This document shows, piece by piece, positions 1 through 64,000 of a stretch of 64,000 bases of DNA; the stretch's first letter is position 1; the number at the start of each line of letters is the position of its first letter. Origin of the DNA: an uncultured Chitinophagales bacterium (lineage in GTDB: Bacteria; Bacteroidota; Ignavibacteria; UBA10030; UBA6906); NCBI GenBank assembly GCA_964444145.1, contig CAYUFU010000005.1, forward strand, positions 1,667 to 65,666. Direction: 5' to 3'. The notes under the pieces were generated by a model, which worked only from the letters and a program-made list of their open reading frames with translations, searched no databases and had not been told where the DNA came from. The position numbers and the translations under genes were made by a program.

Positions 1-954
1 TGCTGCATGCGCCGGGCACGCAACATGGCAGCGTCCACACTTCGTGCACGCGTCGAGATCGAGCAGTTCCTTCCACGTAAAGTCGGTGATTGTGCGGTAG
101 CCGGGCTTCGGCGCGCCTTCCGCCGGGCGCGGCAATCGTCGCGCAGCCATTGGGTCTTTGAAGATAAGATTCGCCAAGTCCGTGAAGATGTGCATCGCTT
201 TGGAATAGGGAAGGTACGCGAGGAACACCATCACGAGAACGGCATGAACCCACCACGACGCGAGATGCAACGGCACAACGTGAGTATGCAATCCTATTCC
301 ATTCGTCGCCTCGGCAAGCATCCACCCGACGGGTGACCATCGCTCGAACTCCGGCATGTGCTCGGCAATGCGAAACCCTTCGATGAGATAGCCTGTGACG
401 CCAATGAGAAAGAGTAATGTGAGAAACATTTTGTCGTCGAGCGCGTACCCTGTGCGGTTGTACTTTCCGTTTTGGGCATCTGCGCGATGGTAATCGAGTT
501 GCGGTAAATGGAACGATGAGCGCCGCACCATCATCATCGCGAGCCCGATGAGGAACAGCACACCAAAAATATCCAGTACGACGGAGAACCAAAGGTAAAA
601 CGTCCCTTGCAGTATCTTCATGCCGAAGAAGCGGAGGATGTCGTGATCAATTGCGACGAGCACCGTTCCGATGAAGAGCACCACGAATCCCCAGAAGATG
701 AGGAAATGTGAAAGCCCCGCATACGTGTCGCGATGGAAGATGGTTCGGTTCTGCGCGATCGCCACTAGTGCACGGCGGATTCGTTCTCCGATATTGTTGA
801 GACGATTGACAGCGCGGCCGCGGCGATATTTTTTGTAGCGACGATAGAAGCCGTACAGAAACGCGAGAGAAGTAATTCCCGCAACGGCATAGAATGTCCA
901 CTGCATCCAATCGGGAAAGTGAGCGAAAATTTCGCGGGTCGGTGTATCGAACAT
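1..954 (-). CDS. Membrane-anchored Fe-S oxidoreductase, EMO/HdrD-like; 5' part only, gene runs off the window start
   Basis: Absent from the ORF track because there is no stop inside the window. My translation of the minus strand from ATG 954..952 gives MFDTPTREIFAHFPDWMQWTFYAVAGITSLAFLYGF... It has several hydrophobic helices with conserved His (b-haem membrane-domain style), then DACTKCGRCHVACP (4Fe-4S motif) at the window edge. The junction TAGGAGACATCATG with the upstream gene supplies an SD. Confidence 0.75.
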   Translation of the reverse strand, partial: MFDTPTREIFAHFPDWMQWTFYAVAGITSLAFLYGFYRRYKKYRRGRAVNRLNNIGERIRRALVAIAQNRTIFHRDTYAGLSHFLIFWGFVVLFIGTVLVAIDHDILRFFGMKILQGTFYLWFSVVLDIFGVLFLIGLAMMMVRRSSFHLPQLDYHRADAQNGKYNRTGYALDDKMFLTLLFLIGVTGYLIEGFRIAEHMPEFERWSPVGWMLAEATNGIGLHTHVVPLHLASWWVHAVLVMVFLAYLPYSKAMHIFTDLANLIFKDPMAARRLPRPAEGAPKPGYRTITDFTWKELLDLDACTKCGRCHVACPAHAA

Positions 955-962
955 GATGTCTC

Positions 963-2099
963 CTATGCTGCGATGAGTTCTTCGTTCAGCGCAAGGCGGA
1001 GCGACGAGTCGTCACCATCGCGTTCTGGCAGCAGCCCAACGCGCTCGTGGATTTCCGGCAGCAGCTTCATGCCGCTCTCGAAGTCAACGATGCGATTGAT
1101 GAGATAAAAGAGATACATCGTCGTCAGCCAGTCGGTGAACTCCTGCTTCGAGCCAAGGTGTTTTCGCATGTTGAGCATAATCCAGGAGAAATGTTCCCAT
1201 GTGTCGAAGCAGGTGGCGCAATCGCGCGTGTTGCCGGTACAGCACCGCCGTGTGGTGAAATCGGCGTTGTATGCGCGAAAGTGATGACTGAAGGGGTTTC
1301 CGTTCTTCACGCGTTCGCGGTTGATGTTGTTGTCCGGACTGATGCTCGTACACACGTCGTAACCCCACTGTTCGTTGTAGAGACGTCCCGTGGAGATGAC
1401 ATGGCTGAGATAACTCGTCATCAGAATGCGATCGGGATAGCGCGCAATCATCTTGTTGATTTCGCGCCGCGCCGCAGCAAAACCGATGTTGTTATCGAGT
1501 TCGCCGCCGAGGCTGCACAGGTCGCCGTAAAAATTGAAGAGCACGGGATTGCCATTCGCGACGCATTGCTCGACGACGGACGCGATTTCATGAGCGTTCC
1601 CGGGAGTAACCGTGTAATACCAGAACGCTCGCGGGTCGTTCCTGTAATTGTGCAGTGCCTTTTCAAAAACATCGAGTGAGCCGCTGCCGCGCAGGCGCGT
1701 ATCCGTTTCATGGCTGCCCCAAACTGCAACGCCGATGGGCAAGTTCTCGAAACCATCGTATGGAATCGTACGCAAGCCGTTCGTTGCAACGTTCATCCAA
1801 AAACTTTCATACAGCTTCTTCATACGATGCAATGCGAGACTCGGCTCGCCGCCGACGACCGTGACGAAATTCGTCCCGCGAGCTTTCTCTCGTGCGATGA
1901 AGGCATCAAACTGTGCATCGTCCTTTGGCGCATGATGCGTATCCATCGCTTCCGCAAAAAAATAGCAACCGGCGCAGCGGATGGTGCACGCGTGCGTGAT
2001 GTCCAAGGCTATGGACTTTAGCGGACCTGCATCGCGAATTTCTCGATAGAGACGATTGAGGAATGGGTCTTCGAGATATTCCTTCAAACTGCTGGGCAT
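963..2099 (-). CDS. Radical SAM protein with C-terminal Cys-rich (SPASM/twitch-like) region, function unknown
   Basis: 378-aa ORF. CxxxCxxC triad in ITHACTIRCAGCYF, a GGEP motif, and a C-terminal cluster RRCCTGNTRDCATCFDTW. Overlaps the upstream ligase gene by 16 nt and lies 8 nt from the EMO-like gene. Confidence 0.8.
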   Translation of the reverse strand: MPSSLKEYLEDPFLNRLYREIRDAGPLKSIALDITHACTIRCAGCYFFAEAMDTHHAPKDDAQFDAFIAREKARGTNFVTVVGGEPSLALHRMKKLYESFWMNVATNGLRTIPYDGFENLPIGVAVWGSHETDTRLRGSGSLDVFEKALHNYRNDPRAFWYYTVTPGNAHEIASVVEQCVANGNPVLFNFYGDLCSLGGELDNNIGFAAARREINKMIARYPDRILMTSYLSHVISTGRLYNEQWGYDVCTSISPDNNINRERVKNGNPFSHHFRAYNADFTTRRCCTGNTRDCATCFDTWEHFSWIMLNMRKHLGSKQEFTDWLTTMYLFYLINRIVDFESGMKLLPEIHERVGLLPERDGDDSSLRLALNEELIAA

Positions 2100-3106
2100 A
2101 CTTCTCTATCACCGTGCATGAGGGAGCGTGTTCGTTCTTCCCAATCGTGTACCGATACGCCCTGTAATCCTCGCTCTACAACGTCCCAATTGCGAGCGGG
2201 ACTTGATTCCAGCCTCGCCTCTTCGATGACATTGTCGAGAACGCGGAAGCTTGCACGAACAGAGTGCCTATCGAGTTGGGCTTCTGTGGCGTGAATCCAC
2301 GCGCGTGCGGAAACCTTGAGTCTGCGCATCGGGCCCGAGGATTGGCTGTCGTTATGCAAGTTCAAATACTCAGGGGACGCCATTCGCTTCGCAATTGCGA
2401 TCGAGCGCCTTTCTTCCTCGGATGAGAGTTTTCCTTCTTCAAGGGGTCGCTGGAACGCGTTGGAGAATTCTTCAGCCAAGAGGCGTCCGAGCGTGTCGAA
2501 CTCGAATTGCCCAAACTCGCGCAATGTTGCGATGCGTTCACGCATCGTCTCAAGTGCAAGTGCGCGAAAGGATTCAGAAGGGACGCGCCACACCGCCGCC
2601 ATGCTTGCATAATCAAACGCAAACAGAACGTTACCGACAACGACTGCCGCTTCATCAATCCGTCCGCCGCCAATGCCCGCAATGCGTTTGCCGCCGACTT
2701 CGATTTCGTTGAGGTCATACAATTGCGCTTCCAACCCTACTCGTCGCAACGCAGCCACCGGAGCGGCGAGCATTCGCTGATACACATCCTTCAGCATAAC
2801 GGGCGCGCGCGAGTGATGAACGATGCACTGATAAAACAACTGATTCGCATCGAGATACGTCGCGCCGCCGCCGAGGCGCCGGCGAAACACAGGCAGCCCT
2901 CGAAGCTCCAGTTCTGCGCGGTCGAACGTCGCGTCATACACTTGATGATAACCCAGGCAGACGTACGGCGTGCGCGGTCTGCAGAAGATGATCGTGTCGG
3001 GAGAATCCTCGCGCATCAACTCCGCGACTGCGTGATACACGGCTTGCGTTTGCCACGCGTCGGTCAAGCCGAGATCGAGCAGACGGATTGTTGTCGTTTT
3101 TGACAT
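2084..3106 (-). CDS. Lipoate-protein ligase A-like protein (sLpl-type), paralog 1
   Basis: 340-aa ORF with BPL/LplA catalytic-domain motifs RRLGGGATYLD and VGGKRIAGIGG (candidate catalytic Lys). Confidence 0.8.
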   Translation of the reverse strand: MSKTTTIRLLDLGLTDAWQTQAVYHAVAELMREDSPDTIIFCRPRTPYVCLGYHQVYDATFDRAELELRGLPVFRRRLGGGATYLDANQLFYQCIVHHSRAPVMLKDVYQRMLAAPVAALRRVGLEAQLYDLNEIEVGGKRIAGIGGGRIDEAAVVVGNVLFAFDYASMAAVWRVPSESFRALALETMRERIATLREFGQFEFDTLGRLLAEEFSNAFQRPLEEGKLSSEEERRSIAIAKRMASPEYLNLHNDSQSSGPMRRLKVSARAWIHATEAQLDRHSVRASFRVLDNVIEEARLESSPARNWDVVERGLQGVSVHDWEERTRSLMHGDREVCPAV

Positions 3107-3120
3107 AAGAGCAGGCGGTT

Positions 3121-3161
3121 TGGATAACTGGATTGTTGGATGAATGGAGTATTGGAGTCCA
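3121..3161. repeat. Partial, inverted copy of the intercistronic repeat (CCATTCATCCAACAATCCAGTT core)
   Basis: The reverse complement of 3124..3148 contains CCATTCATCCAACAATCCAGTT, identical to plus-strand 14862..14883. Lies between a radical SAM stop and a ligase start. Confidence 0.6.
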
Positions 3162-4271
3162 TTACTCCATTACTCCATTGCCCACGACTCCATCAACCAA
3201 TCGTAACTGTTTTCTTATTACCACCAGGTCGTCATCGTTGGGAAGAACAGGATAATCGCGAAACTCCTCGCCTGGACGATATGATCCATAAGGGCGATTG
3301 CATGTCATGCTTCCTTCTCGGTCGGGGCAGCCGTTGGTCATGAACGGCACGCCGCTTTCAATGGCTCTATCAATTAGATCGTCTGCGGCAGCGAGCCGCT
3401 CGATATTTCCCTGCTCGTCGAACTCGATTGCGTCAGCAGAGAGACTTCGCTCTTCGATAAGATGTTTCGCAAGCTGAATGCGCCGCCAGCGATGCATCGG
3501 CGCGCGCGGCACATGCTGCATGGATGTTCCCGGCTCCGGATTGAACGAAAAGAGATAACAGGCAATCTGCTCAGACTTCAGCTGATAAAACATATTCACA
3601 AGCTCGCGGTCTGTTTCCCCAAGCCCGACGATGATGTGACAATTCACCTTCATCGGACCGAAGATGCGGCGCGCTGCACGAACAATGTGCCAGTGATGGT
3701 CCCAATCGTGCGGACCGCGCGCCTTCTTGCCGCGCGTGTTGGAAAAAACCTCCTCCGATGCTGCGTCCAAGCCAACGCCGACGATGTCTGCGCCGGCTTC
3801 CTGAATCTTGTACAAGCGCTCCTCGTTCAGCGTTGTCGCACTGACGAGCGCGGAGATTGGGACACTCGGCGCGGCGCGGCGAACGCGGTTCGTCATCTCA
3901 ATCAGGTCGTCATACGCTCGATGGTCTTGCACCTGCGCGATGCACACGCGTCCGACGCCGCTCGTAGCTTCCTTCTCCGCGATCTTCTCCGCGACAAGGT
4001 CGGTAGGGAAGAGGGGCCATGAGACGCGAATGAACGTGTTGTCTTCCGGAGTGCCGGGTCGCTCACGCGCGAGTCCGCAATACGTGCAGTTAGCGAAGCA
4101 GCCTTCGGGATAATTCTGCAACAAATTGATGCAGCCGCAACGGCAATCGCGCATGATGCGTCCGGGCTTCAGCCGCAGTTCAATCGCCGCCGCCATGCTG
4201 ATGCGAACATAGTCCGGGCTGATTTGATATTGCTCGGATTGGAGGTTTGAAGGAATGTGTACTTTTACCAT
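3162..4271 (-). CDS. Radical SAM enzyme, LipS1/LipS2-type lipoyl synthase component (candidate)
   Basis: The track ORF 3162..4298 starts at TTG; I prefer ATG 4271 (MVKVHIPSNL). Radical SAM triad CFANCTYCGL plus upstream CRCGC cysteines. Embedded between ligase genes, as in sLpl-LipS1-LipS2 clusters. Confidence 0.7.
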   Translation of the reverse strand: MVKVHIPSNLQSEQYQISPDYVRISMAAAIELRLKPGRIMRDCRCGCINLLQNYPEGCFANCTYCGLARERPGTPEDNTFIRVSWPLFPTDLVAEKIAEKEATSGVGRVCIAQVQDHRAYDDLIEMTNRVRRAAPSVPISALVSATTLNEERLYKIQEAGADIVGVGLDAASEEVFSNTRGKKARGPHDWDHHWHIVRAARRIFGPMKVNCHIIVGLGETDRELVNMFYQLKSEQIACYLFSFNPEPGTSMQHVPRAPMHRWRRIQLAKHLIEERSLSADAIEFDEQGNIERLAAADDLIDRAIESGVPFMTNGCPDREGSMTCNRPYGSYRPGEEFRDYPVLPNDDDLVVIRKQLRLVDGVVGNGVME

Positions 4272-4359
4272 AACGTGCTTGATACTGTAGAGCAACACTC
4301 CAGTGTCGCTCCTGTTGGCGCATATGAGCGATTCTGGAGAATCGCTCTACAAGAAATTC

Positions 4360-5355
4360 CTACCACATCACCCCGCAGCACGCGTTGACAAAGTGCGGCT
4401 CCAACGAATGCCCGCGTGCAAACTCCACGATTCCCTCCGCCGGATAGGCGATGCCATTCAACCCGGCTTCAATTGCGAGACGGTCTATCTCATACTTCAT
4501 CACGCCCAACGGACGAGCGCAGCCGAGCATGACAGGTGTTCGCGGCAGCGCTTTGCGCGTCGTTTCAAAGAATTTTCCAATTTCATCGAGCGGCGGCGGA
4601 GCGACATTCGCCATTGGCGTGTTGCTCAACGGCATGAGAATGACAAGCACGAGCAGCTTCGGCGGATGACGCTCGACCATTTCAAGCGCGCGCCATTCTC
4701 CTACCATCCGACCAAAGTGCAAGCCTAAAATGATATGGGGTACTGTGGGCACATTGTATCGGTGCAAGCATGCAAGAGCCTCTTCATAATCGTCGGGCGT
4801 TATGCCGCCGAGATGGTACACCTCTCGAATTGTTGCCTCGTGACCGATGAGGTCAATCATCGCGCCGTCAATACCGACCTCACCCAACGCAGCGCAGGTC
4901 TCTTCGTCCGGCAGGCCGGTGTGCACGCGAATCGTAAGCTGAAGCTCGCGGCGAACGCGCATCAAATCTGGAATGTGTTTCAGCAGCGGCACCCGCCCCT
5001 TGTTGTCGCAGCCGCCGGAGATGAGCACACCGCGAGCTCCCCGTTCTGCCAGCCGTTCGCACAACTGATACAAAGAAGCCCCTGCGTATGGCAGCGACGT
5101 CATGCCTTTGAGCACACTCATGTTGCAGTGTTCGCAGCTCAACGCGCAGGCTGTTCCTGTGATGCTGATGGAAACGAACTCCGCCGCATTTTGCTCGACA
5201 TACGCTGAAGTTTTGTACCTCTTCAATCCCGGCGCATGAAACGTGATGCTGTCGTCAAAATGCTCGCGGCGTATCGCCATGCATTCAGGGTCAACCATGA
5301 TGCGCGTGGATTCATCGCCAGAAGCAGGATGTGAGAGCAGCTCAAGCATACGCAC
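4360..5355 (-). CDS. Radical SAM enzyme, LipS1/LipS2-type lipoyl synthase component (candidate)
   Basis: 331-aa ORF with triad CALSCEHCN and a GGCDNKG motif. Overlaps the upstream ligase gene by 14 nt. Confidence 0.7.
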   Translation of the reverse strand: MRMLELLSHPASGDESTRIMVDPECMAIRREHFDDSITFHAPGLKRYKTSAYVEQNAAEFVSISITGTACALSCEHCNMSVLKGMTSLPYAGASLYQLCERLAERGARGVLISGGCDNKGRVPLLKHIPDLMRVRRELQLTIRVHTGLPDEETCAALGEVGIDGAMIDLIGHEATIREVYHLGGITPDDYEEALACLHRYNVPTVPHIILGLHFGRMVGEWRALEMVERHPPKLLVLVILMPLSNTPMANVAPPPLDEIGKFFETTRKALPRTPVMLGCARPLGVMKYEIDRLAIEAGLNGIAYPAEGIVEFARGHSLEPHFVNACCGVMW

Positions 5356-6460
5356 GTTCGGGATGAGGGTTCACAAAACAACCGTACGGCTGATTTCTCT
5401 CGAGACGTGCAAGGGCGTCTTTTGTCGCGCAATGAATCACTGTTAGCATTCGCTCAACCGGAATCATTCTCAGCTCGTCTTCCCATCGAGCGAACACGTT
5501 CAGCACTGTTGCAGTAAGTGCATCAGGTTCACTGGTGTGCCAGCGTAAACTTCGCTCGAGGTCGGCGATGGCGTCATCGGACGTGAAAAAATCGCCGTTG
5601 ATATGAACTGACTTTAGCATTCGTCCTGCGAGAGCGACTCTAACGTCAAGCAATCCTCCGCTGGTTTTCATGTGCGCAACGCCCGCCAAATCGCCGATTG
5701 CCGTCGTCTGAAATATCCATTCGGGCGTGAGATATTTTTCCTTTTCGAGTACCGCAATCGCAGCACGCTCATCGGAGGAAAATTCGCCGCGCGTCAGTTC
5801 GACGTTGAACGCAGCCGCGTAGCCTTCGGACACTTTGTTGCGAACATCGTTCATCGCAATGGCGCCGCCGATTTCGCACCGCACTGTTGACGTGCGCGCT
5901 GCGACGGTTCGAATTACTTTGTCTGAGATTTTTTCCAGCGGGGTTGAAAGCACGTGCAACATCAGCTCGACATCCAAATCAACGAGCAGCGAAGCATGAA
6001 ACAACAACCCGCCACTTGGCGCGCGATGGAGTCCGAGTCCTGCAATCTTCCGTCCGTTCACCTCGAGGTCGTTCTTGCGACGAAACGCCGCCTCGATGCC
6101 GAGCGCATGCAGCGCCGTGAGCAAGCCTTCGGCGAATTGCGTCATGAGCGCGCGAGCATTCCCGTACACGTTCTCCGCGCGGCTCGCAATCATCAACGCA
6201 ACGCCCAGTTGGTCCGCACCCATGATGATCGCGCCGCCGCCCGTGGGACGGCGATTGATTGGGATGTTGTGCTCGCGGCAGAAGTCAATATGAATCTCGT
6301 TCTCCGCTCGCTGAAATCGTCCAACTAACGCGCAGTGAGAGCGATAGGTGTAGAGTCGCAACGTCGGGGGCGACTCGCCCGAGCCAGCGCGGCGCGCGAG
6401 CGTCTCGTCGGCGGCGAGACCGAAGGAGGCGGAGACGTTGTTGTCAGTTATGAGGCGCAT
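5342..6460 (-). CDS. Lipoate-protein ligase A-like protein (sLpl-type), paralog 2
   Basis: 372-aa ORF with motifs RRPTGGGAIIMG and VNGRKIAGLG (LplA-type catalytic Lys context). Confidence 0.8.
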   Translation of the reverse strand: MRLITDNNVSASFGLAADETLARRAGSGESPPTLRLYTYRSHCALVGRFQRAENEIHIDFCREHNIPINRRPTGGGAIIMGADQLGVALMIASRAENVYGNARALMTQFAEGLLTALHALGIEAAFRRKNDLEVNGRKIAGLGLHRAPSGGLLFHASLLVDLDVELMLHVLSTPLEKISDKVIRTVAARTSTVRCEIGGAIAMNDVRNKVSEGYAAAFNVELTRGEFSSDERAAIAVLEKEKYLTPEWIFQTTAIGDLAGVAHMKTSGGLLDVRVALAGRMLKSVHINGDFFTSDDAIADLERSLRWHTSEPDALTATVLNVFARWEDELRMIPVERMLTVIHCATKDALARLERNQPYGCFVNPHPERAYA

Positions 6461-6476
6461 TTTGTATTTTGGAGTT

Positions 6477-6532
6477 ACGCCTTCAGGCGTTATCCTCTTG
6501 TTAGGGTGAGCCTGAAGGCTCGACTACGAAAA
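6477..6532. repeat. REP-like palindromes (pair, opposite orientations)
   Basis: ACGCCTTCAGGCGT at 6477..6490, and GAGCCTGAAGGCTC followed by GACTACGAAAA at 6508..6532. Confidence 0.7.
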
Positions 6533-6538
6533 CATACT

Positions 6539-7141
6539 TCAAAACATATCCCACTTCTCACCATAACCCTTGATTGGATACTTCCTCCAAATCTCCACCA
6601 ACCAATCGCGCCCCTTCTCGCGCAAATACCAATTGAAACTCGACCATTCCCATTCGTCCAACCGTTTCACATAGCCGTGCTTCACAGGGTTCCAGTGGAT
6701 GTAATTGAGCGTCGAATAGTAGTGCGCTTCGCCGCGAATCATCCGGTCGGCGAATTGGTACCAGACCTTACGCTTTCCTGTCAAGCCATCTTCCAGATTC
6801 CACCCCCGTGAAGTTGTGCCATGCAAGCTGTTGAAAAGCTCCGACAGCTTTGGAAACGCTGGAACGAACGCAAGTACATGATAGTGATTCTCCAAAAATA
6901 CCCATCCGTCAATTTCGATTTCAGCATCGCGAAGTTTTTCCAGAACGAGCGTTTGAAATTCGGTGCGACGCTCAGGTGTTGCCATGATGTGTTTGTGCTC
7001 GAAGTTCGCGGCGGTGAGGAAATAGTACGTCTTCTCGTTGAATGGATGCGGAGGCGCGTGGAGTGGATAGCCTCTTGACTTTCTTAATCGCACAACTGCT
7101 TTGCGCTGTTCTGGCGTCATGCGACGGTATTCGTAGGGCAT
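6539..7141 (-). CDS. REP-associated tyrosine transposase (RAYT; IS200/IS605 TnpA-like HUH/Y1)
   Basis: 200-aa ORF with HUH motif in ENHYHVL and Tyr motif YIHWNPVKHGYV, typical of RAYT/COG1943-like proteins. Confidence 0.85.
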   Translation of the reverse strand: MPYEYRRMTPEQRKAVVRLRKSRGYPLHAPPHPFNEKTYYFLTAANFEHKHIMATPERRTEFQTLVLEKLRDAEIEIDGWVFLENHYHVLAFVPAFPKLSELFNSLHGTTSRGWNLEDGLTGKRKVWYQFADRMIRGEAHYYSTLNYIHWNPVKHGYVKRLDEWEWSSFNWYLREKGRDWLVEIWRKYPIKGYGEKWDMF

Positions 7142-7157
7142 ATGCTTTCCTCACTTC

Positions 7158-7182
7158 AACGCCTGAAGGCGTTCCTACGAAA
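7158..7182. repeat. REP-like palindrome
   Basis: AACGCCTGAAGGCGTT followed by CCTACGAAA. Shares GCCTGAAGGC-N4-CTACGAAA with 6508..6532. Confidence 0.7.
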
Positions 7183-7183
7183 C

Positions 7184-7627
7184 TTAAACCCATCCTTGCA
7201 ACCGATACCGCTGAATTTCACTTTCGACCCAACGTGGAATCGCGCTCCCAGAAACCAACGCCGCAGATTCTTGCTTCCAATCTGTCGCGTCGAACGATGC
7301 AATCCAACCGTCGTTGTAGGGATCACGGTTGACGAGTGTTGGATCGTGCACAACGTTCACATTGCATCCGATGAGAATTCCGCTTACAGGTGCGATGATG
7401 TCTCCGGTCATCTTCGCCGCTTCGAATGTACCAAATGCTTCACCGCGCCCGACGGGCGTTCCGACTTCTTTGAGCGTTACATACACAAGGTCGCCAAGCG
7501 CCTGCAAGCCAAGTACATCAATGCCAACAATGATTCGACCTGTCGCATCATCTGCCCGCGCCCACATGTGGTTGACGGAGTCATAATAGCGATCGTGGGG
7601 AATGTAAATTGCGGTTGAAGAGGACAT
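7184..7627 (-). CDS. lbpA: GcvH-like lipoate-binding protein LbpA (copy 1)
   Basis: 147-aa ORF with lipoyl-lysine context FEAAKMTGDIIAPVSG (compare GcvH VESVKAASDIYAPVSG). Confidence 0.85.
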   Translation of the reverse strand: MSSSTAIYIPHDRYYDSVNHMWARADDATGRIIVGIDVLGLQALGDLVYVTLKEVGTPVGRGEAFGTFEAAKMTGDIIAPVSGILIGCNVNVVHDPTLVNRDPYNDGWIASFDATDWKQESAALVSGSAIPRWVESEIQRYRLQGWV

Positions 7628-7665
7628 ATAGGTCTCCGGTGCAAATGCTCAAGGAATGAGTTGTT

Positions 7666-7690
7666 GAGTGTGTCCGCTTTCGACACACTC
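7666..7690. other. Intra-operon hairpin (9-bp stem)
   Basis: GAGTGTGTC-CGCTTTC-GACACACTC between the etfA stop and the lbpA start. No U-tract on either strand. Confidence 0.4.
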
Positions 7691-7701
7691 AGGGTCAAGT
7701 G

Positions 7702-8670
7702 TCATGCCTTTGCCTTCTCAATAAGCAGCGGCACGATGTCGAACAAATCTCCTGCAACGCCATAGTGCGCGTAATCGAAAATCGGAGCGTTTACATCGGA
7801 GTTGATTGCAACAATCGTCTCGGCGTCTTTCATGCCTTCGATATGTTCAGGCGCGCCACTGATGCCGAGTGCGAGATAGAACCTCGGTTTCACTTTCACC
7901 CCGGACTTTCCGACTTGCCGCGTCTTCGGCAGCCACTTGCTGTCCACGATAGGACGTGAACAGGAGAGCGCGCCGCCGAGCGCGTCGGCAAGTTCTTGCA
8001 TCTGCGGAATGTTGTCGGCGCTCTGAATGCCGCGCCCGACACTAACGAGGATTTCTTTTGTGGTAATGTCCACACCGCCGCCTTCCGGCTCGATGAGTTT
8101 CTTGAAGCGAACCTTCGGCGTGTTCAACGCGGCGGGCGGCACGAAGTCTTCGACCGTCGGCGAGCCGCTCGCGCGTCCTTTGTCCGACGGCGAGGCACCA
8201 GCCAACATGCAGACGATTACGCCGTCGGCGGTGAACTGCGATTCAACGTTGAGCTTGCCGCCGTACAACTGGCTCGTCGCTACCACCGAGCCATCTTCCA
8301 CTTTCGCGTCGAGCGCGTATGCGACCAACGGCAGATTCGCTTTCACCGAAAGCGATGCCGCAAGGTCCATGCCCATGGAAGAATTGGCAATGAGCGTAAC
8401 GGCAGGTGCGTGTGCCTTGACGACTTCCGTCAAAGCAATGGTGTACGTTTCGGGATTGAAGTTGTCCAAACTTCCATGCTCGACGGCGATGATCTTGTCG
8501 GCGCACCCCATCTCTGCAGTAAGATTCTTCACACCGTTGCCGAGCAGTACACCAACGAGTTTGCCGCTTTTCGCATTTGCAAGCTCGCGACCTTTGCCAA
8601 GCAGTTCGAACGTTACATCGGCAAGCTTCCCTTTCAGGTGCTCGGCGACCACGAATACATCATTGCTCAT
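7702..8670 (-). CDS. etfA: Electron transfer flavoprotein alpha subunit
   Basis: 322-aa ORF with C-terminal FAD-domain motif YLALGISGAPEHIEGM. Overlaps etfB by 4 nt. Confidence 0.9.
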   Translation of the reverse strand: MSNDVFVVAEHLKGKLADVTFELLGKGRELANAKSGKLVGVLLGNGVKNLTAEMGCADKIIAVEHGSLDNFNPETYTIALTEVVKAHAPAVTLIANSSMGMDLAASLSVKANLPLVAYALDAKVEDGSVVATSQLYGGKLNVESQFTADGVIVCMLAGASPSDKGRASGSPTVEDFVPPAALNTPKVRFKKLIEPEGGGVDITTKEILVSVGRGIQSADNIPQMQELADALGGALSCSRPIVDSKWLPKTRQVGKSGVKVKPRFYLALGISGAPEHIEGMKDAETIVAINSDVNAPIFDYAHYGVAGDLFDIVPLLIEKAKA

Positions 8671-9434
8671 CGTTTCACTCCCTTTGCCTTCATCAAGTCC
8701 ATAATTCTTGCTGCAATATCCTCAGCACTGCCATCAATCATTTGTGCCTGCGTTCCTTTCTCGGGTTTCATAATGCGGCGTACGCGCGAGCCAACTTCAA
8801 CCGCAATGGCGCCTGCCTCCGCATCATCCAACGTTGCTTCCTTCTGTATCTGACGAACGCGGCTCACAGCTACATAACGTGGAGTCTCTCGTGCAGCTTG
8901 AATGCCCAACACCGCTGGTAAATCCACCTCCAGTTCAGCCATCATACCGCCCTGGTATTCCTTGTGCACAATCGCTTTGCGCCCGTCCACATGCACGCCC
9001 GTCACGACGCTGATATGCGGCACGTCAAGATAGCTGGCCAACAGAACTCCCATCTGACCGTCGCGATCATCTACCGCTTGCACACCAGTGAGAATCAAAT
9101 CGTGCGGCAAGTTCTTCGCGACATTTGCAATCGCCTTCGCAGCGACATGCGACGCAACTCCGCCCGAAAGATCGCCCATCACTTTCACTCCTTTGTCCGC
9201 GCCTTTCGCTATTGCCGTGAAAAGAAGTTTGTCGGTTTCATCGCCATCGAGCGCGAGGACCGTCACCGTTCCGCCTAACGCGGCTTTCAATTGCAGCGCT
9301 TCTTCCAACGCGTGATCGTCGAACTCATTGATTTTGTATTTCACCGAGTCGCGATTGATGTCGGTTCCCTCTTCGTTGATCTCTAATTCTTCAACGAGGT
9401 CAGGAACTTGTTTGATGGGCACGAGGATGTTCAT
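8667..9434 (-). CDS. etfB: Electron transfer flavoprotein beta subunit
   Basis: 255-aa ORF starting MNILVPIKQVPD, with the typical EtfB layout. Translationally coupled to etfA. Confidence 0.9.
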   Translation of the reverse strand: MNILVPIKQVPDLVEELEINEEGTDINRDSVKYKINEFDDHALEEALQLKAALGGTVTVLALDGDETDKLLFTAIAKGADKGVKVMGDLSGGVASHVAAKAIANVAKNLPHDLILTGVQAVDDRDGQMGVLLASYLDVPHISVVTGVHVDGRKAIVHKEYQGGMMAELEVDLPAVLGIQAARETPRYVAVSRVRQIQKEATLDDAEAGAIAVEVGSRVRRIMKPEKGTQAQMIDGSAEDIAARIMDLMKAKGVKR

Positions 9435-9497
9435 GGACTCTTCTTCTTAGTGTACGTTTGAGATTTCACGGATATATTCTGGATGGATTGACGGAGT

Positions 9498-9516
9498 AGT
9501 GAGGCAATGCCTCACT
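9498..9516. other. Hairpin spanning the stop codon of the HdrD-like gene
   Basis: AGTGAGGC-AAT-GCCTCACT (8-bp stem). No U-tract. Confidence 0.35.
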
Positions 9517-10798
9517 GTTTAGCCATTGCTTCATCCAACAACTCTACAATGTCGCGCACAAGGAGTCTTCCTTCGTTGCCTGTGGACTTCACAGCGTCCT
9601 CGAAGCGCGAAACTTCGTATGGGCAACAAATCGCCAGCACTTCGGCACCTGTTTCCGTTGCCTCGCGAACGCGTCGCTCGGACAGGCGCTCGCTGACATG
9701 GTCTGCCATGAAACCATCCAACCACATGCCGCCTCCACCGCCGCCGCAGCAGTAGCCGTTCTCCTTGCAGCGCCACATCTCGATAAACTCGATGCCGGGT
9801 ATGGCGTGCAAGAGTTTGCGCGGCGATTCATACTCGCCGTTGTGTCGTCCTAAGTAACACGGGTCGTGGAAGGTGACCTTGTGCTTCAGTTCGTTTTTCA
9901 GCATCGGCTGAAGCTGATTCAGGCGCGACGCGAGGAACGTCGTGTAATGCTCGACCTCAAACTGGCCGCCTAACTTCGGATATTCTTTTCGGAATGCGTT
10001 GAGCGCGTGCGGGTCGGTAACAACAATCTTTTTGAATTTGTATTTCTTCAGCATCTTGATGTTGTGCGCCGCTAGCTCTTCAAACAAGCCCGGCTCGCCG
10101 GCGAGTCGCTGCGAGTCGCCGTCGCATTTTTCTTCGATGCCGAGAATGCCGAAATCAACGCCCAGCGCGGTGAAAACCCGCGCAAGCGCCTTCGATGCAT
10201 CAATGCCTCGCTTATGATAGCTCGGATAGTCGCTCACGAACCACAGCACATCCACAGGCTTCTTAGTTTGCGCCATGATCGGCACCGGAACGCCGGCGGT
10301 TTTCGTCCAATCGGCGCGCTTCTTCGGCGACTCGCCGAGCGGGTTGCCATACTCCGCACAGTTCTGAAACATCTGCTGCAGCTCTTTCGGTACTAAGCCC
10401 CTCAACACCGCTTGCTCGCGCACGGCGGGCATGACTTTGACCAAGTTCACTTCCTTTGGACAAACACGCAGACAGTTCATGCACGTCGTGCATTTCCAAA
10501 GCTCCGGGCTTTCAAACAAATCCATGCCCGTTTGCACTTGACGGAAAAGCTTACGCGGTCCGTAACTGCCGACGATATCCACTGGACACACAGGCACGCA
10601 TTGCGCGCATTGATAGCACCATCCAAACGACTCGGCATTGTCGAGCGCAGTGATTTTTTCCATCAGCTCCGGAGTATAATCCCACAAGACTCGTTGCTCG
10701 AACATCCGGTTCCAGTGGCCCGAAATATCCAAGCCCTCTTGAACGACATGCTCCTTTTCAATGATGCGCTCTTTGTCAACTGTAAGCAGTGAACCCAT
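9512..10798 (-). CDS. HdrD-like fused ferredoxin + 2xCCG protein (sHdrB3-type)
   Basis: The track ORF extends to 10945, but that part lies inside the sHdrH-like gene. I use ATG 10798 (MGSLLTVDKE), which overlaps the upstream stop as TGATG. Motifs: CYQCAQCVPVCP, CTTCMNCLRVCP, KCDGD, HDPCYLGRH, YCCGGGGG, CCPYE. Confidence 0.8.
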   Translation of the reverse strand: MGSLLTVDKERIIEKEHVVQEGLDISGHWNRMFEQRVLWDYTPELMEKITALDNAESFGWCYQCAQCVPVCPVDIVGSYGPRKLFRQVQTGMDLFESPELWKCTTCMNCLRVCPKEVNLVKVMPAVREQAVLRGLVPKELQQMFQNCAEYGNPLGESPKKRADWTKTAGVPVPIMAQTKKPVDVLWFVSDYPSYHKRGIDASKALARVFTALGVDFGILGIEEKCDGDSQRLAGEPGLFEELAAHNIKMLKKYKFKKIVVTDPHALNAFRKEYPKLGGQFEVEHYTTFLASRLNQLQPMLKNELKHKVTFHDPCYLGRHNGEYESPRKLLHAIPGIEFIEMWRCKENGYCCGGGGGGMWLDGFMADHVSERLSERRVREATETGAEVLAICCPYEVSRFEDAVKSTGNEGRLLVRDIVELLDEAMAKQ

Positions 10799-11577
10799 CA
10801 GGGACACTCCGTCATTATTCCGTTTTCGATTCGATACACACCCAACAGTCTCCGCGAGAACTCCGGTAGACCCGGCATGACCTTGTTGAATTCCTGCGTC
10901 ATCCGCATGCGTAAGACCGTGTACACGTACACGACATAGACACAACTCAAGAACACATCGGTCCCGAACAGGTTCTTGCTGATGGTCTGGAATCCCGTAG
11001 CCTCACCTACCTGGTGAACAAACGCGACCGCCTCACCGACACGCAAATAAATGTCTCCGGCGGTTTTGCCGCTGAGGTCGAATGCCTCAACAGTTACCAA
11101 TGGCAGCGCTCCTGTTCGTGTTTTCGGGTCCCACATCCAGCGTGTCCAGAGCCAATAGCGTTCGGGGTCAGTGAAGTGAAGTATCTCGCTGGCGATGTCG
11201 CGACGGATGTTGTCTTCGAGAGGTTCGAGCTTATCCACAAATGTTTGGAACCGCGATTTTGTCGGGTCGCTACCGTAGAGCAGTTCCCACGTCCACGCGC
11301 GCAAGTCATCCGGTCGAAATTGCTTCATGATTGCGTCCGTCTTTCGCCGCGCAGAAAAAATTCGCCGCAGCAACGAAAAGTAATCCGCCGATGCAAGAGA
11401 GGGGAGCGCCTCACGACTGAGTTTTTTTTGAAACCATAGCGCCTTCAATTCCACTTCTGCGCAGATTTTTTGCAGCTCCTCTGCTGCAACTTTCTCCAGC
11501 GCCTGGCGCATGAATTCTTTTGCGGTTTCCGTGTCAACGACTTGGCTCACCCTGAAACCCGATTTGATTTCACGCAA
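10798..11577 (-). CDS. shdrH: Conserved hypothetical in the sHdrH position
   Basis: 259-aa ORF (TTG start in the track; the start is uncertain). No recognisable motif; assigned only by its position between the HdrA-like gene and the next Hdr subunit. Confidence 0.55.
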   Translation of the reverse strand: MREIKSGFRVSQVVDTETAKEFMRQALEKVAAEELQKICAEVELKALWFQKKLSREALPSLASADYFSLLRRIFSARRKTDAIMKQFRPDDLRAWTWELLYGSDPTKSRFQTFVDKLEPLEDNIRRDIASEILHFTDPERYWLWTRWMWDPKTRTGALPLVTVEAFDLSGKTAGDIYLRVGEAVAFVHQVGEATGFQTISKNLFGTDVFLSCVYVVYVYTVLRMRMTQEFNKVMPGLPEFSRRLLGVYRIENGIMTECP

Positions 11578-11761
11578 AGTCGCAAAGCCGCTAAGTTTGT
11601 TTTGAGAAAGTTGAGGAAAGAAGATTTACCTTGTCGGTGGAAGCGCATGAACAGTTCGGGAATCCTCTTCCTCATGTTTTGTTTCTTTTTCGTTGCGTCT
11701 TGCCTGCCCGCCTCACTGTGCTATGATGGCAGGCGGGGCGCCTTTGCGTGAGAATCTCGCG

Positions 11762-12838
11762 CTATGCCGCCGCGTGAACGCCATGCTTGCGCACGATGGC
11801 AATCGCCTTCATCGCCGCCGCCGCCGCGGATGAAACCGAATCTTCGAGGTCGGCGGGACCTGTAGCAGCGCCGCATGCAAACACGCCGGGCACACTCGTC
11901 GTCACGGTATCGAGTGCGCCGCCGACGGCTTCGATGAACTGGTATTTGTTAAGCTGCAACCCGAAAACGCTCGCCATCGCGCGCGTCCCCGCACTCGGCT
12001 CCATCCCAACCGAGAGCACAACGATATCCATTGGCACTTCCATCGGTCGTCCCATCGTCGTGTCTTCGCCGCGGATCAATAAGCGGTCGCCTTTCTTCAA
12101 TACTTCGGTAACAATGCCTTTAACGTAATTGACCTTGTGCTTCTCTTGCGCGGGCCAGTAGATTTGATTTTCCCAGTAACCGTACATGCGCATGTCAATG
12201 TAGAAGATGAAGACCTTGCAGTTAGGGAGGAGCTGGCGAACTTCGATTGCCTCTTTGGAGGCGACGCCGCAGCAGACCTTCGAGCAATACTCGTTGCCGA
12301 TTTGTCTGTCGCGCGAACCGACGCACTGAATGAAGCACAAGCGCTCCGGCGGTTTGCCGTTCGATGGACGCACGACGTTGTGTGCGCGCAGCATTTTCTC
12401 TAAGTCCACCAGTGTGATGACGTCGTCGAACTCATAATAGCCGTATTGCTGCGTTTCACGTCCCGGATCGAAATGTTGGAATCCCGTTGCGATGATGACA
12501 GCGCCCGCTTTCACTTTTTCCTGTCCCATGCCGTTCTTAACGGTGATCTCGAAATTGCCGACGGAGCCGCTTGCCGCTGTCACGGTGGAATTCAGTCGAA
12601 TGCCAACCAGTGGATTGTTGTCAACGCGCGCAACCATTTCGGCAATCGCGCTGTCTGCGCTGCGGAAATCTGGCGTGAGCGCGGCGTAACCCGCTTCGTC
12701 CGGCGTGCCGCCGAGGCGCGCGCGTTTTTCGATGAGTATCGCCGTATAGCCAAGCTCAGCGACGCTGCGCGCTGCTTCCAAGCCCGCAGGTCCGCCGCCA
12801 ATAATCATGATAGGCAAGACTGATTCAGGCATTAACAT
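11762..12838 (-). CDS. shdrA: sHdrA-like FAD/Fe-S flavoprotein
   Basis: 358-aa ORF with IIGGGPAGLEAA dinucleotide fold and Cys cluster CVGSRD...CSKVCC. Overlaps the HdrB-like gene by 14 nt. Confidence 0.85.
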   Translation of the reverse strand: MLMPESVLPIMIIGGGPAGLEAARSVAELGYTAILIEKRARLGGTPDEAGYAALTPDFRSADSAIAEMVARVDNNPLVGIRLNSTVTAASGSVGNFEITVKNGMGQEKVKAGAVIIATGFQHFDPGRETQQYGYYEFDDVITLVDLEKMLRAHNVVRPSNGKPPERLCFIQCVGSRDRQIGNEYCSKVCCGVASKEAIEVRQLLPNCKVFIFYIDMRMYGYWENQIYWPAQEKHKVNYVKGIVTEVLKKGDRLLIRGEDTTMGRPMEVPMDIVVLSVGMEPSAGTRAMASVFGLQLNKYQFIEAVGGALDTVTTSVPGVFACGAATGPADLEDSVSSAAAAAMKAIAIVRKHGVHAAA

Positions 12839-14018
12839 CCTCCCACGTCAGGTATTGTTTTTCACCGCTCTTCAACCGTTCGGTCGCTGCTTCAAATTCC
12901 TTCCAAGCTTTCTCGTGATCGATTCCGACTTTCTCCAAGAACGCCGTGTTGTCCGTACTGTGCCAGTGGAGTTGCAGCACTTTGTAGGGATGTGCGCCCA
13001 TGGCAAGCGCCGCAATCTGCGAATCGGACATGACGGGAACACCGACATTGCGTCCGTGCGCCTTCGCGGCAAACTGACTTTGGTCGAGCGTTGTCACGCA
13101 ACCCGTGTCGTGCGTGACCGTGACATCGGGATTGGCTTCTTGTTTCATCACTTCGATTTTCCGCATCGTTGCAAACGAGCGGGAGAAATCGCGCGACACA
13201 AGAATGTGGCGGAACCCGAAGCCGCAGCAATCGAACCATGTGGAATAATCCTTCACGTCAATACCCAGGGCTTTCAGTGTTCCGGTAATAATTGCAGACC
13301 GCTGCGCGCCGTAAATTTCCGGATCATACACTGCATCTTCTGCAATGAGCTTATGATAGTGACATGCAGGATGGACCGTTGCGCGTATCATGCTCATGTC
13401 GCGCACCTGATGCGCTGCAATCCTGTCGCGCACGGCGTGCACCCATTCGCTGTAGTGAACAATCTCTTCAGGTATGACGAATTTCTTTCCAAGCCGCGCC
13501 AGAATGTCGCGCACTTGCTTGCGCAGCGCGGCGCTGTGCAAGAGCTGCTGCCGCGTTTCTTTGTAATGTCCGAAGCTCGTGCCGCAATGAATGATGGGGA
13601 AGTATCCCGTTTCAGCCGCCGCCGCAAAGTTGCGCATGGCAACCGCCGCTTGTGCCGCCGCATTCGAGGTTGCTGAGGCATAGTAATTCCACGCCGTGCA
13701 CGACGTCTGGTCGGTCGGGTCAATGTAATCGAGCCCAAGTTGGCGGTTTATCCAAAAGATAGAAGTCGAGTAGCCGGGGATGTGCCCGCACTGACCGCAG
13801 CTCTTGTGATGCCAGGTTTTCTGCACCGGAATCTTTTTCTTCCGCCCGTACTTTGTCTCGACTTCGATGTACGGCTCGGGCACGCGCTGAACCTCCCACT
13901 CACCCTCTTTTTCTAACTCGAAGAGGTGCTCATGAAAATCGTCGGTGGGTGCGTTCTTGACATCGCGAACAAACTCTCGGTCCTTCGCCTGCTTCACTAA
14001 CGCTTCCTGTGGTATCAT
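12825..14018 (-). CDS. shdrB1: sHdrB1-like CCG-domain subunit
   Basis: 397-aa ORF with CCG motif in FDCCGFGFRH and a further Cys-rich region. Confidence 0.8.
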   Translation of the reverse strand: MIPQEALVKQAKDREFVRDVKNAPTDDFHEHLFELEKEGEWEVQRVPEPYIEVETKYGRKKKIPVQKTWHHKSCGQCGHIPGYSTSIFWINRQLGLDYIDPTDQTSCTAWNYYASATSNAAAQAAVAMRNFAAAAETGYFPIIHCGTSFGHYKETRQQLLHSAALRKQVRDILARLGKKFVIPEEIVHYSEWVHAVRDRIAAHQVRDMSMIRATVHPACHYHKLIAEDAVYDPEIYGAQRSAIITGTLKALGIDVKDYSTWFDCCGFGFRHILVSRDFSRSFATMRKIEVMKQEANPDVTVTHDTGCVTTLDQSQFAAKAHGRNVGVPVMSDSQIAALAMGAHPYKVLQLHWHSTDNTAFLEKVGIDHEKAWKEFEAATERLKSGEKQYLTWEDVNA

Positions 14019-14072
14019 GTGGTTTGCTCCTGACTAGTTCTTTCCCAACCTTCTGTGTGCAGAGAGTTCTCC

Positions 14073-14777
14073 TCACTCAAAGCTGACAGCATAGCCCGCT
14101 TCCTCGAGTCGTTCTTCCATCACATCCTGTAAAATCATGAACAACCCCTCGTCCACTTCTTTGATCATATCCATCACGCCAGTCATGTGCCAAATCAAAT
14201 ACAGTTCAATGATGGTCTTCTCGTCCACCTGCCATCCTGTTTCTGTGGTGTGCAATGTTTCGGGCGGCAGTGCGCGGCGCCAAACATCGAGGTTATCCGA
14301 AATCGCTTTCACGTGGGGTCCCCAATCCGGGAACGCGTTCGGCTGCAGCATATCGGGGGAGACTTGCGTGCCGGTTGACATGATCTTGTAGACGACGCGC
14401 CCGTAGCCTTCGAGCGCCTCCTGTGCGGTTGCCAAGCCGTTCTTCACAGCGACTTCGCGCATGATCGTGATGATGCCGCCGGGCGAATTCTTGCGCGGGC
14501 AGCGGTCGCACGAAAAACATTGCGAGCAGTCCCAGATGCTGTCGTTCATCAATGTGTACACGAGGTCCACATCCTCGCGGGCAACGGCTTGCGCAATCTT
14601 GCGCGGACTGAAATCATAGAACCGCGCCGAGGGGCACGCGGCTACACAAATGCCGCATTCATAACAGCCATACAGATACTCCTCATAGCGCAGGTCTGCC
14701 TTGACCTGCTCGAAGAGCCGTTCTTTCTCTTCGTAGGCGACGCTCGCGTATTTTCTCCCTGTCAGGTCGAGAGCCAC
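14073..14777 (-). CDS. shdrC1: sHdrC1-like 2x[4Fe-4S] subunit
   Basis: 234-aa ORF (GTG start) with CYECGICVAACP and CSQCFSCDRCP. Confidence 0.8.
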   Translation of the reverse strand: MALDLTGRKYASVAYEEKERLFEQVKADLRYEEYLYGCYECGICVAACPSARFYDFSPRKIAQAVAREDVDLVYTLMNDSIWDCSQCFSCDRCPRKNSPGGIITIMREVAVKNGLATAQEALEGYGRVVYKIMSTGTQVSPDMLQPNAFPDWGPHVKAISDNLDVWRRALPPETLHTTETGWQVDEKTIIELYLIWHMTGVMDMIKEVDEGLFMILQDVMEERLEEAGYAVSFE

Positions 14778-14820
14778 GATGTATTTTCCTTTTCCTCTTC
14801 AACTAACCGAAGCGAAGTGT

Positions 14821-14927
14821 CTCCACCCATTTGAGGTGATGGATTATTGGATTGGTGGATTCCATTCATCCAACAATCCAGTTCAAGATCATTCGTCCCG
14901 CTTTGCGGGACGCAGGGTTCAGTGAGC
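14821..14927 (-). repeat. Intercistronic two-hairpin repeat, copy A
   Basis: Read on the minus strand: AACCCTGcgtCCCGCAAAGCGGGACGAA...GAATCCAcCAATCCAATAATCCAT, matching 37094..37200. GC hairpin at 14895..14911. AT-rich hairpin arms at 14848..14860 and 14868..14880. Confidence 0.7.
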
Positions 14928-15398
14928 CTACGCCTCAAATCCCTCCACGTGAGCGCATGCCTTGAGATTTTCTTTTTCAATCTTTTGTCGGTATGCTTCC
15001 ACTGCGGCGTCGCCTGTTGACATCGCCGCAAGATCTGCTTGAAGATTCGATGGCTGCATTTTTACAATCCACCCTGCGTTGTAGGGACTTTGATTGATGA
15101 GCTTCGCGTTCTGTCCGACCTTCGCATTGACCTCGATAATCTCTCCTGAGACGGGGGATTTTACGGGACCAACCCATTTGCCGCTTTCGACCGTCGCAAT
15201 TGGTTTTCCTTTTTCGCGCTTCGTGCCGACGCCTTTTGCTTTTGCGTGGAGCAATGGTCCGGCGAGATTTTGCGCGACATCGGTCATGCCTACGAGCACC
15301 GTTCCATCGTCATTGAGTTTTATCCAGGTGTGGTCCTCAACCGCGTAGTAGAGGTCTTTGAGAATGACACAACCACGGACTTCGTCTTTTTCGGGCAT
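14928..15398 (-). CDS. lbpA: GcvH-like lipoate-binding protein LbpA (copy 2)
   Basis: 156-aa ORF with lipoyl-lysine context VESGKWVGPVKSPVSGEI. GGAG SD upstream. Confidence 0.85.
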   Translation of the reverse strand: MPEKDEVRGCVILKDLYYAVEDHTWIKLNDDGTVLVGMTDVAQNLAGPLLHAKAKGVGTKREKGKPIATVESGKWVGPVKSPVSGEIIEVNAKVGQNAKLINQSPYNAGWIVKMQPSNLQADLAAMSTGDAAVEAYRQKIEKENLKACAHVEGFEA

Positions 15399-15500
15399 TG
15401 CTTTTTCTCCTGCTCACTGGTATTAGGCAGCGATTAGCACACCACCGCGTTCTGCACCGCTGTACAATTTGCACCCGCCATTGGTATCCCTTACACTACG

Positions 15501-15878
15501 TCAAAAGTACATCACATGATCCGATTCGAGCGCCAAATCTATGATGCTCGTTGCGCCCAGAATCTCAACGCCGGGAATCAAGTCCTCAGACTGCATGTTC
15601 CACAATGCCATGCTCTGCTGGCAGACGCGCAGCTTCACGCCGGACTCCATCGCCTGCTCAAGCATCGTTTTGAGTGTTACGTCGCTTGTCGGGTCGAGCT
15701 GGACTTTTTCCGCTGCGCCTTGCTTCAATTGATTGGTTCCATCCATCGTGAACCAAACCATCACCTCCATCTCCATTGCCGCCGCCGCCATCGCATAGAA
15801 AAGGGGAGAGTAGGTTCGGCGCGGCGTCTCGACCCCATGGGTTTGTATCACCAAAATTTTTTTCCCTTCGGCATCCAT
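15501..15878 (-). CDS. DsrE/DsrF-family sulfur-carrier-like protein (small)
   Basis: 125-aa ORF with DsrE-like layout (KILVIQTHG...) and a candidate active Cys in LRVCQQS. Confidence 0.7.
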   Translation of the reverse strand: MDAEGKKILVIQTHGVETPRRTYSPLFYAMAAAAMEMEVMVWFTMDGTNQLKQGAAEKVQLDPTSDVTLKTMLEQAMESGVKLRVCQQSMALWNMQSEDLIPGVEILGATSIIDLALESDHVMYF

Positions 15879-15977
15879 CGGGTTATTCTCTGTTGTCGTT
15901 TCCCATTCGATTACTGTTCTCTACCCTCTCGGCGTTCTTTGCAGTCAATTCATTTTCCTGTTTTCGGACAAGTTGCT

Positions 15978-16265
15978 CTAAGGATTGATTTCACACGGCT
16001 TGTTCGGGTCAGCGAGAACGATGAGATACTTCTTGTTCCATTCCCACCCGTCGTGTTCGGACATAAATTCATGCAGCTTGTCTTTTTCGGGATGATGCGT
16101 ATGAAGCTTGAGTGCAAGAGGAATGTTCCGTTCGTCCGTTGCGAGTATCTCCATCAAGAGCCATTCACCGGCGAGATCGTGATAAAGCTGGCTCAACTCA
16201 CTGAGCGCAAGTTCCTTCCCCGTCCAATCATCATTCGGCGCTGGAACCTGTAGCGTCCGTCTCAC
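15978..16265 (-). CDS. Hypothetical 95-aa protein, translationally coupled to the DsrE3-like gene
   Basis: The track ORF 15978..16331 overlaps the dsrE3-like gene by 70 nt. An in-frame GTG at 16265 overlaps the dsrE3-like stop as GTGA. No motif recognised. Confidence 0.5.
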   Translation of the reverse strand: MRRTLQVPAPNDDWTGKELALSELSQLYHDLAGEWLLMEILATDERNIPLALKLHTHHPEKDKLHEFMSEHDGWEWNKKYLIVLADPNKPCEINP

Positions 16266-16780
16266 ACAAACAAACTCACGTTCGCGTTTGCCGCGTATTC
16301 GAGGAACGTCGCCGCTCCGCCGATCTCGCACTCCGGAATAAAATCTTCTCTGGTGAAGCCGAATACATCCATCGTCATCTGGCAGCCAATCATGCGGACG
16401 TCCATTTCAACACATGCACTGCGCAAGTCCCCAACGGTCGCGACGCCTTTCTTTTTGAATGTCTGCTTCATCAGATTCGTGGCGACGTTTTCAAAGCCGG
16501 GTATGTTGCCCATTAACAAGTTTGGAATGTGCCAATTGATTTTCTGGAATCCCTCTGGTCCGAACGGCATCTTCATCGGCATCGCCGGGTTACCGACGGG
16601 CGTTACGGTTGCATGAAGGTCCTTCTTCAGCAACGGCAAGCCATAGAACGTGAAAAAGATTGCAACTTCCCAATCCATCGAGGCTGCCGCGCTCGCGAGA
16701 ATGAAGGGAGGGTACGCCCAATCCAGCGTTCCCTTGCTGGCAATAAGTGCCAGACGATGTTTTCCATTACTCTGTGCCAT
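16262..16780 (-). CDS. DsrE3-type (COG2210-like) sulfur-carrier protein
   Basis: 172-aa ORF with conserved Cys context MIGCQMTMDVFG and a GGAG SD. Confidence 0.75.
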   Translation of the reverse strand: MAQSNGKHRLALIASKGTLDWAYPPFILASAAASMDWEVAIFFTFYGLPLLKKDLHATVTPVGNPAMPMKMPFGPEGFQKINWHIPNLLMGNIPGFENVATNLMKQTFKKKGVATVGDLRSACVEMDVRMIGCQMTMDVFGFTREDFIPECEIGGAATFLEYAANANVSLFV

Positions 16781-16867
16781 AAGGATTCTCCTTCAATGCA
16801 ATGAAAAGAATTCTCAACCGAGAACGGAATAGTTGCCGCTTGAAGAGAGCCTCGCTCGATGCGTTTG

Positions 16868-17110
16868 TTAGTGAGTTACCTTGATGAGGAAGCGGAATTT
16901 TCCGTTGTCTTCTTTCTGCGCATGAAGCAACTCATGCTGCGTTTGCCGCGCCCATGCTTGCATGTCAGGAATGGACCCAGGGTCGGTTGCAACCATCTCG
17001 AGGACTTCTCCCACGTGCATTTCTTTGATGACCTTCTTGGTCTTGACAACAGGCATGGGACACAGTAAGCCGCTGCAATCGAGAGTTTTGTTAGGTTTCG
17101 TTTCGTTCAT
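16868..17110 (-). CDS. tusA: TusA-family sulfur carrier
   Basis: 80-aa ORF with canonical LDCSGLLCPMPVVKTKK (CPxP motif). Its ATG overlaps the upstream stop as ATGA. Confidence 0.9.
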   Translation of the reverse strand: MNETKPNKTLDCSGLLCPMPVVKTKKVIKEMHVGEVLEMVATDPGSIPDMQAWARQTQHELLHAQKEDNGKFRFLIKVTH

Positions 17111-17394
17111 GGTCGTGACTCCTGAACGGATTTGCGGATGTAGAAAGTGAATTCGTTCTCGCGTTCCCTCACCTCAATCAACTCGTGGCCCGTGCTCCGA
17201 CACCACGCTGGGAAATCGGAGACCGCGTTGGGGTCGGTGGAGATCAATTCCAATACCTCATACGCTCGAAGTGCGTTCATAGCGCGGTGCAGTTCAACTA
17301 CTTGCATGGGACCGAAGGTCTCACGACAATCAAGTTGCTTGCTTATCACAAGATGATTGTTGAACACGATTGGAAGGTCTGAACCTGGCTTCAA
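17107..17394 (-). CDS. TusA-like protein lacking the CPxP cysteine
   Basis: 95-aa ORF (TTG in the track; a GTG 27 nt downstream is an alternative start). It aligns by eye to TusA, but the motif reads LDCRETFGPMQVVELHR, so Cys becomes Gly and the second Pro becomes Gln. Confidence 0.7.
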   Translation of the reverse strand: MKPGSDLPIVFNNHLVISKQLDCRETFGPMQVVELHRAMNALRAYEVLELISTDPNAVSDFPAWCRSTGHELIEVRERENEFTFYIRKSVQESRP

Positions 17395-17417
17395 GATTCT
17401 GAGCTATGCAGATTCTT

Positions 17418-17433
17418 GGCAAACAACATACCA
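17418..17433 (-). promoter_or_regulatory. Candidate sigma54 (-24/-12) promoter for the tusA-dsrE-lbpA-shdr genes
   Basis: The minus strand reads TGGTAT-GTTGT-TTGC with exact GG-N10-GC spacing, 24 nt upstream of the TTG at 17394. Confidence 0.55.
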
Positions 17434-17605
17434 GTCGGACGGATAAATTGCAAGTAGAAGTTTTTTGCTCTCTTTTCGAAAAGGGGGATAATTTTGCGAG
17501 GAATCAATTTGCCAAGCGCGTGATGGGGAAATAGAGGTCATAATTCTTTGGCTACTTTTTATGGTGGAAAATATGGTTTGTGGCATTGCAGCCCTGAAAG
17601 GTCCG

Positions 17606-18622
17606 CTACACCTTCACAGCCGGCAATCCACTAACGCTGCTGAAACTCACCTTCGCGCTCTCGTCGGGATGGATGAACTCAAGCGCGCTTTTCACCGCCA
17701 TCGCCGCTTCGGCAAATCCGGTCGCGATGAGCTTGATTTTCCCGGGATACGTTGCCACATCTCCCGCGGCAAAGACGCCGGAAACATTCGTGCACATGCG
17801 CGGGTTCACTTTGATATGTTTGTCTTCCAGCTCAAGCCCCCACTGCGCGAGCGGTCCAAGATTGATTTTGAATCCAATCATGGGAAGAAGCACATCCGTC
17901 TCCAGCGTGCGAGTGTTCTGACGCCAATCGCGAATCGTGACGGCTTCCAAACGCTCGGTGCCGTGCAGCTCTTCGACGATAGTGGAGGTAAGGAGGCTCA
18001 CGCGTCCGCGACCGGCAAGCCGTTGGATTGCGCGCATCGTGGAGGGATGCGCGACAAAACCATCGGAGCGATGCACCATCGTAATCTCCGCGGCGACGTC
18101 GGCGAGGTTCAGCACCCAATCCGCCGCCGAGTCGCCGCCCCCCATGATGACGACGCGCTTGCCGCGGAAATCTTCCTTTCGCTGTACGGCATAGAAGATT
18201 CCTTTCCCTTGAAATTCCTCAGCGCGCTCATGCGTCAACTTGCGCGGCGTGATGATTCCGTTGCCGCTCGTGATGATGACGGCGCGAGAAACGTACGCAT
18301 CTCGTTCGGTGGCGACTTCGAAGAGCGTATGGCTTCCGTTCGGTTCGATGCGTCGGAGCGAGACGGCAAGTTCATTGAGATGCACGTCGGGATGAAACTG
18401 AAACGCCTGCTCTTCTAAATTTTTTACCAAGTCACGCGAGAGAATTTTCGGCAAGCCAAAGACATCGAGGACATATTTTTCCGAATAGAGCGCGGTCATC
18501 TGTCCGCCGAGCGCTGGCAGCACTTCGACAATGCGAGAAGTCGCTTCGTGCATTCCGGCGCGGAACGCCGCCGCTAAACCAGCAGGGCCGCCGCCGATGA
18601 TCGTGAGGTCGCGAACTTCCAT
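17606..18622 (-). CDS. Thioredoxin-reductase-type ferredoxin-NADP+ reductase (FNR)
   Basis: The track ORF extends to 18871 over the CBS gene. I use ATG 18622 (MEVRDLTIIGGGPAGLAAA). A second nucleotide fold is GKRVVIMGGGDSAADW, and the C-terminal motif is GVFAAGDV. Confidence 0.8.
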   Translation of the reverse strand: MEVRDLTIIGGGPAGLAAAFRAGMHEATSRIVEVLPALGGQMTALYSEKYVLDVFGLPKILSRDLVKNLEEQAFQFHPDVHLNELAVSLRRIEPNGSHTLFEVATERDAYVSRAVIITSGNGIITPRKLTHERAEEFQGKGIFYAVQRKEDFRGKRVVIMGGGDSAADWVLNLADVAAEITMVHRSDGFVAHPSTMRAIQRLAGRGRVSLLTSTIVEELHGTERLEAVTIRDWRQNTRTLETDVLLPMIGFKINLGPLAQWGLELEDKHIKVNPRMCTNVSGVFAAGDVATYPGKIKLIATGFAEAAMAVKSALEFIHPDESAKVSFSSVSGLPAVKV

Positions 18623-18629
18623 CGGCTCG

Positions 18630-19052
18630 CTACTCGCGCCCTGTCGCCTCGCCGTTTTCCAGCGTGACGAAATCATCCTGCACGTAGGCGCGCAGAATGT
18701 CGCCGCGCGAAACGACTCCCACCAACTTGTCGTTGCGAACCACGGGCAGGCGAATGAACCGACGCTCGCGCATAAGACGGATTGCTTCGTCCACCTCGGC
18801 GTCTTCCTCGATGCACACAGGATCCTTGCTCGTGATGTCTTCGGCGACGGCGGAACAAAAGCCGTACTCATCGCGATGCTGCAGCACTTTGAGGATGTCG
18901 AACTCGGTCACGATGCCGATGACGCGCTGTTGCTCATCAACCACAGGCAAGCCGCTGAAAAAACCCATAAGCATTTTCTTGGCGAGGTCCTGACAGTTGA
19001 CATTTTTCGTCGCCGCGACAACACGGCGGCTCATCACCTCACCGACTTTCAT
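18630..19052 (-). CDS. CBS-domain pair protein
   Basis: 140-aa ORF with two CBS-like halves (VVDEQQRVIGIVTEFDILK and VVRNDKLVGVVSRGDILR). Overlaps the cbbS end by 14 nt. Confidence 0.8.
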   Translation of the reverse strand: MKVGEVMSRRVVAATKNVNCQDLAKKMLMGFFSGLPVVDEQQRVIGIVTEFDILKVLQHRDEYGFCSAVAEDITSKDPVCIEEDAEVDEAIRLMRERRFIRLPVVRNDKLVGVVSRGDILRAYVQDDFVTLENGEATGRE

Positions 19053-19362
19053 GGTTCGCTCCCAACGGTTGATACACTACGAAGCTCAACACCTGACCCT
19101 GGCGCCGATTGTCGTAGCCATTGATCTTCACGTAGCAGCCGGGGTTCGCCGCTTTGCACGCTTCGATCTCGGCGAGAACATCGGCTGACGTTCGCGCGTT
19201 GAATAACGGGAGTCTCCAAAAACTCCAATAGGTGTTCGTTGGTCCGGGCTGGTCGGTGTACTCGATGTTCGGAATCCAGCCGTTCTCAAGAACGTATTGG
19301 ATCTGTTTCGCGACTTGCGCTTCGGTCATCGGGGGCAAGAAGGAAAAAGTTTCAGTTTTCAT
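19039..19362 (-). CDS. cbbS: RuBisCO small subunit (form I)
   Basis: 107-aa ORF with FSFLPPMTEAQVAKQIQYVLENGW...YWSFWRLPLF, typical of form I small subunits. Confidence 0.9.
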   Translation of the reverse strand: MKTETFSFLPPMTEAQVAKQIQYVLENGWIPNIEYTDQPGPTNTYWSFWRLPLFNARTSADVLAEIEACKAANPGCYVKINGYDNRRQGQVLSFVVYQPLGANHESR

Positions 19363-19404
19363 GTGGATGCTCCGTAATAGAAAAGGATTTGTTTTGTCGC
19401 CGCT

Positions 19405-20868
19405 TCACACCGCGACAGGCTCGATGGCGTCAACGGCTTTGTAGTCGAACGTGATTTCTTTCCACGTCTCCATCGCGACGCGCAGCTCTGGCGATCGCCG
19501 CGCCGCGGCTTTGAGAATGCTCGGACCTTCCGCGACGAGCGCGCGACCTTCGTTGCGCGCCTGGACAACGGCTTCGAGCGCAACGCGATTCGCCGTCGCG
19601 CCCGCGGCGCTTCCCCACGGGTGACCGAGCGTGCCGCCACCAAATTGCAGCACGACATCGTCGCCGAAAATCGCCACCAGCTCCGGCATGTGCCACACGT
19701 GAATACCGCCCGACGCGACGGGAAACATCCCCGGCATCGAAAGCCACGGTTGGCCGAAATAAATGCCGCGGCTCTTATCCGCCTTGACAAAACTCTCGCG
19801 CAGCAAATCGTTCGCCCCCAATGTCGAAGCCCGGTCGCCTTCCAACTTGCCGACGACGGTGCCGTTGTGCACATGATCGGCGCCGACGATGCGGCACCAT
19901 TTCGCGAGCACGCGCCAGTGAATGCCGTGATTGCGCTGGCGATCAATCACCGCGTGCATTGCGCGATGCGCGTGCAGCAACATGCCGTTGGCGCGACACC
20001 ACTTCGAGAGCGATGCGAACGCCGTGAATCCAACCGTCAGGTAATCAACCATGATGATGCGCGAGCCAAGCTCCTTCGCCAGCTCGGCGCGTTTGTACAG
20101 TTCTTCCATATCGCCGGCGGTGACGTTGAGATAGTGCCCCTTGCGCTCGCCGGTTTCCGCTTCCGCTTTGTGCACTGCTTCCATGACGAACTCGAAGCGG
20201 TCGCGCCAGCGCATGAACGGCTGCGACGTGATGTTCTCATCGTCTTTCGTGAAATCCAATCCTCCACGCAGCGCTTCGTACACGACGCGTCCATAATTCT
20301 TCGCCGAGAGTCCGAGCTTCGGCTTCATCGTCCCGCCCAGGATTGCGCGACCGTATTTGTTCATGCGATCGCGTTCGACTTGGATGCCGTGCGGCGGACC
20401 TTGAAACGTATTGAGCAGCACCGGCGGAATCCGAATGTCTTCCAGTCGTAAGGCGCGCAGCGCTTTGAATCCGAAAACATTCCCGACAATGGAGGACATC
20501 AGATTCGGCATCGAGCCTTCTTCAAAGAGATCGAGCGGATATGCGATGTACGCGATGAACTGATCGTCGCAGCCCGCGACCGGCTCGATGCGATACGTTC
20601 TGCCCGCGTAGCGCGCCATGTCCGTCAACAAATCCGACCAGACTGTAGTCCACGTGCCCGAGGAAGATTCCGCAGCAACCGCCGCCGCGGCTTCCTCCCA
20701 CGGAACACCTTCCTGCGGCGTTACGCGAAATGCAGCAAGCACTTCCGTTTCTTTTGGCGTGTAGCCGGGATCGTAGTAGAAGCGTCCGGCGGAACTGTAC
20801 TCTTTGACTCCGGCGTCGAACAATGCTTTGCCGTTCGGACCCTTTACAGATTTTGTTTGATCGTTCAT
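19405..20868 (-). CDS. cbbL: RuBisCO large subunit, form I (green-type signatures)
   Basis: 487-aa ORF with [25 protein letters not shown] (carbamyl-Lys), [17 protein letters not shown] and GGIHVWHMP. Confidence 0.95.
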
Positions 20869-20896
20869 AAGCGTGCCTTTGCGTTTTGGTGATCAC

Positions 20897-21937
20897 TCAT
20901 CTTGTGTGCTGTGTGCTCGAGGAGCGGACTTTCTGCGCCGTACGCGGCACCGAGCTCATCCTGCTAAGCGCTGCGACAGGCGGAGCAAACGGTACGTTCT
21001 CTATGTCGCTGTACTGACGCAGCAAGTGGTACGTGAGCAAGAGTTGTGTGAGCGCGAGCGGGTGACTATGCCGCACCTCTGTCTGGTCAACGTAATCGCC
21101 GAATTGATCTTCGCCTACAGGACGCAAGCCGTTCAAGTGGAGCCATATCGCCTGTTCGAGCCGTTCAGCTTGTCCGGCGTTTACATTGCCGTCAACGTTG
21201 AGAAAGTCCACCGGGCGCCCGCAGTCGCGTCCCAAATCCAATCGCACGCCTCCCGCCGTTGAGCGGTTGCCGTTGGTGAGATAGCTCAGATCCGGATGAG
21301 GAATCGTCGGTCGCAGCACGAGTTGCACGTTGAGATTGGGTCCGGCGTTTTCGGGCGCGACGCCCTCCGATGGATGAAAGCGCACGACGACGTCTGCGTG
21401 CTCGCGCTGCGGTCGGATGAAATCGCGCGAGTCCGGCTCTCGCTTCACCATCTCGGCGCGAACCTGCTCGGAGGTATAGCCGCGCTTCGTGGTATCGCGC
21501 TTGATTTTCCATACGGTCCGCAGATCCTCCGGTGGATCGAGATACACTTTGACGTCGTAAAATTGTCGCATCACCGGCGTGAAGAATCCGAGCAAGCCTT
21601 CGACAATGATGAACTCTGTCGGCTGGATGTATTCGGGTCGAACAAGAGTTCCGTTAGAATGATCATAGACCGGTTTCAAGATAGGCTGACCGTAATGCAG
21701 CCGCTCGAGATGCAGCTCCATGACGTCGAGGTAATTGCAATCGGGATGCAGCGCGGTGATGCCTAACTGCGCGCGTTCCGTGCGATCATATCTGTGATAG
21801 TCGTCGGTGCAAATGCGTGTGACGCGCTCGGTTCCTAAAATATTCGCGAGTCCAGCGCTGATGGTCGTCTTGCCCGCGGCGCTGTCCCCCACAATGCCGA
21901 TGATGATAGGACGTTTTGCTCGCATCGCTTTGTTCAT
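20897..21937 (-). CDS. prk: Phosphoribulokinase (long, cyanobacterial/plant-like form by eye)
   Basis: 346-aa ORF with P-loop GIVGDSAAGKTT, then CTDDYHRYDR and WKIKRDTTKRGYT. Confidence 0.9.
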   Translation of the reverse strand: MNKAMRAKRPIIIGIVGDSAAGKTTISAGLANILGTERVTRICTDDYHRYDRTERAQLGITALHPDCNYLDVMELHLERLHYGQPILKPVYDHSNGTLVRPEYIQPTEFIIVEGLLGFFTPVMRQFYDVKVYLDPPEDLRTVWKIKRDTTKRGYTSEQVRAEMVKREPDSRDFIRPQREHADVVVRFHPSEGVAPENAGPNLNVQLVLRPTIPHPDLSYLTNGNRSTAGGVRLDLGRDCGRPVDFLNVDGNVNAGQAERLEQAIWLHLNGLRPVGEDQFGDYVDQTEVRHSHPLALTQLLLTYHLLRQYSDIENVPFAPPVAALSRMSSVPRTAQKVRSSSTQHTR

Positions 21938-21969
21938 GAATGTTTTTTCTGGAAGTGTTCATGAGAAGA

Positions 21970-21984
21970 GCGAACTCCATGCCA
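21970..21984 (-). promoter_or_regulatory. Candidate sigma54 promoter upstream of prk-cbbLS
   Basis: The minus strand reads TGGCAT-GGAGT-TCGC with exact GG-N10-GC spacing. The GC lies 32 nt upstream of the prk ATG (21937). Confidence 0.5.
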
Positions 21985-22245
21985 GCAAACTTACGAATCG
22001 TGAATTGCGCAAATGCAGTGTGTTTCGTGAAAGTGAATGTCGTCGCGGCGAAGAGCCGCGACAAGAATGACGCAGCGAGACTGGTTCCGCTGTCAACGTT
22101 CGTTCCGCGTCGTGATGCGAGATGACATTCAGAATTGTCTTCTGCAAGCGAAGAATCTCGAAATGGGTGGGATTCTGAATCAGGAAGTAGTGGTGACACG
22201 CGTGTCGCAGCAAAGTGTGACGAGGATGTCGCAGAGAAAAAGCAA

Positions 22246-23706
22246 CTACTCTTCGCCAGCCGTCTTGAACACCTCCGAACCGATGCTGTGTTTTGCCATG
22301 AGCCGCTGAAACGTCCGTCGCGGAACTTTCGCTGCATCGGCGGCGCGAGAGATATTCCCTCCACTTTCGGCAAGGTAGCGGCAAAGAGCTTGATGCTCGA
22401 ACTTGTCAATCATCGTTCCCTTCAGCGACATCAAGCCGTCGCGCAGCGCGTGCACGTCCAAACTTTCGCCGGCATGTTGTGGCTGGAGGACAAGCGGCAG
22501 ATGCTCGATGCCGATCTCATCCGTTGTCGTGAGCACCACCGCGCGTTCGATGACATTTTCCAGCTCGCGCAAGTTGCCGGGCCAATCGTACATCGTCAAC
22601 GCCGAAAGCGTTTCAGGAGAGATTTTGCTTACACGCTTGTTGACTTTCGCCTGCGCAGATTTCAGGAAGTGGTACGCAAGCATGGGAATGTCCTCGTGGC
22701 GCTCGCGCAAGGGAGGCAGGTGAATCGTGAATGCATTCAAGCGATAGAAAAGGTCGGCGCGAAACTCGCCGCGCTCGATCGCGTCTTCAAGCTTTCGGTT
22801 CGTCGCGGCGATAATGCGCACCTCCACCTTCTTGGTCTGAACGTCTCCGACGGCACGAATTTCTCCGGACTGCAAGAAGCGCAGCAGCTTCGCCTGCATC
22901 TCCATCGGCATGTCGCCAATCTCATCGAGAAACACCGTGCCGTTGTGCGCCATTTCGAGGAGTCCGATCCGATCGGACGCCGCGCCTGTAAACGCGCCTC
23001 TCTTGTAGCCGAACAATTCGCTTTCAATCAACGAGGGACTGAACGCCGTGCAATTGACCGTGACCAACGGCTTGTCGCGATGTGGGCTGCTTTTGTGAAT
23101 CATGCGGGCGACGACTTCTTTCCCCGTTCCGCTTTCACCGCGAATGAGGACGGTGGTCGGCGTCGGCGCGACTTTCGCGATCAGGCTTGCTGCCTCGCGC
23201 ATCGGTTCCGTTTTGCCAATGACGAACTCGCCCGCGGCATGACGCTCAAGCTCGCGCAGCATCAAGCCGTAGCGGTCTTCAAGAATTTCGCGTTTGCCAT
23301 ACTCGTCCAACAGCGTCCAGACGAAGAGCGCGCCAACGCCTCCAATCAGCTCCGTCTGCTGCGGTTTCTCGCGGAGCAACTCCTCCTGCAATTCGCAGCT
23401 ACCCGTGACGTTGATGATCAGATCCAATGCATCGTTGTGAATGAACTCGCGGTAGTCCAGTGACACAGGCACGCCGCGTTGTCGCGCAAGCGACATTCCC
23501 GGCGCGTTCGCATTGATATCAACCACCCCGACGATGGTGATGCCCGGATCGTTTTGGATGAGCTGCAAGAGCATACTGCCAGCTTTCCCCGCGCCGATGA
23601 GCAGCACGTTGACGACATGGTTGGTCGCGCTGAAGTTCCGTTTGGTGTCTGGTTCAATCATGAGTTTCGAATCAAAAACTTTCGACGTTCGAAATTCGAT
23701 GTTCAT
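22246..23706 (-). CDS. Sigma54-dependent transcriptional activator with N-terminal Rossmann-like (GxGxxG) domain
   Basis: 486-aa ORF. AAA+ motifs GESGTGKE and ESELFGYKRGAFTGA, plus a C-terminal HTH. The N-terminus reads VLLIGAGKAGSMLLQLI...GVVDIN...DLIINVTG instead of REC, GAF or PAS. Confidence 0.85.
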   Translation of the reverse strand: MNIEFRTSKVFDSKLMIEPDTKRNFSATNHVVNVLLIGAGKAGSMLLQLIQNDPGITIVGVVDINANAPGMSLARQRGVPVSLDYREFIHNDALDLIINVTGSCELQEELLREKPQQTELIGGVGALFVWTLLDEYGKREILEDRYGLMLRELERHAAGEFVIGKTEPMREAASLIAKVAPTPTTVLIRGESGTGKEVVARMIHKSSPHRDKPLVTVNCTAFSPSLIESELFGYKRGAFTGAASDRIGLLEMAHNGTVFLDEIGDMPMEMQAKLLRFLQSGEIRAVGDVQTKKVEVRIIAATNRKLEDAIERGEFRADLFYRLNAFTIHLPPLRERHEDIPMLAYHFLKSAQAKVNKRVSKISPETLSALTMYDWPGNLRELENVIERAVVLTTTDEIGIEHLPLVLQPQHAGESLDVHALRDGLMSLKGTMIDKFEHQALCRYLAESGGNISRAADAAKVPRRTFQRLMAKHSIGSEVFKTAGEE

Positions 23707-23782
23707 TATTCGTTATTCATGCCACATATCGAATATCGAACACCGAATAATGACCCGATTATGTCCTATCCACCGTGAACGC

Positions 23783-24085
23783 TTATGAAGCAAGCAATCG
23801 CATCGCCACTGCGACAAGAGCAAGCGCGAGAAGCCGCACGATCCATAGCCCGCGAATGTGTTGCGCAACTGCCGCGCCGAATTGCGCGCCGACGATGACT
23901 GCCAAACCAATTGCGATGGCAAGTGTCGGCAGAACGTTCCCAAGAAGCACGTGACCGAGCGCTCCAACACCCGATGAAATCGTGAGAATGAAAAGAGACG
24001 TCGCTGTCGCGACGTGCGCCGGAAAACGAAGAAGACGCACCATCGCCTGCAACAAGCACCCCTGCGCGTTACGACCCCATTTCAT
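23783..24085 (-). pseudogene. TauE/SafE (TSUP) sulfite-exporter-like C-terminal half; remnant or half-size gene
   Basis: 100-aa ORF matching only the last ~4 TM helices of TSUP proteins (HVATATSLFILTISSGVGALGHVLLGNV...GAQFGAAVAQHI). The N-terminal half is absent. The start overlaps the SulP gene end by 17 nt. Confidence 0.45.
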
Positions 24086-25775
24086 AGTCCGTTCCTACCT
24101 TTGCATTGACGTGCTCCATTGCGCGCGCAAGCGCCTGACGAGTGGAGTTGAGTATCGTTGCATCTGAGAAAAAGAGGTTCTTGCGCCCGATAATCTGGTC
24201 GAAGCCTGAGCGACGGAAGATGGTTTCCACGTCGCCCGTTACGCCGGAAATCAGCAGCATCTTGTCTCGTTTGGTCATCTCCTCGGTGAGTTTCTGGATT
24301 GCGAGAAGGAATGTCGCGTCAATGGTTCCGGCCCGCTTGATGCGAAGGATGAGGACATGCAAATGTTCCTGACGCGCCACACGAGCGATTTTTTCCTCTA
24401 CAAGGTCCGCGGCACCGAAAAACACATTGCCCTCGATATGCAGAATGGCAATCTCCGGCGTCGCTCGCTCGAGTGAAGCATCCCGCTCGTGAAAGCCGGA
24501 TGCAGCGTCATACACCAACTCCTGCACCTGCGGCATTTGTGCTTTTCGAAGGAACAACACGAGCGACACACCGACGCCGATGTACAGAGCGTAGTCGAGA
24601 GGAAAGATGAATGCGCTTGCAAATGTAGCAACCATCGTGATGGCGTCCGAGCGCGTCGTCCGCATGACCATGTGCACGCTGCGCCAGTTTACCATGGTGA
24701 ATGCGACGACGATGAGAATGCTTGCAAGAGCTGCGATGGGAATAGAGCGCACCAGTGGATGAAGAACGAGCACGGCAAGCAGGAAGAACAACGCCGCCGA
24801 GGTATTGCCAAGCTTGGTTACGGCGCCAGTTTGGTAACTCAGCATGGTGCGCGTCAGCGAGCCTGAAACGGGCATACCACTGAAGAACGCAACGCTCATA
24901 TTCGCGAGACCTTGTCCAACTAATTCGCGATTGGCGTCCACGCGATCGCCCGAGAACGCGGCGACGGACTTCGCAATGGAAATAGACTCAGCTACGCCAA
25001 TGAGTGCAACTGCGAATGCACCGGGCAGGAGCGCACGCGCAAGCGATGCATCAACGAGAGGGAGGCTCAGCGGCGGAAACGCGCCGGGTAACTCGCCGAG
25101 TACCCGAACTCCACGCTCGTCCAATTTCCAGAATGCGGCGGCGCCCGCTGCAAGAAGCAATGTAATCAGATACGTCGGCACATAGGGAACGCCGCTCGGA
25201 GATTTTGGAATGATTCTGTTGAGCAAGAGCACCGCGGCGATCGTTCCCATGCTAACTGTAACGGCAAGCGGTTGCAGTTGATGCGCGCCGGAAATCAGGT
25301 GTGCGGCTGCTTCGAGAATCGAAGGCTGTGTGCTGCCTGGAATTCCTAAAAGGTTCGGCAGTTGATTGATGACGATGGATAATCCCGCGCCGGCAATGAA
25401 CCCCTCCAACACCGGACGCGAAATGAAATGTGTCAGCGTTCCCCAGCGCAGCAAACCGGCGGCGAGTCGAAGCGCACCGGCGAGAAACGTGAGCAACAAG
25501 ACGACGCCCATGAACTTGTCGTGATGAACGTACGACGCCAAAACGCTTGCGACGACGATCGCAGTCGCGTTCGTCGGTCCGGTTTGCAGATGCCGCGACG
25601 AGCCGAAGAACGAGCCGACCACCGTGCTGACCATGAACGCGTAGAGTCCGTATTGCGGCTGGATGCCCGCGAGCAGCGCGTAGGCAATCGCTTGCGGCAG
25701 CGCGAAGAGCGCCACCGTGAGTCCGGAGAATAAATCGCGGCGAAGAGTTTCGCGTTTATCGTGCTGAGATGTCAT
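24069..25775 (-). CDS. SulP-family anion (sulfate) permease with C-terminal STAS domain
   Basis: 568-aa ORF, polytopic, with the typical SulP N-terminus (DLFSGLTVALFALPQAIAYALLAG) and a STAS-like tail. Confidence 0.9.
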   Translation of the reverse strand: MTSQHDKRETLRRDLFSGLTVALFALPQAIAYALLAGIQPQYGLYAFMVSTVVGSFFGSSRHLQTGPTNATAIVVASVLASYVHHDKFMGVVLLLTFLAGALRLAAGLLRWGTLTHFISRPVLEGFIAGAGLSIVINQLPNLLGIPGSTQPSILEAAAHLISGAHQLQPLAVTVSMGTIAAVLLLNRIIPKSPSGVPYVPTYLITLLLAAGAAAFWKLDERGVRVLGELPGAFPPLSLPLVDASLARALLPGAFAVALIGVAESISIAKSVAAFSGDRVDANRELVGQGLANMSVAFFSGMPVSGSLTRTMLSYQTGAVTKLGNTSAALFFLLAVLVLHPLVRSIPIAALASILIVVAFTMVNWRSVHMVMRTTRSDAITMVATFASAFIFPLDYALYIGVGVSLVLFLRKAQMPQVQELVYDAASGFHERDASLERATPEIAILHIEGNVFFGAADLVEEKIARVARQEHLHVLILRIKRAGTIDATFLLAIQKLTEEMTKRDKMLLISGVTGDVETIFRRSGFDQIIGRKNLFFSDATILNSTRQALARAMEHVNAKVGTDYEMGS

Positions 25776-25798
25776 GCGGCGTTCACAAGTTCCTCATC

Positions 25799-27916
25799 TC
25801 AGCGAACGAGAAGCATTCTTCCGGTCTGCATCGTTGTCGGCGCCGTGAAGCGATAGAGGTACACGCCGCTGGGGTGCTGCGACGCGTCCCATTGTACGAC
25901 GTATCTGCCGGGTGCGCGTAGATCGTTGACAAGCGTCGCCACTTCACGCCCCGTAACATCGAATATGTGGAGTTGTACATGTCCCTGTTGGGCAACCTGA
26001 AACCGGATACTCGCAATGCTGTTGAACGGGTTGGGGTAGGTGTGCTCGAGCGCAGTCGGCTGCGGCCTGCTCGGCTCTACAACTGACATCGTGATTCTCT
26101 CGTTACGATAATAGTGGATGCCGCCGCGCCGCACACCGAAGAACAAATCTTTATCGCCGTCGCCGTCAATGTCGGCAAACGTTGGAGAGGCTTCCAGCGC
26201 AGGCTCGGTATTGGCGTAGTGATTCGTTCGCCGAACGAACTGCGCGTTCGAGGGACTTCCCGTGTTTTCATAGAACTCGATTCTGCCTTCATCCGTGCCG
26301 ATAAACAGATCGGCATCACCGTCGCCGTCCACGTCGGTGAATGCTGGGGCGGCGTTCCGGCTTACTTGAGTGTTCTGAAAATTCGTCGAGACGAGAGCAG
26401 GCCGGAAGTTCGACGCGGTCCCGTTGTTTCGATAGAAGCGAAGTTGACCGGCAGCGTTGCCGACGAACAAATCCAGGTCGTTGTCCGCGTCAATATCGGC
26501 GAATGCGGGCGCGGCATTGAATCCCACGCGAACCGTGTCCACGGGGGAATTCGCGCGCACGAATTGCGCTGCCTGCGGCGTCCCGACATTGCGATAGTAT
26601 CGCATCGTGCCATCGAACAGACCGAGGAACAGGTCCTTCTTGCCATCAGCATCGATGTCCGTGAACGTTGGCGCGTAGGAAAATCCCCCCGCGATATTTT
26701 GATACACCGAATCCACAAAAAGAAATGACGGCGACGCGGGTGTTCCGACGTTTCGAAAATAGGCAAGCTGTCCGTTCAAGTTGCCGACGAACAAATCGTG
26801 CGTGCCGTTCGCGTCAATGTCAACGAACGTGGGATGTGCGCTCATGCCGACGTCAATCATGGTGAGGAAGTTATGTGTGTGGAGCTGCAGCAGCGGCGCG
26901 CTCGGCGAGCCGTTGTTTCGATAAAACAAGAAGCCGTCCCGCTGCGTTACGCCTCCCAGCACGCCGACGAACATATCAAGGTCGCCGTCGCAGTCAATGT
27001 CGGCAAAGGTTGTGTGGTTGAAGCCAGCGGTAGCGACTGGCTGGTTCGTCGGAAAATGCGCGGTGTTGCATTCCATCCGCGGGTCTGTCGGTGTGCCGTT
27101 GTTGAGAAGCAGGAACAGGCCAGTCGAAAACAGGTCGCCGATGAACAGATCGTACGTCCCGTTGGCATTGAAGTCGGCAAAGCGATAGGAGCTTGCGCCA
27201 TGGTGGGAACTCATTACCAGCCCTATCGTGCACGAATCGCCCGTGATGAGGATTCCTGCCCAACGCGTTGTCCTGAACACGAGCCGAAGCGTCGTCGCGT
27301 TGCCGATGTTCTGATAATAATTTACCGTGCCGTCGTTGTTGCTCGAGAAAAAATCATAGTCGCCGTCGGCGTCAATATCCACCAGCGCGGGTATGCTGTT
27401 CTGACCGGGAAACACTACAAAGCCACTCGAATCTCTCAGCAACGGACTTACTCTTGTGAACTGGGGCGAGTGTGGCGTGCCAATATTTTTGTACACGCTT
27501 GTGCCTACCAGTGTACTGTCCTCTGTCAAGAGGTCGCGCAAGCCATCGCCATCAATATCGTAAAACAACATCCAACGCGAGACCGGTGGCAGCGCAACTG
27601 CTCCGTTGCGGAGTCTATAAAGGGGAGCAAACCGCGTTCCCTCATTGCGATAAAACTCCACCGGCGGGTCAACATCGAGCACGAAAAGGTCTAGGTCGCC
27701 GTCGCTGTCAATGTCCACGAATTGATGTTGCGGCGAATTGACGCCCCCGCCGAACGGCAGCACGAGTGGTGCGCCGTTCACCACAACGGGGATGCTTTCG
27801 ACGTGTCGTGAGAACGGCTGCGCGACCAGGGGACGAAGAGACGGCACGAAAGGGAACAACAACATTGGCGCGAAGCGAATGATGTATAAGAAAACCTTTG
27901 TCGAATTATCACTCAT
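25799..27916 (-). CDS. FG-GAP/VCBS-repeat secreted protein with T9SS C-terminal sorting domain
   Basis: 705-aa ORF with more than 10 repeats of the F(A/V)DIDxDGxxDLF type. C-terminus: YPNPFNSIASIRFQV...SGVYLYRF...GRMLLVR (Por/T9SS CTD pattern). Confidence 0.85.
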   Translation of the reverse strand: MSDNSTKVFLYIIRFAPMLLFPFVPSLRPLVAQPFSRHVESIPVVVNGAPLVLPFGGGVNSPQHQFVDIDSDGDLDLFVLDVDPPVEFYRNEGTRFAPLYRLRNGAVALPPVSRWMLFYDIDGDGLRDLLTEDSTLVGTSVYKNIGTPHSPQFTRVSPLLRDSSGFVVFPGQNSIPALVDIDADGDYDFFSSNNDGTVNYYQNIGNATTLRLVFRTTRWAGILITGDSCTIGLVMSSHHGASSYRFADFNANGTYDLFIGDLFSTGLFLLLNNGTPTDPRMECNTAHFPTNQPVATAGFNHTTFADIDCDGDLDMFVGVLGGVTQRDGFLFYRNNGSPSAPLLQLHTHNFLTMIDVGMSAHPTFVDIDANGTHDLFVGNLNGQLAYFRNVGTPASPSFLFVDSVYQNIAGGFSYAPTFTDIDADGKKDLFLGLFDGTMRYYRNVGTPQAAQFVRANSPVDTVRVGFNAAPAFADIDADNDLDLFVGNAAGQLRFYRNNGTASNFRPALVSTNFQNTQVSRNAAPAFTDVDGDGDADLFIGTDEGRIEFYENTGSPSNAQFVRRTNHYANTEPALEASPTFADIDGDGDKDLFFGVRRGGIHYYRNERITMSVVEPSRPQPTALEHTYPNPFNSIASIRFQVAQQGHVQLHIFDVTGREVATLVNDLRAPGRYVVQWDASQHPSGVYLYRFTAPTTMQTGRMLLVR

Positions 27917-27972
27917 GCCTCATCCGTTTGAGAGAGTTTCACGCCGCGGTTGATGTTGAACCATCAGCAATG

Positions 27973-29376
27973 TCACACCGTCTCCTTGAAATCCCACTTA
28001 CTCAGCCCATGCCGCTTCATCTTCTCGAAAAAATTCTTGTAGTCCAGCTCGGCGTCGTGCGCGGCGTTCGTGATGTTCCCTTTGTGCTTCTCAAGCAAGC
28101 GGCTGATGTATTTTTTTTCGAAGTGGTCGAGCAAATCCTGTTTCGCTTTGCCGAACGGAATCCCGTCGTACACGAGGAACTGAAAACTGGCGCGATCTTC
28201 GGGCAGCAAGCAATGGGTGATGGTTTCCTTGCCGAGCACGTCTCCCTTTTCGATGATAACAGCTCGTTCGATGACGTTCTCCAACTCTCGAACATTGCCC
28301 TGCCATCGTTGGTGTGCGAGCAACTGGATTGCGTCAGGCTCGATGCTCTCGATGGTTTTGTTGAAGCGCTCCGCGTACATGCGCAAGAAATGAAACGCGA
28401 GCAGCGGCAAATCTTCGAGCCGCTCGCGCAGCGGCGGCAGCGTAATCGGTACGACGTTCAGCCTGTAGAACAAGTCTTCGCGGAAGGTGCCTTGTTGAAT
28501 CGCCTTCCGCAAGTCGCGGTTGGTTGCGGATACGAGCCGCACATCAACACGCACGGTTTCGTTACCGCCGATACGCTCGAACTCGCGCTCCTGCAGCACG
28601 CGCAAGAGTTTTGCCTGCGTTTGCAGCGGCATGTCGCCAATTTCGTCGAGGAACAGCGTTCCGCTTTCGGCAAGCTCGAAACGTCCTTGCCGCGTTCGTA
28701 GCGCGCCCGTAAACGCGCCGCGCTCGTAGCCGAACAACTCGCTTTCCAAGAGCGTGTCCGGTATTGCCGCACAGCTCAAGCCGATGAACGGCCCGCCGGT
28801 ACGGCTGCTATTGTAGTGAATCGCTTTTGCAATGAGCTCTTTGCCCGTTCCCGTCTCGCCTTGAATCAGGACTGTCGCATCCGTCTTCGCGACATCGGCA
28901 ATCAAGTCGTAGATCTTCTGCATCGCGGGAGACTTGCCGATGATGTTGCTGAACCCGTGCCGTTCGCTCAGCTCTTGGCGCAAGCGCGCCACCTCGCGCT
29001 TGAGAAGATTTTGCTCGAGTGTTCGTTTCAGTACCATCATCAACTCGCTATAGTTGATGGGTTTGCACAAGTAGTGCGCTGCGCCGAGTTGCATCGCCTT
29101 TACCGCATGCTCGATGGAGCCGTAGGCGGTGATGATGATGATGGGAACATCGAGACCCATGGTGCGCACCTTTTCGATGAGCGCGATGCCGTCTAAGTTC
29201 GGCATCATGTAATCGACAATGATGACGTCGAAGTTTTGTGTTGCGACATATAAGAGTCCCGCTTGTCCGTCGGCGGCGAGGCTTACGGCATATCCTTCAC
29301 GCCGCAGGTTTGCCTCCATCACCTTCAGGGTTGCAGGCTCGTCATCTATAACCAAAATGGCGGGCTTCGGTTTCAT
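27973..29376 (-). CDS. NtrC-type sigma54-dependent response regulator
   Basis: 467-aa ORF with a REC domain (ILVIDDE...DYMMPNLDG), AAA+ motifs GETGTGKE and GAFTGA, and a C-terminal HTH. Confidence 0.9.
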   Translation of the reverse strand: MKPKPAILVIDDEPATLKVMEANLRREGYAVSLAADGQAGLLYVATQNFDVIIVDYMMPNLDGIALIEKVRTMGLDVPIIIITAYGSIEHAVKAMQLGAAHYLCKPINYSELMMVLKRTLEQNLLKREVARLRQELSERHGFSNIIGKSPAMQKIYDLIADVAKTDATVLIQGETGTGKELIAKAIHYNSSRTGGPFIGLSCAAIPDTLLESELFGYERGAFTGALRTRQGRFELAESGTLFLDEIGDMPLQTQAKLLRVLQEREFERIGGNETVRVDVRLVSATNRDLRKAIQQGTFREDLFYRLNVVPITLPPLRERLEDLPLLAFHFLRMYAERFNKTIESIEPDAIQLLAHQRWQGNVRELENVIERAVIIEKGDVLGKETITHCLLPEDRASFQFLVYDGIPFGKAKQDLLDHFEKKYISRLLEKHKGNITNAAHDAELDYKNFFEKMKRHGLSKWDFKETV

Positions 29377-30856
29377 ACACTTTGAGGCGAGTCGGGAACG
29401 TCAGCACGGCGCGCGTTCCTCTCCCGTCGTTCGGTTCGAGTCGCGCCTTGCCTTGGTGACTTTCCATTATTTTACGAACGATGAACAACCCCAAACCTGT
29501 GCCTTGCAGCTTTGTTGTGAAGAACGGCTTGAAGAATTCGTCAGGGTCGCGGTTGCCGATGCCCGGACCATCGTCGGCGATCACGACTTCGATTTCCGTC
29601 GCGGCTTCGGTGCCGCCAGCATGGCGCGCAGAGATGCAGAGGTTTCCGCCTGTTGACATGGATTCAAGCGCATTGTTGAGCAGGTTGATGATCGCACGTT
29701 CCACCTGCGCGGCGTCCATCGGAAACATCGGCAAGCCTGCTTCGATGTCTTTCTGAAGGTGGACGCGCTTTTTTCGAATCTGACGCTCGACTTGGGCGAG
29801 CGCTTGGTCAATCACAGGCATTATCGTCTGCTGTTGAAACTCCACCACCAATGGTTTGGCGAAGTCGAGCAAGTTCGAGGTCACGTTCGCGACCCGTTCA
29901 ACTTGTTCTTCCATCAGCCTGAGATACGACACAATATTCTCTTCGGTACATTCACCTCTGAGATAATGTACAGCGCCGCGAATGGCATTCAGTGGATTGC
30001 GGACTTCATGCGCGACGACCGTGGCAATGTTGCCGATTTCCGCAAGGCGCTGTGCACGCTCCAAGTTCTGCTGCATCTTTACTGCGTCGGTGACGTCTTT
30101 GACGTACTCGATCACGTGTTCGACTTCTCCCTTTTCATCGAACAACGGAAAGTCATAAATCTCCAACATGCGGCCCTCTTGACCGGCGAACGCAGGCTTT
30201 GTACAGAAGGTCGAAGCACGGCCGCCGAGTTGAAACACCGTATCGGCCCGGCAGAACGAGCAGCGTCGCTCCGTTCCTTGACACATCTCGAAGCAATGCT
30301 CGCCGCGTACTTGCTCAAGTGTCCTCCCCATGAATTTTTCAATGACGGGATTGACATGGACGATACGGAAGCTTCGGTCAACAATCATCACCCCGTCGGG
30401 CAAATGATCGAACATGGCGTTCAGCCGTCGGTTGCTCTGCTCGAGCTTCGCGGAGTATTCTTCCGCTTGCACCTTCGAGTGTTTGAGTGCTTCGATACTG
30501 CTGCGGAGGTCGCGCACCATTTGTGCGAAGCCGCTCATCAGCTGATTCAATTCGTCGCCCGAGTCACGCAATGCGCTCACGTCTATTTCCGTGTCGAGAT
30601 TCCCGCGACGCACTTCTTCGACTTTCGCGGTGAGAGAGACGACCGGTTGCACCATGATGCGGGTGATGAGAAGTATTCCTGTTACTCCGACCGCGATATA
30701 AAAAATCGTAACGATGATGAGCGCCATCAGCAGATTCGCAGGGTTAGCGCGTACCAGCACAAGCACCAGCGCGCTCCCGGCTAGCGCCATCACAATGACG
30801 GTGGCGATCGTGCTCACCAAAAACTTGCGCTTGAGTCCTGCGTTCTTAAGCCACAT
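29342..30856 (-). CDS. Sensor histidine kinase (2 TM-HAMP-PAS-HisKA-HATPase) with Cys-rich PAS
   Basis: 504-aa ORF with H-box VVAHEVRNPLN, an ATPase region (DDGPGI, GTGLGL), and a PAS domain containing CFEMCQGTERRCSFC. Confidence 0.9.
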   Translation of the reverse strand: MWLKNAGLKRKFLVSTIATVIVMALAGSALVLVLVRANPANLLMALIIVTIFYIAVGVTGILLITRIMVQPVVSLTAKVEEVRRGNLDTEIDVSALRDSGDELNQLMSGFAQMVRDLRSSIEALKHSKVQAEEYSAKLEQSNRRLNAMFDHLPDGVMIVDRSFRIVHVNPVIEKFMGRTLEQVRGEHCFEMCQGTERRCSFCRADTVFQLGGRASTFCTKPAFAGQEGRMLEIYDFPLFDEKGEVEHVIEYVKDVTDAVKMQQNLERAQRLAEIGNIATVVAHEVRNPLNAIRGAVHYLRGECTEENIVSYLRLMEEQVERVANVTSNLLDFAKPLVVEFQQQTIMPVIDQALAQVERQIRKKRVHLQKDIEAGLPMFPMDAAQVERAIINLLNNALESMSTGGNLCISARHAGGTEAATEIEVVIADDGPGIGNRDPDEFFKPFFTTKLQGTGLGLFIVRKIMESHQGKARLEPNDGRGTRAVLTFPTRLKVYETEARHFGYR

Positions 30857-31334
30857 GAGAGGAGGTTGAATGGTTTGAATCGAGATGTAAAAAACTTCGT
30901 CCGTCCTGCATCAATCTACGCAATGCCGAAACAATTGTAAACGACATGCATCCGAAATAGCGTCGCGCAAAATCCCACAGCCGCCAGGTCTCTTTAGGAA
31001 AATTGGAAACGTCACCTCGTTGGATAAAAACTCTCGAAGATTCCCGAATCGGCTTCTGACTTCTTTCTTTGTGCCTTCGCGTCTTGGCGAGAGTTTTCTG
31101 TATTGGATTGCAGAAAAGACAAGATTCATGCCGCCATGGGCATGAACGATGGCAAACACTAGCGCATCAAAACTCGCATCAACTTCAGCTTGGGATTGGC
31201 ATTCGTCTATGTATGAAAAATGTTTATGGTAGTTCAACCATTTTCAAAACCCGCTGCCAGAAATTTTCTCGATGTCCCTTATGGCTCTGGCTCAAAAATA
31301 TCCAATTCCATCCCACTAAGCGGAAAGCTAACAC

Positions 31335-31350
31335 TGGCATTTGAATTGCC
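31335..31350 (+). promoter_or_regulatory. Candidate sigma54 promoter for the FadL-like operon
   Basis: TGGCAT-TTGAA-TTGC with exact GG-N10-GC spacing, 151 nt upstream of ATG 31501. Divergent from the NtrC-type two-component genes. Confidence 0.6.
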
Positions 31351-31500
31351 TTTCAATTGCACCAACCTTTCAAACCGTACTCTCGATTCGACGCCAAGGG
31401 TAGATTCCGCAACGGATCTATCTTGACTTCCGATTAGTCCATCAGTCAAAAAAGACGCTTACACGGCTTCTACATCACTCACTCAACGAGGAGGACAACA

Positions 31501-32769
31501 ATGAAACACGAAAGCCTTAAGATTTTTTTCGTGGCGCTTGGTGTAGCATTGTGCGCGAGCAACCTGTACGCGACCAACGGATATTTCTCACATGGGTTCG
31601 GACTGAAGCAGAAGGGAATAGCGGGCGCGGGTGTAGCGCTGAGTTTTGGACCGCTCGCGACAGCGACGAATCCCGGCAGCATAGCGTTCGTTCGAGCTGG
31701 CTACGACGTGAGCGTGTCGCTGTTCAATCCGAACCGACAATACACTGTAACCGGCGCACCTTCGATGCAGCCCGGCACCTTCGGCTTGGCACCCGGTACA
31801 ATCGAAAGCGGCTCGAAGATTTTCGTCATCCCCTCGCTCGGCGCAGTCTGGCAGGTTGATGAAAACAACTCAGTCGGTGTTGCGATTTTTGGGAACGGAG
31901 GCATGAACACTAACTATAACGCGCCCACCTTTGGCTTTACGCCGACAGGCGTTGATTTGGCGCAATTGTTTCTTACGCCCACGTACGCAATTAAGGTCGC
32001 GGAAAAGCACGGTTTTGGAATAACGCCTGTTCTCGCGTTTCAACGCTTCAAGGCAACAGGCTTGAAGGCGTTTGGTGGGTTTTCCAGCAGCGCAGCGAAC
32101 CTTTCCGATAATGCGTACAGCACCTCGCTCGGTTTCGGTGCACGCCTCGGCTATCTCGGACAGTTGATGGATTTCCTTTCGGTCGGTGCATCGATCCAAA
32201 CAAAAATCTCCATGGGGGCATTCGACAAATACGCGGGGCTCTTCGCGCAGCAGGGCGACTTCGACATTCCGACGAATTGGACTGTCGGCATCGCGCTCGG
32301 CTTCGAGCAAATGGGTCTCGCGTTCGACGTGCAACAAATCCTCTATAGCGGAATCAAATCAATCGCGAATCCCCTGCTGCCGAATCTTCAGCAATCTCCT
32401 CTCGGCGGTGATGCAGCCGCGGGTTTCGGTTGGAAAGACATGACGGTGTTCAAAGGCGGCGTGTATCTGCAAACCGAAGGCGGGTGGACGTGGCGCGCGG
32501 GCTACTCATACGGCAAGCAGCCGATTGAAGGCGGCACGAATCCGTTGACCTCGCAGGTTCTCTTCAACATCCTTGCCCCTGGCGTGGTTGAACAACACTT
32601 GACGATTGGCATTTCGAAAAAGGTGAGCGATGACCAGGAAATAGATGTTGCCGTGATGCGCGCGTTCCCTAAAAGCGTCATCGGAGTCAACCCGTTAGAT
32701 CCACTCGCCGGGCAAACGATTGAGCTGAAGATGAACCAGTGGGAGTTCAGCGTCGGGTTCGGATTCTGA
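31501..32769 (+). CDS. FadL/TodX-family outer-membrane transport protein
   Basis: 422-aa ORF with strong SD GAGGAGG, a signal peptide, N-terminal NGYFSHGFGLKQKGIAGAGVA, and a C-terminal beta-barrel ending ...FSVGFGF. Confidence 0.85.
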   Translation: MKHESLKIFFVALGVALCASNLYATNGYFSHGFGLKQKGIAGAGVALSFGPLATATNPGSIAFVRAGYDVSVSLFNPNRQYTVTGAPSMQPGTFGLAPGTIESGSKIFVIPSLGAVWQVDENNSVGVAIFGNGGMNTNYNAPTFGFTPTGVDLAQLFLTPTYAIKVAEKHGFGITPVLAFQRFKATGLKAFGGFSSSAANLSDNAYSTSLGFGARLGYLGQLMDFLSVGASIQTKISMGAFDKYAGLFAQQGDFDIPTNWTVGIALGFEQMGLAFDVQQILYSGIKSIANPLLPNLQQSPLGGDAAAGFGWKDMTVFKGGVYLQTEGGWTWRAGYSYGKQPIEGGTNPLTSQVLFNILAPGVVEQHLTIGISKKVSDDQEIDVAVMRAFPKSVIGVNPLDPLAGQTIELKMNQWEFSVGFGF

Positions 32770-32907
32770 TAACATCCTGAGTTCCGCAAGGCGGACGGAG
32801 AAGCGAGCAACGAGTACTCTCCGCGACGTTCACGAAGAACAACAATGCAAAATCTTTCGTTCAAGGAAATCAGAGAAAAGAATAATACTGGGTTGCGACC
32901 TTTGTGT

Positions 32908-33948
32908 ATGATGAGAAAACCAGCAATCTCACACCAAGCTACACGTCAACTGGCTTGGATGCTTTCTCTCTTGCTCCTCGCCCTTGGAGTTGCCACACAA
33001 GCAGCCGTCAGCGGGGAGAAGGAGTATGGAGTGTACCAGTACGTGATCGAGTCCGCTCACGGGACCTTCGAGGCAATCTCGTCTTCAATTGAGAACAGCG
33101 CACGCGCTGCAGGTTGGAGTGTCGTAACGAAAGTCAACGCCGGTGTGCCCGATGGATGCATGTACAAAGCGCGTGTCTTCGTACTTCACAAGTCTTCGTA
33201 TGCCGACAATGTCATGGCGGCGAATCGTACTACGGGACCGTTTGCAGTCGTTGACAGAGTCAATCTGTTCGAAGACGAGAATGGAATTCACGTTGCTGTC
33301 GTGAACCCGCATTCGATCAATCGCACGATTCTGATGGACGATACGAAATACGAAGCGATGACTCAGGCGCATCTGCAGGCGCTGCGCAGCATGATCGCGA
33401 GCGCAGTGAAGGGGAACCCGAGTGAGAGGCAATACGGACAGATGCGCCATGTCGGTTACATCAGCAAGACAATGGGCGTGATGGCGGGCGGCAGCTTCGA
33501 CAGCAAGCTCGTGGAGCTAGCGACCGTGAGCGGAGGCAATTGGAAAGAGGTTGCCGCAAAAGTCCGGGATGGCTTGAGTCAGCAAAGTAAGAAGTGGGGT
33601 ATGCATCGTGTGTACGAACTGGAATTGCCGCCGTTCGAAACCGTGTTATTTGGAACCACCGGCACGCCGATGGACGGCAAATCATTCGACATCGTAGGTG
33701 CGGGAGCCGATGAGTCACGCGAAAATCTGAAGTACCCCGGGTTGGCACACGCCGCCGCGTATCCGATTGAAATTGTTGTGGCGAAGGAAGGCGATGCAGT
33801 AACGGTGCGTACGGTGGAAGTGATGTTTCGCATGAAAATGTATTTCGAAGACGCGGGCAACTGGGCGTTCATGAAAAACGTGCGGATGCCCGGCTCAATC
33901 CAAGATGAGCTGACGGTGCAAGTCAAGTCGGGTTTGGGAACCAAGTAG
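32908..33948 (+). CDS. Secreted hypothetical protein, possible tandem DUF302-like domains
   Basis: The track ORF starts at 32845. I prefer the ATG at 32908 because the signal peptide (LAWMLSLLLLALGVATQAAVSG) follows directly. Two halves each resemble the DUF302 pattern by eye (low certainty). Confidence 0.6.
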   Translation: MMRKPAISHQATRQLAWMLSLLLLALGVATQAAVSGEKEYGVYQYVIESAHGTFEAISSSIENSARAAGWSVVTKVNAGVPDGCMYKARVFVLHKSSYADNVMAANRTTGPFAVVDRVNLFEDENGIHVAVVNPHSINRTILMDDTKYEAMTQAHLQALRSMIASAVKGNPSERQYGQMRHVGYISKTMGVMAGGSFDSKLVELATVSGGNWKEVAAKVRDGLSQQSKKWGMHRVYELELPPFETVLFGTTGTPMDGKSFDIVGAGADESRENLKYPGLAHAAAYPIEIVVAKEGDAVTVRTVEVMFRMKMYFEDAGNWAFMKNVRMPGSIQDELTVQVKSGLGTK

Positions 33949-33978
33949 GAGTTAACAGATCCAATATCCAAGCTCCGA

Positions 33979-34016
33979 GTTCCAAATCCGTTTGGGATTT
34001 GGAACTTGGGTTTTGA
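33979..34016 (+). terminator. Rho-independent terminator
   Basis: GTTCCAAATCC-GTTTG-GGATTTGGAAC (11-bp stem) followed by TTGGGTTTTGAG. Confidence 0.7.
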
Positions 34017-34065
34017 GATTTGGAGCTTACAACCGTGTTCTTTTCCATCAAGTAAGGAGGTATCC

Positions 34066-35196
34066 ATGAAGCAACTGATTCTCGTGTGTCTGTTGACCCT
34101 CACGGCTTGCGCTCTCGGGCTCTGGGGCTGCGACGTGCTTCCATCCACGTCGCAATTCGTGCCGGCGAATATGGAACTATGGGTCGCCGACCAGGGCTTG
34201 AACAAGATTCATGTGCTTGACTTGACTACGCTGCAGCAGAAACTCGAAATCACGATACCAGCGCCTGCAAGCAAGCCGCACATGGTTGTGTTCAGCGCGG
34301 ATTTCCGATTCGCGTACGTCGCATGCATCGGCGGGTCAGGGTACACGCTCGCGATCCGCGCCAGTGATTATTCCATCGTGGCAACGCTTGCGACAGGAGC
34401 GAGCACACACGCTGCGATTCCCAACTGGCACGGGAGACAAGTATGGGTGGCCGTCATCGGCGAGAGAAAGTTAAAGGAAATCGTTGTGGACCCGGACGCG
34501 CAAACATTCACCCTCGGCAGAACGTTGGACCTCACGCAAGCACCTTTGAACAACACGACCGAATTCCCGGACAACGCGCCTATCTGCCATATGTTCACCT
34601 ATGACACCCGCGCGGCATACGTCACGCTGCGTGGCGGCGGCTTGGCTGTCGTTGATGCAACGACGATGCAAGTTGTGAGGTCATATCCCGTTTCGCAAAT
34701 TGCACGGGCCGGCTGCGGCTTAGTGAATGGACCTCCCGGGAGCAACATCATGTTTGCCAACTCCGGCACGCTTACGAGCGGCAACTTCTACATGTTCGAA
34801 AGCCAAAACCACTCGCTCATGAATACGATGGGCACCGGCGCGGACGGCTTGGATGCGCACGGCGTGGCAGTGACGCCGGATGGGCGGCAGCTTTGGATGG
34901 TGAACCGTTTGAGTGACAACGTAAAGGTCTTCGACCTTCAACGTGGCAGCTTTGTCGAGACGATTGCCAACGTCGGCGACGCGCCGGACTTAATGGTGTT
35001 TTCTCCTGAAGGAGGCCGCGCATTTATCACGCTGCGTGGACCGAACCCTGCAACGGGCACGCACGATATTCGCGGCACAACGCCCGGAGTCGCAGTCATA
35101 GACGTGGCAACTCGTCGGCAGAGCACCATCATCCCGCTTGGGGCAGCGAATCCCTTGAGCGATCCACACGGCATTGCGCTACGACCGCTTCAGTGA
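34066..35196 (+). CDS. YVTN-type beta-propeller lipoprotein
   Basis: ATG 34066 is preceded by AAGGAGG. Lipobox-like MKQLILVCLLTLTACALGLWGC. Repeated beta-propeller blades (AYVTLRGGGLAVVD, DGRQLWMVNRLSDNVKVFD). Confidence 0.75.
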   Translation: MKQLILVCLLTLTACALGLWGCDVLPSTSQFVPANMELWVADQGLNKIHVLDLTTLQQKLEITIPAPASKPHMVVFSADFRFAYVACIGGSGYTLAIRASDYSIVATLATGASTHAAIPNWHGRQVWVAVIGERKLKEIVVDPDAQTFTLGRTLDLTQAPLNNTTEFPDNAPICHMFTYDTRAAYVTLRGGGLAVVDATTMQVVRSYPVSQIARAGCGLVNGPPGSNIMFANSGTLTSGNFYMFESQNHSLMNTMGTGADGLDAHGVAVTPDGRQLWMVNRLSDNVKVFDLQRGSFVETIANVGDAPDLMVFSPEGGRAFITLRGPNPATGTHDIRGTTPGVAVIDVATRRQSTIIPLGAANPLSDPHGIALRPLQ

Positions 35197-35225
35197 GTCA
35201 TCAGTCTATTCGACGTTAGCGCTCA

Positions 35226-35283
35226 GCGCTGCGGCAGTCACACTCGTACGATAATGGTTTCTGTCGCAGCGCCTTTGTATCTT
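35226..35283 (+). terminator. Possible terminator hairpin
   Basis: GCGCTGCGGCAG...CTGTCGCAGCGC (12-bp stem with 1 G-U pair and a 23-nt loop) followed by CTTTGTATCTT. Confidence 0.4.
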
Positions 35284-35437
35284 AAGCCCCACGATGCAAG
35301 CTCCACTATTCACGTTCCAATATCCAAGTGATGTCTTTTAGAAAAGAAGCCCTTTGCAATGCGGAGATTCGTACCGTTTTGAACTTGAGCCTTAGAGTTT
35401 CATTGGTACGTTGAACTTGGGCTTTGGAGTCTAATCC

Positions 35438-37093
35438 ATGAACTTCGGTTTCATCATAGATAATCGCAAGTGCATCGGCTGTCATGCCTGTACTGTCGCG
35501 TGTAAAGCGGAGCACGACGTCCCCATCGGCGTTAACCGCACGTGGGTGAAGTACCTTGAGAAGGGAGAATTCCCGAACACGCGGCGACTCTTCTCGGTGA
35601 TGCGATGCAATCACTGCGCCGACGCGCCCTGCGTTACGATTTGTCCCGTTACTGCGCTCTTTACGCGCAACGATGGCATCGTTGACTTCGACAATCGCCG
35701 CTGCATCGGCTGCAAAGCCTGCATGCAAGCCTGTCCGTACGATGCACTATATATTGACCCCGAAACGGAAACCGCCGCCAAATGTAACTACTGCGCGCAT
35801 CGCATAGATATTGGGCTTGAACCTGCGTGCGTGAATGTTTGTCCCGAACACGCCATCATCTCCGGCGACCTCGACGACCCGCTGTCCGAGATTGCGCACC
35901 TTGCCGCACGAGAGCAAACAAGCGCGCGCAAAGTGGAAAAGGGAACTCATCCCAAACTGTTCTACATCGAAGGCGATAGAGCGTCGCTCACGCCACTGGC
36001 TGCGGAGCAATCACACGCGTACATGTGGAGTTCACAGGCGACGGGCGTCGGGCACTTTGCCCATTTTGCCGAAGCGCGTATCAGGCAATCGGACCCGACG
36101 AGAATGAAACAAGAGTTGATGGGAAGAACGGGCGATGGGGAGAACGGGCGATGGGGCGATGAAAGAGTTTTGATTCCGACGAGCGGAGACCAACAGAAGG
36201 CGGAACAAAAAGCGCAGGCCGTGGTGCGCGAACAAGCGCGCCGCGTGTACGACGCGCCGAACAAAGGCGCCGTCTGGGGATGGGAGGTTTCCACATACGT
36301 GTGGACGAAGGCGATCGCTTGCGGCGCGTTTCTCGTTCCGTTCCTCGCTGCGCTGTCGGGAGTCGTCGTCCCGGAATCAACGCAATGGTTCGGCTCGACG
36401 CTCGCGCTTTTCTTCCTGCTATTGACGGGTGTGTTCCTTGTGAAAGATTTGGACCAGCCCAAGCGTTTCGCGTACGTGCTGCTGCGACCGCAATGGGGTT
36501 CGTGGCTTGTACGCGGCGGCTACATCATTGCAGCGTACGGAACGTTACTGTCGTTGTGGAGTGCGGCGAAATTTTTCGGATGGTTTGACCTCATATCGCT
36601 GGCGACGTGGAGCGGCGCGGTGTTCGCCATCCTCACTGCGGTGTACACCGCGTTTCTGTTCGCGCAGGCAAAAGGGCGCGACTTCTGGCAAAGCCCGGCG
36701 CTCTCGCTGCACATGCTCGTGCACGCGTTGATGGCAGGCGGTGCACTCTTCGCTCTGCTCGCGCCGTTCATGAGCGAAACGGGGGAATGGTCTCAATACC
36801 TTCGACTTGTATTGATTGGCAGTATTGCATTCAATCTTATAGTCATCGCACTAGAGCTGATTACGCCGCATCCAACGGAGGACGCCCGAGCAACCGTGAA
36901 GATGATTGTGGCGGGGCGCTTTCGCAATCACTTGTGGCTCGGCGTGCTGCTTGCCGGCAACGTTTTGCCATTAGTCATGCTGTGGTTGGGCGGTTGGTCT
37001 CTACTGCCCATCGCAGGGTTGCTGGTGCTCGCGGGCATCTACGTCACCGAGCACGTCTGGGTGCGGGCGCCGCAGTTGATTCCGTTGAGCTGA
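35438..37093 (+). CDS. Fused 4x[Fe-S] ferredoxin subunit + NrfD/PsrC-like membrane quinone-binding subunit
   Basis: 551-aa ORF. The N-terminal ~190 aa carry CIGCHACTVACK, CNHCADAPCVTICP, CIGCKACMQACP and CNYCAHR...CVNVCP. A ~95-aa linker follows, then ~8 hydrophobic helices starting AVWGWEVSTYVWTKAIACGAF. Confidence 0.85.
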   Translation: MNFGFIIDNRKCIGCHACTVACKAEHDVPIGVNRTWVKYLEKGEFPNTRRLFSVMRCNHCADAPCVTICPVTALFTRNDGIVDFDNRRCIGCKACMQACPYDALYIDPETETAAKCNYCAHRIDIGLEPACVNVCPEHAIISGDLDDPLSEIAHLAAREQTSARKVEKGTHPKLFYIEGDRASLTPLAAEQSHAYMWSSQATGVGHFAHFAEARIRQSDPTRMKQELMGRTGDGENGRWGDERVLIPTSGDQQKAEQKAQAVVREQARRVYDAPNKGAVWGWEVSTYVWTKAIACGAFLVPFLAALSGVVVPESTQWFGSTLALFFLLLTGVFLVKDLDQPKRFAYVLLRPQWGSWLVRGGYIIAAYGTLLSLWSAAKFFGWFDLISLATWSGAVFAILTAVYTAFLFAQAKGRDFWQSPALSLHMLVHALMAGGALFALLAPFMSETGEWSQYLRLVLIGSIAFNLIVIALELITPHPTEDARATVKMIVAGRFRNHLWLGVLLAGNVLPLVMLWLGGWSLLPIAGLLVLAGIYVTEHVWVRAPQLIPLS

Positions 37094-37200
37094 CACCAAA
37101 CCCTGATGCCCGCAAAGCGGGACGAAGGGTATGGAAATGGATAATTGGTTTGATGGATGATCGGAATTCAGGAATCCAACAATCCAATAATCCATTTATC
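37094..37200 (+). repeat. Intercistronic two-hairpin repeat, copy B
   Basis: AACCCTGatgCCCGCAAAGCGGGACGAA...GAATCCAaCAATCCAATAATCCAT. GC hairpin at 37109..37121. AT-rich arms at 37137..37156 and 37176..37195 (20 nt, 3 mismatches). Confidence 0.7.
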
Positions 37201-37232
37201 CATTTCACGTACGTTTTGTTCTGGGAAGGTCT

Positions 37233-40127
37233 ATGTCAACAATTCACACACCAGGTTTTATCGAAAAGATTGCGGAAACACTCCGCCTCATTCCAAATCT
37301 CCACGACGACCTCGGCGAACAGCTACCTCGTTTGACGGCGCCTTCCGTTCTCTCGAACTACCCGCCACCCGAGCAGTGGGACGATTGGGTGGAGTATGAG
37401 GCGAAGCGCTGGCCACGGCGCGTGGCGAAACACTACATGATCGTTCCGACTACCTGCTTCAATTGCGAGGCAGGCTGCGGTCTGTTGAGTTACATTGACA
37501 AAGAAACACTCCGGGTTCGTAAGTTCGAAGGAAACCCTTATCACCCCGGCAGCCGTGGACGCAACTGCGCGAAAGGTCCCGCCACGATAAATCAAATCAA
37601 CGACCCCGACCGCATTCTGTATCCGATGAAACGCAAAGGCAAACGCGGCGACGGCGAGTGGCAGCGCGTTTCTTGGGACGAGGTGTTGGGTGATATCGCC
37701 GACCGAATTCGCGCTGCGCTCCAGGAGAAGCGAAACAACGAAGTCGTCTATCATGTCGGGCGACCGGGCCATGAAGGTTACATGGATCGGATTCTGCAAT
37801 CATGGGGCGTGGACGGGCACAACAGTCACACGAACATCTGCTCGTCGGGAGCGCGCTTTGGCTACGCACTCTGGCAATTGTACGACCGACCTTCGCCGGA
37901 CCACGCCAAAGCGCATTTCATCTTGCTGATCAGTGCGCATCTTGAATCGGGACATTACTTCAACCCGCACGCGCAACGTATCATCGAGGGGATGATGAAT
38001 GGCGCGAAGCTTGCAGTGATGGACCCGCGGCTCTCCAACACTGCAAGCATGGCGGACTATTGGATGCCGACCTACCCGGGCAGCGAAGCTGCCGTCCTGC
38101 TTGCAATGGCAAAGGTTCTTCTTGACGAAGAATTGTACAATGAACCATACCTTCGCGACTGGGTGAACTGGCAGCAATTTCTCGAAAAAGATTTTCCCAC
38201 CGTTGCCATCACGTTCGAGAATTTTATCGCCGCGCTGAAGGAGGTGTATAAGGAATACACGCCGGAGTTTGCCGAAAAAGAGAGCGGAGTGAGTGCGAAC
38301 ATGATCGTCGAAGTAGCGCGGCAGATCGGCAAGGCGGGCACGCGTTTCTCCTCGCACAACTGGCGCTCGGCTGGTAGCGGCAACTTGGGCGGCTGGGCGG
38401 TTGCGCGCTGTCTGCATTTCCTCAACGTGCTCACAGGCAGTGTCGGAACCGTCGGCGGTACGTCGCCGAGTGCATGGAATAAATTCAAGCCCACCTTCTT
38501 CGACAAGCCGCCTGCTCAACAATTCTGGAACGAGCTGCATTTCCCCAACGAGTATCCCCTCGCGCATTACGAGATGAGTTTTCTGCTTCCGCATTTTTTG
38601 AAAGAGAATCGCGGCAAGCTTGCCGTCTATTTCACGCGCGTCTTCAATCCCGTCTGGACCTATCCGGATGGTTTCTCATGGATCGAAGCGCTCTCGGATG
38701 AAAACAAAATCGAATTGCACGCCGCGCTGACGCCGACATGGAACGAGACCGCATATTTTGCCGACTACGTGTTGCCGATGGGTCATGCCGGCGAGCGGCA
38801 CGACATCATCAGCTACGAGACGCATTCAGGCATGTGGATCGCGTTTCGGCAGCCTGTGCTGCGCGAAGCGAGACGCAAATTAGGGAAGCCCGTGCGGTTT
38901 ACCTACGAAGCGAATCCGGGCGAAGTGTGGGAGGAAGACGAATTCTGGATCGAGCTATCGTGGCACATTGACCCGGACGGCGCACTCGGCATCAAGCAGC
39001 ATTTCATTTCACCATACCGTCCCGGCGAAAAAATCACTATTGATGAATACTATCAATACATCTTCGAGCACACGCCGGGGTTGCCGGCGAAAGCTGCCGA
39101 GCACGGTTTGGCGCCGCTCGAATATATGCGGAAGTTTGGCGCGTTCGAAGTGGAATCCACTTCATACAACAAGCATCGCCGCTTGCTGTCTGCGTCGGAA
39201 CTTCAAGACTCACAGACCGATGCAAAGACCGGCGTCATCATCAGAAGCGGCAAGCGTATCGGTGTGATGGTGAATGGCGCGGCGTATGAAGGATTTCCCA
39301 CACCTTCGCGCAAGCAGGAATTCTATTCGCAGACGATGGTAGATTGGGGATGGAGCGAGTATCGGATTCCCGTGTACATCAAGAGCCATTTGCATCCTGA
39401 AAAAATGGATCGAAGCAAAGGAGAGTTTCCGCTTGTCCCAACGTTTCGGTTGCCGACATTGATTCACTCGCGTTCGGGTAACGCAAAATGGTTGTATGAA
39501 ATCTCCAATCGCAACCCCGTGTGGATGCACACCTCCGATGCCCAGCGGTTAGGACTGAAGACCGGCGATTTGATTCGCGTAACGACCGACATTGGCTACT
39601 TCGTCGATCGCGTCTGGGTGACGGAGGGAATGAAACCCGGCGTTGTCGCGTGCTCGCATCATCTCGGGCGCTGGCGCCGATCAAATGACGCGCCGGGAAA
39701 TCGCTGGGCAACAAGTTTGGTCTCGATCTCCGAAGAGGCGAAAGGGCAATGGCGCATGCGGCGCATTGATTCCATTCGCCCGTTCATGAGTGCTGATCCC
39801 GATACGGCGCGCATCTTTTGGAGCGACGGCGGCGTGCATCAGAACATTACCTTTCCTGTCCACCCCGATCCTGTAAGCGGTATGCACTGCTGGCATCAGA
39901 AGGTGCGCATTACCAAAGCCCTGCCCGACGACCGCTACGGAGACGTCTTCGCAGATACCGAGAAATCGTTTGCAATCTACAAGGAGTGGTTGCGTATGAC
40001 GAAGCCTGCGCCGGGACCCGGTGGGTTACGGAGACCGCTGTGGTTCAATCGGCCGCTGCGACCTGCCGACGAAGTGTTCTTGATACGCCCATCGGCAAAT
40101 GCTCCGGCTGACTCGCCTCGCCACTGA
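37233..40127 (+). CDS. Molybdopterin (bis-MGD) oxidoreductase catalytic subunit without Tat signal, Psr/Phs/Soe-family (SoeA-like candidate)
   Basis: 964-aa ORF with FS0 motif CFNCEAGCGLL...C and a candidate Mo-ligand Cys in HTNICSSGARFGY. The first 60 aa contain no RRxFLK twin-arginine motif. Confidence 0.85.
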   Translation: MSTIHTPGFIEKIAETLRLIPNLHDDLGEQLPRLTAPSVLSNYPPPEQWDDWVEYEAKRWPRRVAKHYMIVPTTCFNCEAGCGLLSYIDKETLRVRKFEGNPYHPGSRGRNCAKGPATINQINDPDRILYPMKRKGKRGDGEWQRVSWDEVLGDIADRIRAALQEKRNNEVVYHVGRPGHEGYMDRILQSWGVDGHNSHTNICSSGARFGYALWQLYDRPSPDHAKAHFILLISAHLESGHYFNPHAQRIIEGMMNGAKLAVMDPRLSNTASMADYWMPTYPGSEAAVLLAMAKVLLDEELYNEPYLRDWVNWQQFLEKDFPTVAITFENFIAALKEVYKEYTPEFAEKESGVSANMIVEVARQIGKAGTRFSSHNWRSAGSGNLGGWAVARCLHFLNVLTGSVGTVGGTSPSAWNKFKPTFFDKPPAQQFWNELHFPNEYPLAHYEMSFLLPHFLKENRGKLAVYFTRVFNPVWTYPDGFSWIEALSDENKIELHAALTPTWNETAYFADYVLPMGHAGERHDIISYETHSGMWIAFRQPVLREARRKLGKPVRFTYEANPGEVWEEDEFWIELSWHIDPDGALGIKQHFISPYRPGEKITIDEYYQYIFEHTPGLPAKAAEHGLAPLEYMRKFGAFEVESTSYNKHRRLLSASELQDSQTDAKTGVIIRSGKRIGVMVNGAAYEGFPTPSRKQEFYSQTMVDWGWSEYRIPVYIKSHLHPEKMDRSKGEFPLVPTFRLPTLIHSRSGNAKWLYEISNRNPVWMHTSDAQRLGLKTGDLIRVTTDIGYFVDRVWVTEGMKPGVVACSHHLGRWRRSNDAPGNRWATSLVSISEEAKGQWRMRRIDSIRPFMSADPDTARIFWSDGGVHQNITFPVHPDPVSGMHCWHQKVRITKALPDDRYGDVFADTEKSFAIYKEWLRMTKPAPGPGGLRRPLWFNRPLRPADEVFLIRPSANAPADSPRH

Positions 40128-40206
40128 CCGCTCAAAAAAATAAATCTTAATCCGCAGCTTCTTGCAACTCAGATAGAAGTTCGTTAGCTTCCATTGCCTT
40201 CAGAAG

Positions 40207-40230
40207 TAGCCCGTAACGGGCTATTTTTGT
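40207..40230 (+). terminator. Rho-independent terminator
   Basis: TAGCCCG-TAA-CGGGCTA followed by TTTTTGTTT. Confidence 0.75.
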
Positions 40231-40273
40231 TTGCGTGATCGCAGCGTATCTCAAACCTTCTGCTCGATTGGGA

Positions 40274-40714
40274 ATGATTAGCAAGGATTTGTATCCGGTG
40301 GTCGAGCCGTGCTGTGAAACGCACGGTGCTCATCTGATAGGCATCGTGCTGAGAGGGAAGCAAGCGAAGCCCATCGTGGAAGTTTTTGTTGATGCGGAAG
40401 CTGGAGTTACAAGCGACTTGTGTAGTGCGATTAGTCGCGACGTTGCAAAGCAGTTGGATGTGCGAGATTCGTTTCCACAGTCCTACACTCTCATAGTCTC
40501 CTCCCCGGGCATTGAGAGGCCGCTCACGTACGCGTGGCAGTATCGAAAGCACGTTGGACGCACACTCGTGGTAAAGACGAGAACGGATGAGGGAGAGATG
40601 ACGGGAAAGCTGCTGGATGCTCTTGATGATGCCATCATTCTGGAGGTGGATGCCGTTGCGAGAACTCTTCGCCTGGAAGTGATTGAGGAAGCGATAGTGA
40701 AGCCGCCGTGGTGA
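40274..40714 (+). CDS. rimP: Ribosome maturation factor RimP
   Basis: SSPGIERPL motif. The track start GTG 40235 abuts the terminator, so I prefer ATG 40274 (MISKDLYPVVE). Confidence 0.8.
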   Translation: MISKDLYPVVEPCCETHGAHLIGIVLRGKQAKPIVEVFVDAEAGVTSDLCSAISRDVAKQLDVRDSFPQSYTLIVSSPGIERPLTYAWQYRKHVGRTLVVKTRTDEGEMTGKLLDALDDAIILEVDAVARTLRLEVIEEAIVKPPW

Positions 40715-40750
40715 GCGGTCAAAGTTTAGAAATTATTCGGAGATTAAGAC

Positions 40751-42139
40751 ATGAACGCAGAGATTGTTGATTCCTTCGGCTCGATGGTGCGGGAGAAGGG
40801 GATTGATAAGGACACGCTCGCGTCGATAGTTGAGGAAGTGTTCGCGATGATGGTCCGCAAAAAATACGGACAAGAGGCGAAGTTCGATATCGTCGTGAAC
40901 ATGGAAAAGGGCGAGATCGAAATCATGCTCAAGCGAGAAGTGGTCGAGGCGGTCGTAAACCCTGAGACCGACATCAGCGTGCAAGAAGCGCGCGAACTAT
41001 CGGGTGAATCGCTCGATGTCGGGGAAGAGTATGTGGAGATTGTGCCGTTAGAATCTTTCGGCCGCAGACTCGTCATTAGCGCGAAGCAGAACCTGAATCA
41101 GCGCATCAAGGAAATTGAACGCGAAAATATGTTTGCGGAATACAGTCAATCCATCGGCGAGATCGTCGTCGGCGAGATTTATCAGTTGCGGCGAAACGAG
41201 ATTCTTATCAATCATAACCGCAACGAATTGATCATGCCGAAGAGCGAGCAGATTCTCAAAGAGCGTTACAAGAAGGGGGAGAGCATCCGTGCTCTTGTCA
41301 AATCGGTAGAAAAGAAAAATGGTACTCCGCAGGTGATCGTGTCGCGCTCCGACCCGAAGTTTTTGGAAAAGTTGTTTGAAATGGAAATTCCCGAAATCTA
41401 CGACGGCATTATCGAGATCAAGCGCATTGCGCGTGAGCCGGGTGAGCGCGCGAAAGTTGCCGTCGAATCGCACGATGACCGCATAGATGCCGTCGGCGCG
41501 TGTGTCGGCATGAAGGGCGTTCGTATTCACACCATCGTTCGGGAATTGAACAACGAGAACATTGACGTCATCAATTACAGCGATGAACCAATCGTCTTCA
41601 TCCAACGCTCCCTTGCGCCTGCGAAACTCAAGAGCATCGAGTTGGATAACGAGCACAAGACTGCTAACATCCTTGTCGCTGAGGACCAGGTTTCGCTCGC
41701 CATTGGGCGTAACGGTCAGAATATTCGTCTCGCGTCGAAGCTTACCGGTTACGAACTGAACCTCATCAAGGAAGGCGGCGATGATGAATACGATATTGAG
41801 CTGGTGGAGTTCAAGCCGGAACTTGGGGAAGAATTGTATCTGAAGCTTATTGACAAGGGGCTTGAGACAGCGAAGGATGTCCTCAAAGCGAAGCTCGATA
41901 CGTTGCTTGAGATCGAAGGTTTGACCGAAGAAAAGATTCGCGAGATGCGTGAGAAAATGCAGCGTGATCTCGATGAGGCAGAAGTCGAAGAGGAGGAGGT
42001 AGAAGAAGAAGCGGGAGAAACGGATGGGATCGAAGAAGAAGCGACAGGTGAGAAGGCTGAGGCAGCGATAAGCGATGGAAATGTTGCAGCGCAGGATGAG
42101 AAGTCCACACGAGAGGAGCTGCCGGCAGAGAAACAGTAG
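40751..42139 (+). CDS. nusA: Transcription termination/antitermination factor NusA
   Basis: 462-aa ORF with S1 and KH domains (GERAKVAV, ACVGMKGVRI, AIGRNGQNIRLA) and an acidic tail. Confidence 0.95.
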   Translation: MNAEIVDSFGSMVREKGIDKDTLASIVEEVFAMMVRKKYGQEAKFDIVVNMEKGEIEIMLKREVVEAVVNPETDISVQEARELSGESLDVGEEYVEIVPLESFGRRLVISAKQNLNQRIKEIERENMFAEYSQSIGEIVVGEIYQLRRNEILINHNRNELIMPKSEQILKERYKKGESIRALVKSVEKKNGTPQVIVSRSDPKFLEKLFEMEIPEIYDGIIEIKRIAREPGERAKVAVESHDDRIDAVGACVGMKGVRIHTIVRELNNENIDVINYSDEPIVFIQRSLAPAKLKSIELDNEHKTANILVAEDQVSLAIGRNGQNIRLASKLTGYELNLIKEGGDDEYDIELVEFKPELGEELYLKLIDKGLETAKDVLKAKLDTLLEIEGLTEEKIREMREKMQRDLDEAEVEEEEVEEEAGETDGIEEEATGEKAEAAISDGNVAAQDEKSTREELPAEKQ

Positions 42140-42176
42140 TTGTTGTGCACGGTGACTTTCTCAACGAAGGTATGGA

Positions 42177-44900
42177 ATGTCAGAAACGGTAGAAAAGAAA
42201 AAGAAGATCTATAACATTGCGAAAGAACTGAATCTTTCGCACGAAACCGTTGTCGCGTTCTTGAAAAAGAAGGGGCACGAGGTGAAGGGCCACATGTCGC
42301 CGGTGGACGATGAGATGATGCGCGACATCCTTCAGCATTTCAAGAAAGAAAAAGAGACGGCTGAGAAGCATCAACGAAAAGTTTCGGAGATGCGTGAGAT
42401 CAAGCGGAAGGTCGAAAAGAAGGCCGAAGAGTCTCTGCCGCGTCGTGTGGAAGAAGCGCCGCGCCGGGTCGAGGTGGAAGAAGTGCGACGCGAGCCGGTT
42501 GCTCCTCCGGCTGTCGTGGAAGAGGTGGCTCCTGCGATCGTCACACCCAGTGTTGAAGTGCAGCCGGTCCAGGAGGTTGCTCCGCCTGTGGGTGTTCCCG
42601 AACCAGTGCCTCTCACGGTCGTCGAAGAGCCTGTCGAAGAAGTTGCCGTACCTGAAGGGCGCGTACCAGAGGTGAAGGAAGAGAGTGAGTACGTGTCACC
42701 ACTCGAAGAAGAGCGACGAAAAAAGGTCGGCCTCACCGTCAAAGGCAAGATTGATCTCACCCCGACGCGACCACCGAAACGGCAGGCAAAGCCAAACGCT
42801 CCGGTTGCTGGCAAAGGACGAGCGGTTGTACAGAAACAGCCGGTTGCGCCGGCGGTCGAGCTGCCCAGCGAGGATGCTGAGCACAAACGGAAGAAAAAGA
42901 AAAAAATTCGTCTCGGCGAAGTGCCCGAAGCGCCGATCGAAGTTGATACGCTCGAGCGTAAAAAGAAGAAAAAGAAAAAGCTCCGACACACCGAAGTCAG
43001 TCAGGAAGAAGTGAAGGACGCGATTCGACGCACGTTTGCGACGATGGACGATACGCCGATGGTCAGCCGCGCCCTCTTCAAGAAAAAGAAGCGGAAAGAA
43101 CGCGAGGAGGAGGAGCATCGCCTGCAGGAAGAAGCCCAACGCGAGGCGGGCAAGCTGCGCGTGACGGAGTTCGTTTCAGTCAGCGACTTGGCGAACCTGA
43201 TGAAGGTCAACGTTGCCGATGTGATCAAAAAGTGTATGGAACTCGGCATCATGGTCTCGATCAATCAGCGGCTGGACAAGGATACGATTACGCTGGTTGC
43301 AGACGAGTTCGGATATCAGATTTCGTTCTATGAAGAAGTGACGGAGGAGGAAGTTCTTGCCGATGTCGAAGACGCACCGGAACTCCTCGCTCGTCGTCCG
43401 CCTGTCGTTACCATCATGGGACATGTTGATCACGGCAAGACGTCTCTGCTCGATTACATTCGACGAGCGAATGTCGTCGCAGGAGAATCGGGGGGCATTA
43501 CGCAGCACATCGGCGCGTATGAAGTGACCACGAGTTCAGGCAATCACATTACGTTTCTTGACACGCCCGGTCATGAGGCGTTCACGGCAATGCGCGCCCG
43601 CGGTGCAAAGGTTACGGACATTGTCGTTCTCGTCGTTGCCGCGGACGACAGCGTGATGCCGCAAACGCTCGAAGCGATCAGTCACGCCCAAGCCGCCGGT
43701 GTTCCCATCATCATCGCTATGAACAAGATTGACAAACCGGACGCCCACCCTGATCGCATTCGCCAACAACTGTCCGAGAAAAATATTCTCGTGGAAGAAT
43801 GGGGTGGCAAATATCAATCGGTCGAGCTCTCGGCAAAAACCGGAAGGAATGTTGACGTCCTTCTGGAAAAAATTGCACTTGAAGCGGAAGTGTTGGACTT
43901 GAAAGCGAACCCGAACCGCGCTGCGCGCGGCACGATCATCGAAGCGCAATTGGATAAGGGAAAAGGTGTGACGGCGACCGTGCTTGTGCAAAAGGGAACT
44001 CTGCGTATCGGCGACCCGTTCCTCGCGGGAATTTACAGCGGGCGCGTACGCGCAATGTTCGATGAACGAGGCAACCGCGTCGAAGCGGCAGATCCCTCAA
44101 CGCCTGTCCAACTGACCGGGCTTGACGGGTTTCCGCAAGCGGGCGATACATTCATCGTGATGGAATCGGAGCGTGTTGCGCGCGAAGTCAGCCTGCGTCG
44201 CCAACAACTGAAGCGTGAGCAGGATTTCCGCCAGATTCGCCTCACGACGCTTGATGACATCTCGCAGCAAATCAAAGAAGGGCAAGTCAAAGAGCTTAAC
44301 GTCATCGTCAAAGGCGATGTCGACGGCTCGGTCGAGGCGCTCTCCGATTCGTTGATGAAGATTGACCACAAGGAGGTGAAAGTGAAGGTGGTGCATAAGG
44401 GCGTCGGGTCGCTCTCGGAGTCGGACATTATTCTTGCTGCGGCTTCGCGTGCGATTATCATCGCGTTTCGTGTGCGACCGAATCTCAACGCACGACGCCT
44501 CGCCGAAAAAGAGAACGTGGACATTCGTTCGTACTCGATCATTTACGACGCGATCAACGACGTGCGCAAAGCGCTGGAAGGATTGCTCGCGCCGGAAACG
44601 AAAGAGGAAATTACCGCCACCGTCGAAGTACGCGAAGTCTTCAAGGTTCCGAAAGTCGGTAACATTGCAGGCTGCTACGTGCAGGACGGCAAGATTATGC
44701 GCAACAACAAAGTGCGCCTTGTCCGTGACGGCATCCAGATGTTTGAGGGTGGAATTTCGTCGCTCAAGCGTTTCAAAGAAGACGTGCGCGAAGTGGAAGC
44801 AGGCTTCGAGTGCGGTATTGGGCTGGAAGGGTTCAACGATATCAAAGTGGGCGACTCTATCGAGGCGTTCAAAATTGTCGAGACAAAACGGAAGCTGTAA
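42177..44900 (+). CDS. infB: Translation initiation factor IF-2
   Basis: 907-aa ORF with a low-complexity Lys/Glu/Pro N-terminus and a G domain ([24 protein letters not shown]). Confidence 0.95.
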
Positions 44901-45271
44901 TGTCAATTCGTACCGAGCGCGTTGCGTCGCTCATCAAGGAAACGGTCGGCGTGATTGTGTCGCGCGAGTTCAGCGGGTCGGAGTTTGGGTTCATCACCGT
45001 GACGGAAGTGCGCATGTCGCCCGACTTGAAGATTGCGAAAATCTACTTCAGCATTTTCGGATCGGCGGATAAGCAGGCAAGCACGATGGCGATGCTCGAA
45101 GAGCAGAAACAGCACATTCGCGGCGAAGTTGCTCATCGCGTGCGGCTGAAGTTCGCTCCCGCGTTGCAATTCTATCACGACGCAACGATGGATGAAGTGG
45201 ACCGGATCAATAAGCTCATCAACAAGATTCACGAGGACGATGAACAGATTCACGGTAAGTCAACATCGTGA
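44900..45271 (+). CDS. rbfA: Ribosome-binding factor A
   Basis: The ATG overlaps the infB stop (TAATG). Sequence [14 protein letters not shown]...VTEVRMSPDLKIAKIYFS. Confidence 0.9.
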   Translation: MSIRTERVASLIKETVGVIVSREFSGSEFGFITVTEVRMSPDLKIAKIYFSIFGSADKQASTMAMLEEQKQHIRGEVAHRVRLKFAPALQFYHDATMDEVDRINKLINKIHEDDEQIHGKSTS

Positions 45272-45349
45272 TGGTTGCGAAGGAATGCTCTCCCTTCTCG
45301 CCACGCCCATCGGCTTGTTGCTGGTCGAACGCTTCATCGCAATGGCTGC

Positions 45350-46324
45350 ATGATTCTCGCACGCTCCATCGGTGAGTTGACACGAGAGAAGAACTCTGTT
45401 GTAACGGTGGGGACGTTCGACGGCGTGCATCGCGCACATCAAGAAATCGTTCGCGAGGTTGTGCATCGGGCGAAGACGAAGGAGGGACGAAGCGTCGTCG
45501 TCACGTTCGATCCACATCCCAAAGAGGTCGTCGGCGAATTCGCGGAGCCGATTCAACTGCTCACAACGATTGATGAGCGGGCCGAATTGCTCGATGCCCT
45601 GCAGGTGGACGTGCTGTTCGTTATCGAATTCACGAAGGAGTTCTCCCGTCAGACGGCGCGTGAATTCTTCGAGCGTTACCTTATCAACGGAACTGGTGTG
45701 AGCGAAGTCGTTGTTGGGTACGACCACAAGTTTGGGACGAAGCGTCAAGCAAGCACCGAGGCGTTGGTGCGAATGGGAGAGGAATTCGATTTTTCCGTCT
45801 TCGCGTTTCATCCCTACACGGTGAATGGAGAAGTCGTCAGCAGCACCGTCGTGCGTCGTGCGCTGTTGAAGGGAGACGTGGAACGGGCGAACGCGTTCCT
45901 CGGACGTGCGTACTCGATGCGAGGAACAGTGGTGGCGGGCGACGGGCGCGGACGTACGATTGGCTATCCGACGGCGAACATCGAGCCTGAGACGCGCAAG
46001 AAACTCATTCCGGCAAATGGCGTCTATCTGGTTGGCGTTCAAGTAGGCGAAAAGGAATACTTCGGGATGATGAACATCGGCGTGCGACCGACAGTGACCG
46101 ATGGAACGCGCCATGTGATGGAAGTGTACGTGTTCGACTTTTCAGGTGACCTCTATGGGAAACGCCTTCGGGTTTCGTTTCTCCGGAAGCTGCGCGACGA
46201 ACAGAAGTTTGCATCGTTGCAGGAGTTGATTACGCAACTTGGCAAGGACGAGACTATTTCTCGGAAATACATCTCCGAGATTATACAACGACAAAAAGAC
46301 AACTATTCAGTTTCAAATCCATAA
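45350..46324 (+). CDS. ribF: Bifunctional riboflavin kinase / FMN adenylyltransferase
   Basis: Internal ATG 45350 (MILARSIG...). Motifs [15 protein letters not shown] and [10 protein letters not shown]. Confidence 0.9.
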
Positions 46325-46334
46325 GGAACGTTCA

Positions 46335-46604
46335 ATGGCAATAACAAAAGAAATGAAAGCGGAGATCATCAGAAAATACGGCAAGACGCCGCAGGACACG
46401 GGCACGCCGGAAGTGCAAGTCGCTTTGCTCACGGCGCGCATCAATGATCTTACGCCGCACTTCGACAAGTTCAGCAAGGACCATCATTCGCGGGTCGGCT
46501 TGCTTCGGATGGTTGGGAAACGCCGTCGCTTACTCGATTACCTACAAGAGAAGAATATCGAGCGATACCGAAAACTGATTGCTGATCTCCAGATCAGAAA
46601 ATAA
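46335..46604 (+). CDS. rpsO: 30S ribosomal protein S15
   Basis: 89 aa starting at ATG 46335: [16 protein letters not shown]...[22 protein letters not shown]. Confidence 0.95.
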
Positions 46605-46641
46605 TCTCCATACACTCATTCAAGAAAGTTGATAGAGCAGA

Positions 46642-48756
46642 ATGAAAGTCACAAAAGAAATTACGATCGGCGGAAAACCGTTCTCGCTTGAAACGGGACG
46701 TTTTGCCAAGCAAGCCGACGGTGCGGTGATGGCTCGCTTTGGTGAGACGATGGTGCTTGCCACCGTCGTTGCGGCGAAGGAAGAAAAAGAAGGCTTCGAC
46801 TATTTTCCTCTCCAGGTAGAATATCGTGAGAAGGCGGCGGCGGCAGGGAAAATTCCCGGCGGCTTCCTCAAACGCGAGGGTCGCCCATCGGAGAGCGAAA
46901 TCTTGTCGGCGCGGTTGATTGACCGCCCTATTCGTCCAATGTTCCCCGAGTGGTTTCGGTGCGAAACGCAAGTCATCGTTACCGTCTATTCGTCCGATCA
47001 ACAACACGATGGGGATACGATCGGTGCTGTTGCGGCATCGGCAGCGTTGTGCATATCGGATATTCCGTTCGAGGGACCGATTGCCGAAGTGCGCGTCGGT
47101 CGCATCAATGGGCAGTTTGTCATCAACCCGACCTACACCGAGCTGCAACAAAGCGATATGGATGTGACGGTCGCAGGAACGGAAGATTCCATTGTGATGG
47201 TGGAAGGGGAATCGTCTGAAATTTCGGAAGGTGACTTGCTTGCCGCGCTTGCGTGCGGGCATGAGCACATCAAAGCGCTGTGTCGGCTGCAAGTGGAACT
47301 CATGCGCGAAGTTGCCAAGCCCAAGCGCGTACCACCCGCAACGAGTGACACGTCGGACTTGACCAACGCTGTGAAAGAAGTGGTCGGCGATACGTTGCGC
47401 ATACTTGCGCATACGCCTCTTCTAAAGGAAGAGCGAGCTGCCCGGACCTCTGCCATTTACCAAGAAACTCAAACCACTTTAGCCGAACGATTCCCCGAAC
47501 AGGAACAAGCAATTGCCGATGTGCTGCATCATCTCGAGTACGTCGAGATGCGCGAGATGATTCTCAGTCAGAAAAAGCGCCTCGATGGGCGCGGCTTGGC
47601 GGACATCCGTCCGATCGCCATCGAAGTCGGATTGCTTCCTCGCACGCATGGCTCAGCACTCTTTCAGCGCGGTGAAACGCAAAGTCTCACCACAATCACC
47701 TTAGGCACAAAACTCGACGAGCAAATTATTGACGGCTTGATGCCGGAAACGTCGAAGAAGTTCATGCTGCATTACAACTTCCCGCCGTTTTCCGTCGGTG
47801 AAGTTGGCAAACTCGGCACAACCGGACGGAGAGAAATCGGACACGGCAATCTTGCCGAGCGCGCGCTGAAGAAGATGATGCCGAGCGAAGCGGAGTTTCC
47901 CTACACGGTCCGCATTGTCTCGGATATTCTCGAATCCAACGGCTCATCCTCGATGGCGACGGTCTGCGCCGGAACGCTTGCACTGCTCGACGGCGGCATC
48001 CCGATAAAAAAATCTGTCGCTGGTATCGCGATGGGATTGGTGAAAGAAGGTGAGCGCATTGCAATTCTGAGCGACATTCTTGGCAATGAGGATCATCTTG
48101 GCGATATGGATTTCAAAGTGGCGGGAACGCAGGACGGCATCACGGCATTTCAGATGGATATCAAGATTCGCGGCATCTCACTGGGGATCATGAGCGAAGC
48201 CTTGGAACAAGCGCGCACAGGGCGGATGCACATTCTTGGCAAAATGAACGAAGTGATTGCCAAGCCGCAGGCAGACCTCTCGCCGTTCGCGCCGCGATTG
48301 ACCACCCTGAAAATCCCCGTTGACCTGATCGGCGCGTTGATCGGACCCGGCGGAAAGAATGTCCGTCAAATTGTGAAGGATAGCGGCGCAGAAGTGAACA
48401 TCGAAGACGATGGAACTGTTGTCGTCGCGGCAACATCGAAGGAATCTGCGGACAAAGCGATCCGCGAAATCAACAAGATCACGGACACACCGGAAATTGG
48501 GAAGGTCTATCGTGCGAGGGTAACAAAGGTCATGGACTTTGGTGCGTTCGTCGAATTCTTGCCCGGCAAAGAAGCCCTCGTTCATGTTTCGCAGCTTGAC
48601 ATCAAACGCGTTAATAAGCCATCCGATGTTGTCAAAGTCGGTGATGAGTTCGACGTGAAGATTACTGACAAGGACGACCAGGGACGCTGGAAACTCAGCC
48701 GTAAAGTCTTGATGCTGGAACAGCAGAAGCAGGAAAAAACGCCGGCACAGGTTTAG
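46642..48756 (+). CDS. pnp: Polyribonucleotide nucleotidyltransferase (PNPase)
   Basis: 704-aa ORF with two RNase PH domains, then KH and S1 domains (GKVYRARVTKVMDFGAFVEF). Confidence 0.95.
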   Translation: MKVTKEITIGGKPFSLETGRFAKQADGAVMARFGETMVLATVVAAKEEKEGFDYFPLQVEYREKAAAAGKIPGGFLKREGRPSESEILSARLIDRPIRPMFPEWFRCETQVIVTVYSSDQQHDGDTIGAVAASAALCISDIPFEGPIAEVRVGRINGQFVINPTYTELQQSDMDVTVAGTEDSIVMVEGESSEISEGDLLAALACGHEHIKALCRLQVELMREVAKPKRVPPATSDTSDLTNAVKEVVGDTLRILAHTPLLKEERAARTSAIYQETQTTLAERFPEQEQAIADVLHHLEYVEMREMILSQKKRLDGRGLADIRPIAIEVGLLPRTHGSALFQRGETQSLTTITLGTKLDEQIIDGLMPETSKKFMLHYNFPPFSVGEVGKLGTTGRREIGHGNLAERALKKMMPSEAEFPYTVRIVSDILESNGSSSMATVCAGTLALLDGGIPIKKSVAGIAMGLVKEGERIAILSDILGNEDHLGDMDFKVAGTQDGITAFQMDIKIRGISLGIMSEALEQARTGRMHILGKMNEVIAKPQADLSPFAPRLTTLKIPVDLIGALIGPGGKNVRQIVKDSGAEVNIEDDGTVVVAATSKESADKAIREINKITDTPEIGKVYRARVTKVMDFGAFVEFLPGKEALVHVSQLDIKRVNKPSDVVKVGDEFDVKITDKDDQGRWKLSRKVLMLEQQKQEKTPAQV

Positions 48757-48784
48757 GGAAATGATGTTCTCTCTGGGAGGAATC

Positions 48785-50332
48785 ATGAGAATTTCGTGGC
48801 TTGCCGTCGGCATTCTCACGGCGCTTGCGGTTGTGGGTCCGATACACGGTCAGAGTTTTCATGAAAAATTTTCTTACGGTGCTCGCCTTGGTCCCAACCT
48901 TTGGCTGAACGACTTGAACGACCGACGTGTCGGCTTTGGGGCGGAAGCCTTTGCCCGTTGGGGAGTCACACGCAGCGCGGCGGTAGGGGTGGCGCTCTCC
49001 TTCGAATCGCTCAAGTCCGCTCAGGTGCCGCCAACGGCGCCGGTGCCCTACCTCGGCCTCTCTGCATTTCAAGGAGCGGCAACAAGCTGGATTTTCCTTT
49101 CCTCGTCAAGGAAGTTCGTTCCTTATCTCAGCGCCGGTGTTGGAGGCATGATCTACGCGCGCAAAGCAGGGGATGGGTTGGTATATCCCGGTGAGCGGGC
49201 TGGCTTCTCACTCGTCATACCGGTTGCTGTCGGCTTCGAGGCGTTCGTGAAAAAGGACTTCTCCATTTCGTTCGATCTCGGCTATCGCATTCTCAATAGC
49301 TCCACGGACGACAATCCCGCCGGTTCCGACTCGTATCCGACGGTGAAGCTTGGTATCGGCTTCTTGGTTGGTTCGAACGCGGATGACGATGATGATGGCG
49401 ATGGACTGACAAATGGAAAAGAGGCTGATCTCGGGACCGACCCTGAAAGCACGGACAGCGATAGAGATCTTCTCAACGACGCCGATGAAGTGCGTACGTA
49501 CAAAACGCTCCCGCTCAAAGCCGATACCGACGCCGACGGGCTTGTGGATGGTGACGAGGTCTGGCGATTCAGAAGTGATCCTCTCAAAGCCGATTCCGAT
49601 GGCGATGGATTGAATGACGGCGATGAGATTTACAAGCACAACACAGATCCTCTCAAAGCGGATTCCGACACAGATGGCTTGAGCGATGGTGAGGAAGTTC
49701 TTGGCTACAAGACCAATCCCCAGAAAGCCGATTCGGATGGCGACACGGTCAGCGACCAAAATGAGATTTTCCTGTACAAGACCAATCCCATCAACGCCGA
49801 CACAGACGGCGGTGGGGTTGATGACGGCGTCGAGATCCGTCGAGTAACAAATCCGCTGAACCCCTCAGACGATTTGGGCAGGCGCGGAGAGGCTGCTAAG
49901 GTGCCTGCCCCACCTGCGCCGGCAAAAATGGACACAGCAAAAACGGCACCCGTCGTCGTGCCGCCAAAGGATACCAGCAGTGCAGAAATCGGAAAGCCGT
50001 ATGTGATCGAAGGGTTGACGTTTAGGCCATGGGGATCGGAGATTACTTCCGAGAGCGAAGGGTCTCTCGAAAAACTCTTACAGCTGATGTCGTTGAACCC
50101 GACGATGGAAGTAGAAATCCGCGGACACACGGACGGAGGCGGTTCTCGTGAGCAGAATATCACGTTGTCGCGTAATCGCGCTCGCGCCGCGCGCAACTGG
50201 CTCGTGAGGCAAGGCATCGAGCGCTCGCGCATTTCGGTGAAGGGCTTTGGTCCGGACCAGCCGATCGCACCCAACGACACCGACGAGAACAAAGCGAAGA
50301 ATCGCCGCATCGAGTTTGTTCGAACGAAATAA
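48785..50332 (+). CDS. OmpA-family outer-membrane protein with thrombospondin type-3 repeats
   Basis: GGAGG SD before ATG 48785, then a signal peptide. Repeats of the DSDGDGLxDGDE type, followed by a C-terminal OmpA domain (GHTDGGGSREQNITLSRNRA...NRRIEF). Confidence 0.85.
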   Translation: MRISWLAVGILTALAVVGPIHGQSFHEKFSYGARLGPNLWLNDLNDRRVGFGAEAFARWGVTRSAAVGVALSFESLKSAQVPPTAPVPYLGLSAFQGAATSWIFLSSSRKFVPYLSAGVGGMIYARKAGDGLVYPGERAGFSLVIPVAVGFEAFVKKDFSISFDLGYRILNSSTDDNPAGSDSYPTVKLGIGFLVGSNADDDDDGDGLTNGKEADLGTDPESTDSDRDLLNDADEVRTYKTLPLKADTDADGLVDGDEVWRFRSDPLKADSDGDGLNDGDEIYKHNTDPLKADSDTDGLSDGEEVLGYKTNPQKADSDGDTVSDQNEIFLYKTNPINADTDGGGVDDGVEIRRVTNPLNPSDDLGRRGEAAKVPAPPAPAKMDTAKTAPVVVPPKDTSSAEIGKPYVIEGLTFRPWGSEITSESEGSLEKLLQLMSLNPTMEVEIRGHTDGGGSREQNITLSRNRARAARNWLVRQGIERSRISVKGFGPDQPIAPNDTDENKAKNRRIEFVRTK

Positions 50333-50336
50333 CTCT

Positions 50337-51239
50337 ATGCGCTACTGCAGATTGATTTGGGGGATTGCTCTGCTTACAGCACTCAGGTTCTCGAGCGCAA
50401 CCGCCCAACATCAAATCGGACGATGGATGTTCGGCGCACATGCCGATGCGAACATGTGGTTCAACGATTTGAATCAGCGCATCGTTGGCTTAGGTGGAGA
50501 CGCAACGGTACGCTACGGGGTGGCGCGCGACCTCTCCTTCGGTGTCGAATTCGGTGCCGAGCGACTGAAGACGGGGCAAAACCCAGTTACCGTACTTAGA
50601 CCGTACGACTATTTCCGTCTCGACGCGATTCATTTCACACTCCTCGGGTATTATCATTTCCTGCCCGGTAATCCGGCGGCGCCCTATGCCTTTGTCGGCA
50701 TCGGCATTTCTCCCTATTCATCACACGCACCAATCAACAACTTCACGTGGAGGCAGACCTCCGTTCGCATTCCGTTCGGCATAGGCATCGAGACCTTTAT
50801 TCAACGAGGTGTTGCCTATGATTTCAATGTCGGTTATGTCGTGCTCGAAGACCGGACGGAGGCGTTCCTGAGAGGGCTCCCCGACGGCTACATCAACGTG
50901 AAGTTCGGAATGAATTTCTATATCGGCAGCAGCGACGATGAAGATGACGATCGCGACGGGTTGACGAATGCTCAGGAGCGTGAATTACGAACGAACCCGA
51001 CGAATACCGATACCGATGAAGATGGTGTGTCGGACAAAGACGAAGGAATCCTCGGGACGGATCCGCTTCTGGCTGATACGGATAAGGACAGACTGAAGGA
51101 CGGAGAGGAGATCAGAAAGTACTTTACCAATCCCTTGAAAGCCGACAGCGACGGCGATGGGCATGATGATGGGGACGAAGTTTTTCGGGGAAGCGACCCG
51201 AAAAATGCGAAGAGTATTCCTCAGCCAAGGTCCGAATAA
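50337..51239 (+). CDS. Outer-membrane beta-barrel protein with thrombospondin type-3 repeats, no OmpA domain
   Basis: ATG 50337 (MRYCRLIWGIALLTAL...). The N-terminal barrel is paralogous to the previous gene. TSP3-like DTDEDGVSDKDE and DSDGDGHDDGDE. Ends without a peptidoglycan-binding domain. Confidence 0.75.
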   Translation: MRYCRLIWGIALLTALRFSSATAQHQIGRWMFGAHADANMWFNDLNQRIVGLGGDATVRYGVARDLSFGVEFGAERLKTGQNPVTVLRPYDYFRLDAIHFTLLGYYHFLPGNPAAPYAFVGIGISPYSSHAPINNFTWRQTSVRIPFGIGIETFIQRGVAYDFNVGYVVLEDRTEAFLRGLPDGYINVKFGMNFYIGSSDDEDDDRDGLTNAQERELRTNPTNTDTDEDGVSDKDEGILGTDPLLADTDKDRLKDGEEIRKYFTNPLKADSDGDGHDDGDEVFRGSDPKNAKSIPQPRSE

Positions 51240-51307
51240 GCATTCGGAAAAACTCAAACACTTCTCTATCAGCACGGCATCGTGTCAACCCCAACGTGCC
51301 TCTACAT

Positions 51308-53008
51308 CTACAATTTCAATAATTGGTGCTTGAACGCTGCAATATCCAACTCGCCGCTTAACCACTTCACCAATTCCATCCCGTACTTGTTCATGTAATA
51401 AATGATATTGATCTCGCGTTCCTGCAGGTTGCCGTTCGGAAGAAGTCCGCTTGCCGCTTTTTCGATCTGACGGATGGATGTTTCGTTGCGTCGCTTTTGC
51501 GCGGAGATGGATTTTTCTTTGAGGACGTTCAGATTGCCTTCGATCTTGGATTGCACATTCTCGAGGGCCGCAATGAGTGTCGGGTCAATTTCTTTCAAGC
51601 CAAATTTCATCTCGTTGAGCGCCGAGCGCAACGCGTTGCTCGAATTGCCGAACATTTCGTCGAGTTTGATGCTCGAAATCTGCTCGGATACCTTCATGGT
51701 AACTTTGTCGATGTCTTCCAGGAACTCGGTGAAATCCAATCCGTACTTCTCCATTGCCCGCAACAGCCGCTCCTCAACGAACGACGCGCTGGCGCGCGGA
51801 TAAATCACCGGCTGCACAGCGCCGAAGTATTCGTACACAGGCTTCAGTTGTGCATGATACGCCACCTCCGACGGTCCCGCGACGTATGCAACAGTCGGGA
51901 GCAGCATATCTTGGGCGATGGGACGGAGAATAACATTCATGCTCAGCAATTCCGGTGAGTCGGAAGCGATCTTGAGCAACTCTTCCGGCTTGAGGAAATG
52001 CCGCGTCCCCTTCAAGCTGAAATCATTTTCCCCTTCCCTCGGCTGAATAAGATAGCGCCCGCCTTTGTGGAACATGAAGAGGTTGAGCGATTTGGGTTTT
52101 ACCTGAGCATGGTAGTGTTCTTCCAGTTCAGCACTTTGCGCGATCACCATCTGCGTCGTTCGGGGAAACTCGGAAATCTCTTTGAGAAAAAGCGGGGAGA
52201 GAATCTTCTTCAACTCCGGATTGTTCGGCGAAAGAAAGACCAAGCCGTAATCCGCAAAGAGGAAGTTCATCCAATTGGCGAAAGCGTAATTGAATGTTTT
52301 ACCTGCCGCGTAACAATGCTTGATTGCCGCGAGCAGTTGAGGCGAAAAATCACTCTTTTGCATCACTGCCTCTATCTGCGTGTACGTCTGCTCGATGTTG
52401 CCGTCGAAGGCTATCTCGCCAACGGCGCCGAGGTTACGTTCCGGCATCTCGCCGCCGTGGAGGTATTCGACGCGCGTCGGCTTGCTGTCGGCGTCGAGTA
52501 ACGAGACATTGTTCATCTCCGCAAAATCGTGATCCTCGCCTTCGAGCCAAAAGATCGGAACGAAATCGAGCGAGGGATACTTCGCTTTCAGCCGCTCGGC
52601 AAGCTTTATCGCGGTCACTGTCTTGAACACCGTGTAGAGCGGACCACCCATCAGACTTACTTGCTGTCCCGTGACGACTGCATACGTGGTCGGCTTCTCG
52701 AGCAAGTTAATATTGTCGTATGTTCGTTGCGAGGCGCCGTATCCTGTGTTCTGCTCGCGCAAAACTTTCACCAGCGTTGCGCGATTGTAAGACTTCCTTT
52801 CAATGGCGTTGAGAACACTATCGTACGCGTTGTTCTCGCGAAAATTCGAGGGAAAATAGTTCCGCACCTCGTTGAAATCGTACACATAGTCGAAAAACAA
52901 TTGAGAGAATCCGCCCGCTCCGGCGGGGAGCTGACGATAATCTATCCAATCCATCGAGAGGCTAGGAAGTGAGAGCTGTTCTTGACGTGAAGCCTTAGGT
53001 GAGGTCAT
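51308..53008 (-). CDS. bshC: Bacillithiol biosynthesis cysteine-adding enzyme BshC
   Basis: 566-aa ORF (alternative start ATG 52954) with VVTGQQVSLMGGPLYTVFK, which I recognise as the BshC signature, and a coiled-coil C-terminus. Confidence 0.8.
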   Translation of the reverse strand: MTSPKASRQEQLSLPSLSMDWIDYRQLPAGAGGFSQLFFDYVYDFNEVRNYFPSNFRENNAYDSVLNAIERKSYNRATLVKVLREQNTGYGASQRTYDNINLLEKPTTYAVVTGQQVSLMGGPLYTVFKTVTAIKLAERLKAKYPSLDFVPIFWLEGEDHDFAEMNNVSLLDADSKPTRVEYLHGGEMPERNLGAVGEIAFDGNIEQTYTQIEAVMQKSDFSPQLLAAIKHCYAAGKTFNYAFANWMNFLFADYGLVFLSPNNPELKKILSPLFLKEISEFPRTTQMVIAQSAELEEHYHAQVKPKSLNLFMFHKGGRYLIQPREGENDFSLKGTRHFLKPEELLKIASDSPELLSMNVILRPIAQDMLLPTVAYVAGPSEVAYHAQLKPVYEYFGAVQPVIYPRASASFVEERLLRAMEKYGLDFTEFLEDIDKVTMKVSEQISSIKLDEMFGNSSNALRSALNEMKFGLKEIDPTLIAALENVQSKIEGNLNVLKEKSISAQKRRNETSIRQIEKAASGLLPNGNLQEREINIIYYMNKYGMELVKWLSGELDIAAFKHQLLKL

Positions 53009-53041
53009 GCGCTTTGTCTTTGTGAGAAATATAAGTTTATG

Positions 53042-53070
53042 TTGACTTTATATCAATGGATGCCTATATT
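53042..53070 (+). promoter_or_regulatory. Candidate sigma70-type promoter
   Basis: TTGACT (53042..53047), a 17-nt spacer, then TATATT (53065..53070), in the AT-rich spacer upstream of the Rieske gene. Confidence 0.4.
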
Positions 53071-53292
53071 TTGAGTGGTCGGCTGAGGCAATTGCGTACC
53101 ACCTTTCCTGTTTTCGATTCTTCAATCAAATTTCGAATACAACTGTTCTAAACATTTCATGCTGATGTTCGCGCGCAGCAGTTTTGCTCCTGCATATCCC
53201 TGCATTGTTGTTCCAACAACTCACTCACGCTTTTTCATTCGTTCCTTTCACCATTATCCGGCGAAGTCCCTGTATTTCGCGAGGGAAGAAAT

Positions 53293-54138
53293 ATGGCAGA
53301 CGACAATGAAGTGAAGAGAGATGAGCCTAAGTCGCTCCCGCCGATAGGGTCGTCGAAGCCTGTGGGTGGAGCGAAGACGCTGCCGCCCCTCACAAGTGCG
53401 AAGCCTGTTGGCGGTGCAAAGCTGCCACCGCTCGCGTCAGCAAAGCCGGTCGGCGTTGCAGCAACCACGCCTGCACCAACGGCGAAGCCTGTTGCCCCTC
53501 AGCAACCTGTGCAGCCTGCGAGTTCACCAATTGTCCCTACTACCCATGCCGTCTCAACACCACCAGCTCCGCAGCCGCGCGCTGCTGCAGTCCCAAAAGC
53601 CGAACCACGCAAAGCCAAACAAGACAAGCCACCGGAAAACGATAACGGCATCTGGCGTATGAGCCGGAAGAATTTTCTGAATGTGGCAGGGTGGTTTGGC
53701 TTCATAAGTTTTCTCGTGACCGCAACGTTGGGTGCAATTCGCTTGATGGTGCCGCGTGTTCTGTACGAGGCGCCGTCCGCATTCAAAGCCGGCTTTCCCG
53801 AAGATTACATCATCGGCGAAGTGAATGAGAAGTACAAAGATGAATTCCGTGTATGGATCGTGCGCGACACCGAGGGCTTTTACGCGCTCTCGGCGATTTG
53901 CACACACCTCGGCTGCACTCCCCGTTGGGCGCCGTCGGAGAATAAATTCAAATGCCCTTGCCACGGCAGCGGTTACCACAAAGACGGTGTTAACTTCGAG
54001 GGTCCAACCCCTCGACCACTCGAGCGCCTGAAAATCACCTTAGCCGACGATGGACAGATTCTGATTGATCGCAACATCAAGTTCTTGTACGAGAAACAAG
54101 AGTGGTCAAAACCGGATGCTTTCTTGAAGTATTCATGA
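53293..54138 (+). CDS. Rieske [2Fe-2S] protein with long N-terminal Pro/Ala/Lys-rich extension
   Basis: Cluster boxes [10 protein letters not shown] and CPCHGSGY. A Tat-like [10 protein letters not shown] plus TM helix begins at about aa 123. An alternative start at ATG 53659 would remove the extension. Confidence 0.85.
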
Positions 54139-54154
54139 ATTACCCGGGGTTTCA

Positions 54155-54946
54155 ATGTTAGGCATACTCGATCAGTTAAAGGCAAAATTCGAGCGGACGG
54201 ACGTTTACAAATCCATCTTCCGTCACGGGTACGAGGATACGCAACGCAATCGCGCACTCGCGATTGTGGATAATGTGTTCTTGCACTTGCATCCCGTTCG
54301 GGTTGGGAGACATGCGACGAATATCGGCTTCACATGGGGAATGGGAGGAATCACGTTCTTGCTTTTCATCGTTCTCACTATCACCGGCGTGATCCTGATG
54401 TTCTATTACCGTCCCGCCGCCGAGTACGCCTACGATGATATGAAATTCTTGATGAATGATGTTGCCTTTGGCCCGCTGATGCGCAACATGCACCGCTGGG
54501 CAGCCCACGCTATGGTCATCACGGTTATGTTGCACATGTTCCGCGTCTTCCTTACGGGCTCGTACAAACCGCCGCGGCAATTCAATTGGGTCATCGGGGT
54601 TCAGCTTCTCACGCTGACGCTCTTCTTGAGTTTTACCGGCTACTTGCTTCCGTGGGACCAGCTTGCTATTTGGGCGGTGACGGTGGGAACGAACATGGCT
54701 CGTGCAACGCCGTTGCTCGGCCACGAAGGTCCCTTTGGGCCCGAACTTGGAATGCGTATTGACAACGACGTTCGCTTCGTTCTTCTTGGCGGGACGCAAG
54801 TAGGTCCGCCAACGCTGCTACGGTTTTATGTCTTGCATTGCATTTTCCTTCCGCTCGTAGCAGCGATTCTGATGGTTGTCCATTTCTGGCGCGTACGAAA
54901 AGACGGCGGAATATCGGGACCTGATGTGACCACGAAGAAATTCTAA
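54155..54946 (+). CDS. Cytochrome b (b6-like, N-terminal 4-helix part)
   Basis: 263-aa ORF with haem-ligand His contexts ([21 protein letters not shown]) and the split-cytochrome-b layout. Confidence 0.9.
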
Positions 54947-54949
54947 TCC

Positions 54950-55834
54950 ATGGAACACCTGCTCAAAATAATTTCCAAGCCCGATAATCTTCCGATAATC
55001 CTCATGCTCGTTCTGACGATCTTCTACACATGGCTTGCCATGAAAAAAGCGCTGAAGAACGATCGTCAGGAGATTTCTGAAGAAGCAAAGCAATCCGACA
55101 AGGTTCAGGTCTGGCCCTATCTCGTCAAAGTTGAATTCCTCGGGGCACTTGTCGTGATGGTGATTCTCACTTTCTGGTCGTTTCTGCTCGATGCTCCGCT
55201 GGAGGAGCCAGCTAACCCCGCACTCACGCCGAACCCATCGAAAGCGCCATGGTATTTTCTCGGCTTGCAGGAAATTTTGGTTTACTTCGATCCATGGATA
55301 GCGGGCGTCGTGCTGCCAACGTTCATCATTCTTGGGCTAAGCGTCATTCCTTACGTTGACATCAACCCCAAAGGCAACGGGTATTATACCTTCAAGGAGC
55401 GGAAGTTCGCGATACTCACGTTCTGTTTTGGTTTTCTGATTCTGTGGGTTCTGCTCATCGTGCTCGGTACATTCTTCCGGGGACCCGGATGGAATCTCTT
55501 CTGGCCCTGGGAATACTGGGATACGCATCGCGTTGTTGCGCTCACCAACATTGATTTTACCGAGTTATTCGGTGTACCAACGCGACTCTATGACGATTCA
55601 CTCAATCCTTGGGCAATGGTCTTCGGCAGCGCTGTCGTGTTGGGGTGGTACGGTTTGGCAGTTGCATATTGGTTCTGGAAAAAAGACACCGATATCATGA
55701 AAAAGCTAGGACCGATTCGCTACAGCATTGTTGCATTCTTTTTTATGACCATGATGGCGTTGCCGGTGAAGATTATTTTGCGACTGACTCTCAACGTGAA
55801 GTATATTTTGGTCACTCCGTTTTTCAACATCTAA
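54950..55834 (+). CDS. Cytochrome b C-terminal part / subunit IV-like, extended
   Basis: 294-aa ORF with the PEWYF-equivalent KAPWYFLGLQEIL and additional TM helices beyond a typical PetD. Confidence 0.8.
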   Translation: MEHLLKIISKPDNLPIILMLVLTIFYTWLAMKKALKNDRQEISEEAKQSDKVQVWPYLVKVEFLGALVVMVILTFWSFLLDAPLEEPANPALTPNPSKAPWYFLGLQEILVYFDPWIAGVVLPTFIILGLSVIPYVDINPKGNGYYTFKERKFAILTFCFGFLILWVLLIVLGTFFRGPGWNLFWPWEYWDTHRVVALTNIDFTELFGVPTRLYDDSLNPWAMVFGSAVVLGWYGLAVAYWFWKKDTDIMKKLGPIRYSIVAFFFMTMMALPVKIILRLTLNVKYILVTPFFNI

Positions 55835-55861
55835 CGTATTCTCTTTTTGCCTTAGCATCCT

Positions 55862-58471
55862 TTGTTTAGCAAACGATACAACACGCCAATCGAACAGCGC
55901 AATTACAGCACGTACTATCTTGTGCTGTCGGGCTTGCTATTCCTCGGCACGATGTGGGCAGTCGTAGATGAGATCGCGACGCGTCGTCCATGGAAAAACT
56001 ACCAAAAGGATTATTTCGCGATGGCGGATACGCTCGTGCAGCAGCGCATTGATCAAGCTGCAGCGGAGCTTGACTCGTCCGCACTCCATCAAGCGCAAGT
56101 GGAATTGCAAGCCCTCGAAGACTCACTTGAGGGAGCGCCCTACAAAAGCGCCGTCGCGGCATTTGCAACGATATCGCAAGAGCTGATTGACGAAACACGG
56201 GAGTATCAATTCGCGAAAAGTCGTGGCGATGAATGGTACTACTTTTGGAAAAAATCCATCCACGAGGGGAGAGAGGATCTCGGCTTGAAGGGGAAGCTTG
56301 ACAAAGAGTTGGCACAAATGGCAGCCCACCAAGAAAAGATGAATGTCTTGCAGGCAAAAAAGGATTCTGTCAATGCTGTCCTGCTCTCCTACCGCGATGC
56401 CATCAAGAAGAAACGAGCAGAGATTGCGGAGATGCTGAAGCCTGTCGAGAAATGGCAGACAAAGAAAGCGCGGCTCGACAAGATGCCGGTCGAAATTCGT
56501 CAAGTAATGATGCTCGACTATGACCGCAATCCTTTCAATGATCCCAAAGCACGAATTGATCGCTGTCAGACCTGTCATATCTCATGGAATGAAGAATTCA
56601 CGGAGGAAGCCCCACAGCCGTTCAAACGGCATCCCGTTCCCGAATTGCTTCAAGCACATAATCCTGAAAAGTTTGGCTGCACTCCCTGTCATCGCGGACA
56701 GGGCGCGGCGCTGACCGCCGGTACAGCGCACGGCGAAGACGATCATTATTGGGAAAACCCGCTCCTCAGGGGGAAAGATGTTTGGGCGTCGTGCACGGAA
56801 TGTCATGAGAACGAAAGCGCTCTGAACTTTGCACCCGAGTACACAAAAGCCAAACGCCTGATGATCGAAAACGGCTGCCACGGCTGCCATGAGATCAAAG
56901 GCTTCACGGATTTGCCAAAGATCGGTCCCGAATTGAATCGTCTCGCATACAAAACCAACGCGCATTGGATTTTCGAGTGGATCAAGAAGCCTGAAGCATA
57001 TAATCCGCAAACTCGGATGCCGAACTTCCAATTCACCGACGAACAGGCGGAGGCAGTGACCGCGTTTTTGATGGATGTCTCGAAGAAGAATCCTTTCGAC
57101 TTCACTGCTGCCAAGGGTGCCTACGGAGGAGGAAACGCGCAGCGCGGCAAGCAGGTGTTCGAGACCGTCGGTTGCCAAGCGTGTCACGTCGTAGGGGAGA
57201 TGACCAAGGTGCGTGAAACACGCGGCACGAGTTACGACATTGCCCCCGAATTGTCGCGCGTGGGGAGCAAGGTTTCTCCCGATTGGATGTACGATTGGGT
57301 TCGCAACCCACGTCACTACAATCCAACAACCAAAATGCCCAGTCTTCGATTGACCGATACCGAAGCGAAGGATATTGTTGCATTCTTGGTGACTATGAAA
57401 GATGAGCGCGACCTGCCAAGGACGGAACTGAATCTCTCGTCCGAAGAACGAATTGTGCGAGGTCAAAAGCTTGTGCGCGAGTATGGATGCTACGGCTGCC
57501 ATGCCATTCAAGGGTTCGAGAAAGAAAGCCGCGTCTCCGTCTCACTGTCGAACTTTGGCAGGAAGAAGGTCGAGGAAATGGATTTTGGCGACACGAAGGT
57601 GTCGCACACGTGGGGTGACTGGGTCTTCAACAAACTGAAAAATGCCCGGGTCTTTGCAACCGACCGCATCGAACAGAAAATGCCGGTTTTTTCTTTCACC
57701 GATGACGAGGTGAGATTGTTGCGCGCATTCTTGCTCTCGCAGACGAAGGACATCCCCGATCCAAAATACGTTCGAACCTTCGACAAGAAGCAGATGAATA
57801 TCGAAATGGGCAGACGCGTTGCAATAGTGTACAATTGCCAACAGTGCCACCAATTGGAGAAGGAAGGTGCGTACATTACCTCCATCATCGAGGAGACAGC
57901 ATATCATCCGCCGATCATCACTGGCGAAGGCGCGAAGGTACAAGAACATTGGCTTCACGATTTCTTGAAGCGGCCCTCTGCTATCGGACAAAATTCCGTC
58001 CGTCCGTGGATTCCGACGCGTATGCCGACCTTCAACCTCAATGAAGATGAGATCAACAGGTTGCAGAAGTACTTTCTCGGTCTGAGCAATCAGGAGTACG
58101 AGATTCGTGATTACACTGCATACCGACCCAACGCAGAAACGTTGCCGATTGGGAAACAGGTGTTCGACGACTTCCAATGTTTGAAATGTCATCCATCGGG
58201 GAATGCCGCCGCAAAAGCAGGCGACGTTTCGACGAGCGATCTTGCTCCGAACTTACAGCTTGCGCATTCGCGTTTGAAGCCGGAATGGATTGTGGATTGG
58301 CTTGCCGACCCGGGGAAGATTCAGGAAGGTACGCGCATGCCGACTTTCTTCCCTGACGGTCAATCGCCGTTGCCCGATGTGTTGGGCGGCGATGCGAGGA
58401 AACAGATGGAGGCAATACGCGACTATGTGTGGACGTTGGGGAACGGACGGACGACCGTTGCGAAGAAATAG
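55862..58471 (+). CDS. Membrane-anchored octahaem c-type cytochrome
   Basis: 869-aa ORF (TTG start, uncertain) with an N-terminal TM helix. Eight CxxCH motifs: CQTCH, CTPCH, CTECH, CHGCH, CQACH, CYGCH, CQQCH, CLKCH. The last five are each followed by a (T/Q)(R/K)MP(x)F Met-ligand motif. Confidence 0.85.
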   Translation: MFSKRYNTPIEQRNYSTYYLVLSGLLFLGTMWAVVDEIATRRPWKNYQKDYFAMADTLVQQRIDQAAAELDSSALHQAQVELQALEDSLEGAPYKSAVAAFATISQELIDETREYQFAKSRGDEWYYFWKKSIHEGREDLGLKGKLDKELAQMAAHQEKMNVLQAKKDSVNAVLLSYRDAIKKKRAEIAEMLKPVEKWQTKKARLDKMPVEIRQVMMLDYDRNPFNDPKARIDRCQTCHISWNEEFTEEAPQPFKRHPVPELLQAHNPEKFGCTPCHRGQGAALTAGTAHGEDDHYWENPLLRGKDVWASCTECHENESALNFAPEYTKAKRLMIENGCHGCHEIKGFTDLPKIGPELNRLAYKTNAHWIFEWIKKPEAYNPQTRMPNFQFTDEQAEAVTAFLMDVSKKNPFDFTAAKGAYGGGNAQRGKQVFETVGCQACHVVGEMTKVRETRGTSYDIAPELSRVGSKVSPDWMYDWVRNPRHYNPTTKMPSLRLTDTEAKDIVAFLVTMKDERDLPRTELNLSSEERIVRGQKLVREYGCYGCHAIQGFEKESRVSVSLSNFGRKKVEEMDFGDTKVSHTWGDWVFNKLKNARVFATDRIEQKMPVFSFTDDEVRLLRAFLLSQTKDIPDPKYVRTFDKKQMNIEMGRRVAIVYNCQQCHQLEKEGAYITSIIEETAYHPPIITGEGAKVQEHWLHDFLKRPSAIGQNSVRPWIPTRMPTFNLNEDEINRLQKYFLGLSNQEYEIRDYTAYRPNAETLPIGKQVFDDFQCLKCHPSGNAAAKAGDVSTSDLAPNLQLAHSRLKPEWIVDWLADPGKIQEGTRMPTFFPDGQSPLPDVLGGDARKQMEAIRDYVWTLGNGRTTVAKK

Positions 58472-58587
58472 CGTCACAGAAAAATTCGCTGTGACGTGAA
58501 GGGATGGTTCGTGAGCAGATGGGAACGGTCTGGTCTCCCCATGAGCTGACTTTCTCTCATAATCAACTAAACAACAAAGGAGTACCG

Positions 58588-59265
58588 ATGCATCAACTCA
58601 TTAAGGTAATAATGCTTTCACTGTGTGTCGTGGGTGTTGCAATAGCAGGCGACATCAGCGGCAGCGTGAAGTTCGAGGGAGCGCCGCCGAAGAGCATGCC
58701 GCTGCGCATGGACGCGGACAAGGTTTGCAAAGCCGCACACAAGGCACCGGTGAAGGGTGAAGAGGTAGTCGTGAACACAAACGGGATGTTGAAGAATGTC
58801 CTCGTCTACTTGAAGGACGCCAAAAAATCCGATGCGCCGGCGAAGAAAGTCACCTTTGATCAAAAGGGATGTATCTATTCACCGCATGTTCTTGGAATCC
58901 AAACAGGACAAGAACTTGAAATCGTCAACAGCGATCCTACCCTCCACAACGTGCACTCGCTCTCAAAAGCGAACCCGTCCTTCAACGTTGCGCAGCCGAA
59001 GCAGGGGATGAAGCTCATGAAAAAGTTCGATAAGCCCGAAGTCTTCAAAGTGAAATGCGAAGTTCATACATGGATGGGCGCGTATATCGGCGTGTTCAAT
59101 CACCCGTACTTCGCGGTCACCGATGACAACGGCTCGTTCACTATTCCCAAGGTTCCTGCCGGCGACTACACGATTGAAGCCTGGCATGAAAAGTTTGGGG
59201 TACAATCAGCCAAGGTGAAAGTGGACGCAGCAGGCAAAGCGACGGCGGCTTTCACCTTCAAGTAG
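58588..59265 (+). CDS. Secreted cupredoxin-like (type-1 Cu pattern) protein with beta-sandwich C-terminus
   Basis: GGAG SD before ATG 58588, then a signal peptide. Ligand pattern PTLHNVHS...KCEVHTWM (H...C-x2-H-x2-M, amicyanin-like spacing). C-terminus: DDNGSFTIPKVPAGDYTIEAW. Confidence 0.65.
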   Translation: MHQLIKVIMLSLCVVGVAIAGDISGSVKFEGAPPKSMPLRMDADKVCKAAHKAPVKGEEVVVNTNGMLKNVLVYLKDAKKSDAPAKKVTFDQKGCIYSPHVLGIQTGQELEIVNSDPTLHNVHSLSKANPSFNVAQPKQGMKLMKKFDKPEVFKVKCEVHTWMGAYIGVFNHPYFAVTDDNGSFTIPKVPAGDYTIEAWHEKFGVQSAKVKVDAAGKATAAFTFK

Positions 59266-59414
59266 TTCAGTTCAGTGGTATCCCGAAACTTCAGCGAAGA
59301 GAAAGAACGTTCTCTCATCCTGATGTGAAATCGGCTTCGACACAATACGAGATATTTACCAATCGAGTTGCAGCGTGACTTCTCTGCTGCACTCAGAATT
59401 TAGAAAGGACAGTC

Positions 59415-61229
59415 GTGTCAGACGAAACCTTCAAACATAAATCGCAGAAGCAGATTGAGGGAGTTGGTATCGGTACACATGCCCATGTCCATCACGAAGA
59501 GCATGCGCACCACGACGTGGGCTTTTGGCGCAAATACATTTTTTCAACGGACCACAAGGTGATCGGCATTCAGTACGGGATCACATCGCTGCTGTTCTTG
59601 CTCTTCGGTTTTTCGCTGATGATGATCATGCGCTGGCAACTTGCCTATCCGGGCGAGGCATTTCCGTGGAAGTGGCTCGCTGATTTGATGGGCGCCGAAA
59701 ACATGCCGGACGGCGTCATGCTCCCCGAGTACTACAACCAACTCGGCGCGATGCACGGCACGATCATGGTCTTTCTCGGAGTTGTTCCGCTTGCCGTAGG
59801 GGCGTTTGGCAATTACGTCATGCCGCTGCAAATCGGTGCGGTAGATATGGCGTTCCCGAAACTGAACATGATGAGCTACTGGGTCTATTTTCTTGGCGGC
59901 ACGACGATGCTCGTGAGCTTCTTCCTGCCCGGCGGCGCCGCAAACTCCGGCTGGACGAGCTACGCGCCCCTCTCCGTTATTGCGACAACGGGACAAACCT
60001 TCTGGCTCATCGGCATGGTGTTTCTTATTACGTCTTCGCTGCTTGGCTCGATCAATTTCATCGTGACGATCATTCAATTGCGCGCACACGGGCTGACGTG
60101 GATGCGTCTGCCGTTCTTTGTTTGGGCACAGTTCGTCACGGCGTTTTTGCTGTTGCTTGCGTTTCCGCCGTTGGAAGCCGCAGGAATTCTTCAACTGATG
60201 GACAGGCTGGCGGGGACCAGTTTCTTCATGCCCAGCGGCCTCGTGGTGAGCGGGGTTCCGCTGGCGAACACGGGAGGCGGAAGTCCGTTGCTCTGGCAGC
60301 ACCTGTTCTGGTTTCTCGCGCATCCCGAAGTGTACGTTTTGATTCTCCCCGCAATGGGTATCGTTGGCGAGATTCTGGCGAACAATACACGCAAGCCCTT
60401 GTGGGGCTACAAGTCGCTCGTGTATGCCATAATTTTTCTCGGCTTCATGTCGTTCGTCGTCTGGGCGCACCACATGTTCATGACCGGTATGGGCACGACG
60501 ATCAGCACCTTCTTCCAGACGACGACGATGATTATTTCGATTCCGTCCATCGTCATTCTTACAGCCTTCTTTCTATCGCTCTGGGGTGCGAGCATCCGCT
60601 ACACAACGCCGATGCTATTCGCCCTCGCATTTATTCCAATGTTCGGCATCGGCGGTTTGACCGGCTTGCCGCTTGGGCTTGCGACGCCGGACATTCATTT
60701 GCACGACACATACTACGTCATCGGGCATTTCCATTACGTTGTCGCGCCAGGAACGTTGCTTGCGCTCTTCGGTGGAATCTATTATTGGTATCCTAAAGTA
60801 ACGGGTCGCAAAATGAACGACATGTTGGGTAAGCTGCACTTTTGGGGCTCGTTCATCTTCCTCAACGGCGTCTTTATGCCGATGTTCATTCAAGGTCTTG
60901 CTGGGGTGTCCCGACGATTATACGATGGCGGCGCACAGTACGCACACGCGCAAGGTGTGCTGCAATGGAATGAATTCATGTCCATCTCGGCATGGTGCCT
61001 CGGTCTCGCGCAAATTCCGTTTATTATCAATTTCTTCTGGAGTATGAAGAAAGGCAAGAAAGTAGCGGACAACGTCTGGGAAGCGACGACCTTGGACATG
61101 GCAGCAACAACCTCGCCTCCGCTTGCGCACGGCAACTTCGAACATGTTCCTGAAGTGCATCGCGGTCCGTACGAGTATAGTGTTCCGGGCGCATCACGTG
61201 ATTTCATTCCACAGCATGAGAGGGCATAG
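59415..61229 (+). CDS. ctaD: Haem-copper oxidase subunit I (A-type)
   Basis: 604-aa ORF (GTG start) with YNQLGAMHGTIMVF, GNYVMPLQIGAVDMAFPKLN, WFLAHPEVYVLILP and WAHHMF. Confidence 0.95.
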   Translation: MSDETFKHKSQKQIEGVGIGTHAHVHHEEHAHHDVGFWRKYIFSTDHKVIGIQYGITSLLFLLFGFSLMMIMRWQLAYPGEAFPWKWLADLMGAENMPDGVMLPEYYNQLGAMHGTIMVFLGVVPLAVGAFGNYVMPLQIGAVDMAFPKLNMMSYWVYFLGGTTMLVSFFLPGGAANSGWTSYAPLSVIATTGQTFWLIGMVFLITSSLLGSINFIVTIIQLRAHGLTWMRLPFFVWAQFVTAFLLLLAFPPLEAAGILQLMDRLAGTSFFMPSGLVVSGVPLANTGGGSPLLWQHLFWFLAHPEVYVLILPAMGIVGEILANNTRKPLWGYKSLVYAIIFLGFMSFVVWAHHMFMTGMGTTISTFFQTTTMIISIPSIVILTAFFLSLWGASIRYTTPMLFALAFIPMFGIGGLTGLPLGLATPDIHLHDTYYVIGHFHYVVAPGTLLALFGGIYYWYPKVTGRKMNDMLGKLHFWGSFIFLNGVFMPMFIQGLAGVSRRLYDGGAQYAHAQGVLQWNEFMSISAWCLGLAQIPFIINFFWSMKKGKKVADNVWEATTLDMAATTSPPLAHGNFEHVPEVHRGPYEYSVPGASRDFIPQHERA

Positions 61230-61232
61230 CGC

Positions 61233-61823
61233 ATGAACATTCCCTATACCTCAACAGCGCGCCCCGACACAGGGCTTTGGAACGCGAAGGTGGGCATATG
61301 GCTCTTTCTCGCGAGCGAAGTGATGCTTTTCGGTGCGCTCTTCTCGACCTACGTCCTCCTGCGTGTGAACGCTCCCTCGTGGCCCCACGGCTACGAGATG
61401 ATGAACATTCCGCTTGGGACAGTCAACACCATCATTCTCATCGGCTCCAGCGTCACAATGGTGATGGCTTGGGCGTCGCTCATGATGAAAGATTTTGGCA
61501 AGTACAAACTCTACATGGGCTTGACGATCCTTGCCGCCGTGATCTTCCTCGTCAACAAATACTTTGAGTACTCTGCGGAGTTTCATCATGGTCGCTTCCC
61601 AAGTTCGAGCACGTATCTCGCTACTTATTTTACCCTGACGGGCTTGCACGGCTTGCACATTCTTGGCGGCATCATCGTCAACGCATATCTTTGGGGACCG
61701 GGCAGCAAAATGTGGAAGACCGACCCTCAGCGTTTTACGAACCGCGTCGAAGTCGCAGGGTTGTATTGGCATTTTGTTGATCTGGTGTGGATTTTTCTTT
61801 TTCCCGTTCTGTATTTGCTGTGA
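61233..61823 (+). CDS. ctaE: Cytochrome c oxidase subunit III
   Basis: 196-aa ORF with WLFLASEVMLFGALF and YWHFVDLVWIFLF. Confidence 0.9.
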   Translation: MNIPYTSTARPDTGLWNAKVGIWLFLASEVMLFGALFSTYVLLRVNAPSWPHGYEMMNIPLGTVNTIILIGSSVTMVMAWASLMMKDFGKYKLYMGLTILAAVIFLVNKYFEYSAEFHHGRFPSSSTYLATYFTLTGLHGLHILGGIIVNAYLWGPGSKMWKTDPQRFTNRVEVAGLYWHFVDLVWIFLFPVLYLL

Positions 61824-61870
61824 GCGGCACTCGAGTGCTGTTCCCATACTCAATTATATAAGGAGAAACG

Positions 61871-62179
61871 ATGGACTCTACTCACGTTGAAGACATCAAA
61901 AAGCACGTACGGAAGTATATCATGGTGTTCGTCGCGCTGATGGCGCTGACGGTCGTGACGGTCGCGATTTCTTATTTGCACCTGAGTGTCGGCGCCGCGA
62001 TTACCGTTGCATTGATGGTCGCAACAGTGAAAGCATCGCTGGTCGCAAGTTACTTCATGCACTTGATCTCGGAAAAGAAGCTCATCTACGCGACCCTTTT
62101 GCTCACTGCTGCGTTCTTCGTGTTGCTGATGCTCTTACCGACGCTGACGGAAAACGGAAGCACGAAGTTATTACCGTGA
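61871..62179 (+). CDS. Cytochrome c oxidase subunit IV (prokaryotic small subunit family)
   Basis: 102-aa ORF with 3 TM helices and KHVRKYIMVFVALMALTVVTV, typical of bacterial subunit IV. GGAG SD. Confidence 0.75.
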   Translation: MDSTHVEDIKKHVRKYIMVFVALMALTVVTVAISYLHLSVGAAITVALMVATVKASLVASYFMHLISEKKLIYATLLLTAAFFVLLMLLPTLTENGSTKLLP

Positions 62180-62186
62180 ACTACCT

Positions 62187-62393
62187 ATGTCCCTAAAAGC
62201 ATTTCATATCGCATTCATCATAGTCTCGACTGTGCTCGCGATTGGATTTGGGATCTGGGAGTTGAAGGGCTACGCGACGAGCGACGATGTTCTACAGCTT
62301 ACCGCGGGTATTGTCTCGTTGCTTGCCGCCGCCGGTTTGGTTGTGTACGGCGTTCGTTTTATGCGCAAATTGAAACATGTGAGTATGATATGA
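62187..62393 (+). CDS. Small 2-TM membrane protein, unknown
   Basis: 68-aa ORF with two hydrophobic helices. Its stop overlaps the next start (ATATGA). Confidence 0.5.
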   Translation: MSLKAFHIAFIIVSTVLAIGFGIWELKGYATSDDVLQLTAGIVSLLAAAGLVVYGVRFMRKLKHVSMI

Positions 62394-62650
62394 AAACACA
62401 GTCTGAGCGAGTGAAAAACCTTCTGCGCTGGTTGAGTGTCGTGCTCGTGGTCTGCAGCGCCGAGACCGTGCTTGCGTGCCCGAGTTGTTTCGGGGACCAG
62501 AATTCCGCGGAAGTGCAAGGTATGAAATGGGCTATCCTCAGTTTGCTCGGTGTAACGGGGGGCGTGCTCGCAGCGCTCACGGCGTTTATTTTTTTTCTTC
62601 GCCGCCAAGCAACGCGATTCGACAATCGCTTCTCGGACCGGCTGAACTGA
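62390..62650 (+). CDS. Small signal-anchored protein with CPSC motif and C-terminal TM helix, unknown
   Basis: 86-aa ORF with a signal-like N-terminus, ACPSCFGDQ, then the TM helix WAILSLLGVTGGVLAALTAFIFF. Confidence 0.55.
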   Translation: MKTQSERVKNLLRWLSVVLVVCSAETVLACPSCFGDQNSAEVQGMKWAILSLLGVTGGVLAALTAFIFFLRRQATRFDNRFSDRLN

Positions 62651-62679
62651 TTTTGTTTCTCTAGCAAAGGACAACGAAT

Positions 62680-63630
62680 ATGCACGAATGGCTCAAGCTC
62701 CCGATTGATGCATCCGCACATGGGCATGACATTGACCACCTCATTGTCGTCATTCATTGGTTGATGGCGGTACTGTTTGTCGGATGGGGCACTTTCTTTG
62801 TGTACACTCTCATCCGCTTTCGCAAGAAGGCGAATCCCACGGCGGACTACGTCGGCGTGAAATCGCACGCATCGAGTTATCTCGAAGTCGCCGTCGCGCT
62901 CTTCGAAGGATTTTTGCTCGTCGGACTTTCGATTCCGATGTGGGCGAATGTTTGGACGAACTATCCCGACGAGAAGGATGCGGTCGTCATTCACGTGGTC
63001 GCCGAGCAATTTGCCTGGAACATTCACTATCCGGGGAAAGATGGTAAGTTCGGCGAGCGGGATATCAAGCTCGTGACGGCAGAGAACCCGCTTGGGTTAA
63101 ACCGCGAGGATGCCGACGCGAAAGACGACATCGCGACGATCAACACGCTTCACATCCCTGTCGGGAAGAAGATTTTGATCAAGCTCTCCAGCAAAGACGT
63201 TATCCATAGTTTTGCGTTGCCGTTGTTGCGAGTGAAGCAAGACGCGATTCCCGGACAACAAATCCCGATCACCTTTACGGCTACGATGACAACCGCAGAG
63301 ATTCGCGCTAAACTCGCGTCGTCATTTTCGCCCTCACAGCTCAGACTGGCTGAGGGCGCAACACCCTCCATGATTGCTGATGCCGATTACAAAGCGGCAG
63401 ACGGTTCGGCGCTGCTGACCAAGGGAGATCTCATTACGAACGACGTTCTCACGAAATTGACGGAGGCGGGGATTACGACCGTTCAGGCAACGCAGGATAC
63501 ACCAGCAGAAATTGCGTGCGCTCAATTATGTGGTCTTGGACATTACCGCATGCGCGGTACGGTCGTGCTCGACACGCCGGAACAATATGAAGCATGGTTA
63601 GCTGAGGAAGCGAGTTATCTTGAACAGTAA
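62680..63630 (+). CDS. ctaC: Cytochrome c oxidase subunit II (CuA), with a large insertion in the cupredoxin domain
   Basis: 316-aa ORF with 2 TM helices and CuA ligands DVIHSF...CAQLCGLGHYRM. There are 103 residues between the His and the first Cys. No cytochrome c domain. Confidence 0.9.
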   Translation: MHEWLKLPIDASAHGHDIDHLIVVIHWLMAVLFVGWGTFFVYTLIRFRKKANPTADYVGVKSHASSYLEVAVALFEGFLLVGLSIPMWANVWTNYPDEKDAVVIHVVAEQFAWNIHYPGKDGKFGERDIKLVTAENPLGLNREDADAKDDIATINTLHIPVGKKILIKLSSKDVIHSFALPLLRVKQDAIPGQQIPITFTATMTTAEIRAKLASSFSPSQLRLAEGATPSMIADADYKAADGSALLTKGDLITNDVLTKLTEAGITTVQATQDTPAEIACAQLCGLGHYRMRGTVVLDTPEQYEAWLAEEASYLEQ

Positions 63631-64000
63631 AAACAATATCGCACTACATTGGTTTGCTGTCGCGACTGCCTGCGCGACATTCTTGCTCATTATTGCCGGC
63701 GGGTTAGTAACGAGCACCGATTCGGGGCTCGCGGTTCCCGATTGGCCCCTCTCGTACGGGCAGCTCATGCCGCCGATGGTCGGCGGAATCTTCTATGAGC
63801 ACGGACATCGCATGGTGGCGACCTTTGTTGGCTTGCTCACCACGATTCTCGCCATCTGGCTCTGGAGGGCAGAGGAGCGACGCTGGGTGAGAAATCTCGG
63901 CTGGATCGCTTTGCTCGCTGTTATCGCACAAGGTGTGTTGGGAGGCATCACGGTGCTGTACTTGTTGCCGACCTGGGTTTCGACCACGCATGCGACGCTT
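63620..64000 (+). CDS. ctaA: Haem A synthase (CtaA/COX15), 5' part; continues beyond window end
   Basis: Not in the track (no stop in the window). My translation from TTG 63620: LNSKNNIALHWFAVATACATFLLIIAGGLVTSTDSGLAVPDWPLSYG...HRMVA. The start codon is uncertain. Confidence 0.75.
   Translation, partial: MNSKNNIALHWFAVATACATFLLIIAGGLVTSTDSGLAVPDWPLSYGQLMPPMVGGIFYEHGHRMVATFVGLLTTILAIWLWRAEERRWVRNLGWIALLAVIAQGVLGGITVLYLLPTWVSTTHATL

Follow-up and report, generated by a model that had tools for sequence, protein, structure and literature searches.

Organization of the gene cluster

The window analyzed here (the whole stretch of DNA, 64,000 nt in length) carries, from position 17394 down to position 1 and entirely on the minus strand, a row of 21 co-directional genes, recognized from the list of ORFs and their translations together with Pfam and NCBIfam searches. 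The row begins with genes that encode a TusA-like protein, TusA, a DsrE2-like protein, a small protein of no known family, a DsrE3A-like protein, LbpA, sHdrC1, and sHdrB1; it continues with sHdrA, sHdrH, sHdrB3, EtfB, EtfA, a second LbpA, and a REP-associated tyrosine (RAYT) transposase; and it ends with sLpl(AB), LipS1, LipS2, a second LplA-like protein, a third radical SAM protein, and EMO. The widest intergenic gap of the cluster, about 210 nt, lies between shdrA and shdrH, and several neighboring genes overlap by 1-16 nt. This confirms the row of sHdr-LbpA-ETF-EMO genes noticed in the first-pass annotation, which had described about 21 co-directional minus-strand ORFs and whose named elements were all found within 17394..1. 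The lipoate ligases and radical SAM enzymes that it listed are also present, but as two LplA-like and three radical SAM proteins rather than as one set.

Type II sHdr systems are defined in the literature as shdrC1B1AHB3-etfAB-emo (PMC11094781, PMC11582611). The order found here, shdrC1-B1-A-H-B3-etfBA ... emo, corresponds to that definition and supports the earlier assignment to type II. Judged by its sequence, the cluster is of this already described kind, complete and in textbook order.

Sulfur-transfer proteins

The two TusA-like and two DsrE-family genes announced by the first reading lie at the upstream end. The first gene encodes a TusA-like paralogue (17107..17394; NCBIfam TusA, E 1e-9, residues 18-90); these are the coordinates of the maximal ORF, whose start is uncertain, an alternative gene call of 66 aa beginning at 17307. 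It can be added that this protein lacks the catalytic cysteine of the CPxP active site, showing FGPMQ in place of CPMP, and that the same cysteine is missing in the homologues of KSB1 and Calditrichota loci. The following gene encodes an 80-aa TusA sulfur carrier (16868..17110; Pfam TusA, E 5e-25) with the canonical CPMP (Cys17 within LLCPMP), whose homologues, with 54-79% identity, are found at the same position in those related loci that cover TusA.

The 172-aa DsrE2-type sulfurtransferase (16262..16780; Pfam DrsE_2, E 3e-48) reaches 203.8 bits with the NCBIfam DsrE2 model against a cut-off of 210, and its top PDB matches are 3PNX and 2QS7, the latter being a DsrE2B (PMC11094781). The DsrE3A-type sulfurtransferase, of 125 aa with a single cysteine, Cys86 (15501..15878; Pfam DsrE, E 2e-21), matches over its full length 3MC3 (top PDB match, E 1e-20), which is a DsrE3A (PMC11094781). 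Both assignments agree with the published association of type II systems with TusA and DsrE3A. Between the two dsrE genes there is a small conserved ORF of about 95 aa (15978..16265; a 95-aa gene call on the source contig) that matches no Pfam or NCBIfam family, and most related loci have a homologue there with 30-60% identity.

LbpA proteins and lipoylation genes

The lipoyl-lysine contexts reported previously were located in two proteins of the GCV_H family. LbpA copy 1 has the GcvH fold, 156 aa and VESGKW (14928..15398; Pfam GCV_H, E 8e-37); it scores 85.8, below the TIGR00527 gcvH equivalog cut-off of 115.85 but above a broad GcvH subfamily cut-off, and in related loci its gene is syntenic, upstream of shdrC1. 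LbpA copy 2 has 147 aa and FEAAKM (7184..7627; Pfam GCV_H, E 1e-26), falls below both GcvH cut-offs, and is also syntenic in related loci (30-74% identity). We label both as LbpA, a label that sequence by itself does not separate here from GcvH. Non-proteobacterial LbpAs were unresolved in the original LbpA phylogeny, and in the PDB both proteins match GcvH structures only.

The putative lipoylation genes lie toward the downstream end of the row. The lipoate:protein ligase sLpl(AB) contains a catalytic and a C-terminal domain (5342..6460; LplA-B_cat, E 2e-38), with further matches to Pfam BPL_LplA_LipB and Lip_prot_lig_C and to NCBIfam lipoyltrans (E 5e-45). The radical SAM lipoyl synthase components are LipS1 (4360..5355; NCBIfam LipS1, E 7e-68), which at 229.2 bits is just below the curated cut-off of 230, and LipS2 (3162..4298; NCBIfam LipS2, E 1e-61; Radical_SAM, E 5e-16), with 208.9 bits below a cut-off of 270. 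The second LplA-like protein, of 340 aa and with the catalytic domain only (2084..3106; Pfam LplA-B_cat, E 7e-29), is possibly an octanoyl or lipoyl transferase, and it has homologues in most related loci, often placed elsewhere. The third radical SAM protein (963..2099; 378 aa) presents CX3CX2C and a C-terminal Cys-rich stretch and weak matches to Radical_SAM, Fer4_12, and SPASM-maturase models; homologues with 45-76% identity are present in many type II loci.

The sHdr core and its proposed connection to ETF and EMO

The shdrC1 gene (14073..14777) encodes a ferredoxin-like subunit with two [4Fe-4S] clusters (Fer4_8/Fer4_17; eight Cys) that matches HdrC models with E 2e-25, yet far below their cut-off, and that is 59-93% identical across related loci. 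The sHdrB1 protein (12825..14018; Pfam CCG, E 3e-9), the non-cubane cluster subunit and the proposed catalytic one, can be aligned with methanogen HdrB over residues 82-356 (E 6e-15), methanogen Hdr providing the only structures for comparison for sHdrB1 and sHdrC1; proteins of KSB1 MAGs fall within its 90%-identity cluster. The sHdrA protein is a short FAD/[4Fe-4S] flavoprotein of 358 aa (11762..12838) that contains the GGGPAGLEAA motif already pointed out. It aligns end to end (residues 8-351, E 9e-93) with the sHdrA of Hyphomicrobium denitrificans (PDB 6TJR), versus 1e-57 and in two pieces with methanogen HdrA, and the Cys cluster C168/C172/C185/C189/C190 is kept in the alignment. The sHdrH protein (10798..11550, GTG start at 11550) is a conserved hypothetical protein of 250 aa with no Pfam or NCBIfam match and with 1511 homologues, none of them named; in related loci its gene always lies between shdrA and shdrB3. 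Its AlphaFold2 model is all-alpha (pLDDT 81, pTM 0.82) and gave no fold match in the PDB.

The sHdrB3 protein (9512..10798; 428 aa), found here in place of the sHdrC2B2 of type I systems, consists of an HdrC-like di-cluster ferredoxin fused to an HdrB-like CCG domain. The earlier description as a fused ferredoxin with two CCG domains holds for the two CxxCxxCxxxC motifs and the Pfam Fer4 and two CCG matches, but CC pairs occur only in the C-terminal stretch, leaving one intact CC-pair site. In the PDB it matches best the cytoplasmic portion of EtfD/EMO (9OJN, E 8e-56), and it shares 38% identity over 398 aligned positions with residues 303-694 of the EMO of the same cluster (E 2e-94). On this similarity, sHdrB3 is a paralogue, in soluble form, of the cytoplasmic module with which EMO docks ETF. 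In the SaEMO:ETF structure, the FAD of ETF docks beside the non-cubane clusters of EMO (preprint 10.64898/2026.08.18.745454).

EtfB (8667..9434; Pfam ETF, E 8e-26) has the ETF beta subunit of Methylophilus W3A1 as its top PDB match (E 6e-43), bifurcating ETFs giving 1e-27 or weaker; by these matches it is nearest to non-bifurcating ETF. EtfA (7702..8670) matches Pfam ETF_alpha (E 2e-31) and ETF (E 1e-28). The membrane Fe-S protein of the first-pass annotation is indeed there, as an EMO/EtfD-type ETF:(methyl)menaquinone oxidoreductase, but it runs off the left edge, with 318 of its 694 codons (954..1) inside the window, i.e., the N-terminal NarI-like membrane domain and the first Fe-S motif. 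The full protein was taken from L085:11146-13230 (the same contig from other metagenomes), whose first 318 residues are those of the window. It matches the M. smegmatis EMO/EtfD (PDB 9OJN) with E 1e-79, shows weak matches to NarI and QmoC-type membrane domains, and contains hydrophobic segments.

Genomic neighborhood and related loci

Immediately upstream of the row and on the same strand, the genes of CO2 fixation expected from the first reading were found at 19039-21937, namely, those encoding phosphoribulokinase (PRK) (20897-21937; NCBIfam, 419 bits) and the large (19405-20868; NCBIfam, 753 bits) and small (19039-19362; RuBisCO_small in the gene calls) subunits of form I RuBisCO. Between RuBisCO and the shdr row, also on the minus strand, there is a TrxR-type ferredoxin-NAD(P)+ reductase (FNR) (17606..18622) without CxxC that matches the ferredoxin-NADP reductase 3AB1 (E 2e-84); it is possibly linked to the shdr row. 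The window also encodes a cytoplasmic SoeABC-like enzyme, 18 kb from the cluster, and a Rieske/cytochrome b and cytochrome c oxidase set. A T9SS sorting-domain protein (25799-27916) and BshC (51308-53008) were located as announced, and together with the nearest relatives they support the FCB assignment. The DNA comes from an uncultured FCB-group bacterium of a hot spring.

Of 231 matches, 80 GTDB species representatives carry collinear clusters, with 41-94% identity in the core proteins C1, B1, A, and B3 and 35-78% in sHdrH. They include type II assemblies of the published survey (JACQSX01, WFVT01, DRLW01, M3007, and BCD1). The published supplementary tables list type II in KSB1, Bacteroidota (including Saprospiraceae, Cyclobacteriaceae, and Chloroherpeton), Calditrichota, Marinisomatota, and Planctomycetota; thus, the novelty in an FCB context implied at first was overstated. 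Less ordinary are the adjacency to the CBB genes, sHdrB3 as a soluble paralogue of the cytoplasmic EMO module, and the nearby SoeABC-like enzyme. Among the related loci compared, CBB adjacency is common only to this contig and to Zhuqueibacterales (KSB1) genomes: as here, Ca. Coneutiohabitans (L093) shows it, in the order Rpe-Tal-Tkt-FNR-TusA...shdr, with the reductase 73% identical and in the same position. Soe-like genes adjoin shdr in five other loci.

Proposed function and alternative explanations

The analysis covers gene content, order, homology, and conservation, and on these grounds the cluster probably constitutes a complete type II sHdr-LbpA system that would oxidize protein-bound sulfane sulfur to sulfite in the cytoplasm and would carry its own cofactor-maturation genes. 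The chemistry we infer from type I genetics and published type II proposals; which reaction takes place, what LbpA does, and how electrons pass through ETF and EMO are all extrapolated from them. A sulfane sulfur or thiosulfonate group would be shuttled among the DsrE2-like protein, the DsrE3A-like protein, and TusA to the lipoamide arm of LbpA, both LbpA proteins being lipoylated by sLpl(AB), LipS1, and LipS2. The sHdrC1-B1-A(-H)-B3 iron-sulfur flavoprotein complex would then convert the LbpA-bound sulfur to sulfite, and sHdrB3, as the replacement of sHdrC2B2, would deliver the electrons to a simple non-bifurcating EtfAB, which the membrane EMO would re-oxidize with reduction of menaquinone. 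We likewise infer this electron route and its link to CO2 fixation. The PRK-RuBisCO-FNR adjacency, together with the SoeABC-like enzyme, the Rieske/cytochrome b, and the oxidase, makes sulfur-driven aerobic chemolithoautotrophy the most likely role.

The function of type II systems is so far a proposal, and the sHdrB3/EMO module otherwise serves fatty-acid-derived electrons, so that the row might instead encode an oxidoreductase, linked to ETF/EMO, that acts on an organic thiol, a disulfide, an organosulfur, or another lipoate-dependent substrate, rather than a dissimilatory pathway for inorganic sulfur, with TusA and DsrE serving persulfide trafficking or detoxification and the RuBisCO neighborhood being coincidental. 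In this sense, many of the 80 hosts are MAGs of Saprospiraceae, Cyclobacteriaceae, and Planctomycetota that are not known to live as sulfur lithotrophs, CBB genes occur in none of the 42 loci whose upstream flank is complete, and no SQR, Sox, or rhodanese for the uptake or activation of sulfide, thiosulfate, or S0 was found in the window. However, C1-B1-A-H, TusA, DsrE, LbpA, and the lipoylation genes are the set essential for type I sulfur oxidation, known type II carriers such as Sulfobacillus oxidize sulfur, and genes for Soe-like sulfite dehydrogenases adjoin the cluster in several lineages, which makes an organic substrate rather unlikely.

Somewhat less probable again is that, in a sulfidic hot spring, the cluster serves mainly to detoxify persulfides or reactive sulfane sulfur, passing a few electrons to the quinone pool and supporting neither growth nor CO2 fixation, with an H2-driven autotrophy. 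In the published reconstruction of the Zhuqueibacterales, sHdr goes unmentioned and autotrophy is ascribed to H2, the phylum paper reporting group 1d and 3b hydrogenases in the CBB-positive members, and DsrE4-type relatives have been proposed to be detoxifying. But for detoxification an operon of 21 genes, equipped with its own cofactor machinery and a dedicated quinone reductase, would be costly, its same-strand position directly behind PRK-RuBisCO-FNR, seen in two genera, points to joint regulation with CO2 fixation, and the Soe-like enzyme and a terminal oxidase are encoded in the same window.

An oxidoreductase of the methanogen Hdr/Flox, LutABC, or GlcF type combined with a genuine glycine-cleavage H protein, against which the first-pass annotation had weighed its own reading, is highly improbable and was rejected: the generic Pfam/NCBIfam matches to HdrA/B/C, GlcF, LdhH, and GcvH and the PDB matches of the LbpAs would fit it, but the scores are far below the curated cut-offs (HdrA2 257 vs 1100, HdrB 119 vs 450, GlcF 27 vs 333; LutB and HdrC as well), the HdrA is of the short sHdrA form that matches 6TJR, and the partner genes are missing, with no LutB/LutC, FAD-linked glycolate oxidase subunits, gcvT, gcvP, Mvh, or Flox in the 64 kb.

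The preferred reading, sulfur oxidation by a type II system, leaves aside one gene of the row, since the transposase is outside the pathway. The insertion (6467..7182; ORF 6539-7141) scores 84.6 bits with NCBIfam REP_Tyr_transpos (cut-off 80) and is present in none of the 80 related loci. It is flanked by three REP-like GCCTGAAGGC hairpins, the sole copies of this repeat in the window, and its location inside the operon could have polar effects.

Gene content and organization of the shdr cluster

The shdr cluster consists of 21 minus-strand genes that form an unbroken row from position 17394 to the left window edge, as deduced from the ORF listing, the translations, and the Pfam and NCBIfam searches. 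The intergenic gaps do not exceed about 210 nt and several gene pairs overlap. The row starts with the genes encoding a TusA-like protein (17394-17107) and a TusA protein with a CPMP motif (17110-16868), followed by those encoding a DsrE2-type protein (172 aa), a DsrE3A-type protein (125 aa; row position 5), and a GcvH-fold protein, LbpA1 (14928-15398), with the lipoyl-Lys in a VESGKW context. A conserved 95-aa ORF without family (15978-16265) is located between the two dsrE genes. Row positions 7 to 11 encode the HdrC-like protein sHdrC1 (14777-14073), the HdrB-like CCG protein sHdrB1, the 358-aa HdrA-like flavoprotein sHdrA with a GGGPAGLEAA motif, the 250-aa protein sHdrH without family, and sHdrB3, a 428-aa protein in which a two-cluster ferredoxin is fused to two CCG stretches. 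They are followed by the genes encoding EtfB and then EtfA (to 7702; row positions 12 and 13), a second GcvH-fold protein, LbpA2 (7184-7627; FEAAKM; row position 14), a REP-associated tyrosine transposase (RAYT), sLpl(AB), LipS1, and LipS2. The region 963-3106 contains the genes for a second LplA-like protein, which has the catalytic domain only, and for a third radical SAM protein whose C-terminal stretch is rich in Cys. The last gene of the row encodes the membrane Fe-S protein EMO (954..1), which is cut by the window edge and was completed from a sister contig (L085).

Every element listed for this row in the first-pass annotation, which had been made from the sequence alone, is present in the window, but that list had missed the RAYT and the 95-aa ORF. 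The RAYT gene (6467-7182, 200 aa) is intact, lies inside the operon between lbpA2 and slpl, and is flanked by three REP-like hairpins with GCCTGAAGGC; there are no other copies in the 64 kb. It is missing from all 80 related loci compared (the best 80 of 231). In Candidatus Coneutiohabitans, a methyltransferase gene occupies the RAYT position. A promoter and terminator scan of positions 1-19500 yielded counts similar to those of shuffled sequences (10 vs. 9.9 and 19 vs. 23.6, respectively) and delimited no operon, FCB promoters being outside the coverage of the scan.

Assignment to the type II sHdr systems

The type II systems are defined by the arrangement shdrC1B1AHB3-etfAB-emo, and the operational rule demands shdrC1B1AHB3 and etfAB within one syntenic cluster; their function is less well established than that of the type I systems (PMC11094781, PMC11582611). 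In the window, the genes encoding C1, B1, A, H, B3, EtfB, and EtfA occupy a single strand between 14777 and 7702, no gap being larger than about 210 nt, and the emo gene belongs to the same cluster, as type II requires. The sHdrB3 protein contains two CxxCxxCxxxC motifs and two CCG stretches, with CC pairs in the C-terminal stretch only, and it appears to be the HdrC-like ferredoxin/HdrB-like fusion with one predicted non-cubane site that is expected for type II. The HdrA-like protein is of the short form and matches the sHdrA of Hyphomicrobium denitrificans (6TJR) along residues 8-351 with an E value of 9e-93, whereas the methanogen HdrA (about 650 aa) aligns with it in two stretches with an E value of 1e-57. 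Hence, it can be classified from its sequence as an sHdrA, i.e., the type of about 350 aa with FAD and a single [4Fe-4S] cluster that has neither the ferredoxin nor the insertion domains of HdrA.

The models for methanogen HdrA/B/C, GlcF, LdhH, and LutB gave scores far below their curated cut-offs; the check proposed in the first-pass annotation, on whether the subunits belong to the methanogen Hdr, LutABC, or GlcF families, came out against such an affiliation. Readings of the row as a methanogen Hdr/Flox, LutABC, GlcF, or glycine-cleavage system were rejected on the scores and the gene context. The gene order and the end-to-end match of sHdrA to 6TJR support the initial proposal of a type II sHdr-LbpA system, and the row is best described as a canonical type II sHdr-LbpA-ETF-EMO cluster, a kind of system that is already known and widely catalogued. 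By analogy, type II systems would oxidize sulfane sulfur to sulfite and deliver the electrons to menaquinone.

The core genes and their order are identical to those of the type II systems described by the Dahl laboratory (Justice 2014; Cao 2018; Kuempel 2024; Tanabe 2024, PMC11094781). Also common to both are a fused sHdrB3 in which one non-cubane site is intact, the inclusion of EtfAB and EMO, TusA together with a DsrE3A-type transferase, and LbpA together with sLpl(AB)-LipS1-LipS2. The window differs from this reference in its host, an uncultured FCB bacterium closest to Zhuqueibacterales, in the location of the row directly downstream of PRK-RuBisCO-FNR, and in the RAYT insertion in the operon. 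In addition, it contains a Cys-less TusA paralogue, the second LplA-like protein, the third radical SAM protein, and the small ORF, which are apparently unnamed in the published type II descriptions; the last three are also present in many related type II loci, and the Cys-less TusA paralogue in KSB1 and Calditrichota loci.

The type I systems (shdrC1B1AHC2B2) of Hyphomicrobium denitrificans, Aquifex aeolicus, and Thioalkalivibrio, whose function has been genetically proven, have clearly the same sHdrA protein and share with the window C1, B1, H, LbpA, the TusA/DsrE relay, and the sLpl-LipS1/S2 maturation. In contrast to type I, the window encodes the fused sHdrB3 in place of sHdrC2 and sHdrB2, adds EtfAB and EMO, which implies menaquinone as the electron acceptor, has no lipT within the cluster, and contains DsrE3A and DsrE2 instead of DsrE3C or DsrE3B.

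The sHdrH protein has no Pfam family, and its 1511 homologues are all unnamed. An AlphaFold2 model based on an alignment of 46 homologues is all-alpha (pLDDT 81, pTM 0.82), and a Foldseek search of the PDB with this model found no fold match (best E value 0.95, TM of 0.2 or less).

LbpA, lipoylation, and sulfur transfer proteins

Both LbpA proteins match the Pfam GCV_H family (E values of 8e-37 for LbpA1 and 1e-26 for LbpA2) and score below the gcvH equivalog cut-off, although LbpA1 scores above the cut-off of a broad GcvH subfamily. In the PDB they match GcvH entries only, which is uninformative as the PDB holds just GcvH structures. Outside Proteobacteria and Aquificae, the founding LbpA paper could not resolve the deep branching of LbpA and GcvH. 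Since sequence does not separate LbpA from GcvH, the membership of both copies rests on their context: both genes are inside the row and sLpl-LipS1-LipS2 adjoin them. A genuine glycine-cleavage system, which the first-pass annotation had wanted checked through nearby gcvT and gcvP genes, has no counterpart here, as no GcvT or GcvP domain was found among the non-overlapped window ORFs of at least 180 aa taken as genes.

LipS1 and LipS2 score 229.2 bits against a NCBIfam cut-off of 230 and 208.9 against 270, respectively, each model being the top and specific match. Together with sLpl(AB), a ligase with catalytic and accessory domains, these two distinct radical SAM components form, in synteny, a putative sLpl(AB)-LipS1/LipS2 lipoate assembly pathway.

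The 125-aa DsrE-family protein aligns over its full length with 3MC3 (DsrE3A; E value 1e-20) and has a single cysteine, Cys86. With SSO1125 of S. solfataricus (3MC3) as the DsrE3A reference, the 125-aa protein fits the DsrE3A type. The best PDB matches of the 172-aa protein are DsrE2-type entries. The 80-aa TusA carries the CPMP motif and thus the CPxP signature. The presence of TusA and a DsrE3A-type protein is in agreement with the published association of type II clusters with both (PMC11094781). The protein encoded upstream (17107-17394) has GPMQ instead of CPxP and can only be called TusA-like; its start codon is uncertain. A TusA paralogue 5' of the canonical tusA is also found in eight related loci (L003, L004, L011, L017, L026, L032, L039, and L093), and the CPxP cysteine is replaced in every lineage examined (GPMQ, DPLP, EPMP, and others). 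The KSB1 paralogues have in common a cysteine in AWCR instead.

Distribution of related loci

At least 7990 relatives of sHdrB3 were found at E < 1e-20 in a large protein collection, and 231 in GTDB contigs representing one genome per species. The best 80 of these 231 loci were compared by tblastn with all the window proteins. Their hosts include KSB1, Saprospiraceae, Cyclobacteriaceae, Calditrichota, Planctomycetota, Chloroflexota, Myxococcota, and one Acidobacteriota MAG. Among these 80 loci, the core TusA-DsrE2-(small ORF)-DsrE3A-LbpA-C1-B1-A-H-B3 keeps its collinear order in every contig long enough to cover it; EtfBA, EMO, LbpA2, sLpl, LipS1, and LipS2 recur in most of the sufficiently long loci, and the second LplA-like and third radical SAM genes are also recurrent, in varying order.

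Five loci collinear with the window, L002 (JACQSX01), L003 (WFVT01), L011 (DRLW01), L029 (M3007), and L052 (BCD1), encode C1, B1, A, and B3 proteins 67-86% identical and sHdrH proteins 53-73% identical to those of the window. All five genomes are scored sHdr_TypeII = 1 (PMC11582611 Supplementary Data 1), and the window cluster can be considered, from sequence and synteny, orthologous to clusters that the laboratory behind the type II definition has scored as such. The same table assigns type II to Bacteroidota (including Chloroherpeton and UBA10030), Calditrichota, Marinisomatota, Planctomycetota, and three KSB1 species (PMC11582611). The first-pass annotation knew of no characterization of the system in the FCB context: it is indeed still uncharacterized there, but it has already been catalogued, as type II is tabulated for Bacteroidota, Calditrichota, Marinisomatota, and KSB1.

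Two of the compared loci deserve a comment. The locus L002 (JACQSX010000038.1) comes from a MAG classed as Acidobacteriota (UBA6911), and it is fully collinear with the window and the KSB1 MAGs. Its pathway proteins are 55-90% identical to those of the window (83-86% for the core sHdr subunits) and its sHdrB1 falls in the same 90% cluster, pointing either to a recent operon transfer between phyla or to a mis-binned contig. The locus L039 (RFHE01000039.1), from the Calditrichota isolate J042, is scored as type I and not type II (PMC11582611 table); it encodes a fused sHdrB3 69% identical to that of the window, and the 12.7-kb contig ends before the position of etfAB in its relatives. The type I/II calls thus seem to be sensitive to contig truncation.

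Proposed electron route from sHdr to menaquinone

The sister contig supplies the full 694-aa EMO protein, of which residues 1-318 agree exactly with the part encoded in the window. Its first 260 residues include hydrophobic segments, and NarI and QmoC were matched weakly. The protein also has two CxxCxxCxxxC motifs, with a CCG domain at the C-terminus. Among solved structures, it is closest to 9OJN (E value 1e-79), the ETF:menaquinone oxidoreductase EMO/EtfD of Mycobacterium smegmatis, an enzyme built of NarI-like cytochrome b, HdrC-like, and HdrB-like non-cubane cluster domains (2026 preprint 10.64898/2026.08.18.745454). The window protein is accordingly predicted to be of the EtfD/EMO type, with the three domains in one polypeptide encoded beside etfAB. 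The EMO/EtfD proteins of Syntrophus aciditrophicus and M. smegmatis have the same three-part build and etfAB vicinity, but the window gene lies in a sulfur-oxidation operon and not in a beta-oxidation context, and this operon also encodes a soluble paralogue of the cytoplasmic part of EMO, namely sHdrB3.

The best solved relative of sHdrB3 is the cytoplasmic part of EtfD/EMO (9OJN, E value 8e-56), not the methanogen HdrB or HdrC. Moreover, sHdrB3 aligns end to end with residues 303-694 of its own EMO (38% identity, E value 2e-94). Both proteins have in common two cubane motifs and the six cysteines of one non-cubane site, and in both of them the first CCG repeat has no CC pair. This paralogy may already have been noted by Kuempel et al. 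2024, the review to which the type II electron route is primarily credited.

In the cryo-EM structure of SaEMO:EtfAB (PDB 26DT), the ETF FAD adjoins the non-cubane clusters (preprint 10.64898/2026.08.18.745454). The simplest model for the type II system is a linear wire in which electrons would flow from the sHdr core to sHdrB3, EtfAB, EMO, and menaquinone. The sHdrB3 protein, a soluble paralogue of the module with which EMO docks the ETF, would load EtfAB, and the membrane-bound EMO would unload it onto menaquinone, so that the docking module would act on both sides of the ETF. This model is in line with the published proposal of electron transfer through EtfAB and EMO to menaquinone in type II systems (PMC11094781) and makes it more precise. 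It also provides a hypothesis, informed by structures, for the type II step that is least understood, the exit of electrons via an EMO-like module to the ETF. A route in which a bifurcating ETF together with the neighbouring ferredoxin-NAD(P) reductase (FNR) would reduce ferredoxin was dropped, as EtfB is much closer to the non-bifurcating ETF of Methylophilus (E value 6e-43) than to bifurcating ETFs (1e-27 or weaker).

Host lineage

The window is 99.99% identical to L081, a locus fetched from a 68,088-bp contig of the JGI metagenome 3300037465 (Ga0394876_0001805) that carries the sHdrB3 sequence of the window; by exact protein match, a 68,065-bp copy is also present at NCBI. The nearest named locus is that of Candidatus Coneutiohabitans thermophilus (sHdrB3 89% identical), which the NCBI taxonomy places in Candidatus Zhuqueibacterota (former KSB1) of the FCB group. 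The sHdrB1 cluster at 90% identity brings together proteins from KSB1 MAGs and one from an 'Acidobacteria' MAG. The best named matches of the PNPase encoded in the window are from 'Ignavibacteria' and 'Bacteroidota' MAGs (76-82% identity); such NCBI labels are unreliable, the 'Bacteroidetes' locus L011 being KSB1 in GTDB. The T9SS sorting domain and BshC that had been reported at first pass are both encoded in the window. We conclude that the host is an FCB bacterium that, judged by its shdr cluster, is nearest to Zhuqueibacterales, its placement inside Zhuqueibacterota not being proven.

In a Ca. Coneutiohabitans locus (L093), two short nitroreductase-family fragments that are missing from the window lie between shdrC1 and shdrB1 (9239-9885) and look like the remains of an insertion.

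The CBB genes upstream of the shdr cluster

The CBB genes lie directly upstream of the row on the same strand, in agreement with the contiguity pointed out at first pass; in the order of transcription there are PRK, the large and small subunits of a form I RuBisCO, a CBS-domain protein, and the FNR. The last two (17606-19052) are located between RuBisCO and tusA. The FNR is of the TrxR type, matches the PDB entry 3AB1 (E value 2e-84), and is devoid of a CxxC motif.

The MAGs of Ca. Coneutiohabitans (Zhuqueibacterales) are the closest named relatives, with pathway proteins 58-94% identical to those of the window, and they also have CBB-cycle genes and an FNR directly upstream of tusA. In one of them (L093), a homologous FNR gene (4412-5464) precedes tusA and is itself preceded by those encoding ribulose-phosphate epimerase, transaldolase, and transketolase, so that the upstream CBB genes are Rpe-Tal-Tkt there and PRK-RbcLS in the window. 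Of the GTDB loci, 42 have a complete 10-kb upstream flank, and none of them contains RuBisCO, PRK, Rpe, Tal, or Tkt genes or this FNR in it, which argues that the CBB-sHdr juxtaposition is lineage-specific.

A CBB cluster has been described in Zhuqueibacterota, and the autotrophy of Zhuqueibacterales was credited to H2 through group 1d and 3b hydrogenases (Lian et al. 2024, PMC11683472). The text of that paper makes no reference to hdr, tusA, dsrE, sulfide, or thiosulfate, and while soeA is listed in its gene table, hdr, tusA, dsrE, and sqr are missing from it (PMC11683472). As both text and table are silent on sHdr, the location of an sHdr operon beside CBB genes appears to be unreported.

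It is tempting to speculate, at somewhat less than an even chance in our estimation, that shdr-etf-emo, FNR, and PRK-RuBisCO act together as a single module for sulfur-driven autotrophy in Zhuqueibacterales-like FCB bacteria, with the type II sHdr working as an 'ETF sandwich' where sHdrB3 loads and EMO unloads EtfAB. If so, reduced sulfur, and not only H2, would power CO2 fixation in a lineage for which a relative abundance of up to 15% has been reported in a hot spring, and it would be added as a donor for CBB autotrophy in an uncultured FCB lineage whose reconstruction names hydrogen only. The CBB/FNR-shdr juxtaposition challenges the H2-only account of autotrophy in these bacteria. The cluster is no new kind of system, and its main interest lies in this lineage-specific juxtaposition and in the sHdrB3-EMO paralogy; since the organism is uncultured, the window cluster alone does not make type II sHdr more experimentally tractable.

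A putative Soe-like enzyme and respiratory genes

The window also encodes a 964-aa molybdopterin oxidoreductase with an Fe4S4 domain (37233-40127), in which no twin-arginine signal was found. Its gene is preceded by that of a 551-aa protein in which the Fe-S and NrfD parts are fused (35438-37093). In NCBIfam, which holds no SoeA model, the best matches of the 964-aa protein are PhsA, DmsA, and TtrA, all of them far below the cut-offs. KEGG soeA has been tabulated for Zhuqueibacterales MAGs (PMC11683472). Homologues of the Fe-S/NrfD and molybdopterin genes adjoin shdr clusters in five related loci (L015, L042, L057, L072, and L080). A SoeABC sulfite dehydrogenase is made up of a Mo-bisPGD subunit that faces the cytoplasm and has no Tat signal, an Fe-S subunit, and a membrane anchor of the NrfD type. 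Since no Tat signal was found, a Soe-like enzyme was preferred to a periplasmic Psr/Phs/Ttr one. The 35438-40127 region could encode a SoeABC-like, cytoplasm-facing sulfite:quinone oxidoreductase that would consume the sulfite produced by sHdr.

A respiratory block (53293-63630) encodes a Rieske protein, a cytochrome b6-like protein whose best model match is ExtP, an 869-aa multihaem/mono-haem cytochrome c, and the subunits I and II of a cytochrome c oxidase. Taken together, the sHdr, CBB, Soe-like, SulP/STAS, sigma-54 activator, Rieske/cytochrome b, and oxidase genes make a sulfur-driven aerobic chemolithoautotrophy coherent as an inferred lifestyle of the host.

The region 22246-30856, beside the CBB genes, contains the genes encoding a sigma-54 activator and the SulP/STAS anion transporter (sulfate or bicarbonate type), as well as a T9SS-tailed FG-GAP protein and, together with a PAS histidine kinase, a sigma-54 response regulator. 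It is possible that these genes encode regulators or transporters of the autotrophy module.

What the first reader, a model, noticed from the sequence alone, without database searches (positions are those of the whole stretch)
963..2099. Third, unassigned radical SAM/Cys-rich enzyme wedged between the lipoate-assembly genes and the EMO-like gene
**Seen:** besides the two LipS-type radical SAM ORFs (3162..4271 and 4360..5355) there is a third radical SAM ORF.
- It has the triad CTIRCAGC and a C-terminal cysteine cluster CCTGNTRDCATC.
- It overlaps the ligase gene by 16 nt and ends 8 nt before the EMO-like start, so it is almost certainly co-expressed.

**Established:** the described sLpl-LipS1-LipS2 route needs only two radical SAM proteins (plus a reductase).

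**Inference:** this may be an additional maturation or cofactor-modifying enzyme for LbpA, sHdr or EMO, of unknown chemistry.
Basis: partly seen in the sequence, partly recalled or inferred. Interest (0 to 1): 0.7.

Follow-up and report, generated by a model that had tools for sequence, protein, structure and literature searches.

The report
Unnamed radical SAM enzyme in sulfur-oxidation clusters
A real, highly conserved but uncharacterised radical SAM enzyme gene travels with bacterial sHdr/lipoate-protein sulfur-oxidation gene clusters, so it is a good candidate for an unknown helper step, though what it acts on is still unknown.

Summary
A 378-aa ORF lies at 963..2099 on the minus strand. 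It has CTIRCAGC (C38/C42/C45), a GGEP motif and CCTGNTRDCATC (286-297). It overlaps the upstream ligase paralogue by 16 nt and ends 8 nt before the EMO gene.

It is a genuine radical SAM enzyme. No curated family claims it in Pfam or NCBIfam, it has no SPASM hit, and it has no close solved structure. Conserved Cys250/286/(287)/294/297 suggest one auxiliary Fe-S site.

The family is large and very conserved (55-86 % identity across phyla). In Bacteroidota, Acidobacteriota, KSB1 and Calditrichota, 12 of 13 species loci with both flanks visible sit inside type II shdr-lbpA-lip-etf-emo clusters, in four different gene orders. All 7 complete clusters of the Bacteroidota type found with an independent sHdrB3 probe carry it, at either end.

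It is accessory, not core. The closest cluster relative (L067), Chloroflexota clusters and divergent type II clusters lack it. Gammaproteobacterial copies are mostly stand-alone; one lies beside a type I cluster.

The function is unknown. My best guess is a dedicated tailoring or maturation enzyme of the sHdr-LbpA system. The sHdr papers I read do not describe it. Moderately interesting.

The parts
963..2099 (-). Gene for the uncharacterised radical SAM enzyme ('rSAM3', 378 aa)
   Evidence: ORF and translation. 879 homologues. AF2 model with pLDDT 84 and pTM 0.86.
1965..1988 (-). Radical SAM cluster motif CTIRCAGC (C38, C42, C45)
   Evidence: All three Cys are invariant in 39 and 44 aligned sequences.
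1842..1853 (-). GGEP motif (residues 83-86), the usual SAM-binding 'GGE' element; TNG follows at residues 106-108
   Evidence: Invariant G83/G84/E85/P86 and N107/G108.
1209..1352 (-). Candidate auxiliary Fe-S site: C250 ... C286 C287 X6 C294 X2 C297
   Evidence: C250, C286, C294 and C297 are invariant and C287 is >=90 % conserved. There is no SPASM Pfam hit in any of 44 members. AF2 confidence is low here (pLDDT 51-73).
2084..3106 (-). Second LplA-type ligase paralogue ('Lig2', 340 aa), overlapping the rSAM3 start by 16 nt
   Evidence: PF21948 LplA-B_cat at 101.6 bits. 642 homologues, named lipoate-protein ligase by the sources.
1..954 (-). 5' part of the EMO-like gene (QmoC/HdrE-like membrane domain plus Fe-S/CCG part; full length 694 aa), starting 8 nt after the rSAM3 stop
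3162..4298 (-). LipS2-type lipoyl synthase
   Evidence: NCBIfam NF053743 at 208.9 bits.
4360..5355 (-). LipS1-type lipoyl synthase
   Evidence: NCBIfam NF053742 at 229.2 bits.
5342..6460 (-). sLpl(AB)-type lipoate:protein ligase
   Evidence: PF21948, PF03099 and the LplB-like C-terminus.
7184..7627 (-). LbpA (GcvH-like lipoate-binding protein), copy next to the lipoate module
   Evidence: PF01597 at 93.6 bits.
7702..9434 (-). etfA (7702-8670) and etfB (8667-9434)
   Evidence: PF00766 and PF01012.
9512..14777 (-). Type II sHdr core: sHdrB3 (9512-10801/10945), sHdrH (10798-11577), sHdrA (11762-12838), sHdrB1 (12825-14018), sHdrC1 (14073-14777)
   Evidence: Pfam CCG, Fer4 and Pyr_redox_2 hits. 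The gene order matches shdrC1B1AHB3-etfAB-emo as defined in PMC11094781.
14928..17394 (-). Second LbpA (14928-15398) and the sulfur-transferase block: DsrE (15501-15878), small conserved ORF c13 (15978-16331), DsrE (16262-16780), TusA (16868-17110), TusA (17107-17394)
   Evidence: PF01597 at 126 bits. Names were assigned by clustering with loci genes.

Best explanation
The ORF encodes a functional radical SAM enzyme of an uncharacterised, strongly conserved family.

**Anatomy**
- The N-terminal CX3CX2C cluster, GGEP and TNG elements form the SAM-cleaving core.
- A family-specific C-terminal domain carries four to five conserved cysteines (C250, C286/C287, C294, C297). It probably binds one auxiliary Fe-S cluster.

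**Role**
- It is an accessory, co-transcribed component of sHdr-LbpA dissimilatory sulfur-oxidation gene clusters. These are mainly type II clusters of Bacteroidota, Acidobacteriota, KSB1 and Calditrichota.

**Inferred mechanism**
- The reduced [4Fe-4S] cluster cleaves SAM to a 5'-deoxyadenosyl radical.
- The radical abstracts a hydrogen atom from a substrate belonging to the sHdr-LbpA system.
- The auxiliary cluster serves as electron sink or sulfur handler.

**Favoured target (low certainty)**
- A carrier-tethered acyl arm: the octanoyl/lipoyl-lysine of LbpA or its precursor. That would be a tailoring step beyond LipS1/LipS2.

**What is shown and what is inferred**
- Shown: the gene, the motifs, family conservation and cluster linkage.
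- Inferred: activity, the auxiliary cluster and the target.
For: **Radical SAM core**
- CX3CX2C, GGEP and TNG are invariant.
- All 44 aligned members hit PF04055 at E<=1 (best 3.2e-9).
- The AF2 model (pLDDT 84) matches radical SAM structures at Foldseek probability 1.0.

**Linkage to shdr clusters**
- 28 of 55 species-representative loci have shdr/lbpA/lip/etf/emo genes within 10 kb.
- In the Bacteroidota/Acidobacteriota/KSB1/Calditrichota group, 12 of 13 loci with >=8 kb visible on both sides are linked.
- There are four gene orders with short gaps: LipS2-Lig2-R-EMO, LipS2-R-EtfB, EMO-R, and R-ArsR-TusA-DsrE....
- An independent sHdrB3 probe of metagenomes found 7 of 7 complete Bacteroidota-type clusters with the gene, at the 5' end (5 clusters) or the 3' end (2 clusters) of an otherwise identical cluster.
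- A relative of the window's contig (L145, Lig2 81 % identical) keeps Lig2-R-EMO.
- One gammaproteobacterial copy lies beside a type I cluster that has no etf/emo (L032).
- Woeseiales are reported as type I sHdr carriers (PMC12345210; P0441).

**Acyl-arm idea**
- A 57 %-identical homologue is fused to a TubC docking domain and a thioesterase, directly after a PKS module.
- A 32 % relative sits among ACP, KS and FabA genes.
- In the window and three other lineages the gene abuts LipS2 or Lig2.
Against: - No experiment supports any of this, and no curated family gives a name.
- The gene is dispensable for many sHdr systems. It is absent in L067, the cluster closest to the window's.
- It is absent from Chloroflexota LbpA-sLpl-LipS1-LipS2-Lig2 modules.
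- It is absent from five divergent type II clusters and from a Woeseiaceae type I cluster fragment.
- The sHdr papers I read do not describe it.
- Published reconstitution of LbpA lipoylation needs only sLpl, LipS1 and LipS2 (plus LipT) (PMC10332631).
- 15 of 16 gammaproteobacterial copies and the one Anaerolineae copy checked are stand-alone, with heterogeneous neighbours.
- The gene is 59 % identical between the window and L032, while sHdr subunits and LbpA are only 39-49 % identical. That does not look like co-evolution with a protein substrate.
- In more than 25 loci it lies at a cluster end, far from the lipoate genes.
Confidence: 0.45

Rival explanations
1. It serves the electron-output branch of type II systems: EMO and its menaquinone or haem b cofactors. 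For example, it might tailor the quinone or mature EMO, rather than acting on LbpA.
For: - The tightest and most frequent coupling is with emo. EMO->R gaps are -4 to 97 nt in 7 Saprospirales-type loci, and 199 nt in an eighth. R->EMO gaps are 8 nt (window), -4 nt (L001) and 8 nt (L145).
- L067 has the L001/window gene order minus the R-EMO pair.
- In two Saprospiraceae species the unlinked copy sits 6-9 nt after an MqnA/MqnD menaquinone-biosynthesis gene.
- The gene was seen only with the window-type EMO (52-66 % identity), never with divergent EMO' clusters.
Against: - In about 15 clusters it sits at the opposite end from emo (type iv).
- L032 links it to a type I cluster that has no etf/emo.
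- The Chloroflexota cluster L147 has a 688-aa EMO but no rSAM in view.
- By my own knowledge, Gammaproteobacterial hosts usually use ubiquinone.
- There is no resemblance to known quinone-modifying radical SAM enzymes (no MqnC/MqnE or HemN-like hits).
- The EMO-type correlation is confounded by phylogeny.
Confidence: 0.2
2. It is a general-purpose enzyme for small-molecule or cofactor metabolism, not specific to sHdr. It has merely been recruited into, or hitch-hikes with, sulfur-oxidation islands in some phyla.
For: - 27 of 55 species loci show no shdr gene within 10 kb.
- Stand-alone neighbours are unrelated to each other: GMC oxidoreductase, amidohydrolase, MFS, peptidase, GT2 and others.
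- The tree follows taxonomy.
- Conservation is very high across phyla.
- Distant relatives sit in diverse contexts.
Against: - The gene is retained in the cluster through at least four rearrangements.
- Linkage is near-universal where both flanks are visible in four phyla (12/13), and holds for 7 of 7 independently probed clusters.
- Many 'unlinked' Bacteroidota loci simply have a truncated flank.
- Gammaproteobacterial lineages with stand-alone copies are reported sHdr carriers.
Confidence: 0.2
3. It post-translationally modifies a protein of the system (an sHdr subunit, TusA/DsrE, Etf or EMO) or a small peptide, in the manner of SPASM/twitch peptide maturases.
For: The nearest sequence and structure neighbours are peptide- or protein-modifying radical SAM enzymes: SkfB (profile E 4.6e-8), CteB, SuiB, anSME and weak PapB hits.
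Against: - These matches cover only the generic core (TM <=0.48) and lie far below NCBIfam cutoffs.
- There is no RRE-like N-terminal domain; only about 27 residues precede the first strand.
- No conserved short ORF lies next to the gene in 55 loci.
- There is no SPASM motif.
- Its conservation exceeds that of the candidate protein substrates.
Confidence: 0.1

Closest known systems
SPASM/twitch-type radical SAM enzymes (SkfB 6efn, CteB 5wgg, anSME 4k36-4k39, SuiB 5v1t, GDGT-MAS/Tes 7tol)
   Same: - CX3CX2C, GGEP and TNG core.
- Partial TIM-barrel fold.
- Extra conserved cysteines C-terminal to the barrel that could bind an auxiliary cluster.
- Best sequence and fold hits.
   Different: - No SPASM 7-Cys motif and no PF13186 hit in 44 members. 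The Cys pattern is C-X35-CC-X6-C-X2-C.
- TM-scores are only 0.40-0.48.
- NCBIfam scores are 15-25 bits against cutoffs of 180-855.
- No RRE domain and no precursor-peptide gene.
LipS1/LipS2 lipoyl synthases (neighbouring genes; PMC10332631)
   Same: Both are radical SAM enzymes encoded in the same operon-like cluster, next to lipoate:protein ligases and LbpA.
   Different: - No detectable specific similarity. rSAM3 does not hit NF053742/NF053743, whereas its neighbours score 229 and 209 bits.
- LipS-type enzymes belong to the BioB/LipA-like group, while rSAM3 groups with SPASM/twitch/viperin-like cores.
- The published pathway works without it.
Uncharacterised relatives in acyl-carrier contexts (P0121 TubC_N-thioesterase-rSAM fusion after a PKS module; P0135 in an ACP/KS/FabA/KR cluster)
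   Same: - Same family (P0121, 57 % identity over the full length) or same wider family (P0135, 32 %).
- Same Cys pattern (RRCC...C..C).
   Different: - Their context is polyketide or fatty-acyl assembly, not sulfur oxidation.
- None is characterised, so they give a theme (carrier-tethered acyl chains), not a function.
Pathway-dedicated radical SAM maturases in general (for example the NCBIfam 'tungsten cofactor oxidoreductase radical SAM maturase', TIGR04317)
   Same: - The concept is the same: a radical SAM gene kept inside the gene cluster of the redox enzyme system it presumably serves.
- There is a weak N-terminal hit for relative P0122 (22.5 bits).
   Different: The score is far below the cutoff (380). 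No homology exists beyond the core, and the mechanism of that family is itself unknown (own knowledge).

Membership tests
Radical SAM superfamily | CX3CX2C motif providing three Cys ligands for the SAM-binding [4Fe-4S] cluster | tested here: met
   CTIRCAGC at residues 38-45. C38, C42 and C45 are invariant in 39 and 44 sequences.
Radical SAM superfamily | SAM-binding elements (GGE motif, ribose motif) and a partial (beta/alpha)6 TIM-barrel fold | tested here: met
   GGEP 83-86 and TNG 106-108 are invariant. The AF2 model alternates strands and helices through residue ~237. Foldseek probability is 1.0 to many radical SAM structures.
Radical SAM superfamily | Profile match to PF04055 at Pfam's gathering score | tested here: inconclusive
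   The window protein scores 21.1 bits against a cutoff of 29.5. All 44 family members match at E<=1 (best 3.2e-9). Relatives P0122 and P0121 score 43.5 and 35.5 bits.
Radical SAM superfamily | Reductive cleavage of SAM to a 5'-deoxyadenosyl radical | not testable with these tools
   This needs the reconstituted protein and a SAM cleavage assay.
SPASM-domain radical SAM enzymes | C-terminal 7-Cys motif CX9-15GX4C...CX2CX5CX3C...C (PF13186), binding two auxiliary clusters | tested here: not met
   The pattern is C250-X35-C286C287-X6-C294-X2-C297. No PF13186 hit was found in any of 44 members, even at E<=1.
Twitch-domain radical SAM enzymes | Shortened SPASM-like C-terminal beta-hairpin plus helix, binding one auxiliary Fe-S cluster | tested here: inconclusive
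   Four invariant and one nearly invariant Cys lie after the barrel. AF2 shows short strands at 240-250 and a helix at 258-265, but pLDDT is only 51-73 there.
LipS1 / LipS2 lipoyl synthases | Match to NCBIfam NF053742 / NF053743 | tested here: not met
   rSAM3 gives no hit, while the neighbouring ORFs score 229.2 and 208.9 bits. BLASTP of rSAM3 against a Woeseiaceae LipS1 finds nothing (E 2.9).
RiPP / peptide maturases (SkfB, PapB, CteB type) | Family-level model score, an RRE recognition domain, and an adjacent precursor-peptide gene | tested here: not met
   NCBIfam scores are 15-25 bits against cutoffs of 300-855. Only ~27 residues precede strand 1. No conserved small ORF flanks the gene in 55 loci.
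MoaA (GTP 3',8-cyclase) | Match to the MoaA equivalog models, including the C-terminal CX2CX13C cluster | tested here: not met
   The window protein gives no MoaA hit at E<=0.01. Relatives show only N-terminal hits of 22-38 bits against cutoffs of 231-325. The PDB MoaA profile E-value is 0.11-0.13.
Quinone-pathway radical SAM enzymes (MqnC/MqnE; HemN-like class C methylases MenK/MqnK) | Match to MqnC/MqnE models or to a HemN-type C-terminal domain | tested here: not met
   No such Pfam or NCBIfam hit was found for rSAM3. By contrast, LipS2 gives a weak MqnC hit.

The most novel reading that the evidence does not exclude
[quoted passage not shown] The leading candidate is the lipoyl/octanoyl arm of LbpA, or another cofactor of the complex. 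If so, the sHdr-LbpA pathway of sediment Bacteroidota, Acidobacteriota, KSB1, Calditrichota and some Gammaproteobacteria would run on a chemically tailored cofactor made by new radical SAM chemistry.
Probability: 0.25. Interest if true: 0.8.

Novelty: new variant of a known kind. Interest (0 to 1): 0.55.

Why it matters
**The open question.** The sHdr-LbpA pathway is a widespread route of cytoplasmic sulfane-sulfur oxidation, and its chemistry is unresolved. It is not known what the lipoate on LbpA does, or how electrons leave via Etf/EMO.

**What this gene offers.** It is conserved and cluster-resident. It is absent from the model organisms studied so far and not described in the sHdr papers I read. 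That gives a concrete new handle.
- If it tailors LbpA's cofactor or the electron-output branch, it would reveal a missing step and possibly new radical chemistry.
- If it is a general enzyme, its strong conservation across five or more phyla still marks an unassigned family worth naming.

**How it could be tested.** The comparative data define natural plus and minus variants of otherwise identical clusters (window/L001/L145 versus L067). They also define expression constructs that would test the idea directly.

Tried and rejected
**Family and fold searches that gave no name**
- Known families: Pfam and NCBIfam scans of the protein, of 44 members at E<=1, and of ten distant relatives gave only the generic radical SAM core. 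I rejected LipS1/2, LipA, BioB, MoaA, anSME, SPASM maturases, MqnC/E and HemN-like methylases.
- Structures: PDB sequence, PDB profile and Foldseek searches found only core similarity, TM <=0.48.

**Roles tested and rejected or left open**
- RiPP maturase: no conserved flanking small ORF. The clusters found were antisense shadows of EMO, TusA and ArsR genes.
- Obligate partner of the second ligase Lig2: rejected, because Chloroflexota modules carry Lig2 without the rSAM.
- Membrane enzyme: rejected. Maximum Kyte-Doolittle (19-residue window) is 1.13.
- LipT substitute: the cluster types compared show no LipT-sized FAD gene in either the plus or the minus variants, so there is no mutual-exclusion signal.

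**Checks that were uninformative**
- A promoter/terminator scan around the gene gave counts at or below shuffles.
- Stand-alone neighbourhoods showed no common theme.
- Contexts of P0122 and P0139 were too short to read.

**Genome-level co-occurrence could not be done**
- The supplement of PMC11094781 is not held.
- A contig-length 'fingerprint' match between type I sHdrB1 hits and stand-alone rSAM contigs found no identical lengths among the top 120.

Full report
**1. Observation**

The ORF at 963..2099 on the minus strand is real. It encodes 378 aa from an ATG. Its features are:
- CTIRCAGC at residues 38-45 (window 1965-1988).
- GGEP at residues 83-86.
- CCTGNTRDCATC at residues 286-297 (window 1209-1244).

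The N-terminus aligns with the N-termini of homologues, so the start is correct. The upstream LplA-like gene (2084..3106) overlaps it by 16 nt. The next gene starts at 954 after an 8-nt gap and runs off the window. That gene has a QmoC/HdrE-like membrane domain followed by Fe-S motifs. On other contigs carrying the identical rSAM protein it is 694 aa, with Fer4 and CCG domains, and is followed by a small zf-Di19-like ORF.

A consensus scan finds no promoter or terminator between these genes, and the counts are at or below shuffles. Co-transcription therefore rests on the overlap and spacing.

**2. The surrounding cluster**

On the minus strand the window holds, in order:
- TusA, TusA, DsrE, c13, DsrE, LbpA
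- sHdrC1, B1, A, H, B3
- EtfB, EtfA, LbpA
- a 200-aa ORF
- sLpl, LipS1, LipS2, Lig2, rSAM3, EMO

This is the type II arrangement shdrC1B1AHB3-etfAB-emo described in PMC11094781. It also carries the sLpl-LipS1-LipS2 lipoate assembly genes of PMC10332631. LipS1 scores 229.2 bits (cutoff 230) and LipS2 scores 208.9 bits (cutoff 270).

**3. The protein itself**

Family assignment:
- Pfam sees only the N-terminal part of the radical SAM core: 21.1 bits, below the 29.5 cutoff, residues 34-97.
- NCBIfam gives only weak N-terminal hits to PapB, viperin, SkfB, Tes and others: 15-25 bits against cutoffs of 180-855.
- All 44 aligned members hit PF04055 and Fer4_12. None hits SPASM or any C-terminal domain model, even at E<=1.

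Conservation:
- Invariant or nearly invariant residues include C38/C42/C45, GGEP and TNG.
- Beyond the barrel, C250, C286, C294 and C297 are invariant, and C287 and C179 are at least 90 % conserved.
- The pattern C-X35-CC-X6-C-X2-C is not a SPASM motif. It could still bind one auxiliary cluster.

Structure:
- An AlphaFold2 model (pLDDT 84, pTM 0.86) shows the alternating strand-helix core.
- After that come short strands at 240-250, a helix at 258-265, a low-confidence Cys-rich loop, and four C-terminal helices.
- Foldseek against the PDB returns SuiB, anSME, GDGT-MAS, viperin, TYW1 and EpeE, with TM no higher than 0.48. That is core similarity only.
- A profile search of PDB sequences gives SkfB (4.6e-8) and CteB (6e-6).
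- There is no transmembrane segment.

So it is a bona fide radical SAM enzyme of the SPASM/twitch/viperin-like clade, with a C-terminal domain that no library models.

**4. Family size and spread**

- A word-indexed search finds 879 homologues. The top 120 are 62-86 % identical and carry only generic names. Named sources include Calditrichota, Anaerolineae, Acidobacteria and Phaeodactylibacter.
- An exhaustive search of 1.84 billion cluster representatives gives 393 hits at E<=1e-3.
- The core family collapses into very few 50 % clusters. More distant full-length relatives lie at 25-37 % identity.

**5. Context in species-representative genomes**

A scan returned 55 loci. By tblastn with the window's cluster proteins, 28 have shdr/lbpA/lip/etf/emo genes within 10 kb. 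There are four gene orders:
- (i) ...LipS2-Lig2-R-EMO: the window and Acidobacteria L001. KSB1 loci L004 and L055 have ...Lig2-R.
- (ii) LipS2-R-EtfB-EtfA-EMO: Calditrichaceae L002 and L005. Acidobacteria L049 has LipS2-R.
- (iii) ...EtfB-EtfA-EMO-R: Saprospiraceae and Lewinellaceae, 8 loci plus 3 looser ones.
- (iv) R-ArsR-TusA-DsrE-Lig2-c13-DsrE-LbpA-shdrC1...: Cyclobacteriaceae, Flammeovirgaceae and Flavobacteriaceae, about 10 loci.

Gaps to the neighbouring cluster gene are often -4 to 50 nt.

Counts by lineage:

| Lineage group | Linked, >=8 kb visible on both sides | Linked, all loci |
|---|---|---|
| Bacteroidota, Acidobacteriota, KSB1, Calditrichota | 12 of 13 | 27 of 39 |
| Gammaproteobacteria | 1 of 7 | 1 of 16 |

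Most of the unlinked loci in the first group have a truncated flank.

The linked gammaproteobacterial locus, L032, is a type I cluster. It has separate sHdrC2 (265 aa) and sHdrB2 (311 aa) and no etf/emo. The rSAM lies about 1.9 kb beyond LbpA, past an oppositely oriented class-V aminotransferase gene.

A neighbour-joining tree follows taxonomy. Linked and unlinked Saprospiraceae copies interleave, which indicates one orthologous group.

Neighbours of stand-alone copies show no common theme. They include a GMC oxidoreductase, amidohydrolase, esterase, MFS transporter, S9 peptidase, GT2 and a SIR2-like protein. In two Saprospiraceae an MqnA/MqnD gene lies 6-9 nt upstream. In Lysobacterales an OYE-type flavoenzyme and a PDO-rhodanese fusion are nearby. 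An Anaerolineae copy is also stand-alone.

**6. Reverse test**

I probed metagenome contigs with sHdrB3, a type II marker that sits mid-cluster. This gave 80 loci chosen without regard to the rSAM. Gene-order tables show the following.
- Every Bacteroidota-type cluster with both ends visible carries the gene. It is at the 5' end in L086, L096, L106, L111 and L113, and at the 3' end after EMO in L091 and L098. The intervening 20 genes are in the same order.
- Partially visible clusters of this type are all compatible with the gene lying at the unseen end.
- Type (ii) recurs in L071 and L072.
- Five divergent type II clusters lack it: L110, L118, L124, L126 and L127. Where emo is comparable, its product is only 27-45 % identical to the window's, and four of the five have no adjacent lipoate module.
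- L067, whose sHdrB3 is 90 % identical to the window's, reads ...LipS2-Lig2-(Rieske-like ORF)-(zf ORF). That is the L001/window order without the R-EMO pair.
- L145 (Lig2 81 % identical) keeps Lig2-R-EMO.
- Chloroflexota loci L146 and L147 have LbpA-sLpl-LipS1-LipS2-Lig2 without the rSAM. L147 does so inside a type II cluster with a 688-aa EMO.

The gene is therefore a lineage-restricted accessory that stays with the cluster while moving within it. It is not a core component and not an obligate partner of Lig2.

**7. Hints from relatives**

- P0121 (57 % identical over the whole enzyme) is fused to a TubC docking domain and a thioesterase. It overlaps the end of a PKS module by 4 nt and is followed by an LCM-type methyltransferase.
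- P0135 (32 %) lies in a type-II FAS/PKS-like cluster. That cluster has two ACPs, a KS, a FabA/ApeI dehydratase, KR, ApeP, LolA and two other radical SAM genes.
- P0159 adjoins an AMP-binding enzyme, probably through a frameshift fusion.
- P0144 sits between a nitroreductase, a GNAT and a TP_methylase.
- Other contexts were too short to read.

Two or three of these point to carrier-tethered acyl chains as substrates in the wider family. That is a theme, not a proof.

**8. Literature**

The three sHdr/LbpA papers I read mention only two radical SAM proteins, RadSAM1/2 = LipS1/S2: eLife 2018 PMC6067878, PLoS Biol 2023 PMC10332631 and Protein Sci 2024 PMC11094781. None mentions an extra one.

PMC12345210 reports type I sHdr in 296 gammaproteobacterial sediment MAGs, including Woeseiales. 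A search with the L032 sHdrB1 confirms Woeseiaceae and many Alpha- and Gammaproteobacteria among carriers. The one Woeseiaceae cluster fragment I could view has LipS1, LipS2, a ligase, a GATase, DsrE and shdr, but no rSAM3 within its 9 kb. Stand-alone gammaproteobacterial copies may therefore sit in sHdr-positive genomes. I could not test that.

**9. Interpretation**

Shown:
- A real gene for a radical SAM enzyme of an unnamed, highly conserved family.
- Statistically overwhelming and rearrangement-resistant linkage to sHdr-LbpA clusters in four phyla.
- Accessory status.

Inferred:
- It cleaves SAM and abstracts hydrogen from a substrate of this system.
- It binds one auxiliary cluster.

Candidate targets:
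- I favour the acyl or lipoyl arm on LbpA, or its precursor. The reasons are the acyl-carrier theme among relatives, the adjacency to LipS2/Lig2 in four lineages, and the link to a type I cluster lacking EMO. The certainty is low.
- The main rival is the EMO/quinone branch. It is supported by the tightest coupling, the joint absence of R and EMO in L067, and the MqnD adjacency.
- A general enzyme recruited into sulfur islands remains possible.
- A peptide-maturase role is disfavoured, since there is no precursor ORF, no RRE and no SPASM.

One point argues for a chemically invariant substrate rather than a co-evolving protein. The enzyme is more conserved between the window and L032 (59 %) than the sHdr subunits (45-49 %) or LbpA (39 %).

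**10. Verdict**

The gene fits no known family at family level, yet it is clearly a radical SAM enzyme, so I rate it a new variant of a known kind.

Interest is moderate (0.55). It is a solid, testable lead into an unresolved pathway, but it carries no mechanism yet and is not universal among sHdr systems.

Noticed in passing
window 2084-3106 (-); L146, L147, L145, L067: A second LplA-type ligase paralogue ('Lig2', catalytic domain plus an unmodelled ~120-aa C-terminus) follows LipS2. The five-gene module LbpA-sLpl-LipS1-LipS2-Lig2 recurs in Acidobacteria, KSB1 and Chloroflexota, in L146 even without shdr genes within the 10 kb examined. In Bacteroidota the paralogue instead sits among the TusA/DsrE genes, before the second LbpA. 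The papers I read describe only one ligase.
   Followed up: partly
window 6539-7141 (-): A 200-aa ORF lies between LbpA and sLpl with no Pfam hit. It is conserved at the same position in close relatives (L145, L148-L150). Its sequence (HYHVL..., YIHWNPVKHG) reminds me of HUH/Y1 (REP-associated) transposase-like proteins; this is my own recollection and was not tested.
   Followed up: no
window 35438-40127 (+); L004, L019, L041, L042, L052, L055, L110, L118, L147: A molybdopterin oxidoreductase pair (a fused 4Fe-4S/NrfD-like subunit of ~550 aa plus a ~960-aa catalytic subunit) recurs next to shdr clusters, often divergent from the rSAM gene. The sequence looks Soe/Psr-like. It may be the sulfite- or polysulfide-handling partner of the pathway.
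   Followed up: partly
window 3162-6460 (-), and clusters: No LipT-like FAD oxidoreductase gene is present in the lipoate module of this window or of the Bacteroidota-type clusters. LipS1 (229.2 vs cutoff 230) and LipS2 (208.9 vs cutoff 270) score just under NCBIfam's curated cutoffs.
   Followed up: partly
L058 9191-11365 (P0121); L059/L060 8001-8999 (P0135): One member of the family is fused to a TubC docking domain and a thioesterase, directly after a PKS module. A distant relative sits in an ACP/KS/FabA/KR/LolA cluster with two further radical SAM genes, one of them B12-binding. Both are uncharacterised biosynthetic clusters.
   Followed up: partly
L067 20032-21228; L001 13916-14221; L055 11362-11871; beyond the window's left edge (L148 13370-13609): Several further small accessory genes recur at the 3' end of these clusters. 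They are a ~224-aa protein with a Rieske-like C-terminus (17 loci), a zf-Di19-like ~80-115-aa protein, and a ~170-aa winged-helix protein. All are of unknown role.
   Followed up: partly
L032 8168-9946 (-); L001; L073, L075, L080, L086, L136: A long (~590 aa) class-V aminotransferase (cysteine-desulfurase-like) gene is another recurrent accessory of shdr clusters. It often lies between sHdrB3 and EtfB, and in L032 it is directly next to the rSAM gene.
   Followed up: no
window 15978-16331 (-): A small conserved ORF (c13, 83-117 aa, no Pfam hit) lies between the two DsrE genes. It is present in 22 loci at the same position.
   Followed up: no
window 9512-10945 (-): The mechanical ORF for sHdrB3 (477 aa, TTG start) overlaps sHdrH. 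Gene calls on identical contigs give 428 aa, so the true start is probably near 10798-10801.
   Followed up: partly

Follow-up and report, generated by a model that had tools for sequence, protein, structure and literature searches.

A dedicated ETF and a membrane EMO-like protein as the probable electron exit of a type II sHdr-LbpA cluster in an uncultured Chitinophagales bacterium

The 64,000-nucleotide stretch of DNA analyzed here (the window; positions 1667-65666 of contig C5) holds a clear new example, from a freshwater organism, of a type II sHdr cluster. The region described below probably forms that half of a type II sHdr-LbpA sulfur oxidation cluster from which electrons exit; they would reach menaquinone by way of an ETF and an EMO. 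The gene set, shdrC1B1AHB3-etfAB-emo, has been published as the type II sHdr system (Justice 2014; Cao 2018, "Group III"; Tanabe 2024, PMC11094781), which Tanabe 2024 reported from 130 assemblies in 13 phyla; its gene arrangement was described already in 2014 (PMC4378227). That EtfAB and EMO carry the electrons to menaquinone was proposed by Kümpel 2024, as relayed by Tanabe 2024 (PMC11094781). The route from sHdr through ETF and EMO to quinone drawn in an earlier note on this DNA is supported and matches the published type II proposal; it is already in print and not new. In the literature searched, no experiments or biochemistry on any type II sHdr system were found. How type II electrons enter the respiratory chain sets the energy yield of sulfur oxidation, and the window, while offering no new principle, does yield testable predictions.

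Layout of the cluster and the proposed electron route

The features, by position in the window, are as follows.

1-954, minus strand: EMO (ETF:menaquinone oxidoreductase-like), N-terminal 318 aa in window; matches 9ojn_A
963-2099, minus strand: radical SAM protein, lipoate-assembly block
2084-3106, minus strand: LplA-like ligase, lipoate-assembly block
3162-4298, minus strand: LipS2 (NCBIfam LipS2 1.1e-61)
4360-5355, minus strand: LipS1 (NCBIfam LipS1 6.5e-68)
5342-6460, minus strand: sLplA-like ligase, lipoate-assembly block
6539-7141, minus strand: REP-associated tyrosine transposase (RAYT), inserted in the operon (NCBIfam REP_Tyr_transpos 6.1e-24, over cut-off)
7184-7627, minus strand: LbpA2, lipoate-binding GcvH-like protein (Pfam GCV_H 1.1e-26)
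7702-8670, minus strand: EtfA, FAD-binding alpha subunit, 322 aa (Pfam ETF 1e-28, ETF_alpha 1.7e-31)
8667-9434, minus strand: EtfB, beta subunit, 255 aa (Pfam ETF 7.9e-26)
9512-10798, minus strand: sHdrB3, 428 aa, HdrC-like 2x[4Fe-4S] part fused to an HdrB-like CCG part (Pfam CCG 7.8e-23, motifs)
10798-11577, minus strand: sHdrH, conserved hypothetical protein of shdr clusters (position in cluster)
11762-12838, minus strand: sHdrA, short 358-aa form (Pfam Pyr_redox_2, synteny)
12825-14018, minus strand: sHdrB1 (Pfam CCG, synteny)
14073-14777, minus strand: sHdrC1 (sequence, synteny)
14928-15398, minus strand: LbpA1 (sequence, synteny)
15501-15878, minus strand: DsrE-type protein (sequence, synteny)
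16262-16780, minus strand: DsrE3-type protein (sequence, synteny)
16868-17110, minus strand: TusA (sequence, synteny)
17107-17394, minus strand: TusA-like protein (sequence, synteny)
53293-54138, plus strand: Rieske protein (Pfam)
54155-54946, plus strand: cytochrome b N-terminal part (Pfam)
54950-55834, plus strand: cytochrome b C-terminal part (Pfam)
55862-58471, plus strand: multihaem cytochrome c (Pfam)
59415-61229, plus strand: COX1 (Pfam)
61233-61823, plus strand: COX3 (Pfam)
62680-63630, plus strand: COX2 (Pfam)

The shdr, etf, lbpA2, lipoate-assembly, and emo genes all lie on the minus strand, and the electron-exit genes are read in the order shdrC1-B1-A-H-B3-etfB-etfA, followed by lbpA2 and the lipoate-assembly genes and then by emo. 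shdrC1, shdrB1, shdrA, and shdrH make up one syntenic cluster on one strand (10798-14777), the order of which is repeated in related loci. sHdrH, for which Pfam and NCBIfam profile searches gave no match, keeps its position in 78/78 loci reaching that far upstream (80 related loci in total). The adjoining block of LbpA1, DsrE, DsrE3, TusA, and TusA-like genes (14928-17394) is syntenic in relatives at 60-94% identity, the names being taken from the published cluster scheme (PMC11094781), and the genes of the lipoate-assembly block (963-6460), between etfA/lbpA2 and emo, are syntenic in relatives as well. By gene content the system is of type II, with syntenic shdrC1/B1/A/H, a fused shdrB3, etfAB, and emo in the cluster; etfAB in the same syntenic cluster is the type II criterion of Tanabe 2024 (PMC11094781).

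In agreement with the coordinates implied by the earlier note, etfB and etfA overlap by 4 nt (8667-8670, ATGA) behind the 428-aa protein (9512-10798), etfB beginning 77 nt after shdrB3. The EMO-like partner noted 7 kb downstream is also present; the distance from the end of etfA (7702) to the start of emo (954) is 6.7 kb, filled by the codirectional lbpA2, RAYT, and lipoate-assembly genes. This displaced layout is common only to the two nearest relatives, and no RAYT was found at the corresponding place in nearest relatives L003 and L004. The separation of emo from etfA, with a transposase gene in between, is unlike the arrangement in most relatives and counts against the proposal.

In the proposed route, sulfane sulfur would be passed via TusA, DsrE proteins, and lipoylated LbpA to oxidation at sHdrB1, and electrons would reach sHdrB3 by way of sHdrC1, with its [4Fe-4S] clusters, and sHdrA. 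A dedicated canonical ETF, with one redox-active FAD in EtfA and AMP in EtfB, would take up the electrons of sHdrB3 singly and hand them on to the membrane-bound EMO at its own, matching single cluster site, from which two cubane clusters and haem b would lead to menaquinone. The menaquinol would then be oxidized by a bc-type complex and a haem-copper oxidase. The putative oxidation of sulfane sulfur to sulfite is read here from the genes, and we infer which way the electrons flow, that the ETF docks on sHdrB3, that quinone is the acceptor, and how many haems there are. Docking on sHdrB3 is suggested by the similarity of this protein to EMO, while genetic linkage and menaquinone synthesis genes may point to an EMO that accepts electrons from the ETF and reduces menaquinone. 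Menaquinone genes of the futalosine route are present in the genome, where no MenB scored over its cut-off. The bc complex and oxidase genes that had been placed at 53-64 kb were recovered by Pfam (Rieske, split cytochrome b, multihaem cytochrome c, and COX1/3/2), and their presence suggests that quinol may be oxidized by these two complexes.

Electrons could instead be bifurcated or confurcated at the flavin of sHdrA, with ETF and EMO as the high-potential branch and a second acceptor (lipoyl-LbpA and then NAD+, or ferredoxin) receiving the low-potential electron. Methanogen HdrA, a homologue of sHdrA, is a bifurcating flavoprotein, and the cluster contains two LbpA genes. Furthermore, a stand-alone etfBA-emo-B3-like-hdrA operon occurs in two related genomes (G017 and G020), and in G020 it joins the same three partners (ETF, EMO, and B3) to an HdrA of full length (673 aa), the C-terminal domain of which is of the 2x[4Fe-4S] kind. 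However, the sHdrA of the window is the short 358-aa form without ferredoxin-type domains, no ferredoxin or NAD-linked partner gene is found from shdrC1 to emo, and the ETF itself is, as judged below, nonbifurcating. We consider bifurcation at sHdrA unlikely.

It is quite improbable that electrons run the other way, from menaquinol through EMO and ETF to sHdrB3 with the aid of the membrane potential, in order to re-reduce the lipoate of LbpA or to provide the lipoyl synthases of the radical SAM type with electrons. Such a reversal would suit the position of the window's emo directly after the lipoate-assembly genes, its start (954) lying 8 nt beyond the radical SAM gene at 963-2099, and the EMO of Syntrophus does work against the potential gradient by means of proton-motive force. 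In relatives, however, emo directly follows etfA, and not the lipoate genes, in 39 of the 47 loci whose flanks are long enough, and in 6 it has another place in the locus; carriers of type II clusters are known sulfur oxidizers (PMC11094781). RuBisCO and phosphoribulokinase genes, which also lie within the window, fit together with the oxidase genes an autotroph that needs sulfur electrons in its quinone pool.

Type and distribution of the ETF

In bifurcating ETFs, an invariant Gly at position 123 of EtfB (numbered after A. fermentans EtfB) makes room for a second flavin. The EtfB of the window has Asp123, and each of the 57 cluster-linked EtfBs examined has D or E at this position. Its best solved match is 1o94_C of the AMP-containing W3A1 ETF (6.4e-43), with bifurcating ETFs reaching 1.1e-27 at best, and in a tree the cluster-linked EtfBs form their own long-branched clade beside the AMP-type W3A1 ETF and apart from two bifurcating ETFs. 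EtfA lacks an N-terminal ferredoxin domain (Pfam) and also matches W3A1 best (1o94_D, 1.1e-52), with bifurcating CarE nearly level (5.9e-52). The CarE score would be in keeping with an ETF that is itself bifurcating or confurcating, as a two-FAD, NADH-linked enzyme. However, bifurcation at this ETF is unlikely because of Asp123 and the D or E found throughout the cluster-linked EtfBs, and the EtfB match, the separate branch, and the missing ferredoxin domain also speak against it; we regard a bifurcating ETF as very improbable. Judged from residue 123 and the closest solved relative, the cluster ETF is of the canonical AMP type, and the bifurcation or confurcation raised in the earlier note is not supported as regards the ETF.

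The same genome carries a second etfBA pair on contig C44 and, on contig C8, a further EMO whose cysteine sets are complete, both among unrelated genes; no ETF-QO was found in the genome. The C44 pair is the widespread one among related genomes, and the housekeeping EMO occurs in 20/21 of them. An EtfA at least 50% identical to that of the cluster was found in only 3/21 related genomes, namely the source genome (G000), G017, and G020, where its neighbours are in each case an sHdr-type EMO and a B3-like gene. Among the 80 related shdr loci, 55 contain etfBA and the remaining 25 are cut by a contig end. The record titles of type II loci name KSB1, Planctomycetota, Bacteroidota, Calditrichota, Chloroflexota, and Myxococcota-type bacteria. 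The nearest record is that of Ca. Coneutiohabitans thermophilus, at 89%, and by such matches the host seems to be Zhuqueibacterota-like (FCB group), unlike the type II hosts named in the literature. A search for RNA runs found none, the sequence occurring only in DNA metagenome runs.

The earlier note had also reckoned with an ETF that groups with housekeeping ETFs. The cluster EtfB and the genome's other EtfB are only 32% identical and fall into separate clades, and in relatives the ETF has the genes of shdr clusters as its neighbours and not those of acyl-CoA dehydrogenases. The cluster ETF shares an AMP-type EtfB with housekeeping ETFs but is not a core gene of the lineage, and by these comparisons it is not the housekeeping ETF. 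Although beta-oxidation in bacteria with menaquinone is the setting in which EMO and ETF are best known, we give next to no credence to a housekeeping fatty acid pair lying near the shdr genes by chance, since the genome encodes another ETF and a full-cysteine EMO at other places, and the cluster-linked copies, which form clades of their own, accompany shdr genes in many phyla.

Cluster sites of sHdrB3 and the EMO-like protein

The start of sHdrB3 was set at the ATG at 10796-10798, which shares 1 nt with the stop codon of the gene before it. A TTG at 10945 would give the longest open reading frame; the ATG was preferred because the alignments of relatives begin near residue 1 (80 relatives align from residues 1-29 on, mostly 1-6). 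The two ferredoxin motifs (CYQCAQCVPVCP and CTTCMNCLRVCP) and two Pfam CCG stretches (7.8e-23) that had been noted in the 428-aa protein were found again, but a full cysteine set could be assigned only to the second CCG, which is complete except for Glu at the last ligand position (Glu in 78/78). In the first CCG motif, one of the four examined positions is Cys in the window's protein and two are in most relatives. This fused protein with a predicted single non-cubane cluster site fits type II. It is 38% identical to the EMO over 398 aa, and among solved structures it matches EMO 9ojn_A best, in the cytoplasmic part (7.9e-56), with HdrC reaching only 1.3e-17. The altered cysteine pattern is common to sHdrB3 and the sHdr-type EMO, and sHdrB3 is, as far as its sequence tells, built like the cytoplasmic head of EMO with a single non-cubane-type cluster site kept.

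The emo gene runs off the start of the window, and a further 1131 nt on the contig complete it to 694 aa (contig C5 536-2620). Hydrophobic segments at about 77-111, 114-149, 176-197, and 226-258 and a weaker one at about 17-37, five in all, precede CTKCGRCHVACP, in which the window part ends, so that the haem-b-style membrane domain and following CxxCxxCxxxCP motif described for 1-954 are confirmed. The completed protein has two such [4Fe-4S] motifs, CTKCGRCHVACP and CTTCMACVEACP, and a CCG domain (1.5e-16) with one complete CCG motif; a completed gene without CCG/HdrD domains, which the earlier note had envisaged, was thus not found. Cryo-EM structures of two housekeeping EMOs have been reported (9OJN in the PDB; S. 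aciditrophicus, 2026 preprint), and the window's EMO aligns with 9ojn_A, the structure of M. smegmatis EMO/EtfD, at 9.6e-80 over the membrane and cytoplasmic parts alike. Of the haem b histidine ligands named in work on solved EMOs, H83 and H255 are kept in 46/46 sHdr-linked EMOs and H237 in 42/46; these histidines do not give the haem count, because the one-haem M. smegmatis EMO conserves them too.

In solved EMOs, the first CCG motif belongs to the distal cluster FeS4. All four of its cysteines are replaced in 46/46 sHdr-linked EMOs, and the second motif (FeS3 type) is kept with the last Cys changed to Asp in 45/46. EMOs are defined by two terminal clusters, FeS3 and a variable distal FeS4, a pair for which the window's EMO does not keep both motifs; with the first-motif cysteines replaced, we therefore treat it as a member of an EMO-like subfamily and not as a typical EMO. 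In line with this, the sHdr-linked EMOs form their own clade in a tree, apart from housekeeping EMOs, among them the genome's second EMO (EMO2) and MsEMO. The altered ligands (no first-motif Cys; Asp or Glu for the last Cys) could shift the potential of the cluster or even affect its presence. In the solved EMO-ETF complex, FAD lies 12-13 Å from both terminal clusters, and therefore one cluster could suffice.

Both sHdrB3 and EMO lack the first-motif CxxC cysteines, and in both a carboxylate replaces the last cysteine ligand. We tentatively raise the possibility that sHdrB3, the AMP-type ETF, and the sHdr-type EMO are one portable electron-exit module, with sHdrB3 a recruited EMO head and not a simple sHdrC2-sHdrB2 fusion. 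If so, soluble sHdrB3 and the EMO head would be two copies of one single-cluster HdrD-like domain, the ETF would shuttle between two look-alike docking sites, and the module could be attached to a short sHdrA for sulfur oxidation or to a full-length HdrA, as in the G017/G020 operon. The proposed ETF-EMO route predicts an ETF with FAD and AMP that does not use NADH and that docks on both EMO and sHdrB3, each of which would have only one terminal cluster, with Asp or Glu among its ligands.

Comparison with known systems

The window shares with the type II systems of Sulfobacillus, Chloroflexota, Actinobacteriota, and others the gene set and order, the fused one-motif sHdrB3, etfBA adjoining shdrB3, emo in the cluster, TusA, DsrE3, two LbpAs, and sLpl/LipS1/LipS2; it differs in the displacement of emo by 6.7 kb from etfA through lbpA2, RAYT, and lipoate genes. 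With EMO/EtfD, the ETF:(methyl)menaquinone oxidoreductase of Syntrophus aciditrophicus and Mycobacterium (9OJN), the window's EMO has in common the five-helix NarI-like haem b domain with three histidines, the HdrC-like two-cubane domain followed by an HdrB-like domain, and the link to an AMP-type EtfAB. In contrast to these, it lacks the four first-CCG cysteines and has Asp for the last Cys of the second motif, and its presumed donor is a sulfur-oxidizing Hdr-like complex instead of acyl-CoA dehydrogenases.

For both subunits, the closest solved ETF is that of Methylophilus methylotrophus W3A1 (1O94, trimethylamine dehydrogenase partner). Like it, the cluster ETF appears to be of the canonical FAD and AMP type, and in both the residue at the Gly123 position is bulky or polar. 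The W3A1 ETF receives its electrons from an iron-sulfur centre of its partner. The cluster-linked EtfBs nevertheless form a separate long-branched clade, and the partner proteins are unrelated.

Methanogen HdrABC/HdrDE share their domain types with sHdrA, sHdrC1 and sHdrB1, and sHdrB3, and the EMO has the architecture of HdrDE. The window's sHdrA, unlike its methanogen counterpart, is short and without ferredoxin domains, and sHdrB3 and EMO keep one non-cubane site each; a two-cluster active site of the CoM-S-S-CoB type is therefore not possible there.

Gene order and the completed EMO gene

Every gene from position 1 to about 22 kb of the window lies on the minus strand, and the shdr cluster is arranged as follows.

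Genes of the shdr cluster (window coordinates, strand, assignment)
17394-16868, minus, two TusA-fold genes (Pfam/NCBIfam)
16780-15501, minus, two DsrE-family genes (Pfam/NCBIfam)
15398-14928, minus, LbpA1 (Pfam/NCBIfam)
14777-11762, minus, sHdrC1, sHdrB1 and sHdrA (Pfam/NCBIfam)
11577-10798, minus, conserved hypothetical protein in the sHdrH position
10798-9512, minus, sHdrB3, fused, 428 aa (Pfam/NCBIfam)
9434-8667, minus, etfB (Pfam/NCBIfam)
8670-7702, minus, etfA (Pfam/NCBIfam)
7627-7184, minus, LbpA2 (Pfam/NCBIfam)
7141-6539, minus, REP-associated tyrosine transposase (RAYT), between lbpA2 and the ligase gene
6460-963, minus, in order, LplA-like ligase, LipS1, LipS2, second ligase and unassigned radical SAM gene
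Starting at 954 and continuing past the window edge, minus, EMO gene

The overlap of etfB and etfA behind a 428-aa fused protein, which the earlier note had reported, was confirmed, with 4 bases common to both genes. The fused protein, sHdrB3, joins HdrC-like and HdrB-like parts. Its start codon lies 1 base into the stop codon of the preceding gene, and relatives support the 428-aa start, since their alignments begin within residues 1-29, mostly within residues 1-6. Only five metagenome runs contain the sequence, all of them DNA.

Several further features of the cluster were recorded. The RAYT gene (6539-7141, minus) is missing from that site in L003 and L004, the loci of the two nearest relatives. 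The radical SAM gene (963-2099, minus), the third of the cluster, encodes 378 aa with weak SPASM-type matches only; its homologues in related shdr loci have 45 to 76% identity and often adjoin emo or LipS2. In most of the further related loci (L005-L081), a gene whose product is 26 to 38% identical to the second LplA-like ligase (2084-3106) lies between DsrE3 and DsrE, an interval that in the window, L003, and L004 is a 383-nt gap without a gene.

The rest of the EMO gene was taken from the same contig, which is 68 kb long and of which the window covers bases 1667-65666. The completed EMO has 694 aa (bases 536-2620 of the contig, L002:536-2620), with five hydrophobic segments within residues 1-260 and the motifs CTKCGRCHVACP and CTTCMACVEACP. 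The reading of this gene as EMO-like, made from the part inside the window, held when the completed gene was checked: a CCG/HdrD domain is present, and the protein matches the solved EMO/EtfD of Mycobacterium smegmatis (MsEMO; PDB 9ojn_A) at 9.6e-80, with both the membrane and cytoplasmic parts covered. In the Syntrophus EMO, three histidines ligate haem bP and haem bD1. These correspond to H83, H255, and H237 here and are kept in 46/46, 46/46, and 42/46 sHdr-linked EMOs, respectively; the same three are kept in the one-haem MsEMO, and the haem count is therefore not set by their conservation. The quinone-site residues E22 and H109 of the S. aciditrophicus EMO have candidate counterparts only, E8 (37/46) and H104 (32/46). 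About 100 nt past the emo stop lies a 91-aa open reading frame (L002:157-432, minus) with two CxxC pairs and a faint zinc-finger match under the Pfam cutoff.

Three genes of the MqnA/MqnD family were found in the genome, where no match to MenB reached the cutoff, which points to menaquinone synthesis by the futalosine route. At its far end, the window carries genes for a Rieske/cytochrome b complex, a multihaem cytochrome c, and a haem-copper oxidase; by gene content only, these fit the bc complex/oxidase leg of the proposed chain. Elsewhere in the window are a molybdopterin oxidoreductase of the Psr/Phs/Ttr/DMSO-reductase kind (35438-40127, plus), accompanied by an FeS subunit apparently fused to a membrane part, and a SulP-family anion transporter (24069-25775, minus). 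These may represent more sulfur-compound enzymes, or a sulfite/sulfate step. A gene for BshC, of bacillithiol biosynthesis (51308-53008, minus; Pfam, 6e-106), is flanked by the translation genes on one side and the bc complex on the other, and this organism could have bacillithiol as its low-molecular-weight thiol.

Type of the ETF and its dedication to the cluster

Flavin-based bifurcation or confurcation, which had been raised as a possibility for this pathway, may take place at the flavin of sHdrA; however, the sHdrA encoded in the window is the short form (358 aa), and no low-potential acceptor is encoded near the shdr genes. At the ETF itself, it is unlikely. The ETF was typed by the Gly123 criterion of a 2025 JBC paper together with a small EtfB tree. 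According to that paper, Gly123 of A. fermentans EtfB is invariant in bifurcating ETFs and diagnostic of them, providing space for the second flavin, while in canonical AMP-binding ETFs a bulkier residue occupies the position. In pairwise alignments, the window EtfB has Asp123 (…TGVQAVDDRDGQMG…). Among the references, this position is Gly in two bifurcating ETFs, Asp in the human protein, Asn in that of Paracoccus, and Gln in W3A1, the ETF of Methylophilus methylotrophus; in the cluster-linked EtfBs it is Asp in 52/57, Glu in 5/57, and Gly in 0/57. The nearest solved ETF for both subunits is the AMP-containing W3A1, with a tiny margin over the bifurcating CarE for EtfA. In the small tree, the cluster-linked EtfBs formed a single clade (98/100) with W3A1 as the nearest reference, separate from the two bifurcating ETFs, the human and Paracoccus proteins, and the second EtfB of the genome. 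From these sequence criteria, we conclude that the cluster ETF is probably a one-flavin carrier.

That the cluster ETF is instead the housekeeping ETF was rejected, since a second etfBA is encoded elsewhere and sHdr-type EtfA is always found beside sHdr-type EMO. The second etfBA pair lies on contig 44 among unrelated neighbors, with 32% identity between its EtfB and that of the cluster. The genome also has a second EMO, EMO2 (contig 8; 661 aa), which has two full CCG motifs, lies among housekeeping genes, and is 34% identical to the cluster EMO (36% in the genome-search alignment). A second, housekeeping EMO was found in 20/21 related genomes, and the genome search found no acceptor of the ETF-QO type. 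Three genomes, that of the window and the related G017 and G020, were the only ones with EtfA proteins of at least 50% identity, each encoded next to genes for an sHdr-type EMO and a B3-like protein. Grouping of this ETF with housekeeping ETFs, which would have told against the route proposed in the earlier note, was thus not seen: the EtfB clades are separate, and the second etfBA and EMO are distinct.

Cysteine motifs of sHdrB3 and the EMO

In EMO2 and MsEMO, the first CCG motif contains four cysteines (…VGC…EKC…CPHC…). In all 46 cluster-linked EMOs, these are replaced by Asp, Asn, Asp, and Ser/Thr (Asn in 43/46). The preprint of Boll and Einsle links the first CCG motif to the distal cluster FeS4 via the C42/T539 position; with the first-motif cysteines gone, FeS4 is therefore not expected in cluster-linked EMOs. 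In the second CCG motif, the final cysteine is also altered, to Asp in 45/46 EMOs (residue 663 of the window's EMO) and to Glu in 78/78 sHdrB3 proteins (residue 395 of the window's sHdrB3), and 34/46 EMOs and 78/78 sHdrB3 proteins have an additional cysteine ahead of the CC pair. The carboxylate at the last ligand site may mean that the non-cubane cluster is here a variant with carboxylate ligation.

Over 398 residues, sHdrB3 and the EMO head share 38% identity. Among solved structures, the EMO head is also the closest match to sHdrB3 (7.9e-56), with HdrC far behind at 1.3e-17. A tree of HdrD modules resolved three well-supported clades, namely, housekeeping EMOs with MsEMO, sHdrB3, and sHdr-type EMOs; this tree is unrooted and cannot show the last two as sisters, and it lacks a suitable outgroup because the CCG proteins of the genome are EMO1 (the cluster EMO), EMO2, sHdrB3, and sHdrB1 only. 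A sister relationship would be an idea based solely on the altered residues common to both. EtfB mediates binding of the ETF in the solved EMO-ETF complex, and the flavin of the ETF lies 12 to 13 Å from both terminal clusters, so that a single cluster could suffice. Collectively, these comparisons suggest that one ETF could dock on sHdrB3 for loading and on the EMO for unloading.

Distribution and relation to published sHdr systems

The 80 related loci span many phyla; 55 of them contain etfBA, and the remaining 25 end with the contig. Where the flank was sufficient (47 loci), emo directly follows etfA in 39 and has another position within the locus in 6; the last 2 belong to the nearest relatives, which have the window's layout and in which the sequence stops ahead of the expected emo site. 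sHdrB3, sHdr-type EMO, and sHdr-type ETF were absent from all eleven same-genus genomes searched, and the cluster is therefore an accessory island in this lineage. Records named for Ca. Coneutiohabitans thermophilus and for an "Acidobacteria" MAG contain close copies (84 to 89%). The patchy distribution suggests that the whole shdr cluster (window 1-17394) was horizontally transferred.

G020 and G017, which share their order with the window's genome, contain a five-gene operon, etfB-etfA-emo-B3-like-hdrA (L117:8482-15514, contig 4 of G020; L118:7847-14582, contig 11 of G017). No shdrB1/C1, lbpA, or sulfur-transferase genes accompany it in either genome. In G020, the HdrA of the operon is full length (673 aa) and carries a 2x[4Fe-4S] domain at its C terminus; position 123 of the EtfB is Asp, and the EMO has lost the same first-motif cysteines. 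This suggests a modular B3-ETF-EMO trio that different HdrA-type enzymes can use, and the stand-alone operon may be another kind of Hdr-ETF-quinone system.

Two kinds of shdr cluster have been described, type II being shdrC1B1AHB3-etfAB-emo, with sHdrB3 presented as a fusion of C2 and B2 in which only one non-cubane cluster is bound (Tanabe 2024; PMC11094781). The same arrangement was drawn for Sulfobacillus in 2014, with a long membrane "HdrC" with CCG domains beside etfAB (PMC4378227), and appears as Group III in Cao (2018). No experimental studies of any type II sHdr system were found in the literature searched, and the functional steps of the route are all predicted from homology and gene linkage. 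The route proposed in the earlier note, from sHdr through ETF and EMO to quinone, is supported, yet it is already in print and not new: it agrees with the field's published model for type II clusters, to which the present analysis contributes modest extra detail on the EMO subfamily.
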